DNA of 62,876 nt, the filler included, from Asterionella formosa (taxonomy: Eukaryota), in NCBI GenBank assembly GCA_002256025.1. It is 16 parts of 16 records of this genome, joined end to end, with 100 filler letters (N's around TTAATTAATTAA, not from the genome) between each part and the next. Parts side by side here need not be neighbours in the genome. Positions count along the whole stretch, not along the records: positions 6,295 to 37,740 come from NKIB01000672.1; positions 37,841 to 39,837 come from NKIB01000673.1; positions 39,938 to 41,934 come from NKIB01000674.1; positions 42,035 to 44,030 come from NKIB01000675.1; positions 44,131 to 46,124 come from NKIB01000676.1; positions 46,225 to 48,220 come from NKIB01000677.1; positions 48,321 to 50,316 come from NKIB01000679.1; positions 50,417 to 52,411 come from NKIB01000680.1; 8 more parts are not named here. One strand, 5' to 3'. This document shows positions 1 through 62,876 of the stretch, one piece after another (the stretch's first letter is position 1; every line of letters starts with the position of its first letter). A program made the position numbers and the translations under genes. Below the pieces are notes generated by a model. That model ran no database searches. It was not told the origin of the DNA and saw only the letters and a list, made by a program, of their open reading frames with translations.

Positions 1-343
1 TGTTGTTATGAAAATCTCTGCAGGTCAATGAAGAAGCAAGTCATTTCAAGGACAAGAAGGAAGCCAGTGTGTGATGCATTCATGTTGCAACTTTGTGCAA
101 TAATGCCTATTCAAGAATGAATGATTTTTTCATTCAGAATGCATGGCTTCTGTTTGTCTTGCATTGTCCTTACAGACTTCTCATAATGCCTGCCTTCTCA
201 AGACTGAAGATGCCATTCTGAAAGAACTGCTTTGTTTGATTGCATATCGAGATTTGCTTCCCATGTAATGTGAAATACCGGTTGTTGAATTAGTAATCAA
301 CATTATTTGATAGTACTTTTAAAATACGTAAAAAAATTTAATA

Positions 344-655
344 AATTACGTGAACCATATTATAGAATTACGTGAACAAAAATTTAAGGCAATGTGAACT
401 GAATTACAGAATTAATTGAAGTATTTCAAATAATTATGTGAAGTATTTCAAATAATTATGTGAAGGTGATCACGTAATATAGTGATGATCAGGAATGCAT
501 GCATGATACTCTGATCAAATAAATAACGTGATGTATTCAGATAATATATAGATATATTCAAGTAAGCATTTTGATGTATTCAACTAATTCATGTGATCCA
601 TTCAAAATCAACTAGGCTTATTTACGTGATGGTCACTTCACGTAATACGCGGCTT
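344..655. repeat. Degenerate ~22-bp tandem array with core AATTAYGTGAA (mirror copy at about 5540-5850)
   Basis: Core or variant starts at 344, 366, 410, 432, 454 and 476. It includes a near-perfect duplicate of GAAGTATTTCAAATAATTATGT. Confidence 0.8.
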
Positions 656-661
656 AGATGG

Positions 662-1135
662 GTGATGATTGTTACCACTACTGATTTGTCAATAACTTCA
701 TCAATATTGGAGAAATCAATACCTAAGAACGACTCATCTCATTGGAAGATAGTACCGAATAAGATGGTATTCCGTTGATTCACAATGGATCAATGCTACT
801 CATCATTTACATGTCACAGCCGGGATTTTTTCACCTACACCCTACATGGTGATGATTATTACCACTACTGACTTGTCAATAACTTCATCAATATTGGAGC
901 AATCCATAACACTATTCGAATTTGGTTATGATCAACCCAAACACAACCTCCAATTTACATGTCACAACCCGGATTTTTTAATCTATACCCTACATGGTGC
1001 TGATTGTTCCCAATTGTAACTTTGTGTATCATCTATCTCATTTCATATTTAAACATCTGCTAATGCTTTTGTGATTTGTTCCTATTATATATTGATCTAT
1101 CTCAATTCATATTTTAGCATCTACTAATCTTTTTG
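662..1135. repeat. Imperfect longer tandem duplications (about 150-190 bp, plus a 64-bp pair)
   Basis: GTGATGATTRTTACCACTACTGAYTTGTCAATAACTTCATCAATATTGGAG at ~662 and ~849. TTTACATGTCACA...CCCTACATGGTG at ~806 and ~954. ATCTATCTCAWTTCATATTT at ~1031 and ~1095. Confidence 0.75.
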
Positions 1136-1150
1136 TTAATTGTCTATATC

Positions 1151-1998
1151 TTATATTGATCTATTGATTCGAAAGTGTTCACTTGGGGGTAACGTCTCAG
1201 GAGGTAATAATCTGCATTCACGATGGAACTGTGCGTCTAGAAAGAAGATCTGGACTAGATTCCGCTTTCTAGCAGCTGTTGTTATTGAATACCAATGTTC
1301 ACTTGGGGGAGAGCTCTCCGTGTTGATACAAAGGTTGTCCAAATACTTTGCTGCTTCGTTCTTTAACCACAGCTGCTGAGCCGTGAGAGTTTCTCCAGTT
1401 GCACCTAAGAAATTTGTCCTTCCTCGCAGATAGATAGGGCATTCTGAACATAAGCGTTGGGCATAACCAATGCGATATATTATCTTGTTTTTGACGTCAT
1501 TCCATCGGTCAATCCAACCATCTGTTTTGGGCAACCGAATTGCTCGAGCCGAGGATGCCAAACTGTAGGAAACCAAACCTAATACTGTTGCAGTTGTCGG
1601 CTTAGACCTACCATGCAAGGATCGCATATCCAAGTCAAGCTTGGGAAGAGCATTCCATACAGGCGCTTCTCTATGCCACCTACAGGAATGTGTCATCATC
1701 GCTTTGGCGACGCCGGCTTTGAAAGGAAGCTGTAGGTCTGCGGCAGCGGACAGAAAGTTTAACTGCACCTGACAAACAGGACACAGTGCAGGTTCAAACA
1801 ACTGTTGTGTTGGTCCAACTGTGGCTTTTGATTCATGAGATAATACCGCTTCTGTTAATGTTTGAAGTTCATCCTGACACTGAGGCTGAAAGTTAGACAT
1901 AGCACCCATTAACACACCCATCATCTGCGCCATATCAGATCGTATTGCTTTCAACTCTTCCCGCAGCACTGGAACACCCTCCTCCTCCTCCTCCTCCT
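1151..1998 (-). CDS. Hypothetical protein, 5'-partial, with poly-Glu and a possible Cys/His zinc site
   Basis: 272-aa ORF that stays open into a (GAG)n tract at the contig end. Contains CPVC...HSCRWH and a duplicated PPSEH motif. No family recognised. Confidence 0.5.
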
Positions 1999-2098
1999 NN
2001 NNNNNNNNNNNNNNNNNNNNNNNNNNNNNNNNNNNNNNNNNNTTAATTAATTAANNNNNNNNNNNNNNNNNNNNNNNNNNNNNNNNNNNNNNNNNNNN
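1999..2098. other. Artificial contig linker (first of 15; others at 4097-4196, 6195-6294, 37741-37840, 39838-39937, 41935-42034, 44031-44130, 46125-46224, 48221-48320, 50317-50416, 52412-52511, 54506-54605, 56600-56699, 58693-58792, 60785-60884)
   Basis: Identical 100-nt N-TTAATTAATTAA-N blocks that place stop codons in all six frames, a standard concatenation spacer. Confidence 0.98.
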
Positions 2099-2179
2099 TT
2101 ATGGTATCATATCTATACAGCGTAAAATATTATATGTAGTGGTGGCTGATGATTCATTTCATTGTAGCTAGCAACAACT

Positions 2180-3500
2180 GATTTTAAGATCATCGAACTT
2201 TAAGTAAGCGAATGACAACAGTTATCTAGTAGTACAAGCAATGTCTTCAAAAAACCATCAAAAGGTGCATGGAACAAACAAGTGACATGTGGCAAATACT
2301 ACCGGTATTGAACAAAGTAGCAAGTACCAAAATGAGTTCACAAAGAAAAAGCGAATAGGCGATTATCTAGAGGAACCCAATCGGCAACAGGGAGTTAGTG
2401 GGGGTACTACCCCATCGTCGATGGGGACACCATCAGCTACCAGCACAAAGGATCCCGTAATTGATACTGAAAGCAATGATGACGTTTCTTTTTCAGTTGT
2501 TGATACAAGAAAAATGGCTCCTGTTGATGATACCATTAATAACTCCCGGATGCAGATGGACAACATGGTACCATATATTAAATTTTCTAGTCGCACGGAC
2601 CAACAAGTACATGACAAGCTGAGGGGAAAACATTTTGCACTTGCCAAAGGATATTATCAATTGGTCAATGAACTCAATCACTACAAAGGTCATAATTCGG
2701 TTCAAAACTCGCTTGTCCATACGAGGTTATCAAGAATCTTCAATTTCAACAGCCTTATCAGAACGTCGTTCCCGCTTAGCTAAAGTTGAACCGATCCATC
2801 AATTGTCACAAAGGTTGTGAGTTTTATTTTCAAGACCAAGAAGTTTTGCTGTGAACATGTAAGTTTGAGGTTATAGTTCGTGAATTGCAGGTACTGTAAA
2901 ACAGAATATCAATCTAATGTGCTTTTTTCTGGTCCAAAAGAGACTCAAACATACCGCCCTATCTGGTCCAGGTAGTAGTATGAAAGAAATTTCTAATCAC
3001 AAACAGGATTGGTTTTCCCAATGTTGCCTAGCTCGGCTATACATTGTGAAACCGGAGTTAGGCAAAGAATTGGAGAGTGACCCAGAGCTTACCGATTTCA
3101 TATGGAATGGTTCTGATGCACTACTTCCAATGAATCAGACCATTGAATGTACCAACAAGGCACGTTTAAATTATATTAAATCAACATTTGGTGGCATGTG
3201 CATTAAAAAGTTGAGCGAGAGAATGTCAGAATCATATTGAATAATCGATTTAAAGGATTCTTCGGTAAGTTCTTGCAGGGAGATGCTCTGCTGAAAGCAT
3301 GATTTTTTGAGTCGGTGATTATATTCCATCAAATATGTTTGAATTAAAAATGGTAACATAATTCATGACACACCAACTGGTCTAACAGAATAAAACTTCC
3401 AGACTATGGATATTGATGACTCTAGCTATTAGGTGGGCGTTCACGCTTTATCATTTTGCGCACTCAAAAAAATTGACAGGGGAAGCCAAGCTTGTACCAG
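2180..3500 (+). pseudogene. Decayed member of an unknown multicopy gene or repeat family (paralog of 57300-58567)
   Basis: ORF pieces TPSSMGTPSATSTKDPVIDT, KHFALAKGYYQLVNELNHYKG, DFIWNGSDALLPMNQTIEC and RWAFTLY match the minus-strand pieces at 57165-58567. Both copies have frameshifts and stops. Confidence 0.75.
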
Positions 3501-4196
3501 TCAATTTAGCCAAACGTTGGTCAACAGATGTCTTTTCAATTTGTCCAAAGCATTCAGAATTCCTTGGGATACCTTGTCTTCAACATCTGCTGGTATATCC
3601 TTGGCATACAAGACATCCTGAGCGAGGTAGATTGGCAAGCTTTTCAGTCTCACCGCATGTATACTTCTTACTCGTTCTGACAATTCAAGTATATGGATAC
3701 GAAATTGGCAAGTTAAGTGAACAAATTATTCAACAGATATTGGAGGGCTGTAATTTTGAGGATCACGTGTATTCCTATATAGTTATGCATATTAATATAG
3801 TAGCACGGATTCGATATATTCTGGTTCAATTCCGGCTGGTACCAGTAGTCTACTCGAAGTATTGTGGTGCAATTGTGGTGCAAAATGCCAATGGGCAGTT
3901 TGAATTTACTACCAGTTATAGTTTTTACTGTTTCATCTCCCGTTTTAGGAAAAGTCCCGTATATCTACATATACATGTTTCCCACACTCACAAAATTCCT
4001 TGACAATGGCGCCGCCTACAAATAATTCCTCGACAGTTGGCATTGTTGTCATTTCCATTCTCTATGCTATTGCGCTACTCCATCAATTGCCACTAGNNNN
4101 NNNNNNNNNNNNNNNNNNNNNNNNNNNNNNNNNNNNNNNNTTAATTAATTAANNNNNNNNNNNNNNNNNNNNNNNNNNNNNNNNNNNNNNNNNNNN

Positions 4197-5044
4197 AGGA
4201 GGAGGAGGAGGAGGAGGGTGTTCCAGTGCTGCGGGAAGAGTTGAAAGCAATACGATCTGATATGGCGCAGATGATGGGTGTGTTAATGGGTGCTATGTCT
4301 AACTTTCAGCCTCAGTGTCAGGATGAACTTCAAACATTAACAGAAGCGGTATTATCTCATGAATCAAAAGCCACAGTTGGACCAACACAACAGTTGTTTG
4401 AACCTGCACTGTGTCCTGTTTGTCAGGTGCAGTTAAACTTTCTGTCCGCTGCCGCAGACCTACAGCTTCCTTTCAAAGCCGGCGTCGCCAAAGCGATGAT
4501 GACACATTCCTGTAGGTGGCATAGAGAAGCGCCTGTATGGAATGCTCTTCCCAAGCTTGACTTGGATATGCGATCCTTGCATGGTAGGTCTAAGCCGACA
4601 ACTGCAACAGTATTAGGTTTGGTTTCCTACAGTTTGGCATCCTCGGCTCGAGCAATTCGGTTGCCCAAAACAGATGGTTGGATTGACCGATGGAATGACG
4701 TCAAAAACAAGATAATATATCGCATTGGTTATGCCCAACGCTTATGTTCAGAATGCCCTATCTATCTGCGAGGAAGGACAAATTTCTTAGGTGCAACTGG
4801 AGAAACTCTCACGGCTCAGCAGCTGTGGTTAAAGAACGAAGCAGCAAAGTATTTGGACAACCTTTGTATCAACACGGAGAGCTCTCCCCCAAGTGAACAT
4901 TGGTATTCAATAACAACAGCTGCTAGAAAGCGGAATCTAGTCCAGATCTTCTTTCTAGACGCACAGTTCCATCGTGAATGCAGATTATTACCTCCTGAGA
5001 CGTTACCCCCAAGTGAACACTTTCGAATCAATAGATCAATATAA
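4197..5044 (+). CDS. Identical copy of the hypothetical protein at 1151-1998, 5'-partial
   Basis: Identical translation in the ORF track. Confidence 0.5.
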
Positions 5045-6294
5045 GATATAGACAATTAACAAAAAGATTAGTAGATGCTAAAATATGAATTGAGATAGAT
5101 CAATATATAATAGGAACAAATCACAAAAGCATTAGCAGATGTTTAAATATGAAATGAGATAGATGATACACAAAGTTACAATTGGGAACAATCAGCACCA
5201 TGTAGGGTATAGATTAAAAAATCCGGGTTGTGACATGTAAATTGGAGGTTGTGTTTGGGTTGATCATAACCAAATTCGAATAGTGTTATGGATTGCTCCA
5301 ATATTGATGAAGTTATTGACAAGTCAGTAGTGGTAATAATCATCACCATGTAGGGTGTAGGTGAAAAAATCCCGGCTGTGACATGTAAATGATGAGTAGC
5401 ATTGATCCATTGTGAATCAACGGAATACCATCTTATTCGGTACTATCTTCCAATGAGATGAGTCGTTCTTAGGTATTGATTTCTCCAATATTGATGAAGT
5501 TATTGACAAATCAGTAGTGGTAACAATCATCACCCATCTAAGCCGCGTATTACGTGAAGTGACCATCACGTAAATAAGCCTAGTTGATTTTGAATGGATC
5601 ACATGAATTAGTTGAATACATCAAAATGCTTACTTGAATATATCTATATATTATCTGAATACATCACGTTAATTATTTGATCAGAGTATCATGCATGCAT
5701 TCCTGATCATCACTATATTACGTGATCACCTTCACATAATTATTTGAAATACTTCACATAATTATTTGAAATACTTCAATTAATTCTGTAATTCAGTTCA
5801 CATTGCCTTAAATTTTTGTTCACGTAATTCTATAATATGGTTCACGTAATTTATTAAATTTTTTTACGTATTTTAAAAGTACTATCAAATAATGTTGATT
5901 ACTAATTCAACAACCGGTATTTCACATTACATGGGAAGCAAATCTCGATATGCAATCAAACAAAGCAGTTCTTTCAGAATGGCATCTTCAGTCTTGAGAA
6001 GGCAGGCATTATGAGAAGTCTGTAAGGACAATGCAAGACAAACATAAGCCATGCATTCTGAATGAAGAAATCATTCATTCTTGAAGAGGCATTATTGCAC
6101 GAAGTTGCAACATGAATGCATCACACACTGGCTTCCTTCTTGTCCTTGAAATGACTTGCTTCTTCATTGACCTGCAGAGATTTTCATAACAACANNNNNN
6201 NNNNNNNNNNNNNNNNNNNNNNNNNNNNNNNNNNNNNNTTAATTAATTAANNNNNNNNNNNNNNNNNNNNNNNNNNNNNNNNNNNNNNNNNNNN

Positions 6295-6480
6295 TCCATT
6301 TGTGTGCCCGTTTGTTGAGTGCTCTGATCGCTTGCACCTCGTTCAATGTTGCTTTATAATCCATAACTTTCTTATTCGCTTTCTCACTCTCCTTCTACTC
6401 TGCTCTTCTTTTCTCCTAGTCTTATCGTCCAGTGCTTCCGTTCCCAGTTTAAAGCGTCCAGCCACCACATGAACCATTTA
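6295..6480 (-). mobile_element. Short relic resembling the C-terminal part of the transposase-like relic at 46860-47270
   Basis: Frame-broken translations VHVVAGRFKLGTEALD and LNEVQAIRALNKRAHKW resemble LHFAVGNTCLGPPLFE and LSQKVQAIRRLGKEAGSY. Confidence 0.4.
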
Positions 6481-8563
6481 TTTTGCGCGATCGCCAATAG
6501 CGCCAACTGGCAAGTCATCTTATCAAGATTGATGCCCACCACATGCTTGTGGTGCTGGAGCAAGTTTCATGGTCTCAATGGAACACTTTTTTCGTTTGTA
6601 TTTGTTCCCCCCCTTCTCACCGGAAGGTTGTGTTTGTTGAGTCTCATGCTGTTCCGGTCTATCGGCTAGATTATTGTTTCTCTCACTGCTGTGTTTATCT
6701 GCATTACATGTATCTGGTGTCAAAGTGGACGATGCAGTAGTGGTGGCTCTGGTTCCAAAGGTAAGTGTACTGCTAGTTTCGATTCGTTCTGCTGGGGAAC
6801 AATCCAATAGCACTATAGAATTCAAACCCCCTACTACTAGATCTTTGCTGTCATTATTCAATTTCTTCAAAGGGTACTTCACCATGTCTTTTGTTAGCCA
6901 CGTTATTGTGTCAACTTTGTCTGCTACTCATAATCTAGATAGCAATAGCGCCACTTGGTAAAACAACTCCTCCACCGCTAGCCTTTCTAACGTCTACTTC
7001 TCTGACATTGTTGTTTAGAACAAGCTTTACTAAATCCTTATCTAGAGACTTACAAATAACTCTGTACTTGCTCGAGGTTTGGTACTTCTTCGGTTCATTA
7101 TACTAAGTTGTAACATCCGGAGAAATGAAAATGTGGTATATTGTGATGGTCTCGAGAGCATTTCAGGATGCATCTATGTTGACAGTACAAAATCACTAAA
7201 TTGCTATGGTGTGAACTAGTGTGCATGTTTACATTGGGATGTCGCACACAATCGCGCCGTAATTATAATCCACCTCAAGAAAAGCGTTAAAGGAAGCTAT
7301 ATTAATTTGGAGTATAAAACATTATTTGATATCGTATATGAATATAAAATGTCGGCCCAGCGAAACGAGGTAATTTTATTTTCTTCCGATGTGCCTCACT
7401 CAACATTTTCGAAGTCGTTTATCTCACCAACTGGAACACAACATCGATCGGGCGTTAAGACATCCTATATGTAGATGCGTGAAACAAATGACTTGTTCAT
7501 AGTAAATATTGTCGTATTGCTAAAATTGAAAAAGTTTGTAGTACAAAATGTAAGATTACCCCGTTATAGTGGTCTAAGCAGTTCATAGTGGTCTTAAGCA
7601 GTTTTTGACTGGTACCTGGTATCAGGTACCAGGAACCGGTAGCCAATGCTTGACTGCTCGACTGACCTTGCATGTGCTTATCGGTACTCGCCCGCTCCCT
7701 GGTAAACCTGGTATGCTACATCATGTAGTAGGAACCGGTAGACAACCTCTACATCCAGCGGTACCAAGTAAAGTCTCCCATTATCCCTACGCGTGTACAG
7801 TATGATGCATGTAGGCGTACTTTGCTCGCCCGGCGGCAGCGGCATTGCCCTGTTGGTTGTTAAATACTCCGAAGTACCAGGTACTGTCGCTTCATGTGAG
7901 ACCGCCCAGGTTGCCTACATACCGCTATGAATGCATACATGTGTGAGGATCAGACTACCTGTACCAGTACCTGGTACCGGCACCAGGTACCTTCACAAAA
8001 GTGACCCCAAATTCTGCCGTCATTACTACCAGGTACCAACCAAGTATATACTGTTGTCTGTTGATGTTTTGAGAATCACGCGAAAAAACGGGTACTACCT
8101 GGTAGGCGCATCAGGTAGAATGCATGAGGTAAATAGCAGGCGAGTCCTCGGCAGCTCCTTGTTGGCTGTTGGGGGTATCTGGTGCTACTCCCTGGTACCG
8201 AAATGATCCCTATGTAGATCTCATTTATAAAACTACGTAGAGCGAGGAGGAGCAACAAAGCAAACGGATGAAAGCAAGCACAAGGTTGCTTCTTGATGAG
8301 CAATGCTAAAGTCAGAATAATTCCTATACCTGAGTGGTACACTGCTTACCGACCGGCTACTCTCATCCCTCAATAGAGTACTAGATTGACAAGACGCCGC
8401 AGACCCGTTGGCAACCCAGACGAGGAACAAACTGAGTAAACACAAGGCGGAATAGTTGATTACCGGTAGCCGATAGTTGTGCTGAATACCGGTTGCACAT
8501 TTTTGAGAGAACACAAGTGATAGCATCGCTGCGCTGCATTCGCCGCCACGCAAACACCGCACG

Positions 8564-11500
8564 ATGGGTCGCTACAGAGGAACTCTCCACAAATTGGTCG
8601 AACAGGGTCCGCTCAAAAAAGGTAACTGGAATGTTCTGCTTAACTACCTCGAAGGTCACGCCGTTGGAGATCGCGACGCATCCAATCCTGCCTTTGATTC
8701 GCCCATTCCTCCCTACAGCATTGCATCTCCAGATTTGGAACGAGAACTTATCAGTGCGCAAGGCCCCAAACAGGACGAGACCCCCCTGAGGATTGCAGCA
8801 CTTTGCAAAGCGTGTCCGAGTAACGTTGTGGCAGCGCTCTGTCATTTGGGTCCTGAAGCGGCGCGGTTGGGAGATGCAAAATCACGCCTTCCGCTTCATT
8901 GGGCCTGTCGACGACCTACGGATGACCCGGATGCTGAACAAGCCTTGAAAATACTTGTCTCTGCTTATCCTCAGGGACTTTTACATCGCGACGATGGAGG
9001 CCGGACGCCGCTTCATTACCTATTTTGGTACCATGCTAGTACCCGATCGGTCAACCTCGTGGAGCACTTTTTACAAGAATTGCCTTCCTCCTTTTTTACC
9101 GGATTGACACAATTGCCCACTATCGATGGGCCTACGCTGCCCGCAATTCCTCGCGTGACGCAAGGTAAATCAGACGTTCCACACTCGGCTGCCATTATAT
9201 ATGATTGTAAACATGGAGCCTTGCCGCTACACTACGCTGTAATGGGAGGAGCAAGCAAGGAAGTTGTCAAGTTATTGCTGCAACATTACCCACACGCCAA
9301 GTTGTTAGTAGATCGACGCGGTCGTTCCTCCCTCGCGTGGCTGTTTGGGGCTGGGGAAGGTGAGCACGTGTCTGGAGAATGCCCGGATCCCAATGCACCA
9401 CCACTTTATGAACAAAAGGTTAGCAGCAACATCGTGCATCTTCTTTTGGGGTCTAAAGTGGCACGCATGACCGATGATACAGGAAGAACGCCACTTCATT
9501 GGGCTTGTTGGTTGTCTGGAAAACATTACTACATGGCTCAACCCGAGACCAGTTGCATATCTGTTAGAGTGGTACAAATGTTGCTTGATCACTATACGGA
9601 AGGCCTCTTGGTACAGGATACAAACGGCAAAACGCCACTTCATTTACTCTTTGATGTTGTTTTGGCCCAGCAAGACGTGGAGTGGCAGAGATTGTTGCGT
9701 AATCAATTGATACGAACTGATGTGGACTTAAGAATGGGACAGGCTGTACCGGTCTATTCGCCACCAAGAGAATTGGTGGACTTGTTGTTGAGGTGCCCCG
9801 ATTCAGAAACACAGCGGAGTGCCGCACATGTTGAAGACGAAGAAGGTAGACTTCCTTTGCATGCCGCCGTGGCGACGGGAACATCGTCAGAGGTGATTCA
9901 AACTTTGATTCAATCTTATCCAACTGCATTGGTACACACGACGGAAGAGACGCTTCAAACGCCACTTCATACGGCTCTGGCATCGCCCTTCATCGCTCCC
10001 TTACAAAACGAAGCCAATATTTCAATATTACTTCAAGCTTACGTAACATCGCGTCATGGTACATTTGTCAATGGAAAGTTAGCATTAAAATTGGAAGACT
10101 CAAACGGGATGTATCCACTGCATCATGCATGTCAGAATCAAGCCTGTCTAAATGTCATTTCAACCCTAGTGGATCGATACCCTCGAGCCTGCAGATTTCC
10201 AAACGGAAACGGCGACCTTCCCGTCCACTGTTTACTAAATCAAGAGTCCTTCTTTGGGTCGACAGAATATACTCTTGGTGCATCTCTAGCAGCACCAATG
10301 GGGTGGATGTCGCAAGAGGAAGAGTCCTTTCGGGTTTCAAGCTTGCAAGTTATGCAACAGAAAATACATGTGGTGGTGAAAACATTGGCCACGGACAATA
10401 TTTCATTGATGGTTGGTAGTTCGGCTCACGGCATGCTCCCACTCCACATTGTGGTCGCATTTGATGCTGCTCCCTATGTAATGATTTATCACATGTTGGA
10501 AACCTGTCCCATAGCCACACAGCAATGTACAACAGCTGTTGGCCATTCCTATACTCCTCTTGATTTGCATGACATGAGACGACCAGCCGCCAAAGACGAA
10601 AATCATTGGAATCAAGTTTGTGAACTGCTCTTTGCATATGGGCCTACGTTGGAAACACATCGACACAACGACGAACTTTTGGATCGATTTGCGTCGCTCA
10701 TTAGAGACGAGATCACTGGGGTTGGTTCGTATCACTTGACCGAGTGGATAGACATGAAGAAAACAATGTCTTTTCATGATTTGGCCATCAACGAAACACT
10801 TTCGACGGTTCAAGCACCTGAGATTGATACAGGTACCAAGCCAAAGCCCAAAACTCCGAGATCTACCCCCAAAGCACAGGCGTTGGCGAAGAAGTCGAAA
10901 AAGAAGAAAAAACCGTCTCCAACTAAAAGTCCACAAGGCAGCAAAAAAAAGTCGATCTACGATGATGATGGCGATGGAGGCTACGTTGTGAGCATTGGAT
11001 CGGAATACGACGATGATGAATTTTCTGGCTGTGATCAAAGTGATGAAGAATACGACTCAGAGTATGATTCTGACACATTTGACAGAAATGGAACTTTTGA
11101 TGAGAATACTTTTCAAACCGAGTCCCGTACTCTGGATGATGAAACATCGCTAGGTCAAACTTTTGACGACCTCACAATCGCTGATGAAAAAAAGGGAGTT
11201 GAACCTTCATCGGATTCGGCTATACCAGTCTTAAACGTTCCATCTGACAACGAAAAGGAAAAGCAAGTGGCAACGCCTTTCTTGAGCCAAGTAGCCTTAC
11301 GAATATTCACCTTTTTTGTCCTTTACCGTAATCCATTCTCTGTCGAAGATAACTACTCGAAGCAAGTTGATATGATCCTCGATTCGTTGGATTTTTCAAT
11401 TGCTGAAAAGTTAGTTTCACTTGAAGTTCCCTGGTTTGCCAAGGAGTACGTTCGGAATGAACATGGAAGCACATTTGCACAAGCTGCAAACAATTTTTGT

Positions 11501-14095
11501 CGAGCAATTATTCATAGGATATTTTATTTTATGGGAAAGTATGAATTCCTTGATGATGGAATACTGATTCAAAAGAGCAATGATGATCAGACTGTGTTAA
11601 TCCGGGCATTGGAGTATACAGTTAATATCGACGAAGTCAGGCAAACAAACCGTGAAAATCCCGGAATTGATGAGGCAGCCATCTGGGAAACTGGTGAATT
11701 TCCTGTAGAAACATCACTTTACGCGTGGACCACGTATTCAATCACATCCCGCAAGGTGTGCTTCAAGTTTATGAAGAGTCAACAAGCTTACAAGCGAGAA
11801 GTAATGTCTCGTGAAATCATGGGTGTATCGTTGGATGGACATCCATCTTCATCGAAAACATTCACTCCTTTGATCAACCATTTTAACTCACATGGACTTG
11901 AACGAAAGGTCGATCGACGATACAAACTCGATTGCCAGGATGACAGATTCAGCACTTTGCATATATTTGACGCTGATGGACTTTGTCGGCACGAAGGGAA
12001 GAAAATGTTTTTACCAGATTATCCTTTCGCTCTCGTCCTCCCTCTCCATGAAGGAGGTGACTTGTTCAGTCATTTTCTTAATCATGGAAAGATGAGCATG
12101 GAAGAGATCAGGTTGATAGGTAGACACATTGGCCAGGCTTTGACTGGCATGCACGAAAAGGGATTGGTCCACGGACAAGTTAGTTTGCAGCACATTTCTT
12201 CGATTGCACTACCCGATGTAGACGAAGGACACAACGGATATTGGACGCTCACAGGGCTATCATCAACTTGTATGCAGTCTTCCGATTCTTTCATGGCAGG
12301 AATTGAGGCCAGCGGAGTTGCTAATTTCTCAACAGGAAGCTTCCCCCCTGAGCTATTCACAAAACTAACACCGGGCGAACTTCTTATTTACAATCACTAC
12401 TGGGACACAGTACAAAGTGCATACAATGTTTCCCTTGATCCGACCGTTATCAACCCTCAAGTCGACTCGGCTACTGGCGAACCCTATGTTCTCAAATGTT
12501 ACTTCATGGGAGGCGACAAAGATGATCTTCCACCGCTTCCTTACCCGCTTGTCCCTGTGCGTGAGACCGTAGATATCTGGTCATTTGGAAAGACTCTGTT
12601 TACTTTATGTAGTTCCGGCCATCCCCTGTTTCCGACAAACATAAAAAGCGGACATGTCCTTGCATACGATCAAGTAGCAAAATGGGATCATGACAATGCT
12701 CGAGCCTTGATTTACAAAAACGTGGATGATCCACTTGCTCAAGATTTGTTACTGCATATCTTGACAATATTTGAGGATAGATCTATACTACAAATGGCAA
12801 CACTATTGATTCACCCATTCTTCACTCAACTGGAGAACAATGGTAGTCTTGGAACTATGCTCAAACAAATTGTTGAGCAGCGATCGATAGAAAGTAGAAT
12901 GTATATCCGATCACATGATGTCAAGAGTTCTGAGCAAGCTGAGAAGCAATGGCTGAGTCAACGGACAAAGTCTGTTGTCTGCTGGGATCTTGAGTTTCAA
13001 TCCAGAATATATTTGTCTCCTTCGAATCTCATCAAGCGTGGCTGCACAAAAGGTCAGACGATTGCAGATATGCCCTTAAGCCTGCTCGTTCTCCCCTACA
13101 AACTCCTTCGGAACAAATCTGGAAAGCTAACACCTTCAACAAAAAAGGATGTCGAACGAGCCGAACGGATGGGAATACAACTATTGGCACTGAGCAAAGC
13201 CTGCCACTTCGTTGCACTAATGGACCAAGTTGTGGATGGTAACGATGACAGCGAAGCCCACAAATGGTCGACCACGGAGGTCTCTGCTGCTATGGCGCTT
13301 TCCTCAGATGATTTCAAGGGTCTCGAGGAAGAAATGACAATTTTGGCAGCCCAAGAAATTGAGCTTTTTCGAGAGAATCCGGTACACGTCGCTCGTCGGC
13401 TGATACACGAGCGAATAAAGGATTTGCAGGCTAGTTTTGATGAATCCAAAAAGGCCTTCTTTTATCTTGTTGACGAGTATGAAGGCATTCCGATTGTTGA
13501 ACTTGACACACCCTATCCACACGAAGCCGATTGTAAGATTTCGGAACTCCTTCAAAATACTCTCCCGCTTATGCACTTGTCAGCTCTCTATATGAGAGGT
13601 GTCGCTGGAAGCGTCACAGGCCTCGTCAAGTTAATCTTTGAGGCCGCATACCCGCATATCCCGCCTTCGTGGAGCGCCGCCGCATCTGGATTAGAACATG
13701 TTTTCGATGAAGAACGCATAGTGATGGAAGTCAAACTTCTTCGTGGGGCAATCTCCGATCTCTATGGCAACAAGCGGGTAAATCCCTTAGACGATATTCA
13801 TTTTCTCCAGGAGTACTTGCAGACCTTTGATCCCCTCAACACATACGCTAATTTGAAGCGCGTGACCAGTGGTGAGTCGTCCTTGTGGACATCAGATAAG
13901 GGGCTGGAGAAGATTAACGACTTGGCAAGTGCTTCTTCAATTGAAAAAGCCCGCAAAGACCAGGCGGATCAAAAAGCAGCGCTAATGTGGCAACAGAAAA
14001 GGATTGTTGAACTTGAGAATGCCCTGGAAAATCTTGAGTTTCGAAGAGACCACGAGCTTAACGTTGGCGTGGACTGGAGTGCAGATGCACCATAA
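8564..14095 (+). CDS. Ankyrin-repeat protein with acidic linker, kinase-like (probably pseudokinase) domain and C-terminal coiled coil, 1843 aa
   Basis: Repeated G-x-T/L-P-L-H ankyrin motifs (GRTPLH, GALPLH, GKTPLH, GRLPLH, GMYPLH). Kinase landmarks VCFKF, GGDL and DIWSFG, but HGQ replaces HRD and there is no DFG. Single uninterrupted ORF. Confidence 0.88.
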   Translation: MGRYRGTLHKLVEQGPLKKGNWNVLLNYLEGHAVGDRDASNPAFDSPIPPYSIASPDLERELISAQGPKQDETPLRIAALCKACPSNVVAALCHLGPEAARLGDAKSRLPLHWACRRPTDDPDAEQALKILVSAYPQGLLHRDDGGRTPLHYLFWYHASTRSVNLVEHFLQELPSSFFTGLTQLPTIDGPTLPAIPRVTQGKSDVPHSAAIIYDCKHGALPLHYAVMGGASKEVVKLLLQHYPHAKLLVDRRGRSSLAWLFGAGEGEHVSGECPDPNAPPLYEQKVSSNIVHLLLGSKVARMTDDTGRTPLHWACWLSGKHYYMAQPETSCISVRVVQMLLDHYTEGLLVQDTNGKTPLHLLFDVVLAQQDVEWQRLLRNQLIRTDVDLRMGQAVPVYSPPRELVDLLLRCPDSETQRSAAHVEDEEGRLPLHAAVATGTSSEVIQTLIQSYPTALVHTTEETLQTPLHTALASPFIAPLQNEANISILLQAYVTSRHGTFVNGKLALKLEDSNGMYPLHHACQNQACLNVISTLVDRYPRACRFPNGNGDLPVHCLLNQESFFGSTEYTLGASLAAPMGWMSQEEESFRVSSLQVMQQKIHVVVKTLATDNISLMVGSSAHGMLPLHIVVAFDAAPYVMIYHMLETCPIATQQCTTAVGHSYTPLDLHDMRRPAAKDENHWNQVCELLFAYGPTLETHRHNDELLDRFASLIRDEITGVGSYHLTEWIDMKKTMSFHDLAINETLSTVQAPEIDTGTKPKPKTPRSTPKAQALAKKSKKKKKPSPTKSPQGSKKKSIYDDDGDGGYVVSIGSEYDDDEFSGCDQSDEEYDSEYDSDTFDRNGTFDENTFQTESRTLDDETSLGQTFDDLTIADEKKGVEPSSDSAIPVLNVPSDNEKEKQVATPFLSQVALRIFTFFVLYRNPFSVEDNYSKQVDMILDSLDFSIAEKLVSLEVPWFAKEYVRNEHGSTFAQAANNFCRAIIHRIFYFMGKYEFLDDGILIQKSNDDQTVLIRALEYTVNIDEVRQTNRENPGIDEAAIWETGEFPVETSLYAWTTYSITSRKVCFKFMKSQQAYKREVMSREIMGVSLDGHPSSSKTFTPLINHFNSHGLERKVDRRYKLDCQDDRFSTLHIFDADGLCRHEGKKMFLPDYPFALVLPLHEGGDLFSHFLNHGKMSMEEIRLIGRHIGQALTGMHEKGLVHGQVSLQHISSIALPDVDEGHNGYWTLTGLSSTCMQSSDSFMAGIEASGVANFSTGSFPPELFTKLTPGELLIYNHYWDTVQSAYNVSLDPTVINPQVDSATGEPYVLKCYFMGGDKDDLPPLPYPLVPVRETVDIWSFGKTLFTLCSSGHPLFPTNIKSGHVLAYDQVAKWDHDNARALIYKNVDDPLAQDLLLHILTIFEDRSILQMATLLIHPFFTQLENNGSLGTMLKQIVEQRSIESRMYIRSHDVKSSEQAEKQWLSQRTKSVVCWDLEFQSRIYLSPSNLIKRGCTKGQTIADMPLSLLVLPYKLLRNKSGKLTPSTKKDVERAERMGIQLLALSKACHFVALMDQVVDGNDDSEAHKWSTTEVSAAMALSSDDFKGLEEEMTILAAQEIELFRENPVHVARRLIHERIKDLQASFDESKKAFFYLVDEYEGIPIVELDTPYPHEADCKISELLQNTLPLMHLSALYMRGVAGSVTGLVKLIFEAAYPHIPPSWSAAASGLEHVFDEERIVMEVKLLRGAISDLYGNKRVNPLDDIHFLQEYLQTFDPLNTYANLKRVTSGESSLWTSDKGLEKINDLASASSIEKARKDQADQKAALMWQQKRIVELENALENLEFRRDHELNVGVDWSADAP

Positions 14096-14407
14096 GGATG
14101 TCATAGTACTTACCAGAAAAATAGGTAGCTTTGTCAATTAGAATAGATTCTTTATGTTTATGGAGTAATTATTTTCCTGGGTTCGACAACATAACTGAGC
14201 AGTGGCATAAGCAACATTGGAAAATATATTGCAAGTCGAGGAGAATTTCGAAGGAAACGGAGTGGTATTAAGGGTCAGCGTGATTTGCACATCACGATTC
14301 ATGTATACCTAAGTTATTCTCGATTGCTAATATTTTCAAATTGCTGCTTTCCTATCTTGTCCATTTGGTTTCTTTTTTCTTTCTTTCACTAATGTGCTAC
14401 CAATAAT

Positions 14408-15268
14408 TTACCACCTTGCCTCTTGTTCATCAAACCAGTGCTTACCCGAATAATCAGCATCAATAGTGGCTAACAAAAAAGGAGTTCTGGCCCCCCGTTC
14501 TGCAGGTCTTGTACCTTGGTAATTATTTTGATCTGTCGCACAGTATCCAGGATCAACACTATTGACCAACAAATCAGGTCGATCCCGGGCTAGAGTTTTG
14601 GTGTAGGCTATGATTCCCAGTTTGCTCATACCATAGCATGTATTCGGCCATCCATTCTGAGAGTGGACACCGCTCTCGACTTGCTTGACAAAGGTACTCA
14701 TGTAGGTTTCGAGATTATTCATTGTCAGCGACGGATCCGTAAAGAGATCTACTTTTTGTTGCGACTTCATTATAGCCAGCCGACCCGCTGAACTGGCAAT
14801 ATTGATGACACGCCCTGACTTTGGGAGCAAGGGTAAAAGTGCATTCGTCAATTTGCACGTGCCGAAGAAGTTCGTTTGAATAGTAATATTGGCTTGTTGT
14901 TCAAAGGGCGTGTACGGAACTTTGCCAAAGAGGGTTGGATCGTTGAAGCAAATGGCAGCATTGTTCACTAAAATATCCAGTTTACCGAACTTCTTTTCCA
15001 CATAGTCGCGACATTTCTCAATGCTCACAGAGTCAGTCAGATCCAAAAATACAGAATGCTCGCATCCCAACCTTGCCGCTGCTTCCTCCCCATTGGTCCG
15101 GCATGCGAAAATTGTGGTGATTCCAGCATCATGCAGCTTTTTGGCAATTTCAAAGCCAATGCCCTTGTTGGCGCCAGTTACCAAGGCCACTCGAGACCTG
15201 CCAGTCGACAACGGAGTGCCAAATTGAGAGAGCATCATCATGAGGAGAGCAAGGCTAACCGGTTTCAT
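14408..15268 (-). CDS. Short-chain dehydrogenase/reductase, carbonyl reductase (CBR)-like, with predicted signal peptide
   Basis: VTGANKGIG Rossmann motif, LDILVNNA, catalytic YGMSK, VDPGYCATD, and a hydrophobic N-terminus. Confidence 0.92.
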   Translation of the reverse strand: MKPVSLALLMMMLSQFGTPLSTGRSRVALVTGANKGIGFEIAKKLHDAGITTIFACRTNGEEAAARLGCEHSVFLDLTDSVSIEKCRDYVEKKFGKLDILVNNAAICFNDPTLFGKVPYTPFEQQANITIQTNFFGTCKLTNALLPLLPKSGRVINIASSAGRLAIMKSQQKVDLFTDPSLTMNNLETYMSTFVKQVESGVHSQNGWPNTCYGMSKLGIIAYTKTLARDRPDLLVNSVDPGYCATDQNNYQGTRPAERGARTPFLLATIDADYSGKHWFDEQEARW

Positions 15269-15599
15269 TTGGTGGTATTCATGAAACGAACCCCGAGAAT
15301 AACATGGTCTTATCGGTCAAGCAGATATACATAGGAGATCATGTGTGCAATTTTTTTTGGGAGCGCTCGCAATACAAAATTTATGTTTGCCAAAAATTAT
15401 TATCACATCGTAGTTGCGCTCTGATATTACTCGAATTATTTTTGATTACTTTTATCTCACTTAAAATAAAAATTTAACTTAACTTTTAATGCTCTCATTG
15501 GTTACTATGCCTCCTCTCATTCATTAAATAGTATAATTATCATCTTCTTTGAGAAAATCTGTCAAATCTAGTTCACTCAACAGGTTGCTAATTGGGAGG

Positions 15600-17560
15600 C
15601 ACTGGTGCACCTAGTTTTGATTTGAACATTGCCTTGAGTGATGATCTTTACTTCACTTTTTATCTTTTTATGTTTCCTAAATTGGTCAGTCTTGTCAATG
15701 GCCTTGTTATTCTTCCAATTGTTAATAGCTAGTTGCCATGAAAAATCTATACTGTTACCCTTTGGAGTCAACTTGCAAGAATAATTGTTCGGCTAGCTAG
15801 GATGCATGTTATATGCAAGATCTGTTGTTCACCATCAGTGAACTTGATAGTCAGCGAATATTCGAGAATCCAAAATGGGGTTTCTGTGTTTCCTGCCAAT
15901 GTATAGACCTTCTGAGTTTCTTTTTATCACAACATGGACTGTGGCTATTTTACTTCTGACAAAGATAAATATTTTCATTGATAAACTCTTAAGGCAGGTC
16001 CTGAAACCACCTCCCCATCCAGTACTACTGAATTGTAATTTGTTTTTTCATCATCTTCCTCAATCATGTACATAGAGTTCATCAGCCATGCATGTCATCT
16101 TGTGGGGAGTTCTGAATTAAGGTTTCGTCAAAATCAGAATACAGTTCTGCAATCCCAGCATCCAAATCTTTTCCCAACTCTAGTAGCTCAGTGGCATCCA
16201 GTAGTTCTTCTTTGTTCAAGGCCCTGATCGTTGAACATGCAATCACCTTACCAGCCATTTTTCTTGAGAAAAAAGTAGCACATTGCCTGTCCTACTAAGT
16301 TTTGTGCAACTCCTTACCAATGACCAAGATCGTTTTCTGTGCCTCTGCCTTTCAAAACATGATATTTCACCCAGCCACAGAAGTCAAAGTTGAGGTACTC
16401 GGAGATATCGTGTTGGGTGTCTCTCCTGTTATCGCTTCAATTGGTCTTCGGTCATCAGTTATTGGTCAGGAAAGGTATCATGCATATTTAATGCCGTAAT
16501 CCTAAAACCGTTCTGGACACCAATGAGAGCTATGAAATAAACAGCAGAAGTGTTGCTTAAATTCTTGGATTTCTCTCTCTGTATGGTTCTGCCAGGGGGA
16601 ATGAGGTTCCGTGGTCCTCTGTACATACATATTTATTCCTTACACAGTCGCAATCCCACCCGTTTCTTCTTCAGAACTTTCAGAAACTCTGTACTTGGGA
16701 CCAATGGGGCTGACCCTTCCCTGAAATTGGAAATGTTCTTCTTGCATGACCGTTTTCTGAAACAAAAAGTTTGGCACAAGTATTGCTCTCATGCTGGTGT
16801 TCTCATTGAATATGTAATCTGTATACACCGATACTTGCAAGTGCGTACTATGGATCAGGTGGGCCTGCCTGGTGCGAAAGCCTCTAGTGATTATGTTGTG
16901 GTCAGTATACCTGAAACCTTGTTGAGTGGAACTCTCGAGGTTTTTCAAGGCCACTTCCAGAATATTCCCCATCGACTAGCCAGCAAGGGTGACGGGGTAA
17001 GCCATGGACCAAAGATCCAGGCTGAAAATATAAGCAACGTGGCGTGACACAGGATCGAAGGACTGAAATTGTTTATTGATCATTTCATAGTATGTGTGAC
17101 CAGAGGAGATGGTGTAGAAGGGATGTTGGGTTATCGTGTATGGGGAGAAGTATGGTTCTGACATTAGAGTTTCATCGTCAAAAAACAGCTGACATTGTTA
17201 TGTCCTGCTCAATCAGACAATCTTTTTGATTAACCTTCACTTCCAAAACACACTGATCAATTGTTGCAATTCAAATCACTTCCAATTTTTGATTTTGCCT
17301 TCTTTCTGCAAACTATTTCTAATCTGTCAATGGCGCATACCCATTTTAAAATTTCTGTTGAAACTTGTAGATATCATTCACCTCGGCAAGCTTTTGGCGA
17401 CTCTGACAAATTGCCTCATCCTATTTGGAAGTGTGCTAAAGGTTTTAGCAAACAGGCAAGGATTTCCTTCTGTGCCATGGCTTTTGCTTGGTCTTGTTCT
17501 TCTTACTCTTTTTCCTTCCTATTGTGTTTCCCTTAATTAATGACAATCAATTTCAAAGTA
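15600..17560 (-). mobile_element. Heavily decayed Ty1/Copia (CoDi-like) gag-pol relic
   Basis: Broken integrase-region peptides (LESSTQQGFRY...RGFRTRQAHL...VYTDYIF) with many stops and frameshifts, and few CpG sites. Boundaries are approximate. Confidence 0.6.
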
Positions 17561-18675
17561 TCTGACAAGCCAATCATGGAACATGGAATGAATGGTACAA
17601 ACTATCACCAAGAATGTCCATGACTCAATGAGGAAGGATTTGCTGCTTGATCATTACAATAAAAATGCATTGATGGTGAGAATCAAACAATGTAAAATGG
17701 AGTTATTCATTATGGTGAGTGAAGTGATTAATTGCGAGGCTATGGCTGAGCATATATGGCATGTGTTATATCACCAAGAGATTCATGATTAAATATTAAT
17801 GACTGATGGTATATTCATGATACATACTGGGTATTTCTTAAAATGAAGAGTCAATGAACATCAAATATTTGACTTTACTTTTATGCATGCGAATCAAATA
17901 TTTGGTGATTCTAATTTTCCATCATACCATGACAAGCTATGGGCGGCTATAGAAAGGATTGTATGTAAACGGTGACTGGTATTGTATGGTAAGCAACTGG
18001 AACAAAAAGAATCGCCACATTGAAGATGGCATCAACAGTATATGTATGATTGTACCTGTGATTCTTATTAGATCGTGCTTATTCTCTAATGCCTTCGTTT
18101 TTATTAACTTTACTCAAGAAGTTCTGGTATACTCGGAGTACTAAATAATATTTAGACATCAAGGAGTAGGTCGACCGGTAGTCACAACAGTTAGATAAAT
18201 TTGAGTGCCAAATAAATTCATATACAAAGTACGCAATAATAGAATGCATACACTCCTCCACTCTACTAATAACGTATGTACTGTGACGGATTTGGTTTTC
18301 ATGTACCATATTCATATCATACATGTACCGGTATGTAGGATCATTCTTTTATCATCGAATTTGAAATTGATCCAACGTGATGTTGCACACAACTATTAGC
18401 AAGCGAACCGTACGCACTATAACCGCGTATTTCAAGTTCCTCCCCCCCCTACAAATAATCGCTCTCCTTGATGAAATTCTTCGTATATCTTTGTTCGTTC
18501 ACGCAAGTGCCGCTCTGTTCAAGCCTGCACTGAAAAAGGTCTAGAAACCACCGCACATGATGTGTAATCTTTGTTCAAGCACTCACTCTTCAGGTTTGCG
18601 TTGCATATCGCACACTCTTAACATCCATCATCGCTGATCCAACAATATTACTCGTCCTTTCCTTGCAACGAAGCG

Positions 18676-21600
18676 ATGGCATCTTGTAAGCAGGAGCCAC
18701 GCACCAAACGAGCCGATGAGGAATTCATCAGCAACTTTGACACTGAGCTCACGGAGTGCGATCGCATTCCCTTGCATCACATCGATAGTATTCAGGCAAA
18801 TTCAGGCCATGTTGTGTATTGGAGTTATCCCTGTGGGAGCATTGTCGCATCAGACGCTCTCATTCACCAGGTGAAATGGATCCGAAAGCGTGACGACCAT
18901 GAAAGTAAGGGGAAGGGGGGATTCGAGGAGGATACTACCGGCACTCCTGACAAATCACCGCCTTCCTTGTTGGGAGACTCATTGCACAAGTGGATCCCCA
19001 AGATTCTCTACGATGACATTCTGGACGTTGTCAGAGGAATGGTGACGGCATGCTCCCAACGAGCCTTTCACTTCGCGACATTCGATAATCAAACATACGC
19101 ATTTTCTCTCTCGACCACTTTCTCGGACTATTCCTTGATTGGCATGGAAATTGAACATGTCAGGCCAAATGACAATTCCGAGAGCTTCTTGAATATCCTC
19201 GTGCATTTGGGTCGCATTTTGGATTGCCAGGTCCACGAAGTCATTGTCAACACAGCATGTGATATTCTCTTCGCATCTCTCGGATGCTATGATCGAGCTT
19301 TGGTGTATCGTTTTAATGACGACTTGTCGGGAGAGGTTATACATGAAATCAAAAATGAACACATTACTTCCTCGTACATGGGATTGCGTTTTCCCAGCTC
19401 GGATATACCCCTTTCTGCCAGACAACTATACTTGCATAACGGGTTGAGATACATTCATGACACTGAGGTTGACAGCGTACCTTTGGTGGCCAACAGTGAT
19501 GCTAAAATTGACTTGACGCAATGTCGCATGCGCGCCGTCGCCAAACCACATATTCTTTATTTGCGCAATATGGGCATGGTGTGTTCGCTCTCTTTTGCCA
19601 TTATTGTGGACAACGAGCTATGGGGACTTTTTGCCTTTCATGGATATGGTAAGCCCACAAAGCCTTCACTCCATCAACGCATCGCTTGTGAAACGATTAC
19701 ATCCATGGTTTCCGTCCGAATTGAAGCAATAATCAAGAAAGCCCAGAGTGGGCGGATCATATGTTTGGGGGAAACTCTGATGAGTTTGAAGAAAGGTCAA
19801 AGCGTGATTCACAACTTACATGATTGGGGTGAAGGTCTACTGGCAACGCTTGATGCTGATGTGCTTGTGGGACATATCCAAGACCCTCATGCAGAGGAAG
19901 GCGACATAATTGTCCTGGGCGATGCAAGCCTCGCTCCATCCGCCGAGTTCTGGTCAAAACTTGCTGTATCCCAACCTATTCAAGAACTCTGTGTCATGTC
20001 AACACGACATGAAATTGAGAAAAAAGGGTTGACCAAATTCGACTGTCCAGCATCCGGTGTCGTTTACTTTCGACAGGACCGCATGCACATCATGCTGGGA
20101 CGGGATGTACGCTCTAAGGATGTCTTGTGGGCTGGAGATCCCGACAAATCTAAAGTGCATATTGGAGGGATTCTAAGTCCTCGCAATTCATTTGCCAAGT
20201 TTATGGTGAAAGCCCATCAGGAGTCGCGAGCCTGGGATACTCATGACCTCAAAGTCATTTCCGTTTTTCGGGATCGTATTTGCAATCACTCTCATAGGTG
20301 GATGATGGAATTGCTTCGGAATAATATTGATGACACTAACCGCAAATATCTGCTGGCTATTGAAAGGGCCAGAGACAACTACGCATTCTTTGCGCACATG
20401 AGTCATGAACTCCGGACGCCCTTTCATGGTGTGATGGGATGTCTAAACATTTTGAACGATTCATCAGATGATATGTCGAGAGAGGAAATGAACGTCCTTA
20501 TGAATACCGCACTCACATCAGGGCAACATATGATCAATTTGCTGGATGAAATTTTGAACATTTCCAAGAATACACATCTATCTCATACTTGCTCAAATGA
20601 TGCAGTCATCTATCAGACCTTGGCATTCGAAGCAATTGACGGAATGAAGACATTTGCCATTTCAAGGAAGATTCCACTGACCTGTGAGATTATTCCCAAG
20701 AACGATAAGGTTATCATTCACACTGATCGTACAAAAGTCATTCAGATCGTGTCAAATACTGTGAACAATTCAATTAAATTTACAAGTCAAGGAGGAGTCA
20801 ACGTGCGATTTACGCTTGTTGACACGCTTCAGATAGCAATGGCGGAATGCGACCAAATTTCATGCAAACATTCTGGAGTTGTTTACATACTAAAAGAGGG
20901 TGAAATATTTACGTCGATTGACTCGGTGCGGTCACACATGCAGAGAATCCCAAATATTCACAACCAGAAATGGATGTGCATACGTGTTTCTGACTCGGGA
21001 TGTGGCATAGCACCATCAGAATTGGTCAGTATGTTTGAGCCATACACACAAGCCAGTGCCGGGAGTAATCGGACATTCCAGGGAACAGGCCTGGGTCTGT
21101 TTATTTGTGTGTCGCTTTGCCAGCAACTTGCGGGATTTATGGTTTGTGCCAGTACACCCGGTCAAGGAACAGTGTTCCATATTGGTATCCCAGTTCAGCT
21201 GGGAGATGACGCTATTCCTATTGAGCTTGCAGATGTTGACAGATTATCGCCTTTGACTGGTGCAGTAGATGTTATTGTTATGCGAGGGCCCATTATGATA
21301 GTAGATGACAACAAGGTGAATGTTCGAATCCTTCATCGTGCATTGCAAATTGGCCTCAAATCTGCAAATAAAGATATCCAAGTGCTCACAGCAGAAGGGG
21401 GTGAAGCTGCCATCGCCCTCTACAAGGATGCTCACCCTTCGCTTTGTATCATTGACTATCACATGCCTGAGACTGATGGGATCGCTGCCACGGGTGCCAT
21501 TCGAGCCTACGAGGAGGCGCATGGCTTCGATGCATCACTTATACTCTGTTATACGGCCGATGTCACTGATCAGACCAAACTGCTGTTACTCAGGTCTGGT

Positions 21601-21762
21601 TTTGATAATGTGATCTCCAAACCACCATACAAGGGATTTATCGTTGAGCTAGTGGCCCGACTCCAAGTGGTTGAAGATAAGGTGGAATGCACGGGATTCA
21701 AGGAGACAATAGAAGAGGGGAATGATGCAGGCTACAGAGGGGACCAAATCACCCCTATTTAG
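18676..21762 (+). CDS. DPH: Diatom-type phytochrome: PAS-GAF-PHY photosensor fused to a hybrid histidine kinase and receiver, 1028 aa
   Basis: N-terminal bilin-binding Cys (ELTECDRIPLH), FPSSDIP, KPHILYLRNMG, WAGDP and PRNSF tongue. H-box MSHELRTP, NNSIKFT, DSGCGI, GTGLGL. Receiver IVDDN...IIDYHMP...KP. Confidence 0.95.
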   Translation: MASCKQEPRTKRADEEFISNFDTELTECDRIPLHHIDSIQANSGHVVYWSYPCGSIVASDALIHQVKWIRKRDDHESKGKGGFEEDTTGTPDKSPPSLLGDSLHKWIPKILYDDILDVVRGMVTACSQRAFHFATFDNQTYAFSLSTTFSDYSLIGMEIEHVRPNDNSESFLNILVHLGRILDCQVHEVIVNTACDILFASLGCYDRALVYRFNDDLSGEVIHEIKNEHITSSYMGLRFPSSDIPLSARQLYLHNGLRYIHDTEVDSVPLVANSDAKIDLTQCRMRAVAKPHILYLRNMGMVCSLSFAIIVDNELWGLFAFHGYGKPTKPSLHQRIACETITSMVSVRIEAIIKKAQSGRIICLGETLMSLKKGQSVIHNLHDWGEGLLATLDADVLVGHIQDPHAEEGDIIVLGDASLAPSAEFWSKLAVSQPIQELCVMSTRHEIEKKGLTKFDCPASGVVYFRQDRMHIMLGRDVRSKDVLWAGDPDKSKVHIGGILSPRNSFAKFMVKAHQESRAWDTHDLKVISVFRDRICNHSHRWMMELLRNNIDDTNRKYLLAIERARDNYAFFAHMSHELRTPFHGVMGCLNILNDSSDDMSREEMNVLMNTALTSGQHMINLLDEILNISKNTHLSHTCSNDAVIYQTLAFEAIDGMKTFAISRKIPLTCEIIPKNDKVIIHTDRTKVIQIVSNTVNNSIKFTSQGGVNVRFTLVDTLQIAMAECDQISCKHSGVVYILKEGEIFTSIDSVRSHMQRIPNIHNQKWMCIRVSDSGCGIAPSELVSMFEPYTQASAGSNRTFQGTGLGLFICVSLCQQLAGFMVCASTPGQGTVFHIGIPVQLGDDAIPIELADVDRLSPLTGAVDVIVMRGPIMIVDDNKVNVRILHRALQIGLKSANKDIQVLTAEGGEAAIALYKDAHPSLCIIDYHMPETDGIAATGAIRAYEEAHGFDASLILCYTADVTDQTKLLLLRSGFDNVISKPPYKGFIVELVARLQVVEDKVECTGFKETIEEGNDAGYRGDQITPI

Positions 21763-23539
21763 CCTCTTGGAAATTATTGAACAAGATTGCGAGGAGGTGT
21801 TAGAAAATAAACCAGCTCAATGGGATGTTGCCACAACAGTGTGACACAACAACAGATTCTTTTACTAAGGCAAGATGTTTTGAGAGACCTGGAGGAGGCA
21901 TATGATGTTTACTCACCAGATGGTTTGGTAAAATAGTCTTGGGTGCCAGAATGCACCCAAGTGTGTAGTTTTCTCACCGCACCATGCAGTGGCTGACTAT
22001 AGATCCATGATACATATTACACGATTGTAGTTCCGACGCCTCTAATCTAGCTCGCCAGCTACTCAAACTGATTCATGTGTGCTCAATGTGAAGTAGTCTA
22101 GCTACTGGTAGTTTGGAAAATTATACGTGAACATGTCAGATGACTGCAAGAGAAACCAAAAATGGCAATCTATCAGGTAAGAGTGGTGGAGCCTTGCATG
22201 AACCGATGAATTTGGGAACAGATTTGGCAACCGCCAGCACAGACCAGCTACTTCAGAATACTGAAAGTAGCTGCTAGTACCAGGTAGCATTATCCTATGG
22301 AGTTGTAGGGACGATAATCCGTACTATATATGAAATAGGCACCTATGAAGCATTTACTTCATCTATTTATGTACTAGAAGCCAATACATTGTACAAGTAT
22401 TGCAAGAAATACACTGCCCTTCCTCATGCCCAAACTGCTACTCCTACATCTTTGATATATTTGGAGGGTCCAAGCTAGGTACAGCATTTGTGCTTAAGTT
22501 TCTGGTCGTGGAATGGGTTTGTCAGTAATACTTGGTTGATTACACAAAGAGCCATCAGGGATCATATTCCGTTTACCAAGTTTTTTTGTCATAACCGGTA
22601 AGCCTAAGTATTCCCGTACCGTAGTTCAATTCATTTTCGTCGTGAACGTATTGATATTTTGGACATTACAGCGACCATGTCAAAATACCGGTATCAGTTC
22701 ATCATAATGTGAGTTGTCTGATGGTAACTGGTGCTAGGATACCTGGTACCAGGTACCTGGTACTCAAGTATACGCATCATGCATCACTGTTTCCTCGAAG
22801 AAAAATAACGAGTTTTCTTGACAAGAATTACAGGCGGAATCATCGCTCAGTTAGTCTATGTACAGGCCACCATAGACCTACTGGTTCTATTGCTATAGGT
22901 GTATAGTAACCGTTTAATGTAACATCGTCCGGTAGACTACATTTCGTAGTCTACTTATTTTGGAGTCATTAATAAAGGAGTTGCATTCCGGGTACTTTAC
23001 AAAGATACGGTACGCGGTATATCAGGATGATCATTCCATATATACCTATATTTATGTGCAGTTATGCTGTGACGTGTATGCGTCGTGCGACACACGACTA
23101 CGGTGATCCCGACGACAACCAGTGGGACACACATGTACGGTATATCAATTTATCATATACGGTACCAGGTACCGGGATTAAAATAGTCAACAAGATCATC
23201 CTTGTTAGTACAATAAAGATCGGGCACCTATGAGAAGCTCGTGAACCAAAGGGCCTACCAGTATTCGCGTGTATGAATGAGGAACATAATGAAGATCGCT
23301 CTTGTTGACCCACAATCTCATCTATAGGCCGATTTGTTGGACCATGCATCGATCCATTTCTCGAACTTGCTATTGCGTCTGACGTATCAGAATAAATAAA
23401 GCAAACAATTCCACCCATTGACTTCATTCCACCGCTACCGGTACACAGATTATCAATTGGATTGAAATCAACGTATCCGCATCTCGATCACTTGAAACAT
23501 TTGTCACCCACCTGTGACCACCGCCAATACAAGCAAATA

Positions 23540-26500
23540 ATGAGACTTAGCGCCTTGATCACTTTCAACTCCACTCTCTTCTACACAGCGACCATGGCAA
23601 TGGTAGCGACGCCAAATCCGAACCCACTGCAGGAAGTGCAGCCTGATGGAACAACGATCCGCCTTTTCTTGAAAGGCCATCCCATCTCAGGCGCCTTCAT
23701 GACTGACGCTGCTAGTCATCCCGTCGTTCGAGACGACCAAGGATGGTATGTCTATGCATCTCATCAACACGAAGAGATGATTGGAGGGAGGCGCAAACTC
23801 TTGCCCTCTCAAAGACGAGTCGGCGTTGATGACCCCGAGAGTACGACGCCGCCGGACTTTTCCACAGTGTGGCACAGTACAGACAAGAAAGTCTTCTCAA
23901 CTCCATTTTACCAGTTTTCAGAAGTAGACAATAGCGAGAAAGTGAACATTCCAGACTTCACAATGAATGACTTGCTCTGCGAAGGCATGGAACGCACAAG
24001 TTGGTGCCCGAATAATCCAATGTCGCTTGGTGGCCTTGCCAGGACAAGCGATGTGATGCCGGCGAACATTGGAGGAACATTGAATATGATCGTGGTTTTG
24101 GTGCGCTTTCAAGATCACGAAAGTAGGAATTTTCCCTCAAGGGAGACCTACGAAACTTTGTTCAATTCAGATATCGAGGAACCTGATATTGCTCCAACTG
24201 GTTCAGTCAAGAATTATTACAAAACAATCTCATACGGCAAGTTCAGCATACAAGCCACTGTTCAAGATTGGGTAACTATTCCTGAAACAGAGGAAGAAAG
24301 TTCGTTTGGTAAGCATGGTTTGTCGAGTCGCTTTGGGAAAGTTGCCACCAAGGCATTGGAAACAATGGATGCACGAGGTGTGAACTGGGAGGACTATGAT
24401 CGTGACGGCGATGGCTTGATTGACGCCATATTTATCATCACCTCAGGCTATGCCGCCGAAGGTGGCGGGACTGACTGTGTCAATAATAAGGAATGGGGAA
24501 CCCATCGGATTTGGTCTCATCGGGCCACAGTGCCAAACGAACCTGTATATTTCCATTCGGCGGATAGGAAGGTGCGAATGGCATCCTATGCGACCACTTC
24601 TGGACTCATTGGATCTTGTAAGGAACGACCATGTCGCATTGGAGTCATTTGTCATGAAACTGGTCACTTATTTGGATTACCTGATATGGTCGGCTCTGTT
24701 GGAAGTGGTGTTGGTGTCTTTGATATCATGGGGCAAATGTGGGGAGTTGATGGCTCACAATATCACCCAGGAATGATGGGAGCTTTCTCGAAACAATTTG
24801 TAGGTTGGATAAAGCCTCAAATTTTAAAGAGCAGCGGAGTTTACACTATTCGAGCTTCTGCCAATTTCGAAGATGCCTATCGAATCGATGAAGGTTTCCC
24901 TGATGGCGAATACCTACTCATTGAAAATCGTCAAGCCTTGTATTTCGACAACCTAATACCATCAACAGGTCTCATGATTTGGCACGTCGATGAAAATCTT
25001 TTGGATGACTATCAATCCAGACCAGGCTATCCTGGACAAGAGGGCTGGCCATTGAATGGTAATCATTATCAGCTGGCAATTCTGCAAGCGGATGGATTGT
25101 ACGAGCTGGAACAGGGTATAAACAATGGAGGCGAGGGGGATCTATTTTCCCATACTACCGGCATCTTCCCTGGACCTGGAGACAAAGTATATCATCCTGG
25201 ACAGGGATCATACCCAAACACAGATACATACAGTGGTGGTGTCTTCCGATCCGGGATAACCATATCTGATATTAGCAACTCTTCTGAAACTATGTCCTTT
25301 CGGATCACTATGTCCTCACCATTTTCGCCACAACCCACTCTCCTTCCTACTCCCACATCAGGTCCTACTCCTCTATCCACATCAGACCCTACCCTTCGAC
25401 CCACGCCAGGTCATACTTTTCAACCGACGCAGGATCCTACCCTTCGATCGATGCAAGACTCAACTTTTCAACCTTCACAAGACCCTACTCTTCGACCAAC
25501 GCCTAGCCCAACTTTTCAACCCACGTTAGAGCCTACCCTTGGACCGACGCCGGGTCCTACTCTTCAACCTTCACACGGCCCCACTCGTCAACCGACGCCA
25601 TGTCCTACTCTTAGACCGACGCCTGGCCCCACTTTTCAACCCACGTTAGAGCCTACACTTCGACCGACGCCAGGCCCTACTTTTCAACCCACACAGGACC
25701 CTACACCTAGACCCACGCCAGGCCCAACAATTCGACAAACGTCATATCTTACTCTTCAGCCGACAACGAGTCCTACTCCTCTACAAACTGTAGCTCCAAT
25801 ATTAATCCCATCACGAGATTTGTCACTCGTTCCCACAGTCGCGCCAACACACGATCCAAGCTCATTTCCAACTGAACAACCTTCGAAAAGGTCATCTAAA
25901 ACTCCAATAAGTCGACCAACCGCTGCTCCGACTGATGAAACCACGCCAGAAGCAACAATGTATCCTAGAGGAATACCAACCAACGAACCAAGTTCCTCTC
26001 CGACCAAACCGCCATCTCCAGGACCAACAGAGATGCCTAGAAGGTCGCCAACGCCATTTCCAAATGTAAAACCCACTTCAAAACCAACACTGATTCCATC
26101 GTATCTTCAGAGTGGAACACCCACAATATTAGATAGAGAAACTCTCGATACGGGAGGCACTTTTTTCGATGTTGTTGGCAATCGTCATGATCCAAACGAT
26201 ACCATCTTACCAGGGAGCAACTTGGTTGCTCCTTCGCTATCGACTACGGTGTTATCACCATCGCTTGGACCCACTGTCGATCACACGTCTGCAGGTGATT
26301 TAATTCCAACAATCTCGTTGTCTCCAACCGTCAACGAACGATCTCTTCCGGATTCCTGGTCACCTGTTACTTTTGAAAAGAAGTCTGCTGTTCTGTCATC
26401 ATCTCCCAGTGTATTTCCATGGGCTCATTTAGTTCCAAGCGGTATCCCAACAAGCATGAGTCCGTTGCTGTCCAAAAGTAGTAGTGTGCAAAGTTTCCGC

Positions 26501-28660
26501 CCTTCCCCGTCATTTCCAAGTGGAAGGCCTTTTCTTGCAATGGCACCATCCTCCGATTCTCCACAAGTCGCTACCCCTAGTATCGTTGATCATAGCGCAT
26601 CACAAAGGGAAGTAACAAGTGAAAAACCAAGTGCATTCCCCGCACAGTTGGAGTCGGTTGTGCTTAATGGTGTTCCCAGTTTCTCCGTTCCGTCAGCGGT
26701 ACCAAGTGATATCCTGACTTCTTCGCCAACTGAGGTGCGCGCGAGCAGCTCGAAGCCAAGTGCTCCTTACAGTGGTCGGCCAACAAGTTTATATTCTCCA
26801 ACATTGAGTTTTACTTTTTCTGTACTACCATCAACCATACCAAGTGAGCATCCAAATGACATGCTGAGCAATTTTCCAAGCAGAAGCTCTCAACCTAGTT
26901 CATCCCCATCGCTATTAGTGCCATCAGTGACACCAACTGATGGCACCGTTCCTAGAACTGATTTGCCTTCAAAGTTCTCATCCTCAACAAATCCGTCAGC
27001 TAGGCCAACATTCCCAACATCATCATCATCATCATCGTCGTCAAATCATCTGTCCGATTCACCATCATCATTCAGTCAAGTACCATCCATAGCTCCAACT
27101 GTAAAGGAATTTAGTCGGGAGAAGGTACCAACGCAGTCGCCCTACGTGGCGCCAAACATGAAAATTGCTAATTCCTTATTTGCTCCTATGTCATCGCCAA
27201 CAATGCTTCCGACCAGTCTGCCAACCGTTTTTCCTATCAGTTCGTCTCTACCAATTCTAACCAATTCTTCGATGATGCCGTCACAGCTGGTACCGGTTTT
27301 GTCAGATCCTGGAGCCCCACCAATCTTACCAGGAAATATTTCCGGTCGAGTCCTTATTGATACGGACAACGATGGCGTTGGCGACATTCCAGAACCTTAC
27401 TCTCGGGTGTCCATCATTGATGTGTCAAGCAAAACCATTCTTATGATGGGCGGAACGGATGAAAACGGGCGATATTCGTTTACCTCTGTGCCTCCTGGCG
27501 AATATGTTATTGTGCAATCGAACCTTCCTGGTTACGAAGATGTTTCGGATTTCGAAGGAAACATCACAAATAGCACAATCTTTGTATCTCTATTGCCAAA
27601 CAAATCTTCAGTGAATAATGATTTTGTGGACAAAAAGGCAACAGTTCCATCAGCGGCTCCTGTGAAACTTAAAGGTGATTCACCCTCCAATTCACCGAGC
27701 AATTTTCTCACGAATTTACCGACCACTGTTCCTGTTACCACAGGGTTGCCTGACGTCGAATCCAATTACACGACACATTTGGCAACGACCCAGCCTGCTG
27801 CACCTATCGTCATTCCAACTCCTGGAACAATTTCCGGTCGCATCTTTATTGATACGGACAACGATGGTATTGGTGACATTCCAAGTGTTTTCTCTCGGGT
27901 GTCCCTTATTGATGTGGCAAACAACGACATTCTCATGATGGGAGGAACGAATCAAGACGGGAGATATACCTTCTCGTCTGTGCCTCCCGGCAAATATGCG
28001 ATCATGCAATCGAATCTTCCTGGCTACGAAGATGTTTGGGATTCCGCAGGAAACAGTACAGATAGCACAATTTTCTTATCTCTATTGCCGAATGGCTTTT
28101 CAGTTGACAACGACTTTGTGGAAAAAATGACACCAGTCCCCTCCAAGGTTCCTGTTGAACGCAACGATTCTACAATCTCCAATGCACCACCAAGTGCTAT
28201 ATTAAAGAATTCAACAATCCCTTCACCAGTTAATGATACTGGGTCGTCCGTCGACATGTTTAACTCTACGACAAATTTTGTGCCTTTGGCGACTGTTGCT
28301 ATTCCATCTGGAACCATTTCCGGCCAGGTCTTCATCGACACAAACAACGATGGAATTGGTGATATTCCTGAGATGTTTAGTAATATTCAGTTAAAATCCA
28401 CGAGCGGCGACGTCCAAATCTCGGTAAGAACAGATGAGAAGGGAAGTTTCTCCTTTTCCAATGTTCCTCCAGGTGACTATGAGATCAAGCAGGACAACCT
28501 TCCTGGCTACGACGATGCATTGGATTTCGCGGGAAATGAAAAGAGCAGTAAAATTTTTGTGACTCTACTCAAATACCACTCGTCTGTGGACAATAATTTC
28601 CTCGATCGACCAAGGTTCCGCGATGGTGGAGGCAACCGAATCCGCCGGCGAGCTCAATAG
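23540..28660 (+). CDS. Secreted M6-family (immune inhibitor A-like) zinc metalloprotease with Pro/Thr/Ser stalk and three SdrD-B/Cna-B-like repeats
   Basis: Likely ATG at 23540 with a signal-like start, QPDGT propeptide, YDRDGDGLID, zinc motif HETGHLFGLPD, EYLLIENRQ, GLMIWHVDE. Three GxISGxxxIDTxNDGxGD...FxxVPPGxY...DF repeats at about 27330, 27825 and 28310. Confidence 0.9.
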   Translation: MRLSALITFNSTLFYTATMAMVATPNPNPLQEVQPDGTTIRLFLKGHPISGAFMTDAASHPVVRDDQGWYVYASHQHEEMIGGRRKLLPSQRRVGVDDPESTTPPDFSTVWHSTDKKVFSTPFYQFSEVDNSEKVNIPDFTMNDLLCEGMERTSWCPNNPMSLGGLARTSDVMPANIGGTLNMIVVLVRFQDHESRNFPSRETYETLFNSDIEEPDIAPTGSVKNYYKTISYGKFSIQATVQDWVTIPETEEESSFGKHGLSSRFGKVATKALETMDARGVNWEDYDRDGDGLIDAIFIITSGYAAEGGGTDCVNNKEWGTHRIWSHRATVPNEPVYFHSADRKVRMASYATTSGLIGSCKERPCRIGVICHETGHLFGLPDMVGSVGSGVGVFDIMGQMWGVDGSQYHPGMMGAFSKQFVGWIKPQILKSSGVYTIRASANFEDAYRIDEGFPDGEYLLIENRQALYFDNLIPSTGLMIWHVDENLLDDYQSRPGYPGQEGWPLNGNHYQLAILQADGLYELEQGINNGGEGDLFSHTTGIFPGPGDKVYHPGQGSYPNTDTYSGGVFRSGITISDISNSSETMSFRITMSSPFSPQPTLLPTPTSGPTPLSTSDPTLRPTPGHTFQPTQDPTLRSMQDSTFQPSQDPTLRPTPSPTFQPTLEPTLGPTPGPTLQPSHGPTRQPTPCPTLRPTPGPTFQPTLEPTLRPTPGPTFQPTQDPTPRPTPGPTIRQTSYLTLQPTTSPTPLQTVAPILIPSRDLSLVPTVAPTHDPSSFPTEQPSKRSSKTPISRPTAAPTDETTPEATMYPRGIPTNEPSSSPTKPPSPGPTEMPRRSPTPFPNVKPTSKPTLIPSYLQSGTPTILDRETLDTGGTFFDVVGNRHDPNDTILPGSNLVAPSLSTTVLSPSLGPTVDHTSAGDLIPTISLSPTVNERSLPDSWSPVTFEKKSAVLSSSPSVFPWAHLVPSGIPTSMSPLLSKSSSVQSFRPSPSFPSGRPFLAMAPSSDSPQVATPSIVDHSASQREVTSEKPSAFPAQLESVVLNGVPSFSVPSAVPSDILTSSPTEVRASSSKPSAPYSGRPTSLYSPTLSFTFSVLPSTIPSEHPNDMLSNFPSRSSQPSSSPSLLVPSVTPTDGTVPRTDLPSKFSSSTNPSARPTFPTSSSSSSSSNHLSDSPSSFSQVPSIAPTVKEFSREKVPTQSPYVAPNMKIANSLFAPMSSPTMLPTSLPTVFPISSSLPILTNSSMMPSQLVPVLSDPGAPPILPGNISGRVLIDTDNDGVGDIPEPYSRVSIIDVSSKTILMMGGTDENGRYSFTSVPPGEYVIVQSNLPGYEDVSDFEGNITNSTIFVSLLPNKSSVNNDFVDKKATVPSAAPVKLKGDSPSNSPSNFLTNLPTTVPVTTGLPDVESNYTTHLATTQPAAPIVIPTPGTISGRIFIDTDNDGIGDIPSVFSRVSLIDVANNDILMMGGTNQDGRYTFSSVPPGKYAIMQSNLPGYEDVWDSAGNSTDSTIFLSLLPNGFSVDNDFVEKMTPVPSKVPVERNDSTISNAPPSAILKNSTIPSPVNDTGSSVDMFNSTTNFVPLATVAIPSGTISGQVFIDTNNDGIGDIPEMFSNIQLKSTSGDVQISVRTDEKGSFSFSNVPPGDYEIKQDNLPGYDDALDFAGNEKSSKIFVTLLKYHSSVDNNFLDRPRFRDGGGNRIRRRAQ
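25330..25790 (+). repeat. Coding minisatellite encoding PTxxPTxx repeats
   Basis: Repeats such as PTLRPTPG and PTFQPTLE. ACTTTTCAACCCACGTTAGAGCCTAC occurs at 25511 and 25631. Confidence 0.85.
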
Positions 28661-29307
28661 AGTATCTGGTACATACCACAGTTAATCTATCACTTTCTTG
28701 CGTATAGGTAGTTTTGCCCACGGAATCCTTCGGAGCAAACAATTCTCTATGATTTATAGCTAAACTTTGCTATATATCTATAGACTATACTCTGACACGG
28801 AGTACTATACTTTGGTGATGAGTGCCGGAATTCCAGCTTAGTTGCAACAAGGTGCATGGCATCAGCTATTATTTGGCAGTTGACGTGAACTATGTAATCT
28901 CCTCCAGTATGGTGCCCAGGAGCCAGGAGTCGCTCAGTACTATATAATAGCAGGCTGGTTTTCCGATCTCAAGAAACTGATTCGAGGCGCGATGAGCGCA
29001 TTCCTTGATGGTAAAGGCTCTCCTGACGATCACTGGGAAAAAGGACACTAAGAATCCCGCCATTTCTGGCAGATTTGTGTTTAGTTAACCAATTTTCAAC
29101 AATACCTTGAGTATTGACAAAGCGATTATAAGCACAACGTGAAACGGATATTTTTGTCGAACTACAATCAAGTTTTGAATCTACCTATCCGATTTCAGTA
29201 TTAATCTCTCGTCGTCATTCTCATATAACAGGTAGCAGATGTGTTCCCTCTTGACAGAAACTTTCGAAAACTTGTTTGATAGAAAATGTTGAGTTCTTCC
29301 TCTGCTA

Positions 29308-30711
29308 CTATTCGAAGCCTTTTAGTTTCTCGTTGATATCGTTTAATCGATCCTCCATTATCCTTCTGGCATCTTTGAGTGCCTCCAATGACTCCTGCTC
29401 CGTCAATCTAGGTGCTGCTACAGTCAATGTCGATTGCGTTTGTTCTCGTGGTGGAGATGTTGACCACTTACCATAATCCCCTTGATCTAAAATCCAACCA
29501 ACAGGTCGCTTCGCTGGCTCCAAACCAGCTTCTCTGCCAGCCTTTTCAATCGCGTATATACAGTCGCCAAGGTTACCGCCTCTCTCCAAGGCATCGACTA
29601 ATCCATCATAACATGCTTTATATTCTCGCAACAACAATACCGCCTGAAGTGCACCCCACCTTGCTTGATTTCGTATGCTCCCACTGTTCCATATTTGCCC
29701 ACCCCCTCCCGTATTGAGTTGACTTAAGAACGCCACTAAAGCCATTTCGTCACCGGCACCGCCATCGGCACCTCCAAAGTTCATGGCCTCTGCGGCAATA
29801 CCACCCATGACAATGACGGAATAACGATCAATAGAGGCTCTTGTCACTCGACCAGAATTCATTTCTCCCGAAAGGGCTGGATCGAAAAAGGATGTGCCCG
29901 CTGTAACTTGACGTTTGTCAAATCGAGCATCTTGAAGGGCGGCCCACCCACTCAAGACACACCCTTCGACCGGACACCCCAAGAGGTAGGCACATAAAAA
30001 GTGACCAGCTTCGTGACGGAGTATTTTGGATTGTAGTTTGGGTTGGATAGTTCGGACTATTGTTTCGAAAATGACCCCATTGACAAAAGCCTTGTCTAAG
30101 AACGCAGCAGTGAGAGTAACAAAAGCCAACGCATTCAAGTTCCAACCAAACGTCATTGAACAAACAGCTTCTACCACAGCCAGAGCGATGCCAGCCAGCA
30201 AGAGTGTGTTGGTCGGTTTGGGAGTGAGAGATGTCATACTGAGATTGGTGATTTCTTCTAACAAGACTGGAGTGACTGTCTTGGATCCACTGGCAAGTGG
30301 TTCGTTTTCGCAAGCACCGAAGAACACAAGTTGTCCATTAGTGCGAAGAGTTTTATACATTTTGGTCATGTCCATGCGAGCAGGTGACTGAGGTGGGTAT
30401 TGAGAACCTTGCTGTTCGTCCAAGAAACGAATATTGATGGAATTTTCCTCTGCTTGTTCTGTTGTCGATTCTATGCAATCAAAGACCTTGCCAAAGGTCT
30501 CTTTCGAGAGCTCGAGCGAAGGGTTCTGTTCCAGCACAGATACTGCCTGTTTCAGCTTGCCATCTTGTAGACTCTGGTTCAGTCGCTCTTCGGCGGAGTC
30601 GGGAAAAGAATTAACTTTCCAATTACCGGTAGGTCGATACGCGAGTGGCCGCGGCGCTACAAAGGCACTAGAGGCCGATACTATGACGAGAACGGAGAGC
30701 GGAAACTTCAT
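29308..30711 (-). CDS. Plastid-targeted membrane M41-like zinc peptidase lacking an AAA domain (VIR3-like)
   Basis: Presequence MKFPLSVLVIVSASSA-FVAP from the second Met, two TM helices, RHEAGHFLCAYLLG, MGGIAAEA, GGAGD. Confidence 0.82.
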   Translation of the reverse strand: MKFPLSVLVIVSASSAFVAPRPLAYRPTGNWKVNSFPDSAEERLNQSLQDGKLKQAVSVLEQNPSLELSKETFGKVFDCIESTTEQAEENSINIRFLDEQQGSQYPPQSPARMDMTKMYKTLRTNGQLVFFGACENEPLASGSKTVTPVLLEEITNLSMTSLTPKPTNTLLLAGIALAVVEAVCSMTFGWNLNALAFVTLTAAFLDKAFVNGVIFETIVRTIQPKLQSKILRHEAGHFLCAYLLGCPVEGCVLSGWAALQDARFDKRQVTAGTSFFDPALSGEMNSGRVTRASIDRYSVIVMGGIAAEAMNFGGADGGAGDEMALVAFLSQLNTGGGGQIWNSGSIRNQARWGALQAVLLLREYKACYDGLVDALERGGNLGDCIYAIEKAGREAGLEPAKRPVGWILDQGDYGKWSTSPPREQTQSTLTVAAPRLTEQESLEALKDARRIMEDRLNDINEKLKGFE

Positions 30712-32067
30712 TTGTTTAGCTCCCTTCATTCAGAGTTGTAAATTGTGAGATGCCAGGATCTCGTAGCCACTAAACCCAAGACTGAATCACTTATATTTGG
30801 ATTGTTGGACGCGTCAACACACCGGTATGTGAAATCCGACAGGATATGTCAAGGAATCAAAGATTGACGCAGCAGCCAGTTGGAGGAAATTTAAGGATTC
30901 AGTCAGTCAACAGAATGTCGGTAATATTTATAATTTATTTATACATCTACCGGTAGTGCATTTTCTAAAATACCATACCGGTAGATGCATGCGTATCATC
31001 GTGATGTGGTGGCACCACGATAGGAGGTGACCAGGTACCTGGTACGTCGGTAGGAGTGCCTGGTACCTGGTAGCACCGTAACTTCTGTTTGTTGTTCGGT
31101 CTCTTGGTCTGCTTCAAATGCTGACGAGGATGACTGTATGTATGGCTGCTCAACTTATGGTTACCGGTAATTGAATGAGTTCTTTTATTGGGATGATGTC
31201 ATCATCATTTATTCCGGTACCTGGTACCAAGTACCAGATACAGTCGTGGCGCCATTGTGGTGCTTGTATGATGGATACCGTTTTATATGTATTTATGTAC
31301 CTGGTACCGTAAAGTATACATATATATATTGTGTATTACATGTATAATATAGTGAGCAATCATTATGTGCAGCCATGTCATGGCAGTGCCAAACCTTATG
31401 GTCTTCCTGCCAGACACTGCATACCATAGACTATTTTGCAGAAAATATCAGCAATCTTCTTTGTTCTTTGTTGTTTGATGTATTTGCTGATTGGATCATG
31501 ACAAATCATGCCCACATCATGGCTACTCCTGCTTACTATGATGTCCTGTACTGTGTAGCATGAAATTGAATGCATTTAGTGACTTGGACTTGTGGGTAAT
31601 AGCATTGCACTACTAGGTATTGAGTTGATGGTGAACAACGTAGAAATGAAAAGGATGTTAACAAATATCTTCCCCTATCTTTGAATAGATTCTTCGATGC
31701 TTGAGCATAGTCTGCTCACAAAAGCATTGATATACTAGTATAAATGGAAAGCATTATTAGAAATATCTTCTAGAATAATTACACATCTATATATATAACT
31801 CAATTTATGGGGGAACAATCTTCAAAACTCACCTAAATTGGGTGTACAGTAAGGTAAGTTGCTGTTGTAGACAGGACCCAAATGGCTGTACTATCACGCA
31901 ATCTAGTAAGAATGAAGACTTTAGCTAGTTAACACACCGCCAATAAGTATATAAAGAATGAATGTATGGACTTCCCAGACCAGCATCTTCGCCACTCTGG
32001 ACGCCACTGGGGAATAACATGTATTTCAATAATGTTGGTGACATGCAAATCCAATTGTTGTCATTCT

Positions 32068-32895
32068 TCACCTGAATTCCTTAGCCACATGAAGCATCAT
32101 CACAATATTTCCGAAAACAACAGCAGCCCAATAAAGCCAAGTTGATCTCATTGTGTCCATGTTTTCCAGAAAGGCAAGAGCTGTGACCATGGCACCAAAG
32201 CCCAAAGTATAGAATCCATGTACCCTTGTCATGAAAGTGTTTGGTGCACTTTGATCTTTGAACTCCCATGTATTGAGAGCTGCTTTAGGGAACAAGGCCA
32301 TGAAAACACCATTCAAGAGCAGCCAGACAACATAAACCTTAGTAACTGTATCGGCGTACGAGACATTGGAAAGGGTAGCATATATCACAAGGGCATTGGT
32401 TACCAAAATGAATGCCTGCCCGATAGCAGCGAACCCCAAATCCTTGGGTTCTTGATCAAGGAGGCACTTGACAACTTCTAATGTATAGGGGAGAGTTGAA
32501 TATCCAATTGCAGTGTTGAGACTAGTTCCTTTGATGACGAGGCAAAGTGCAGCGATACCAAATGCCAAATAATTGGATCCCACGCGTCGCAAGAATAAAT
32601 CAACCATTGGACTCCTGGGCAAGAAATTGTAAAGACGCTCGTATGTTGCCTTTGGAGAAAGCGTAAAGGCAGATCCTTTCGAAATCGACACCCATATGGC
32701 TACTTCAGAAAGGGTCTTGGGATCAAGAAGGCCAGCACCTCCACGAATGGAGAGAGTTTGTGCAATGGAGTGGATCTTTTCGATCCTAACGGCTTGAGAA
32801 TGAAAAGCTGCTTTTCTCAAGGGTTCGCTCGCATGAGTGAACTTCCCGATTGACATGTACAATAGGAGTGATAAATAAACGAAGTAACCTGTCAT
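32068..32895 (-). CDS. Multi-pass membrane protein of unknown function with signal peptide and IRGG motif
   Basis: 275-aa ORF with about seven hydrophobic segments. Two internally similar halves (TLSPKATYERLY / ALFPKAALNTW). Confidence 0.75.
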   Translation of the reverse strand: MTGYFVYLSLLLYMSIGKFTHASEPLRKAAFHSQAVRIEKIHSIAQTLSIRGGAGLLDPKTLSEVAIWVSISKGSAFTLSPKATYERLYNFLPRSPMVDLFLRRVGSNYLAFGIAALCLVIKGTSLNTAIGYSTLPYTLEVVKCLLDQEPKDLGFAAIGQAFILVTNALVIYATLSNVSYADTVTKVYVVWLLLNGVFMALFPKAALNTWEFKDQSAPNTFMTRVHGFYTLGFGAMVTALAFLENMDTMRSTWLYWAAVVFGNIVMMLHVAKEFR

Positions 32896-33741
32896 ACTTA
32901 TTGCGGCTTTCGACGGAATGCGAATGAAGATTTAAGAAGGTCGTGCTTCGGGCGACAACAGGAATGATCGTTTCAAAAACGAAAGATCAAGACAGGCAGA
33001 GTTATTCAAGTGTTCGCCCCATACGATCTTTTCCTTCAACCATCATGCTTGACAACAAGCAAAACTATCTTGTATTAGCGGGACCCAATACATGAATTAT
33101 GGACGAGCGACATCAAGGTTGAACAAAGGAACCGGTACCGGTATCATACCGGTAGCTATTTTTGAACTCCGGTCGTATACGCGAAATGTTATGCATACCG
33201 GTATGTTGTAATACATGTAGAGGTCAACTTCTACACCGTGGTACTGGTACCTGGTAGGAGCACCAGGGTACCCTGGTACAAAACATGTGCAAACATACCG
33301 CTAACGGAAACGGGACAGTCTGTACAATGTTCACATGTATCTTATGATACCGGTACCTGGTACCCAGATCTATTCTGCCTTACCTCTATGATACGACGAA
33401 TCCGATACTGGGGTATTTTCGGAATAGCTACACCGGTAGACTAGACTATTTGCTTGCGTAGCTCTAAAAATTCAACAACATCGTTTCCAGGAAATACATA
33501 CATCTACACTCTACCAGAAGTATAAGAAAAAGTATAAAAAATCAGTAAGTTACAAATGTTCTGAATCATTGTAGGACCACCACCAGGCATCATAGCTATT
33601 ATAGCCATCACGACCAATACTTATAATTTGATATCAAGATTTACAAATACAAAGTTGGTGTGTCAGGGAGTGCAGTCACCTTGTTCTCATCACGTCAATA
33701 TAAAGCAATATAAGAACTGCTACCAGGCTACCGTTGTAGTC

Positions 33742-33847
33742 TTACTCCTCTTTTGTCGTTTCTGTGCCTGCTATACTCGCCTTGCTCTGAATGCTTACTC
33801 CTCTTTTGTCGTTGCTGTGCCTGCTATATTCGCCTTGCTCTGAATGC
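33742..33847. repeat. 53-bp direct tandem duplication of the transporter 3' end, including its stop codon
   Basis: 33742-33794 versus 33795-33847, two mismatches. Confidence 0.9.
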
Positions 33848-34874
33848 CTACAAACAACCCTCCAAAGACCAGCCCCACACTGGCCCACTGACTGTTGGTA
33901 AAGACATGCCCAAAGTGCAAGACACTCAATAGAATGGTAAAAAATTTGCGCGTGGTCGTGATCGTGGTACATATGAGAGGGGAGAACCATGTAATGGTCA
34001 AAAAGATAAAAATCTGACCTGCGGCAGCCGCAAGATTCAACCACATGACCCCAGCTTTGACAGTTTGAAAGTGTGCCATACCATGATCCCATTCACCGCT
34101 GTAGTGTGCCATGGGTGTCAACCACAAAAGGGCGTATAGATTGACATAGAGCATCGTTTCCACGGCAGTGGGTGGACGCTGCTTTAACTTGTCGACTCGT
34201 TTGAGGAGTCCTTGACAGGATCCCAATAGGCCATCGAAAATCAGTGACACCAATAACAAGAACAATCCATAGCTGGAATTTTCTCTGTCGTCATTGCTAG
34301 TTGTAAGTCTAGATATATTGAATAAGACAATCCCTGACGTAATACATATGGCAGCGAGCCATTCGGTGGAGGAGTAGCATTTCCGTTCAATGAGCAGTCC
34401 CATGACCATGGTGGGAATGAGCTTGCAAGACTTGGCCAAGACTGCAGTGGGGTAACTGACAAATCTCATACTGCTGTTGGACGAAGTCATGGCGGCGACA
34501 TAACAGATACTGGCTGTAAATTCCAGCACATTATGAGAGGTTCGTTAGTATAGTATGGACAAGGTGGCGATCCCAATTCGCTGAAATCCGCGTTGGCACT
34601 CACTCAATAGCAGTAGTGGGTGATGCAATTTCCCTCGCTTTCTCACTGGTCGGTCATAAAATCCCTCCATTCTCTGCCAAACTAGTGCCACTATTGTGTT
34701 GGAGATACATTGTGTCACCAAGAGAAAAGTGGCACCAACAATGTTTTCCTTGAAGAATCTTTCCTGCAGGAATCCGTAAAAAAGGTAGCAACTGCAGATT
34801 CCAATGGCGCAAGCAGCAAGCTTTGCCAAACCAGCTTGTTTAGGGAATTCAGATACAGTTGACGATTTGCACAT
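33795..34874 (-). CDS. UAA-family nucleotide-sugar transporter (SLC35B1/UTR1-like), 2 exons: 34874-34604 and 34513-33795
   Basis: YGFLQE, VSYPTAVLAKSCKLIPTM, GQIFIF and TTITTTRKFFTILLSV motifs. A 90-nt intron (GTGAGT...TACTAAC...TTTACAG) joins the two ORFs in frame. Confidence 0.92.
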
Positions 34875-35863
34875 GAAGGAGAGTTGATAAGGACTCTGAA
34901 CAGTTTATTCGTTTCAATACTTCAATTTTTGTGAACGCATTTGAGAGTCGATTGATGTGACACCCGTTTGTTCCACAAAAAACAACGAACAAGGCGAAAA
35001 CGCAAGGCGAAGAGGAGGACAGAACGGATGCGGGAGTCAGAAGGAGTGACGTGTACATGTTGTGACATGCTGGAGTGATCATGATGATGCATGACTGCGA
35101 TGGTGATTGAGCCAATACCACCTTGCAGGTTTGCTTGCTGCGTCCTGATGATATGACGTGAGAAATACCGAGGTAGCAGAACAGTCGTGCGTATGTAGGT
35201 AGGCATTGATTCAAAGACTACCACGATATCTACCGGTACCAGGTAGTATCTAAAAGCTTGCCGCGTCTAGCACCGGTACTCCTGTTACCGGTAGTCTACA
35301 AATACGACGACTGATTTGTTGCAAAAAATTCAGTTCAGAGGGAATACCGGTACCAGGTACCTGGTATGCTGGTACTTGGTTCTAGTACCAGGGAGTACAA
35401 TTACTCCTCCCTCACCATTATGCGGATAGGTTCAACCTTATGGCAAGTATACGATGGGAACATTCAAGTCCAGCCACTGCAAACATTCTCTGAGTAATTC
35501 AGTTTCGAAACATTTAGTGTTTATTTGCCAATAGATGAGAACAGCCAATTAGATGAGAACAGGCAATAGTGCCATCTTCGAACTGTTAAATAAAAGAAGT
35601 GACGGTTGATTTGAGGTCGAAAATAGTCTTGCAAAATAGTTTGAATTATTCGTGATGGTTTTCCATTCAGATAAACATTTGTTCGCTGCGATTACACGAA
35701 TGTGCTGGAGCATCATGTTCATTTTAGTTTTGTAGAGGCAATGGAAACATAAGAATCTTAGAACACTCATGGTTGACTATTATATATGTATATATAATGA
35801 ATGAATGAAGGTAATAGACTGGTATGCCATAACTCGTACATACACACTACAGTCGTTCCGTCT

Positions 35864-36202
35864 TCATGACTCTGATTTTCGTCTGGGGGAGGGCAATGGT
35901 GTCCCTTTTTCTTTTGCCTCTACCTCCAATCGTTCTTGCTCTGCCCAGTATTGTCGAATGGGTTCACCAAAAATGTAATTCCCTGATACAACACCAATAA
36001 ACGAGTATACAGCTATATTTAGCAAACTTGAAGGACCAGCTCGTCGAAAGGTGGGACTAAATGAAAAGAAGGGGTTTGTTTGAGGGAATCCAATTGAAAT
36101 AGAAAAAGAAACGACACAACACACAGATTCTCCTTACCGAAACGCTCCACCCGAGATTCCTTTATTATAATCACGACTTTTAAAATCTTTGATGTTAACC
36201 AT
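35864..36202 (-). CDS. 85-aa single-TM microprotein, 2 exons: 36202-36138 and 36056-35864
   Basis: ATG at 36202. An 81-nt GTAAG...TTTAG intron gives in-frame MVNIKDFKSRDYNKGISGGAFRPTFRRAGPSSLLNIAVYSFIGVVSGNYIFGEPIRQYWAEQERLE... Confidence 0.72.
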
Positions 36203-36397
36203 TGCAATTAGAGATTCTCCCTATGTATGCAACAATGCAACAAAATGGTTCAAGTGTTGGATTAATGAAGAATGACACTGTGTCAGCGGCACATCTTTAA
36301 ATGAACACGGCTTGTTGGTAACCAGGGTATCTTCTTATGTTCGGTGGAGGACAGAACGATGAAAGGGGGATACCTGTATGCATAATAATGTAAGCTA

Positions 36398-36690
36398 CGG
36401 TACCTGGTACCTGGTACCAGGGTACCTGGCACCTGGTGCTCCTGGTACCAGGGTACCAGGTACTATTAGCTACCTACTCGGAGTACTATGCTATCTATTT
36501 CCCAGTTTACCACTATCTTACGTATGACCAGGTACATGACCCGGAGGAGTGCTCCGAACCAGATACCTGGCCAGGGCCTGGATACCACCTGGTACCATGC
36601 ATGGTACATATTTAATAGCGGGACTTTTCCCAAATTTGGTTTACTAAATGCAACTACCGTACCAGGTACCAGGTTACCAGGTACCGGGTA
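36398..36690. repeat. Dense GGTACC / TACCWGGTA palindromic array (example of a recurring intergenic motif)
   Basis: GGTACCTGGTACCTGGTACCAGGGTACCTGGCACCTGGTGCTCCTGGTACCAGGGTACCAGGTAC and further units. Confidence 0.9.
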
Positions 36691-37004
36691 CTGCCAATCG
36701 GCATTTGCATCACGCACTATACTTATAAATTAGAAAAAACTGTGTGTAGTCGCATGATACAAAAAATTTGGCCAAGCAACGCATTTTTTCCATTTTGTAT
36801 CTCTGTTCAGACTTTGCCTAATAATAATAATAAAGCAATAAAACAAGGAAAAAGATATTTCGTCCCCCTATATCGATATTTCGTCCCCCTCTTTTTGATA
36901 AACCCTTAAACCCTACTAGCCTACATGGTCTTCGTATAAACCACCAATACTTTTTTGCCACACGAATTTTAGTTGACTCCTCCACGACACTGCCGTGCTA
37001 ACGC

Positions 37005-37549
37005 ATGCACATCATTGTGTTCGAATTGACTCTGATGCCTCCTCAACCAAAGCTGTCAGAACCTATTGGGGACAATACAGAGGAGGGAGATGAAAATTTA
37101 TCCGACGTCAATCTAATGGATCAAGTCACATTTGATTCTCGGGAAAAATGCATTGAAGCTATTACCAAGTATTATAAGGATATGTAAGCTCTGGAACATT
37201 CCAAAGCACCGATTTTCACGAGCATTGGATGCTTCAGCATGAGACTTCATCCCCAGCAGCCAATGTCTCCTCTCCACGACAGAAGCGGCTGAACTCAATC
37301 CAAGAGACCCTATATTCGGTAGATGCTGATCAAGTTCCCGTTTTATTGCAAAGACTTGAGGAAGCCACTTCTCGACCGCTACATATGCTTTCAAATCCAG
37401 TGGTCAGTGTAGTTAGGAAGCGTGGACATCCTCCAGGCTCTAAGAACCGTGCTAATCAACGAGATAAGTCAAGATTTGAATATGTCAGTGGAAATCAATG
37501 TGGTAATTGTGGGGTGAATGGGCACAATTCATGTACCTGTCCCAAATGA
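37005..37549 (+). mobile_element. Internally deleted Mutator (MULE)-like transposase relic
   Basis: N-terminal piece TFDSREKCIEAITKYY and C-terminal KRGHPPGSKNR...RDKSRFEYV...CGNCGVNGHNSCTC zinc knuckle. No DDE core. GATATTTCGTCCCCCT-like direct repeat at about 36853-36890. Confidence 0.55.
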
Positions 37550-38346
37550 ATAGATATACTTATTTTTAGTAAATCATATCATATATATTTAGTCAATGCA
37601 CTCTGAACTACACTTTGAATGCTATTAATTGTTAAACAAAGACTCAATTGTAAACACCTGGTAAATTGAATATTTTGATCAATATGTTGTAACAAAGAAA
37701 TTACCTTTGCACAATACCTGTTGATGCCACTGTCTACACANNNNNNNNNNNNNNNNNNNNNNNNNNNNNNNNNNNNNNNNNNNNTTAATTAATTAANNNN
37801 NNNNNNNNNNNNNNNNNNNNNNNNNNNNNNNNNNNNNNNNAATGACTTTTGATGTGCACCTTCATAGTTTCAGCTTGCTCCCGATTATTTGTTGCATGCC
37901 TGCCAGGTGAGATAGGTCCGCTTTCGATTTCAAATATTCCTTTAAGTAATTTAAGAAATGTTTATCTTCTGTTTTTGTTCACCAATGATGATTTGCAGAT
38001 GCAGTCTCTGAACGCGACTCAAATTTGCAGAATATGACTAGGACTTGGTGACTGATGAACCAGTTGAGCGAACCGTCTTCTAGTTTTGGAATACGCACAA
38101 ATGGGAAGATTTTTCAACACACGATACATTTTTCATGTATTTTGGAGATGCAAAATTCAAAATAACGATGTAACCAAGCAGAGTTGCATACAGATTCTTT
38201 TCACAGAATGCAACCCTGAAGACTACTCTGTATCGCATCACATTTTATTTGATTCTCTATTTCATAATGTCAATTAGTAGTCCATTTACATTTTCAAATC
38301 GTATTATGTACTATTGAGCTGCTCATCCACCCTCCTACTTTCACCA

Positions 38347-38436
38347 GCAAGTTGCGGTCATTTTGCTTTAACTAACATTTTAATCTGGGATAAAGAAAGC
38401 TAAATCTTTAGTTTCAGCAAAATTACCGCAACTTGC
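38347..38436. repeat. ~90-bp imperfect inverted repeat (MITE-like or hairpin)
   Basis: GCAAGTTGCGGTCATTTTGCTTTAACTAA pairs with TTAGTTTCAGCAAAATTACCGCAACTTGC. Confidence 0.7.
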
Positions 38437-38649
38437 ACAGGTCGTGGCATAGATACCGATAGTCTACCCTAGCCTATCACTCGAATAGTCTATAGTAAGT
38501 AACTATACATGGCTAGAAAAACATTCCTTGATAAGCTTCCATGGATCAGTCCTGATGATATTGTCTCAGGAACTCTGTCCAGGTCTACCTTCAGAAACGA
38601 TATTGCTAAGACTGTGTCGCTTGTATTGTCCCGGATACTTAATATGGAT

Positions 38650-39810
38650 CTAAATAACCAAATCACCAGGATTGAGTCCCTCGCCTACTGGTAGCAAGAT
38701 AAACAGATCCCTAGAAATCTCACCAGTCTGCTCCATGCTTACATCAACAATACCCGATGTCGTGATTCCAAACTCAACCAGCTGACTTGGTTCCTTTCGA
38801 TGCCAAGCTCTAAAAGGGTGCTTGTCGATCCTCGCTCGAACAGTCTTGGTCGAGGCGGTCTCATCAAACCCATCTAATACCTCTAGCCACAGTGCAATAT
38901 CAGCCACTTGCCACACCTGCCCCATAGCAGGCTTGTTTCCATTTGATCCAGAAACGGTTCCGTTCGTCACTAACGCAGACAAGTTGTAGTTTCGTACCAT
39001 CTTTTTTAACTGCAAAGCAAGTTGGCGAGCTATAATTTTACCGGCGTTTCCGTCTCCGCCAGCATACAAATCGCCAGTTAAAATTCCAGACGCTGAATCC
39101 AAAATTAAAAGTGATCCTAAGCAACTGAAGTCGTTTGCAAGAAAGTCGTCATCTTCTAGCTGAAGGAGCGAAGCCATTGCTTGGTAACCATTTCTTATCG
39201 GGGAAAAATGAACATTCGTCAATATTTGTTGGTAGTTCTCCTTGCTGGCATAGTGTGATAGGCGACGAGCCAGAGGAAGAATTGTACCATGCCCAAAATC
39301 ACTTGCTAAGTAGACAACTTTCCCGCCACGTTCGGCATGGTGTGCCGCGAAAGCAAGTGCGACTTGTGTTTTACCTGAGGATGGAGGACCCGTCAGTTGC
39401 GTAACGTTCCCAAACGCAAGTCCGGGGGTGTTATCATCTATTCCCAAAAGTCTGTCAAGCCATTTACTTCCGCTTAAAATTGACTGTCCTTTGCAGGTTT
39501 GTTGCTGGTACAGCAAATATTCCAACGCAGAAAGAGAACCTGCCAGCAGTGGCTTGCTAACCTCTGCTTCCTCCTCATTGACGATTACAGAAACCCTCAA
39601 TGATCTCTTTCCATCCTTTGTGGACGAAATAAGTGCATCGGCCACAGCAGATCGTACGCTGTCAATGATGTGAATTGGTACATTGAGCGACTCAGCTAAG
39701 GAAGCGGCATCCCGCGACAACAATGCTTGTGGCGTCTCAATGGGAGGCTTCAACGCTGCAAGCTTCTCTTGTAGCTGAGGATGGACTCCAATCGACCGAA
39801 GGGAAGGCAT
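38650..39810 (-). CDS. RAD51 paralog, most like RAD51D (3' end may be spliced differently)
   Basis: N-terminal helical domain, SGSKWLDRLL, Walker A GPPSSGKTQ, Walker B LLILDS, ALVTN, KPAMGQVW, FGITTSGI. Confidence 0.85.
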   Translation of the reverse strand: MPSLRSIGVHPQLQEKLAALKPPIETPQALLSRDAASLAESLNVPIHIIDSVRSAVADALISSTKDGKRSLRVSVIVNEEEAEVSKPLLAGSLSALEYLLYQQQTCKGQSILSGSKWLDRLLGIDDNTPGLAFGNVTQLTGPPSSGKTQVALAFAAHHAERGGKVVYLASDFGHGTILPLARRLSHYASKENYQQILTNVHFSPIRNGYQAMASLLQLEDDDFLANDFSCLGSLLILDSASGILTGDLYAGGDGNAGKIIARQLALQLKKMVRNYNLSALVTNGTVSGSNGNKPAMGQVWQVADIALWLEVLDGFDETASTKTVRARIDKHPFRAWHRKEPSQLVEFGITTSGIVDVSMEQTGEISRDLFILLPVGEGLNPGDLVI

Positions 39811-39959
39811 TCCTTAGTATACAAGAAGAATAGATTGNNNNNNNNNNNNNNNNNNNNNNNNNNNNNNNNNNNNNNNNNNNNTTAATTAATTAANNNNNNN
39901 NNNNNNNNNNNNNNNNNNNNNNNNNNNNNNNNNNNNNAGATAAAATGGGAGCAAACTAA

Positions 39960-40266
39960 CAGAATTAATGGTAGTCAGAGTGAAGAATATTTGTGAACGG
40001 AAATGTTGCGAATTGTCGAGAAAAGTACCGTATTATAGAGATTATTACTGAACAAATTTTTCTTCGTGTCGCCAGAAAATATTGTCAGTTGGCCCCAAAA
40101 ATTATGTGGGTTTCTAAAATAATTATGGAAGTTGTCGAAACTATTTTAGTTCACTCCGTCCATATATATTGTATGATGCATCATATTTTTTTGTGATGTC
40201 ATACCCTTAAATTATGTACGTAGCTAAATTCGTCATATTGGGCCACCCAAATAATTAATTTGGGTG
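39960..40266. repeat. ~21-22-bp phased AT-rich array (AATTATG core) ending in palindrome CACCCAAAT-AATTA-ATTTGGGTG
   Basis: Cores at about 40100, 40121, 40142 and 40210. The palindrome overlaps the transposase stop codon. Confidence 0.55.
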
Positions 40267-41934
40267 ATCATATTTGACTAGCGTTTTTTTTGTGGCGGCT
40301 GTACCAGTAATCGGCGTTGTAGATGTCCATTTGAAGTCGGCCCAATCATACCAAGACCCCTGTCCCAAATAATTGGGATGGGCATGGAAAGTATTTCCAT
40401 CTCGTTTGTGTTCACACAGGACCTCAATTGACTTTTTGGTTATGAAGGGAAGCACTTCCTTTCCTAGAAATCGAATTAAATCAATGTCAACTCCTGATGT
40501 CTTTATAGTCGCCGAATTGGAAGTGACAGATGCAATAGTGAATCCACCATTATTTTCCTGTAACTTTAAGATAAAGCGTGCACCACCTGTAGATGTGCTT
40601 ATACTGTCAGTCCCAGTGCTTGGTGTTTCATTAGAAGAACCATCATCGGCGAGCAAATCTGTATCATCATGTTCAAAAGGATCTTTTCCCAAAAATTCCC
40701 GACATGCAACACCTATGGCAATGTTTTCGATAATTCGTTGTCCAGATTGAAGGTCCATTAGGTGATGTCGTTTTTGAGATGTTTTAGCTGGTAACTTGCA
40801 AAGGAATTTTAAATTCTTTTCCATTGGTCCACCATTGAAAACTTGCGGACTGCCAAACCGTTCGATATTTCGGACAGTATGCATCTGCTGATGAAACTTT
40901 GTCATTTTCCAGCCTTGCTCTGTCGTTTCTCTTGGGAAAATCTTGACTAATTTTGTGTAGTACTTGACAATGGATCGACAATCAATTTCCATCAATCGAT
41001 GTACGTCATAACTTTCTTGGCTGAACCAGGAATTATAACAAACCATGCCCTCGAAAATTATTTGGATGTCTTTTATTTCCTGCATTGACATTCCAACCTC
41101 ATCCTTGCAAAGCTTGATTCCGGCGTCTGTAGCCATTACCAAACAAGCAACAAGCATTACCCCAACGGTTTCATTTCCTGTTATCTTTGGAAAACATCCA
41201 TGGAATCCTTTCAGATGTTGCATCATCTTTGACACTTTTATGAATAATGTATCAAAAGCGGTTCTATTTTTCAACCCCTGAGCAGAGGTAACAGTGCCGA
41301 ACTTTACCGAGAACAGAAGAATGAGATAACGCATCATTCCCTCATGTATTGAGTGCAACTTTTCAGGAGGGCAATGGCCATTGATTCCCAATGGATCTCC
41401 ACCAAAATCCAGCGCATACCAGCAAGGTGTAATAAAACGTTGTGACACGGCATCCATTAGTGTTTTGTCGTTCATTCCTAATAGGGCAGCATAACCCACT
41501 TGCCCTACTGGAGAGCATTTGATTGATGGTTTATCTAATTTGTCGTATGAACAATCACATTCCCGACAGAGACGAAAAGTTTTCAGGTAATATTTAATCC
41601 TCCCACACTGATTGTCCAATCCTTCCGCATCGCCAAGCACCAACCCGACCGGTACCTTTACAACCAGGCTATGCTGTTTGCCATGGAAATTGAAATTATA
41701 CTTGAAGCCACCAGATTTCTGAGTCTCTTGAACTCCCGACAATATAATTGCCAAAATTGTGTGATAATCCTTGCACTTATCGTCGGCAGTCATATTTTTG
41801 TTCAATGCAAGACTCTGACCATCAAGTTTTGGTATTAGACCAAGGGGGCGCCAAGCAATGACTTTGTTCCTTACAGTTGTACGGAAAATCCCAAGAGAAA
41901 ACAAAACTGGCTCCATGGTGAATTTAGAATTTTC
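40255..41934 (-). mobile_element. Plavaka/CACTA(EnSpm)-like transposase, 5'-partial
   Basis: EPVLFSLG...AWRPLGLIP, YHTIL, VLGDAEGLD, CRECDC, EKLHSIHEG, KFHQQMH..NIERFG, GPMEKNLK and HPNY..WYDW follow the motif order of this DDE group. Open for 553+ aa. Confidence 0.72.
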
Positions 41935-42965
41935 NNNNNNNNNNNNNNNNNNNNNNNNNNNNNNNNNNNNNNNNNNNNTTAATTAATTAANNNNNNNNNN
42001 NNNNNNNNNNNNNNNNNNNNNNNNNNNNNNNNNNAGATCGATCTTTTCCAAATCCATGCACAGCATCAACGCAAAGGTTTGAGCAATGCCTCGAAGAGAG
42101 AAGCTCACTAACGCCACCGTCGAAGATTCGGACCGGATTCACTCAATTTACCTTCGAGACATCTGATTCTTGCATACCATAGCTACTACCGGTAGCTAGC
42201 TATAACAAGCTATGGTCTAAAACACACGTACCTCCTGGTATGTACAAATCAAGAGAGTGAGTACCAGGTAACAGGGTACGGAGTACTAATACTGAATGTA
42301 GCGGTAATTCTTATGATTCATTGCCAACAACAAAGCTTTCCCTTGCTGGCTTTTGTTGCCGCTATGAGTACGGCAATCCTGATCAGCAGTATACAGAAAA
42401 CTCCTTCTTGTACTTGTTACTCATAATCGGTGACCATGTACTTCTACTCTTACCTAAATACCGGTACATACAATCGCTCGCGATGTTCCCGCTGTGCCGC
42501 ATAAAGATGGCGAAAGGGAATCTTTATGAGGTCATAGATTCATTAGCTTGTCTGTTTGTTCTTACGGAATGTGTGCCCGTTTCGGGTGGTACCAGTACCT
42601 GGTACTCAGCATCATAAGAATATGTCGAATGTAATCATTGGAACATAGAAATTCGCTCGACGGCTGCTTCATCTCATTTAACGGCAAAACGTTTAGTGTA
42701 CTTTACTCAGTATCCATTTAATAAATCTACAGGAAGTTGCAGTAAAAGACGGTTCTTGCTATGAGGAAATCTCATTTACCTATCTTTTTGACAGAAACCT
42801 TTTGGCTGAAGAATGATAAATGTAGGGACTGTATCAGGTAGGTATTGCGTGGTCGGTGAACCTGGTGCACCAGGTACCATGTACTACACGTAGGATATGG
42901 TTGTAAGTTACTACGAACGTACCCGAAAATAAATCAACTCTCAGCGCAACCTTTTATGGCCATAC

Positions 42966-43265
42966 ATATAGTCGTAGCTGTGTCCTGCACTGGTAGTTAA
43001 CTAGCCCCTTCGACAAAGCTCGCGATGTACATATACCGGTACTTGAGTACAGGGTAGACTGGGTACCAGGTACCAGTACATATAGTCGTAGCTTTGTTGT
43101 GCACCGGCACCTTCGACAAAAAAGCTATGTAGCGATGTACCGGTACTCGTTTAGACTGGGTACCAGGTACCTGGTACATAAAGTCGTCGCTATGTAGTGC
43201 AGTGGTAGTTAACTAGCACCTTCGACAAAGCTCAGTATATATACTGCCTTGTATAGAGTGGGTAA
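42966..43265. repeat. Three imperfect ~100-110-bp tandem units
   Basis: CATAWAGTCGTMGCT...TGCAS..CCTTCGACAAA at about 42966, 43079 and 43177. Confidence 0.8.
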
Positions 43266-43457
43266 TACCATCACCTCTAATAGCTTTGTCATGAAATGAA
43301 ATCCCTTGTTGTACCTCCCCAGTTTTCTAGTAATATGCATGTTAACATGCAAACCATGAAACTACTAGGAGATAAAATAGTTAATAACAATTGAGGTACT
43401 AAACAAGCAAAGTAAATACTAAAGACATTGCAAATTTCAAAATTTCAATGAAATTAT

Positions 43458-43775
43458 CTAAACACACAGTAGTGAATGCCCACCAGTGCAACAATCTTTT
43501 ATCAGATGCATGAGTATGTATGTCACTGTTTGGTCTTGGCCATATGGCTCATAAATTCGGTCTATTGCTGTGTTTGCAGGAGTAGTATCACCAGCACAAA
43601 CTAGCATTGCAACTGTCTCCCACAGAATTTAGCACCAGCAGTAAATAAATTTCAGTCTACTCCTTTCAACCCTTGTAAATAGCCTTTCTGGCTTTTGCCC
43701 TCCAATCCCAACCTCCCATTCCTGTCAAAGAACAACTAGCATCTTTGGTGTCTTAGCCACTACTATTGTACTAGA
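43458..43775 (-). pseudogene. Decayed Crypton relic (GCR1_C-like C-terminal domain)
   Basis: Manual translation KTPKMLVVL*QEWEVGIGGQKPERLFTRVERSRLKFIYCWC*ILWETV...AIDRIYE...KDCCTGGHSLLCV* aligns with the C-terminus of the 48321-50273 ORF. Confidence 0.88.
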
Positions 43776-44366
43776 CTGGATCAACAGCCATTTTACTTTC
43801 CAAATCGTTTTACTTTGGGTTAAAGTACTGAAAGACTATTTAGGTTTAAGCAAATGATGGAATCTAATTTAATCAAGACAACGTTAAGCAATATTTTTCT
43901 TAAACTTTGTAGACAAGCATGCACAGTCCTTAATTCATATGTAGATGACTGCATGTGTCACTACAGAAGGAAAGAGATTTACCAGCATTAGTCTACTGGT
44001 ACTATGTTAACAATATGCTGGTAATAACAGNNNNNNNNNNNNNNNNNNNNNNNNNNNNNNNNNNNNNNNNNNNNTTAATTAATTAANNNNNNNNNNNNNN
44101 NNNNNNNNNNNNNNNNNNNNNNNNNNNNNNTGATGCAATGGTATTATAACTATGATAGTATCATCATACTTCAAGCTCGGTAAAAGTTTACTGCATGATC
44201 ATAACTATATGATACATTGATCATATTTTTGATCGAAAAACTATCATATATGTAAAAGCTCTGTGCCACTTAGCGTACAATACCCTTGATCCTATATTCA
44301 TGATTGTTTTTTTTGCAGACAAATGGTGAGGTAGAACCAGAGAAATAATTCCAGTAAATTCAGTTT

Positions 44367-45890
44367 TTGTCTGATTTCGGAAGAACTCTACTCATGCCCA
44401 CTCCAGAAATACAAGGTCTTAACAATTTGCCTCTACCCCCAAGAGTTAGAGTGAGAGGAAAGAACAAGGTCTGTGAATACATCAATGACGAAGGGCTAAT
44501 TCAAGTGATAACTCCTGTGATGTCTTACTGGTATATACTATACATTTCCAGACCAGCAGTTGAATTGTCATCGTCTTTTCAAAACAAATTTCGCCGCAGA
44601 TTTCGACTACCACCACATAACCAGTTCCTCCGATTTGTTGTTGATGCTAGAGATTCAAATTGGTTTCCTCGCTGGACTCGACCTGATGCAACAGGAAGGG
44701 TGTCATCACCCCTTGAACTTATGGTTTTAGAAGCATTTAGGTACCTTGGGAGAGGATGGACTTTTGATGACATTGAGGAGAATACTGGTATCAGTCAAGA
44801 GACCCACATGCAATTCTTCCATGCCTTTATTGAAGTTGGAAGTACCATCCTTTACAAAAAATATGTTAGAACTCCAACAAACCCATTGGAAGCAGAGCAT
44901 CACATGTTTGAAATGACACAGGCAGGTTTCCTTGGATGTCTTGGGTCAAAAGATGCTACACATGTGTCAATAGGGCGATGCTTCAATCGGCTTCGGAACC
45001 AGCATATATCATCAAAACTTCCTTGTACAGCCAGGACTTATAATGCTACTGTGAATCTTCGCCGGAGGATCCTGTCTAGTACCACAGGGCATCCTTGTCG
45101 ATGAAATGATAAAACATTAATCAACTTTGATACTTTTGCTCGAGGCATCCAGAATGGAGCAGATGCCTTGAAAGATGTGGAGTTTGAGCTTAAAGAAAAA
45201 GATCGGAATGGAGAAGTTGTATCCATAAAGTATAGTGGATGCTTTTTGATACTAGTTTAACCATGGATATCTAAAGTGGTCTACAACAGTGCCTCCAACC
45301 AAAAACCCAGAAACTGAACAAGAACTTAAATGGTCTGCATTGCTGGAGTCATTTAGAAAAGATCTGGAATGTACCTTTGGAATACTCAAGGGACGAAAAA
45401 TCAGGCATCCAAATACACGGAGTAACAGAACCTGACAAGGTCTGGCTGACATGTTGCGCATTTCATAACATGCTACTTGATATTGATGGCTTAGTCCTGC
45501 AATGGAAAAATGGTGTTTCAAGTGACTGGGAAGAAGGACCATTAGGCCAATTAAATGGAGCTTAAGCACCTTTCGCTATTCAAAGGCTAAATGCATTTGC
45601 AAGACCGGCGGTACTTGGATTAGCCAGCTTGCGAACAATTGATACCTCTGGAATGGGTCCTGGTAATGATGGTGATGGACAAATTCCTTATGCAATTCGA
45701 AATTTAGTGCCGGATCCAAATGACAACTTCAATATTGAAGTGCTAACAAAGAATGTTGATACAGTTTGAGTGGTCCGGCATTTAAGTTTACAGTTGTTCT
45801 TCAAGAGTAAACCCATTGAACATTTTGATATTTTATGGAAACAAAACAAGATTGTTTGGCAATCACGTTGTAATGTAAATGATCATCCCT
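44367..45890 (+). mobile_element. PIF/Harbinger-type DDE transposase pseudogene
   Basis: FRRRFRL, LRYLG-like FRYLGRGWTFDD, GCLGSKDATH, R*NDKTL, GYLKWSTTVPP, LESFRKDLECTFGILKGR, CCAFHNMLL, with stops and frameshifts. Confidence 0.85.
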
Positions 45891-46297
45891 AAACCATAAA
45901 ATTATCTATTTAGAAACTAAAATAAAAGTAGTATGAGCATAAACTAAATTAGATTACTGGGCACCAACATCTGTGAATAAAATTTCCGCGTTCCCGTCAT
46001 CCCCTTGTTTCAATACCCGGTCGGAAAATGATGTGGCTACTGTGAAGCCATACCTATTACTACTATATGAGTACTGTGAAACTGTAGGTTTGCCCTACCA
46101 GCATTCCCGTCATCCCCTTGTTTCNNNNNNNNNNNNNNNNNNNNNNNNNNNNNNNNNNNNNNNNNNNNTTAATTAATTAANNNNNNNNNNNNNNNNNNNN
46201 NNNNNNNNNNNNNNNNNNNNNNNNCATCAACTGAAAGCAGCAGCAGCACCATTTCTGTCACTGCAACCCTGCCCTATGGTGGTCATCCAAAGAAAAA

Positions 46298-47270
46298 GTG
46301 AAAGAATGTATTTCCAATTCGGCAGCAGAATATATGGTGAGAGAAGAGGAAAAAGAAAAAGGAGGAGAATCACGAGTGAAGCCAAATACACTTACCTGTG
46401 GAATACTGAGAGAAAAGGAGGCAATTGGTATTCTTCCTGCTGTCAATATTAATTTCGAAACAGTTAGAACATGTGCAAAAAGAAAAAAACATCAAGGAAC
46501 AAACACAGAATGCCTCTCACCTATGCTTGAAGTGGAACTTTACATTGTGGAGCTCATTGATCAGTTGAGTAAAATGCGTTCGCCCATCACATGCCGAGAG
46601 GGACTGCAACTTGCAAATTCACTTCTTGGGAAAAAAGTTTTGCGAGATTACGCACAAACAAAAAAGCGGTAGCAGAGCGAGGCTGGGGACCTTTGAACTA
46701 TAATTGCTTGTTGAATCCTGAAATACAGCTGACGAAATTTGGTGTTGTCCCATTGAATTGAATCTCACACAGCAACAGAACCTCTATTACACCTGACCAG
46801 CTCAACCTGCAAGAAGGACTTTCAGGAACTCTTACAAATCAAATTGTTGAATACATAAACAGAGAAGATGTGCGAAATGGTAATGATGCAGCAGAACATG
46901 CAAGGAAAAGAAAGGAAACAGCACAAGCAGAAATCGACACATGCAAATGAATGACCACAGGACTGCACTTTGCTGTTGGAAACACTTGTCTAGGACCACC
47001 GCTTTTTGAGCATATGCTGGAAATCAAACACCGGCATGAAATCCAGGAACAAAACAAGAAGCAGAAATTTAATCAACGGTTTTTTGAATTGTCACAGAAG
47101 GTACAGGCCATCAGATAGACTGGAAAGGAAGCTGGAAGCTACAACGTAGCTGAACTGAAAACAGTGGTGACATGGTACAAGCGCAACGGCGATGCGCAGC
47201 TTCCAATAACCAGACAGAACTTGTTGGCAAGATATTTGGAGACTTGTTGCCGTGGAGAAAAGGATTCTCC
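46298..47270 (+). mobile_element. Internally deleted pogo/Tc1-mariner-like transposase relic
   Basis: CENP-B-like HTH segment (SPMLEVELYIVELIDQLSKMRSPITCREGLQLANSL) and a broken C-terminal piece (YNVAELKTVVTWYKRNGDAQLP). No DDE core seen. Confidence 0.45.
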
Positions 47271-47844
47271 ATATCCAATTCGGCCTCTTGATGTTGTGCT
47301 GGTACCTGGTACCATTTACAACCAGGACCTGGTGCGTCCTACATACGATGTGATGCTCCTTTGTTGTGCGTGAGCCCATTCTGATCATGAGCGAAGTTTT
47401 TGCTTACCTGGTACCTGGTACCCTGGTACATAAAACCATCAGTTGCACACTGCAGCCATAATAATCCAAAAGCTGAAGGCGCACATCGTCTTCGTTTGCT
47501 TGCCTTTGAATGCCTTCCTGTACGCCATGAACGACAATGCAGATCACCATTGCGACGTAACATCACCGAGAAAAGGAAATTGGGTGTTTGGTCCAAAGGG
47601 ATGGGCTAAAGAAAGAATACGACAAGTCTTGGGTTTAGCTTGTGGTTTGACAGTCATCACGTTACTGTTTTAGGGGATAGAATCTGGACAGCCCTTTCGG
47701 TACATGCTGTGGTTCATAGTTGGAGTTGTCATAAATATGCTCTACAATTCTGGCTCCATTCAATCACCGTGGGAGCTGGTGCTTGTATATCTCGGATTTG
47801 GAATGGTCACTACATCTAAGACGCCGTTTACGGCACTTTTTCAA

Positions 47845-48100
47845 ATTTATGTCTAAAGTGACGTATTTATGCTACTTTTCTAAAATATTATGCTACTTTT
47901 TTGGGAATTTATTTGGGTCAAACCAAAATTTATGTGTTCTAAAACAAAATTTATTCTACTTATCTAATAATTATGTGATCAAACCAATAATTATGTGAGT
48001 TCGCAACAATATTTTTTTCCAACTAGCCCTCATAACGGTATAATGGCGAAATTACGCGACTTCACGGCAATATTATGCTGGTCTCACCACATAATTAAGT
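47845..48100. repeat. ~20-21-bp phased WWTTATGY array
   Basis: Cores at about 47845, 47865, 47886, 47907, 47928, 47949, 47969, 47989, 48050 and 48071. Confidence 0.65.
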
Positions 48101-48320
48101 AAAGAGTAACTAATTTCGATTCAATTATTATTTTTTCCTCTATCACATTTTCCCTTGATATCGACTGCCAAAGAACAAACAGCACAAGCAGTTGTTGGCG
48201 CCGATATCCGCATCCACAAANNNNNNNNNNNNNNNNNNNNNNNNNNNNNNNNNNNNNNNNNNNNTTAATTAATTAANNNNNNNNNNNNNNNNNNNNNNNN
48301 NNNNNNNNNNNNNNNNNNNN

Positions 48321-50273
48321 TTTAGTCTAGAGCAGCTAGCAGACATCAAGCCTGAACACATATACAAATGGATGGCTGTGAAGACTTATGGTAAACCAAA
48401 CCCAAGCCAAAACGACAATCCAACATATGGTAGATCAACCTCATTGGAATATTACAAGAAGGCATTGTCCTACTTCATGCCACTCCGGCTCTCGACTTGG
48501 AATGTCATGATCAACTGTGGAAATCCAACCAGATCTGTGCTTGTTCTTGACCTAATCAAGGCTGTAAAGAAAAAGGAGGTCCGCAAGCAGGGAAAAGCAT
48601 CAGCAGCACGTCGTCCACTTGAAGCCCAAGAATTTACCAACACAATAAATGCACTTCGACGATGCAAAGACAGTATCCGCCGCTACCAGATGGTTTCTCT
48701 ATGTTCCTTCCAATTCCACATGGTCGGCCGGATCGACGATTGTGTCCAATTGAAGAAGGAAAACTTGAAACCCAATCTTCGTTTTCCTTTTACCCTGATA
48801 TGTCAGCTGTGTTGGTCCAAGAATGTCAAGGATGAGAGGGATGCACCAGATCAATTCCTCATGGGTGCAATGGACCCACAGTATTGTGTACTACTTAACT
48901 TGGCAATCCACCTCGAGACAGAAGGAATGTCCAATGGCAGCTCATTGGAGAATGACTGGGTTTTTCCTCTTGGAACCGATAATCCTCGGAATGCAAAAAA
49001 TAAGGCATATCGTATCCTGCGAGATGAAGTTTGGTCAGGTAGTGAGTTCAACAAGCTTGGCATCATTGGATTAATTGGAACACACAGCCTTCGTAAATAT
49101 CCCTCAACCCATGCACGAAGGAATGGATGCTCCCGCGATGATATAGATTTCCGCGGTCGCTGGAAACGACACACAAAGCAAGTAGACACTTACATTGATG
49201 TTGATCTTCCATATCCTGATGCCAAGGTGGCAGCAGCCCTGTGTATTGGAGGAGCATGTAAGTATGTGCTCAAAGAGAGTTGCGGTGTGACTGATGATTG
49301 GCTTTTGGAAACTGTTGCTCCAAATATTCTCCTGCAGTTCCCACGTGAAGTAGCATTGACGCTAGCACGGCCACTACTATTGGCCGTTTTTGAGCCACAC
49401 CTACAGGGCTACCTACCAGATACACTGACAGAGCGCGTCAGGTCAGCATACGCATTTGTGCGTCGCCTTCCAGCAGCTGCCGATCCAGTGGAAAAAATTC
49501 CTATTATTATTACTGGTGCAGAAGGTGAGGTATATATTGACGAAATTGGTGCGGATCTCGATCAAGGTGTATGCAAGGTGGTACCACAAGGGGAACAGCC
49601 GGCAGGTGGAGCACAACGACGACTAGCTGGTCAGCAGAGGAATGTGGTACTTGGGCTGTATTCACTGCAGAAGGAAACACAACGAGACATGAAAGAGATG
49701 CAGGCGCAAATAGTGGTACTCAAGTCAGCTATGCAAAAGGGGATGACAAAGTTGAATACAAGTCTCAATCGCCTTACAAGAATGTCAGGGCAAAGGTTTA
49801 AAGTTGATGGTCTCAAGGTCGCCCCTACAGCTGCGCCCCCAACTTTCAATGATGAAAATTTCGAATTTCAGGCTCCAGGAGTGAATAACAATCAAAACGA
49901 CAATGAACTACAAGTCGAAAATGAATTCGGATTTGATGTGGGTGTAATGGTTGTGGAGCCAAAATACCACAGCAGTCTTAGTAAGACCCCAAAGACACTC
50001 TTTGTACTCTGGCAGGAGTTTGAAGTGGGAATTGGTGGTCGAAAGCCTGCGAGGCTATTTACAAGGGTTGAAAGGGGGCGTGTAAAGTGCCTCTATTGTC
50101 GGCGCAAGGTTTTGTGGGAAGCAGTGGCACGCTTAGCTCGAGCTGGATATACTGCTCATGTAGCCATTGACCGCATTTATGAAGCAAATGGTGTTGACAA
50201 AACAGTCTCCCAGATAATCAACCAAATGATGAAGGATCGTCGCAATGGTGGGCATCCACTTCTACAAGTTTAG
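48321..50273 (+). mobile_element. Crypton (CryptonS/F-like) tyrosine recombinase with C-terminal GCR1_C-like domain; 5'-partial, open frame
   Basis: Catalytic set R (GRIDD), K (WSKN), HxxR (THSLRK), W (RGRW) and Y (VDTYID). CGNPTRS, a coiled coil, and LWQEFEVGIGGRKPA...RRK. The frame is open from the contig start. Confidence 0.88.
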
Positions 50274-50418
50274 GTTCCTGGAAATAACAATACATCGACT
50301 ATCATTAACACTAAAANNNNNNNNNNNNNNNNNNNNNNNNNNNNNNNNNNNNNNNNNNNNTTAATTAATTAANNNNNNNNNNNNNNNNNNNNNNNNNNNN
50401 NNNNNNNNNNNNNNNNAA

Positions 50419-52411
50419 TATGCAACCCTTGATTTTGGAGATGGCAATCTGTCTTTCGAACAGTACGAGTTGCAAAAGAAACTGTTGATTCCTATTGAAA
50501 TTTGGTATAAGGTTTTGCGGCTTTTGTGTGCATCCCTCAATGACGTTGGCGACCTCAAGCAATTGTGTATGCTAGACACACCCCAAGCTGAGAAAATTTC
50601 ATATAGGCTGCGTTTTTTCATTGTTCCAGAGCCGCTGGGCTTTTTCTTTTGGGTGCTCGCCACCAATGAATTCAATCAATTCGAAAGGACTCTCCCAAGC
50701 CTCGATTTGAATCATGAACCAATAACTAACTGGACCGTTTTGGAAATCTTGGTGGATCTTGGAACAAAAGATGCGGCCGATATATTCTTTCAGATAGAGG
50801 AACAGCTGAGAGGGTCCGAAGAACAGGATCGGCAGGAAATCTCCATCTATAAACATAGCGCAACAAAAGTAGCATCATTTCAGTCCATTGCTCAAGTTAA
50901 AAAAGAGACATGGCAAAAGGTTGCCAATAGGGCAAAGTTGTCCACGCTTCCCATGCTCAAAGAGTGGGGTGATAAATACGGAAGTTTTCTTGGAAAATAT
51001 CTAATACAGGAGGAGAAGCATTTGTCAGATACCTGTGTTGTTTATTTTGGAACAGAAATAAATGATGTATCTGCAAACACGAAAGAAACCAATGTTAAAG
51101 TTGAACAAAAGAAAGAAACCAATGTAGCTCTCAAGTTCTTTAAAGACAGAACCGCCTTCCTGCGTGAATTGGAAAAGCGGGACGTGATCAGGAGCAAAGT
51201 TACTGCTACCGATCCTGCAAACCAATTTGTTATTGGTGTGAGAGCTGCATATTCAGACAACAAGAAAGGGCTGGATGCATCTGCTTATCCGCATGTTGAG
51301 TGTAACCAGACGATCGAATGGAAAAGGCATAAAGGAGACATTGAATTCAATCATCTCCTAGTCATGGAACGTGGGGGAAGGAATGACCTCAGTGATGTTA
51401 TATCGGGTCGAAACATTGCAGGCAAGGATTCACTAATGGTGCGTTCCATTGCAATCCAAATTGCCAAGTGCCTTCAGTTTCTTAATGAAACGTGTGAAGT
51501 TATGCACGGAGATGTGAAGGCTCGAAATTTCGTGTCTCGTGGTGAGGGTGTTGGATATGCTGTGATCGATTTTGACAATGCGGCATTAATTGGCTTGGAA
51601 GAGGCTGGTCAGAAGCAAACAAGCTCTGGATACTTGCCTCCCGAACAGGCTGCTGTTGAGTACCATAAGCTAAACAAGGAACATGGTGAGAGTCCTCCGA
51701 AAGTTCAAGCCAGTCGTGAATATGACATGTGGTGCTTTGGAGTCCTTCTTTATTATCTCTGCACTGGTAAACAACTTTTTGTTATGGATGTTCGTGAAGA
51801 AGTGGAGCTGGATGAGCTAAGCAAAATAGTAAATTGGAGTGACAGAGATTGTGTTGAAAAGGTCAATACCTATATGCGGGACAACAATGACTGGAATCCC
51901 ATGAAACCTCTGCTTATAAGATTGCTGAAGAGAAATCCAGAAGAGCGCCATCGTTGTTGGGCGGATATCATTAGTAAACTTCAGGACGTTGGCGTGGCAA
52001 TTGCTGATGCAGGAGGTATCGCAGTGATTCTTTCTGCTATGAAGACTCATCCGAGTAATGCCGATGTGCAACAAAATGGTTGTGCAACACCTCAGAATTT
52101 GGCTGTGAATTATGACAAGAACAGGATGGCAATTGCCAAAGTAGGAGGTATCACTACAATTCTTGAAGCTATGATAACTCATTCCTCCAGGGCGGATGTG
52201 CAAGAGTATGGTTGTGCAGCACTTTGGAAATTGGCTGAGAATGACAACAACCAGGTGATGATTAATGATGAAGGAGGTACTGCAATGATTGTGTCTCGGA
52301 TGGAAAGTCATCCATTTAATATCAATATGCAACACTATGGATGTGCAGCACTTCAGAACTTGGCTTTGAATGAAAAGAACAGGGTGGCAATTGCTGAAGC
52401 AAAAGGTATCA
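50419..52411 (+). CDS. Ser/Thr protein kinase fused to C-terminal armadillo (aardvark-like) repeats, partial at both ends
   Basis: VALKF, LVME, HGDVKARN, IDFD, GYLPPE and DMWCFG. Then ~42-aa repeats GGIxxILxAMxxH...VQxxGCxALxNLA. Confidence 0.87.
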
Positions 52412-54028
52412 NNNNNNNNNNNNNNNNNNNNNNNNNNNNNNNNNNNNNNNNNNNNTTAATTAATTAANNNNNNNNNNNNNNNNNNNNNNNNNNNNNNNNN
52501 NNNNNNNNNNNGTGCTTCTAGTTACGAAAAATTGTGATTCTATTGACACCGAATTTTTGCCAAACAAAGGATAACATACAGATTTGCTACAAGCCGGCCG
52601 TCCATTTCATCATTTCCGAAAAATATTTAAATAGGATGTGCTGTTAGCCAGAGAATTATCAGAGCTGGCGATTCATGAGAGGCAGCAGTGAGAGACCTGA
52701 AGTTTGGTTTCAGCTATACATGAATAGAGGGAGTTTGATTTTAAAATTTTCCGGCTTTTCTGATTTTCACTGTTGTTGCCCAGCATCCTCTTGAGCAAAA
52801 TGCAGATGTCTGAACCCCCATGGCTCCTTTTGCCACCACAGTCAGACTTCCATGACTGTGGTCGCCTCGCCAACTTTATGTTCCACCTTTCCAGCCGCTT
52901 CAAATGCCATCCTAAGTGGTACATCCCATCATAGTTTTATTGTTTCCCCACACCTTTTCATTATTTCCTCATTTGGCTGGATTGCCTGACCTGTTCCTGC
53001 CAGCCTCCAACCCCATTAAAAAAATTTGTAACTTGTTCCATCAAACCGGCTTGACTACTATCATACAATGCGTATACACTTTTAGAAGTTTGATTTCCAA
53101 CTTCTGCACCATCCATGTGAGATCATTTCATGATTTTCTCATCATAATTAAACCTCCTTCTTGCTCCCCAAAAAGGAGTAGTCCTAGCTAGCATCAGCCA
53201 GACATTTCGCCCTTCATCATCATCATCCATGTGGAATTCATGGAGCAAAACTACTATAATTGTCTCCCACCAGTGCCACCATCACACTTTCTTCCAAGCT
53301 AATAGTAAAACCGTCATTTACTGCAACTCCCACAGTATTTACCATGTCGCACAATCTTTGCATAATGGTTGATATATGATATACCGATACCTACTCCACG
53401 TACAGATCATAAAGTGGATGTACGACCAATGGTATTCTGCGTACGAACACGATCATGTGCATGTCGTCTGTGTGTGTACCAGGTACGAAATGTTGCGTTG
53501 AGTATGCATCATACATAGCATTTATGTGTGTACCGGTACTAGGTACACATATTACAGGCACCATGGACTACAGTATACGTAGGTGCTATGTATGTAAGAT
53601 ACAATGATCAGCGAATCTTTCTTGTTGCATTGAGTATACTGTTATACGGTATGCCGGTACGTATGCTATTTGTCATATGATTACATGTCCTGCATCATAC
53701 ATGGGATATTCCGGTCGGTGCATGTATTAGCAACAGTACCATTAAAATATTTAATAATTATTGGTATACTTCTGACGCGCTGCTTGTTCGGTTGAAGATA
53801 AATGAAACAAAAAAGCAACAAACCAACCAACCAAAGATACCGGGTAACAAGAAGATATCATCATTGCAAGAGCCGATAGTAGTGAATGTCAAACTCATCC
53901 ATTGATCTAAATAAAACCTGATTTACTGATTCTCTTTATCGATTTTATAACTTATCTAAACAGACAGTGGTTTCCCTTTTTGTTTGATTCGACCTCTCTC
54001 TCTCTCCCTCTCTCTCTCTCTCCGTATC

Positions 54029-54505
54029 ATGGGTTGTAACGGCAGCAAGGATGCTGCCAGTCCTCCTGCTGCTGCTACTGCTGCTGGTGGCAGCCATGGC
54101 CCTTCCAAGTCAGGCGCCATCATCACGGCAAAGTCTGCAGCAAGCGATGCCTTGAAGAATCTGGCAGCACTTCCTACAATGATCAATCACGCTGTTGTTG
54201 CTACTGGTGTCATGACGGGACAAATCAAGGCGGGGGCACATCATTTGAAAAATGTCTTTGCATCTCCACTATTGAATATAGATAACTTTACAGCACCTGT
54301 CCATCCGAAAACACACGAAGAACAATTATTTATTGAACATGCCGTCTTGATGAACTTTGTCTTTAGTACCATGTCACCTCGGGAAATGAAAACCATGATT
54401 GCTGCTTTTGAAAAAGTTCATGTACCTAACGATGATGTTATTATTCAACAAGGTGATCAAGGAGACTACTTTTATGTACTGCTTCACGGTCAAGTTAGAT
54501 TCGAA
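54029..54505 (+). CDS. Cyclic-nucleotide-binding protein (PKG or PKA-regulatory-like), 3'-truncated, with N-acylation motif
   Basis: MGCNGSK start after a (CT)n tract. PVHPKT..EQLFI...NFVF and IIQQGDQGDYFYVLLHG form a cNMP domain. Confidence 0.85.
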
Positions 54506-54605
54506 NNNNNNNNNNNNNNNNNNNNNNNNNNNNNNNNNNNNNNNNNNNNTTAATTAATTAANNNNNNNNNNNNNNNNNNNNNNNNNNNNNNNNNNNNNNN
54601 NNNNN

Positions 54606-56599
54606 TTGTGTCTCAAGGCCCAGAACCACGGACATGACCAAAAGCGCACAGACAGTAGACCACTGGACCACAGGGGCATAGGTTTCAAAATAGTCAATAC
54701 CTTCCTTCTGTAGATCCCCGCGTACACAAAACCGTGCTTTGCATTTGCGAACACGACCATCTGGAAAGAGCTTGCGCTTGAAGGCCCACGTGCCTGGTAG
54801 AACCTTATGGTTAATAACCGATGAACGGGGCACAAGCGTCCAAGTATTCTTTTTGGTTAAAGCAGTGACTTCAGTGACCATAGCTTCACGAAACAATTCG
54901 GAATCAGGCCCAGACATAGCCTCGTGATAGCGAGGATTATCAGGGTCCATTTTACGTGCCATGGCGGCGTAGATAAGAGGATCAGAACACTCAAGAAGTC
55001 CAGTGACAGGGTCGGTCATTACAGCACACATATAGTCCATTGCAGAATCAGACGCACTGACTTCAGAACATTCAACAAGACCAGCAAAGAATGCATTGGA
55101 AAGGTATCCTCCTGGTACAAAACGAGTGGGCCCGATTCCGCGTGTAGAACGAGTACTGCGGCGGGGAGAAGGGATGTTTGGAGGGAAAATTGCAATTTCA
55201 GGAGATGGAGGCTTTTCTGGTGGAAAAATAGGAATGGATGCTGGTGGTGGTGGCATCGTAGCTGGAATAATGATGGGAACAGGAGGAGGAACAAAAGGAA
55301 GAGAAACAAATTTGGACTCTCTCTGATTTGGTAGTTCATCGGGAGGTAGGTTCAAACGGGGAAAGATCTTAGATTCTTTTAGTAGGAGCCGGCGACGGGA
55401 AATGTCATCTGGTTCTAGCCACTCATCAGCAAGTGTGAAGTTTGTGTGTTCGTCAAATTTGGTCTCAAACCGGGACTCGTGAAAGATAGTTTCCCAATTT
55501 TCCGGAGGGTCGTCGGATATATTTAGCGAGGAAACGGTCGAGAAAAGATCATCAAAGACGACATGAAATTGTGGAGAAATATGTCCTCTTGTCAGATTAA
55601 GTACCAAGGGAACATTGGTACTATGAACATGGGAGATGCCAACAAAGATGGCGCGGCGGGAGCGAGGTTGCCAGCGTGGAAGCTTTTGTCCATTTTGTAA
55701 TTTTGGGTCAAGGACATAACAAGGACAACCCCAAACGTGTAAGTCCTTCAATCCATGACGTGGAAGGATGGATTTCGTAAATAAGTCCATGGGAGATTGT
55801 CCAGTCTTGGAAGTGGGCACATGGTTGTACAAATGTACTGCATAGTCCACCACCATAGGCCAGAGAGCAGGGTCAGCTGTAGAAGGCCAACGAATGGAAG
55901 CATGTAGCATCATGACACGGGCCATGTTGGAAACAGTGCGAATAATGCGTTCTGCAACACCATTTTGATGGTGAGCTCCAACACCACAAAATTTTACAAT
56001 TTGCCCTTTAGTTTGAATGACATCGACAAATTCACTGGCTCCAAAGCTGCCATTATCAGTAGTATATTTGCCAATCAAAACTCCAGAATTATAGCTCCAA
56101 TTTTCAAAAGCCATTTTAGCTTGCAGAGTTTCTAGGACAGTGAATCCAACTTGATGCTGAATGAAAAGTAGGCCAGATGAGTGATCAGTAAATATGCATC
56201 CCCCTTTGTACATATCGGTTGGTGAAGTCTTTCCTCTAGAAGTGTAAAGACGACCAGGGACCTTAGAAACAAAATGGTCAACAGAAACACCGGAGCCGGG
56301 ATAAAGGTCATTTGCTTTCACTCCCCCTTCTTTTTCCGGTGTCGGGGTGGATGTGGATGCCTGTAAGGGTTTACGGTGCGCCTTCCCGTATTCACAGGCA
56401 GCGCATTTTGGAGGAGTGCAGCGCGAAGCCGCTCGAATTTTCTGGGATGTACCAAATGATGGCTGACGTAGAAGAAATTGAATGGTGTCTGAGCAGAGGT
56501 GGCCAAGACGGAAGTGCCAGTGAAGATATTCCTTTTGAGCCTCAGTAAGGTTTTGGTTTGTTTCGTCTGTGACACATAAATTAAGGGAGGCTTCTTTGT
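54606..56599 (-). mobile_element. Ty1/Copia (CoDi-like) pol: pre-integrase HHCC, integrase and start of RT; open across the whole contig
   Basis: The frame continues upstream of 56321 as WHFRLGH...CAACEYGK. Then VSVDHF, TDNG, HHQNGVAER, VWGCPCYVLD, SPQFHVVFDD, WAFKRK, KARFCVRGD and YAPVVQW, in Copia IN-before-RT order. Confidence 0.95.
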
Positions 56600-56699
56600 N
56601 NNNNNNNNNNNNNNNNNNNNNNNNNNNNNNNNNNNNNNNNNNNTTAATTAATTAANNNNNNNNNNNNNNNNNNNNNNNNNNNNNNNNNNNNNNNNNNNN

Positions 56700-58567
56700 T
56701 CATTGTAATCAATATTCTTCTCAGGAACATTTGGTTGAAGTGGTTCAACATCTTGATGCATATCCTCTTCACTTACGTTGGGAAATGAGAAGTATGAGTG
56801 TGGGCAGATGATATTTGTGGTGGAAGTAGCAATTCAACTAGGATTCCCTCCATATTCAGATCGATTCATTTGTGAAAGTCCAGTGTAGATTTCCTTATAA
56901 TAAACAAGTAAATCATCAGTTGCTTCATTGATCAGTGAGACCATTTGAAACTGAACTTTCTTCCCTCACACTTTTTTGATAAGTGGCATCCCACCCATGT
57001 CGACAAAATCAGTAGAATGACGAATATCGTTCTCTGAAATTTCCTGTGTATCTGGATTGAAACCCAAATATTTTTGTTGCAGTCGGAATTTTCCTTTCAG
57101 CACCAAGAAGCAAAATGCTTCTTTACTGGCATTGATCAGCAAACTGACAAAATGTGATTGCAATTCACACTGTGCCCGAACACTGAGTTGACAATTGGTC
57201 ACAACAGATTGGTTCTCCACGGCTTGTCCGGCCTATAAAATACACTGGAGCAAGAACATCACGCCAGACTTGGTATCCATGGCTTCGCCTGTCAATGTCC
57301 TTTGACTGCGCAAAACGATAAAGCGTCAACGCCCACCTAATAAAGTCATCAATATCCATAGTCTGGAAGTTATATTCTGTTAGACCAGCTGGTGTGTCAT
57401 GAATTATTTTAGCATTTTTAAATTGGAACATATTTGATAAGAATATAATCACCAAATCAAAACATCATGCTTTGGGAGCATCTCCCTGCAACTTACCTAA
57501 GATTCCTTTGAATTGATTATTCAATACATTCTGACATTCTCTCAACTTTTTAATGCACATGCCACCAAAGGTTTATTTGATGTAATCTAAACGTGCCTTG
57601 TTGACACATTCAATAGTCTGATTCATTGGAAGTAACGCATCGGAACCATTCCATATGAAATCGGCAAGCTCTTCTTGGTCACTCTCCACTTCTTTGCCTA
57701 ACTCCGGTTTCACTGTGTATAGCTGAGTTAGGCAACATTGGGCAAACCAATCCTGTTTGTGATTGGAAATGCCTTTCATACTACTTGGACCAGATAGGGC
57801 GGGATGTTTCATTCTCTTTTGGGACCGGAAAAAAACACAATAGATTGATATTCTGTTTTACAGTAACTGCAATTCGCGAACTATAACATCAAACTTACAT
57901 GTTCACAGCAAAACGTCTTGGTCTTGAAAATAAAACTCACAACCTTTGTGACAATTGATGGTTCAATTTTAGCTAAGCGAGAATGATGTTCTGATAAGGC
58001 TGCTGAAATTGAATAGTCTTGATAACCTTGTATGGACGAGTTTTGAACCGAATTACGACCTTTGTAGTGATTGAGTTCATTGACCAATTGATAATATCCT
58101 TTGGCCAGTGCAAAATGTTTTTCCCTCAGTTTGTCATGTACTTGTTGGTCCGTGCAATTAGAAAATTTATGATATGGTACCATGTCATCCATCTGCATCC
58201 ACGAGTTATGAATGGAATCATCGACAGGAGCCAATTTTCTTGTATCAATAACTGAAGTAGAAACGTCATCATCGCTGTCAGTATCAATTACGGGATCCTT
58301 TGTACTAGTAGCTGATGGTGTCCCCATCGACGATGGGGTATTACCCCCAATGTCTCCCAATCGCTGATTGGGTTGCTTTGGATAATCGCCTATTCGCTTT
58401 TTCTTTGTTAACTCATTTTGGAACTTGCTTCTTTGTTCCATACCAGCAGTAGCTATTTGCCACATGTCGCTTGTTTCCATGAACCTCTTTATAGTTTCTT
58501 GAAGACATTGTACTACTTGATAACTGTTGTCGTTGTCTTCCTTAAAGTTCGATGATCTTAAATTCAT
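56700..58567 (-). pseudogene. Decayed member of an unknown multicopy family (paralog of 2180-3500)
   Basis: Collinear broken ORFs 57881-58567, 57573-57812, 57165-57455 and 56966-57220. The first three match contig 2099-4096. Confidence 0.75.
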
Positions 58568-58970
58568 TTACTGTCCCGCTGCAGTAGCAGCAGTCATAGA
58601 CATATGGTGTTCTGTTGCTTGCTTATTACTCCGACTATTGGTTTTTAGTTTTACGATCATACAATCCTAAAACTATGATGATTTACTGTCCCNNNNNNNN
58701 NNNNNNNNNNNNNNNNNNNNNNNNNNNNNNNNNNNNTTAATTAATTAANNNNNNNNNNNNNNNNNNNNNNNNNNNNNNNNNNNNNNNNNNNNTTGATGTT
58801 GCATGTTACAATCATTCTCGTGTGTTTTACGCTTGTTGTACCATCTCTATGCATATTACCGATATTCTGGTTGTCACGCTAAAATCGGCAATTTTATTGC
58901 CGAAAAATTCGATGTGCCCCATATTGCCCTTAAATAAAAATTACTTAAGAAATTACTTAGAGCGTAAAAA

Positions 58971-60784
58971 TTACTTAGAAGTACCCGAATGGCAAGACGA
59001 TAGCTGGAGCGGGAATTGCTTCAACAACTCAGATGAGTTGCTGGGAATTCGTGGTGTCAACCAATGAATTGTGTGGGAGTTTGCTTCTTCGATTGTAGGT
59101 AGGCAAACATTGAATGTAAGAAGTTTTTCATCATCAGTGAACAATAGTTTAATCTGAATGTCGTCAACCTCAATGCATTGCAAACTGCCATCCCGTTCAG
59201 AAATGTCATGAACAATAACATTATTACGCCTCATCACATGAGTGTTGATCAGCGCTTCTGTTTGTTCTGGTCTTTCATCAAAGGCTGCTCCCCCCAACCC
59301 AAGTAAATAGGTTTCTTTTGCTTCTGGATGTTCATAAGCAGTGACTGCATTGACAATTGGAAGAGTAGGTCCATCCATATTGGCCCCCCAACCATGCAGT
59401 TTTGCGCTCTTGCTCACATTTTCCAGAACTCTCCATCCTCCGACTCCGCCAATGACCTCAAATTCAGTTCCTCCATCAAGCACAACCCTTGCTGCTTCCC
59501 CCAGAATGCGTCCACGTCGGAGTACTGGGTTGCGACGTCCCTTTTTCTTTTTCCTGGGAGTCTCCTTCTTAGATTTCTTCTTTTGGGTAATTGTTGTAGA
59601 ATTTATTTCCTGGTCACTATCATCTCCATCGTCCTCACTGTCTTTGTCATCAGAGTCCTTGATTTTCACATGAGGTGTAGCCGTATCACATAATCCAGAA
59701 GCTGAGGTCTTTGTCCTTCTAGCCTTCTTCTTGCGCTTTCTTGTCTTTGGCTTGTTCTTGGAGTGGCATCCCTCGTCAGATTCGACTGAGTTGTCATCTT
59801 TCTTGGCATCTCCATTGGCGCCAGTCAACTCGTCGACACGAATTGCCCTTCCTTCATTATTCCAGACACTTCTCCACTTAAATAGATCTTTCTTGATAGA
59901 ATTGGATTTAATTGTATTGAGTAGGTGTGTGGGGAGGAAAGGAATTTGGTTGTCTTTAGATGATTTAGGTGTGGCTCCACCTTTACTTGTAAAAGTTGTT
60001 GCACGCCTTGCCTTGGTGGAACTCTCTCGTGAGAATCTTTCCAATTCCTGTTCTCTGCTCCGAATACGTTGAACACACTCATCAAAAGTCTTGTTGGTGT
60101 CACCACGAAGGTTCTGAACGCAAACATCATAGTCTTCATCCTCAATTTGATCAAGGAATTTAGTCCGCTTTGTTGCTTCAGTGTAGCCTTCATGTTTATC
60201 TTCCAACTTTCGACTGCAGAGGATGAACGTGTTTATGTACTCGTTAGCTTTCACCTTATTGGACAGTCGTAACTCATTGAGTTGATTCCTGTAGTGATCA
60301 ATAAGGGTCCTTGATACTTCTGCTTTTCCATACCACATCTTTAATCCAGTCCAGGCATCATGTCCACTCTGGAGCCCATTTGCATCAATTATATGATGTG
60401 CAGTCCCCTTATACAGTGCTTTCTTCAGCATGTTGTATAATTCACGGTCACGTGCCATACCTACTGTATCAGCTGGTACTGGCTTGCCTGTACCTGTCAA
60501 AAGTGTTGCATATGCCGTCTGCCCAAGTGTTGCACCTGTACCAATGTACCATTCCTCCCAGTTGATTGGATCCCCGGAAAAATCCTAGAGTGAATCAACA
60601 TATATTTTCGGGGCCCCACGCGTAGGGTCTACAGGCATGGCTGGTACTGCTGGTACAACTGCTTGTGCCGTAGTGGCCATGGGCATGCTTAGTGTCACCA
60701 TGACATTCTGCATAGTTGTTTGGACGTTTACGACATGTCCTCTTGCGAGAAATGTCCCAAGTCTTGCCAACTTGCGCCTAAGCA
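58971..60784 (-). mobile_element. Copia (CoDi-like) gag-protease region with one in-frame stop
   Basis: FSGDPINWEEW, LYNMLKKALYKGTAHH, SGHDAW, KFLDQIEDEDY, a basic/acidic linker and protease-like VLDGGTE. TAG at 60585-60587 separates two in-frame ORFs. Confidence 0.78.
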
Positions 60785-61152
60785 NNNNNNNNNNNNNNNN
60801 NNNNNNNNNNNNNNNNNNNNNNNNNNNNTTAATTAATTAANNNNNNNNNNNNNNNNNNNNNNNNNNNNNNNNNNNNNNNNNNNNATTGTGCTGAGCAGTG
60901 CATCAGAACTCAATAATACGCATATATAAAGCAGTGCAACAACCATATTACTGTAGTGCCATGGCTTGAAGCTCTTGTCGAGAGGTGCATAAATCATTTC
61001 TACTATTAAAATGATTTTTGCTGATATACTAATTGCATCAGGTACTTTCTACAATTTACATTGGTACCTAGTCATGATTCATATAATGACAATTATCTAT
61101 GATATTTCCATTCGCTTTCCTAATTCTCTGACTGGACAATGCCGTATCAATT

Positions 61153-62374
61153 TCACTGTTCATAGAAGAAAGACTGGAACTTAAACGACTCATACCCAGA
61201 CTTGAGAATGGTGCTGGGAACATGCTTTGCCCGAGCTTCGTGTTGACCATATGTATCAATATAGTTCATGGCTCCCAAGCGTTCTGAACGATCAGAATTC
61301 TTGCCCATCCAAACAAAAATCTCCCATCCCGAATCAAGCAAAAAGGTATCTGCCTCGTCCAATAAGGCTTTGTCAATCTTTGGTGATGCACTGGTCCAAC
61401 CAATCTTGATGGGCTCGCCTTCAGCGACCACTTCGGGAGCACCTCCGCCAAGGCGGTAAAGTTTTGGCGTAAACTCCGAAACCTCTTCATCGCTTGTATC
61501 ATCACCTTGGCAAATGTCAGCGGCGTCACCAGCAAGAATCGCCCAAAACTCCTCAGCGGAATCGTCGTTGGCACCTTGGTCCAAAACCACAGCGGTACAT
61601 TCCGTCGCCATTCCCTCGGCAAGCGTATTGGCGCGCATACGCTCTTCTGGACTTGACTTAAGTGAATTATTATAGTAGAGTGGAAAAGCGTCAGGTAGAA
61701 TACATAGAGAAAAAACACAGTATGCATAACTGAGCGAGACTTACATTTTGTCCATTCCAGACGAAGACTTTTTCCTTGTCGCACACGAGGATGAAGCTGT
61801 CTCCACTGTTCAAGGAGGAACACTCGACAGGAAGCTCGGTCAATGACATGGCCTTTTCAGTTCCTTTGACTCTGTAAAGCTGAGGCTCGTCGACAGTTTC
61901 CTCGACGTGGCGGAACCCAGACTCGACGCCGCCAGAAAGGTACAGCAAACGCCCCCCAAAGTACTCCTTAAACATGTCGCTTTCGCACCCTTGAACTTCA
62001 CGGTGCTGAACAGCGATTCCGCCTATTAAGTCATCGCACTCAACCATCTTGTATGCAGCGGTGCCGTATTCGTCTTGACTGGACTTGCTTCCGATCCAAA
62101 TGTGAAGGTCGTGGAGAAGTTTGGGATCATCTTCCCCCTCTACGTAGGAGTGCAATACAATGTAGGAGTCGCCTTCGTGGAAACGACCGTACTTGGTATC
62201 AGGCCACTCGGCAACCTTGAACTGCTCAATGCGCCAAACTTTGAGGCATGCCTCCTGTCCGACATCGCCCCATTGCACTTCATTCTCAGCTGCGGCCTCG
62301 CGGATCTTCTTGTCCAAATCAGAGCCAATGCCAGCCAAATTGGATTCTTCCCAAGGAACGCGGTTTTCAGCCAT
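61153..62374 (-). CDS. Severin/fragmin/gelsolin-family actin-severing protein, 2 exons: 62374-61745 and 61656-61153, about 377 aa
   Basis: VWRIEQF, FHEGDSYIVL, WIGSKSSQDEYGTAAYKMVE, QHREVQG, GGVESGF, LNSGDSFIL, FLLDSGWEIFVWMG. An 88-nt GTAAGT...AAG intron restores the frame. Confidence 0.92.
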
Positions 62375-62513
62375 GATGGTTAAGGCGATAGAAGTCAGAA
62401 ATGGTTTCAATGCCGATGACGATTCACTTGTGTGATTGGTGGCTTGCTTCCGTTCTGTTTCTTGTGTCTGTCTATAACCAAAAGAAATCACCTTCCAGCC
62501 GCAATCATACGAC

Positions 62514-62876
62514 AGTACCTGGTACCAGGTACCTCGTACCCTGGTACCGGTACCGGTTCTGGTACAAGGTACTTACTCCTACATGGATTATACAGACGAA
62601 GATATGGCACGAACCGGTAGGAATGTCTAAATAATTCTCAGTGCCGTAGTACCATTACTGCCAGGCAACACACGTGGCTGGTACCCTGGTACCTGGTACT
62701 GGTACCGTGGTACCAGGTACAGTAATCTGGATCTTTTCACACCAGAGTCCCGCCGCGTATCTACCGGTACTATAGACTACCGGTACCTGGTATCATACTG
62801 TAATTCCCCAGAACATGCAGATCTGAAATGAATACCGTATTCCTATGTACGATACCTGCTTCCAGGTACCAGGGTA
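62514..62876. repeat. GGTACC / TACCWGGTA / TACCGGTA array upstream of the severin gene
   Basis: GTACCTGGTACCAGGTACCTCGTACCCTGGTACCGGTACCGG and further clusters at about 62680-62720, 62760-62792 and 62860-62876. Confidence 0.88.

Follow-up and report, generated by a model that had tools for sequence, protein, structure and literature searches.

What produces the short TA-bounded palindromes that crowd the intergenic DNA of the diatom Asterionella formosa: excision scars accumulated from a transposon, or a promoter code? The window, meaning the whole stretch of DNA that was analysed (62,876 nucleotides, spacers included), derives from the nuclear genome of a raphid pennate diatom, an organism that is also present in lake metagenomes. 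It consists of 16 fragments joined by N spacers; two of these are exact reverse complements of each other, so that 15 are distinct. As predicted, the words were strongly enriched over background. TACCWGGTA was found 38 times in the window, compared with a mean of 0.25 and a largest value of 2 in 100 dinucleotide-preserving shuffles, and TACCGGTA was found 24 times, compared with a mean of 0.30 and a largest value of 3 in shuffles of the same type. The shorter word GGTACC matched 65 times in the window, where base composition predicts 10.5 matches.

The units share invariant arms, TA-CC and GG-TA, around a centre that is empty, A or T, or rarely AG or CT. Among 74 sites of the form TACC-x-GGTA, the centre was empty in 24, T in 22, A in 16, CT in 4, AG in 3, G in 2, C in none and something else in 3. 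Variation sits at the junction only, and its single-letter forms were A or T in 38 cases versus G or C in 2. The modules listed in the original prediction were recovered, and CTGG in addition, with the following counts: CCGG, 24; CCTGG, 22; CCAGG, 16; CCCTGG, 4; CCAGGG, 3; CTGG, 7; CCAG, 6; and TACTCGGAGTA, 2. All 69 strict units are bounded by TA, and a T precedes and an A follows 62 of the 91 ACC(W)GGT cores. Beside 21 perfect copies of TACCGGTA there were 34 one-letter variants, against 7.7 expected; this variant cloud is about the size of the perfect set, with changes at all positions and in the core as often as at the edges. The units had been linked to GTAC sites, which held in part: G preceded the outer TA at 59 of 106 chain ends (GG at 29 of 106), giving an extended palindrome, G-TA-CC(W)GG-TA-C, but GTAC was present at just one of the four polymorphic sites described below.

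The eleven clusters named at the outset were all recovered in place, and two or more units were present on 5 of the 15 distinct fragments (the main one and those starting at 42035, 46225, 52512 and 60885), in keeping with their expected spread over several unlinked pieces. The first cluster (7611..8199, with TACCWGGTA at 7613, 7875, 7968, 8027 and 8096) lies upstream of an ORF at 8507-14092(+), and a TACCGGTA with a half unit (8461..8492) stands directly upstream of the same ORF. Sparse sites at 18130..18333 (TACTCGGAGTA at 18130, CCGGTA at 18175 and TACCGGTA at 18326) precede a phytochrome ORF, while the ORF at 23396(+) has two solitary units (22278 and 22686) and one chain of three (22740-22762) upstream of it, spanning 22278..22762 overall. 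A two-unit array follows at 23161..23175. The clusters at 30822..31308 and 33132..33438 lie upstream of ORFs on the minus strand (29311-30729 and 32071-32931, respectively), and that at 35231..35392 is immediately upstream of a minus-strand ORF for a nucleotide-sugar (UAA) transporter. The largest cluster, at 36399..36687, contains GGTGC/GCACC variants and a TACTCGGAGTA at 36475. On other fragments, sites and arrays at 42187..43176 occupy a fragment with no long ORF and include the tandem units U1 and U2; two arrays are present at 47301..47428, one of them a three-unit chain at 47405; TACCAGGTA and TACCGGTA (53477..53538) lie upstream of an ORF at 53960(+); and a cluster of 11 units (62516..62876) lies upstream of a minus-strand gelsolin-repeat ORF.

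The distribution of the units relative to genes was quantified with ORFs defined from stop to stop and of at least 120 amino acids, which cover 36,384 bases and leave a remainder of 24,992 bases. The predicted rarity in coding DNA was upheld: counts inside versus outside ORFs were 0 and 38 for TACCWGGTA, 3 and 21 for TACCGGTA, and 11 and 54 for GGTACC. Control palindromes showed no excess outside ORFs (inside versus outside, GGATCC 12 and 1, GAATTC 12 and 3, CCATGG 13 and 8). The 7-base unit was found in ORFs in none of 38 cases and the 6-base unit in 3 of 24 (Fisher P = 0.054). With ORFs standing for gene models, non-ORF DNA adjacent to 5' ends contained 52 units in 10,478 bp, whereas DNA adjacent to 3' ends contained 5 in 11,056 bp; the densities of 5.0 and 0.45 per kb differ about 11-fold, and the binomial P of 1e-11 for this bias is overstated because units cluster. 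Of the remaining units, 9 lie on an ORF-less fragment and 3 within ORFs. The expectation that the arrays would lie mostly upstream of genes was therefore correct, with clusters located 100-1100 bp upstream of ORFs.

Differences between populations were examined at the contig level in metagenome and RNA contigs from other populations (runs X2, X6, X7 and X8). X2 is the run closest to the window. Four of the 12 indels listed were of the unit type, out of a set with 28 further indels. The isolated TACCGGTA at 30948-30955 is 6 bases shorter in X2, where it is plain TA (depth 149.7 of 149.7). Conversely, a plain TA at about 36921 (36920..36923, within a high-copy repeat) has 6 added letters in an X8 RNA contig and reads TACCGGTA there. 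At about 22895, within TATA (22894..22897), a TA gains the 5 letters CGG+TA in part of X2 (depth 71 of 286) and becomes TACGGTA. As the footprint idea anticipates, populations differ by a single module together with its TA: two sites show TA against TACCGGTA, and one shows TA against TACGGTA. Ordinary slippage fails to explain these three sites, since the extra letters are not copies of their neighbours as judged by eye against the adjacent sequence; what varies is the presence or absence of an exact footprint-like unit, and the empty allele is plain TA. At 23161, the first 7 bases of the array, one unit, are missing in X2, X6 and X7 contigs; this difference is ambiguous, since it may be a slippage loss or a copy of the adjacent 7 bases with one change. 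By majority rule across the runs, in an unrooted comparison, the differences at 36921, 22895 and 23161 look like gains, and X2 seems to have lost the unit at 30948. Seven bases separate the tandem units U1 and U2, a difference that may also be read as TA versus TA-CAGGG-TA, and a third unit lacks this stretch.

We give about even odds, a probability of roughly 0.5, to the reading that a TA-targeting element of Tc1/mariner type left the units as excision scars, which pile up in promoter-proximal DNA. We infer a transposon as the agent, element ends starting CCA(G) and targeting of open chromatin. Such an element would insert at TA, duplicating it, and would start with 5'-CCA(G) and finish with (C)TGG-3'. 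Its transposase would cut the non-transferred strand 2-3 bases in from the element's end, leaving TA plus CC or CCA on each flank. Joining of two bases to two would yield TA-CCGG-TA, and terminal A's that met, with the mismatch resolved either way, would yield TA-CC(A/T)GG-TA; 6-letter centres would be rare products. Every scar would supply one more TA, and because insertion would be limited to the few hundred bases 5' of genes, where promoter DNA is presumably open, many scars would form next to older ones and short arrays would build up. Frame-shifting scars would be removed from coding DNA. Steady birth with neutral decay would yield a perfect set accompanied by an equally large variant cloud.

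Known elements offer partial parallels. Passages in PMC6943129 give the canonical Sleeping Beauty scar as TACAGTA or TACTGTA, that is TA-C(A/T)G-TA, and describe Tc1/mariner scars as 2-4 terminal nt from either end of the element, enclosed by TAs, with shorter variants. To that extent, the units share with Sleeping Beauty and Tc1/mariner scars a TA-bounded short palindromic core with a centre of A or T only. Unlike Sleeping Beauty scars, they have a core with an extra base pair on either side, CC(W)GG or CCGG, together with a thousands-fold local density, arrays confined to 5' flanks and no element seen in the window. For Mos1, passages in PMC2642840 report a 5' ITR oligonucleotide that reads TA then CCAGGT, with the 5' break falling 2 or 3 nt into the element. 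Cleavage as described there would leave CC or CCA per flank, as the units here require. The scars of Mos1 in flies differ from the units in holding three bases of one end between TAs. Stowaway consensus ends begin CTCC, and the rare unit TA-CTCGGAG-TA (2 sites in the window) would suit such ends. Passages in PMC4561436 state that Stowaway/mariner excision retains the TSD and TIR letters, similar to the TA duplication and few retained TIR letters considered here. Unlike Stowaway, no MITE copies were seen in the window, and the end letters of the main unit differ.

The footprint idea is partly supported: the whole-unit indels at TA and the fixed-arm layout agree with it, but the window showed no TIR family whose ends match. 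A TIR search of the window returned 3 hits, all array against array, with no pair having matching ends. Unlike the case of Mos1, neither an ITR in this search nor a mariner or other Tc1/mariner transposase in a Pfam scan of 25 window ORFs was found. A lone CCTGG+TA adjoining a high-copy repeat (37657..37663, minus strand) reads TA then CCAGGTG and is a candidate element end; no inverted partner of this end (37663) was found. Three further observations count against scars. The 3+3 junction, CCATGG, is absent between TAs (0 sites in the window), 6-letter centres require 4 retained bases or one added base, and the roughly 11-fold 5' bias is unlike Tc1/mariner behaviour, for which, to our knowledge, strong promoter targeting has not been described.

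That bias would be expected of clusters of transcription-factor sites, and fits equally well the other half of the original prediction, a protein-binding promoter code. The palindromes would then be putative lineage-specific sites for a dimeric transcription factor or other promoter protein, arranged as homotypic clusters, and the indels would be hairpin-aided deletions between two TAs together with within-array rearrangements. We regard this reading, the main rival to scars, as possible but doubtful. The units resemble homotypic clusters as palindromic words grouped upstream of genes, and the distances to ORFs, the extended palindrome and the apparent loss at 30948 agree with it. RNA contigs stop shortly short of two arrays, one ending at 30905 before the array that begins at 30948 and another beginning at 23267 after the array that ends at 23175; in contrast, the array at 33132-33438 lies entirely within an X8 RNA contig covering 31924-33702. 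The half-sites are not at a fixed spacing but are separated by 0, 1 or 2 bases, and the centre letter is always A or T; sites of a dimeric factor are not usually of this kind. Gains of exactly 5 and 6 bases at plain TA (22895 and 36921) are impossible by point mutation, and one-letter variants are equally common in core and edges. The units also differ from homotypic clusters in that they arise by insertion at TA and are nearly absent from other diatoms. Twelve loci of other diatoms, 49 kb in total, contained one TACCWGGTA and one TACCGGTA, both in a single locus of a distant diatom (L005), where units are grouped some 70-160 nt before the start of an ORF in a small cluster; this resembles the arrangement here and fits a shared promoter element as well. 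The 11 other loci (about 45 kb) contained none. The units are lineage-specific in this comparison, which tests conservation weakly because the diatoms compared are distant (47-62% protein identity). No such diatom motif appeared among the literature matches listed.

Scar origin and transcription-factor sites are compatible, and both could hold. In a rather improbable extension of the scar reading, an active or domesticated transposase would keep writing (GGTACC-W)n scars in nucleosome-free promoter DNA, the scars would serve as cis-elements, and their segregating gain and loss would tune promoter strength. The scars might then act as protein-binding or nucleosome-excluding palindromes that segregate among lake populations.

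It is improbable that the arrays are a self-growing 7-base repeat, GGTACCW, extended by slippage or hairpin template switching with neither a mobile element nor a function. At the clusters, Tandem Repeats Finder detected arrays with a period of 7 and 2-9 copies, the difference at 23161 is one period that is identical to its neighbour but for one letter, and an unrelated slippage loss of 7 bases was seen in an ATATCAT repeat at 37576. However, 41 of the 53 strict chains consist of one unit only and have nothing to slip on, periods of 6, 7 and 8 are intermixed in the arrays, and the isolated TA versus TACCGGTA differences are not neighbour copies. The mixed orientation noted earlier was borne out: neighbouring CCWGG centres were T-A in 4 pairs, A-T in 4, T-T in 4 and A-A in 2, so that the same letter recurred 6 times and a different one followed 8 times, as under independent choice, whereas slippage predicts same-letter runs. 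The head-to-tail copies and neighbour-copied alleles of microsatellites and minisatellites were not found, and slippage leaves the 5' bias unexplained. Random TA choice within clusters was enough to give 10.1 +/- 2.6 unit adjacencies, against 16 observed, in a simulation that is partly circular because the clusters were defined from the units; the G or GG before the outer TA suggests that arrays continue into imperfect units, and adjacency exceeds what this simple simulation allows. Array sites recruited dozens of contigs with unrelated flanks (consensus agreement, 0.33-0.5), which indicates that the arrays are dispersed and lie outside any larger repeat.

HIP1 of cyanobacteria and bacterial REPs and BIMEs are likewise highly iterated short palindromes, BIMEs sharing the mixed orientation; REPs are 20-40 nt long and have a known transposase-like mobiliser, whereas the units here belong to a eukaryotic nucleus and have 4-6 nt enclosed by TAs. 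Another insertional or repair process, either a HIP1-like CCWGG/CCGG methyltransferase with mismatch-repair bias or a TA-specific nuclease with fixed filler, is hard to credit: CCWGG and CCGG are classic methylase sites and the TA-flanked CTGG and CCAG could be deaminated CCGG, but HIP1 is present in genes too while TACCWGGTA is absent from ORFs, making the suggested HIP1-like signal unlikely, repair bias alters letters and inserts no 6-7 bases at TA, and we know of no nuclease that adds a constant filler.

If the words bind protein, they would make up a lineage-specific promoter element of very high density in the diatoms, a group about whose promoter grammar little is known. If they are scars, the most over-represented non-coding words of this DNA would be the product of transposon traffic rather than of sequence selection, a warning for motif discovery, since such words would pass for regulatory code. 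Insertions would land very frequently in the 5' flanks of genes, and the units would be a natural record of insertion preference that could indirectly mark open chromatin in an uncultured, widespread freshwater diatom. Scars of this kind would also allow promoters to vary rapidly, one unit at a time, among its populations.

Two short palindromic words bounded by TA dinucleotides, TACCWGGTA and TACCGGTA, were strongly over-represented in the window. In 100 dinucleotide shuffles, TACCWGGTA averaged 0.25 occurrences and never exceeded 2, compared with 38 in the window; TACCGGTA occurred 24 times, whereas its shuffled mean was 0.30 and its maximum 3. These whole-window counts take one fragment twice, since 1-1998 and 4197-6194 are perfect reverse complements of each other and the 16 fragments therefore represent 15 distinct pieces. 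All of the clusters named in the original prediction were present, and the proposed excess of these words over background was borne out by the shuffles.

A 31-kb fragment (6295-37740) and fifteen others of roughly 2 kb each were joined by N44-TTAATTAATTAA-N44 spacers. Open reading frames (ORFs) were long and intron-poor and included a phytochrome with histidine kinase and receiver, the best named relatives of which were from the raphid pennate diatoms Seminavis (50%), Mayamaea (51%) and Nitzschia (44%). This intronless diatom gene (18622-21759; GAF-PHY-HisKA-HATPase-receiver) had relatives 75-78% identical in other metagenome assemblies. DNA of the window was present in 20 public runs listed across 13 studies, mainly lake and freshwater metagenomes. 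Other features included a 650-aa ORF (48321-50270) with a weak match to the GCR1_C domain (E 6e-5), a domain that also occurs in Crypton tyrosine-recombinase elements, and fragments of Copia-type LTR retrotransposons (54609-56597 and 58974-60584; gag, pre-integrase and RVT_2) in which palindromic units were nearly absent. Tandem repetition took several forms: a 24-nt repeat (8 aa, proline/threonine-rich) in about 14 copies at 25313-25832, within a 1754-aa M6-peptidase-like ORF; 22-nt AT-rich arrays at 320-606, mirrored at 5589-5875, in a fragment whose GC content is lower (36-38%); and a near-perfect 53-nt duplication at 33741-33851 (94% matches; the two aligned copies 96% alike), located at the 3' (stop) end of a minus-strand transporter ORF.

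The units were almost entirely excluded from putative coding DNA. With ORFs of at least 120 aa, which are not gene models, serving as a proxy for coding sequence (36,384 ORF bases and 24,992 other bases), all 38 copies of TACCWGGTA fell outside ORFs, in agreement with the predicted rarity in coding sequence. TACCGGTA was found 3 times within ORFs and 21 times outside, and GGTACC 11 and 54 times, respectively. Control 6-base palindromes displayed no such non-ORF excess (ORF versus other: GGATCC, 12 and 1; GAATTC, 12 and 3; CCATGG, 13 and 8). This distribution was consistent with a reading-frame effect, as the 7-base unit was found in ORFs in 0 of 38 cases and the 6-base unit in 3 of 24 (Fisher P = 0.054).

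Outside ORFs, the units were concentrated on the 5' side, as had been proposed. When each inter-ORF stretch was halved at its midpoint, 52 strict units were assigned to 10,478 bp of 5'-adjacent DNA and 5 to 11,056 bp of 3'-adjacent DNA, an approximately 11-fold bias for which a P value is overstated because the units cluster; the same pattern was seen by stretch. The remaining strict units comprised 9 in a fragment lacking ORFs and the 3 within ORFs. Both convergent gaps (14093-14410 and 28658-29310) and most 3' flanks were devoid of units, and of the 5 units on the 3' side, 4 lay in the open-ended fragment 46670-48220 and 1 at 22278.

The letters found between two TAs were CCGG (24), CCTGG (22), CCAGG (16), CCCTGG (4) and CCAGGG (3). 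In the general form TACC-x-GGTA, the centre x was nothing in 24 cases, T in 22, A in 16, CT in 4, AG in 3, G in 2, C in 0, and TT, GA and GT in 1 each; the arms are thus fixed and variation is confined to the centre, where a single letter was A or T in 38 cases versus G or C in 2. The strict units fell into 53 chains, of which 41 held a single unit, 8 held two and 4 held three. The centre letters of neighbouring CCWGG units were independent (T-A 4, A-T 4, T-T 4, A-A 2), consistent with the mixed orientation of modules originally described, and the order of centre letters varied between arrays, which ruled out arrays as left-over copies of one inverted repeat. Of 106 chain ends, 59 had a G immediately before the outer TA and 29 had GG, indicating that many chains continue as imperfect units, with the wider consensus G-TA-CC(W)GG-TA-C. 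A cloud of one-letter variants, about equal in size to the set of perfect words, was spread across every position. For TACCGGTA, 34 one-off copies accompanied the 21 perfect copies outside ORFs, against 7.7 expected, and the CpG-transition forms TACTGGTA and TACCAGTA accounted for 4 each. A second, rare unit, the 11-mer TACTCGGAGTA, was found twice outside coding sequence, at 18130 and 36475. It may have been left by another TA-targeting element, one whose ends would begin with CTCC, a Stowaway-like feature.

Gain and loss of units was examined by comparing 18000-37740 with Logan contigs from the DNA metagenome runs X2, X6 and X7 and the RNA run X8; transcript starts and ends are not readable from the RNA contigs. 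X2 was near-identical to the window, with a 10,796-base contig bearing 8 letter differences and a 6-base gap at 30948, and X6 and X7 were slightly more divergent. At least four of the 40 indels, all four among the 12 listed and resting on metagenome contigs, were unit-sized. At 30948, an isolated TACCGGTA in the window was a plain TA in X2 (depth 149.7/149.7); this deletion was absent from X6 and X7 despite depths of 5.79 and 5.6, and the event looks like a loss. The TA at 36922-36923, within a high-copy repeat, was TACCGGTA in an X8 contig, a form absent from the X2, X6 and X7 contigs there, and the TA at 22896-22897 carried an extra CGG plus TA in one X2 contig (depth 71/286). When read in context, none of these three indels was a copy of the flanking letters, in line with the expectation that strains would differ by whole modules. 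In the array at 23161, the first 7 bases were absent in X2, X6 and X7; these match the neighbouring 7 bases except for one letter, and so slippage loss is also possible.

Within the window, the tandem units at 42963-43174 differed by a 7-base stretch, also lacking from a third unit, and this difference can be read as TA versus TA-CAGGG-TA. Ordinary slippage was present too (minus 7 at 37576, in an ATATCAT repeat). Separately, TA-TG-TA at 22857 was TA in X2, and the tandem units at 42963-43076 were separated by extra CATATA letters; these differences may be 2-base scars of a Tc1-like kind or may reflect simple slippage at TA. Copies of a local repeat spaced by 99 bp (7590-7790) differed without gaps. 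The fragments 2250-3260 and 57500-58500, which are 94% identical in opposite orientation, match no Pfam family and represent either paralogous genes or copies of a dispersed repeat, differed at their sole TACCGGTA by two substitutions and no indel. Dozens of contigs were recruited at array places with no consensus in their flanks (agreement 0.33-0.5), indicating that arrays are dispersed across many unrelated loci rather than contained within a larger repeat. A target-site duplication of GTAC rather than TA was rejected, as the empty alleles were TA in non-GTAC contexts.

We put the probability that the units are excision scars of a Tc1/mariner-type element at about one half. Their layout resembles such scars, in which a TA duplication flanks a few terminal element bases. 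Tc1/mariner scars retain 2-4 nt from either terminus of the element, and Sleeping Beauty canonically leaves TACAGTA or TACTGTA (PMC6943129). Stowaway/mariner excision leaves the duplication plus inverted-repeat letters (PMC4561436). In Mos1, the printed 5' inverted repeat has CCAGGT directly after TA, and the 5' break falls 2 or 3 nt within the element (PMC2642840). If both ends of an element were Mos1-like, CC or CCA would remain on either flank; a 2+2 join would yield CCGG, and overlap of two terminal A's, with the mismatch settled either way, would by our reasoning yield CC(A/T)GG. CCATGG, the 3+3 junction, was never found between TAs. Excision scarring would account for the fixed arms, the restriction of the centre to A or T, the independence of centre letters, the apparent birth of units at plain TA sites and the frame pattern, and a ratio of perfect to one-off copies near 1:1 is expected under steady birth and neutral decay. 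Random TA landing within the observed clusters gave 10.1 +/- 2.6 adjacencies versus 16 seen, a number reached in 2% of 5000 runs; arrays may therefore require little beyond such landing, although the units themselves had served to delimit the clusters, which makes the test partly circular. The GG flanks show that real adjacency is higher, so that a degree of preference for G-TA-C as a target, or additional slippage, is likely.

The layout and the whole-unit indels at TA favoured the proposed footprints, but no TA-flanked inverted-repeat family with matching ends was found within the window. Searching it for pairs of the form TA-CC(W)GG...CC(W)GG-TA, separated by 40-8000 bp and with inner arms that match, returned 3 hits, all array against array, and no Tc1/mariner-superfamily transposase was detected among 25 window ORFs scanned against Pfam. 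To our knowledge, an 11-fold promoter bias is atypical for Tc1/mariner elements. The high-copy repeat at 36846-37740 (X2 depth 2000-6000 versus a baseline of about 150, or 15-40 times baseline) matched the final 660 nt of an RNA contig 5286 nt long. A 123-aa ORF within the repeat (37178-37546), which terminates in a CCHC-like cysteine/histidine motif, matched no Pfam family and had only one, uninformative relative. A lone CCTGG-TA at 37657-37663 adjoins this repeat and reads on the minus strand as TA-CCAGGTG, a candidate element end for which no inverted partner was found with up to 3 mismatches.

An array of transcription-factor sites upstream of genes is the main alternative, though a less likely one; it agrees with the clustering of units on the 5' side and with their extended palindrome. 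A scan of metagenomes with a UAA-transporter exon recovered no same-species loci and 12 loci, all from other diatoms (47-62% identity; 49 kb in total), which held one TACCWGGTA and one TACCGGTA. Both were on L005, a contig of a distant diatom, which carried a small similar cluster beginning some 70-160 nt 5' of an ORF, as such an array would predict; however, the near absence of the words from the other eleven loci, the variable centre spacing and the apparent exact 5- or 6-base gains at TA fit poorly. The end of L005 (4377-4411) resembles a Nextera adapter sequence, an assembly artefact in the public record. Pure slippage fails to explain the 41 single units, the isolated non-copy indels and the independent centres, and the arrays are unlike simple slippage, as first noted. 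A HIP1-like or methylation-repair bias writing the words likewise fails, since the units are excluded from ORFs and such a bias cannot insert bases.

Three matches to an 18-base array pattern in viral contigs fell in apparent coding sequence and were set aside as chance matches. The excision-scar mechanism is itself already known. Literature on diatom motifs and promoters, mariner elements and footprints, surveyed at the level of search results, yielded no description of such arrays. Origin and use are separate questions, and scars could have gained a use. What appears to be undescribed is the scale, in that the putative scars would be the words most over-represented in non-coding DNA, together with their confinement to 5' flanks and their growth into arrays that are still polymorphic in wild populations.
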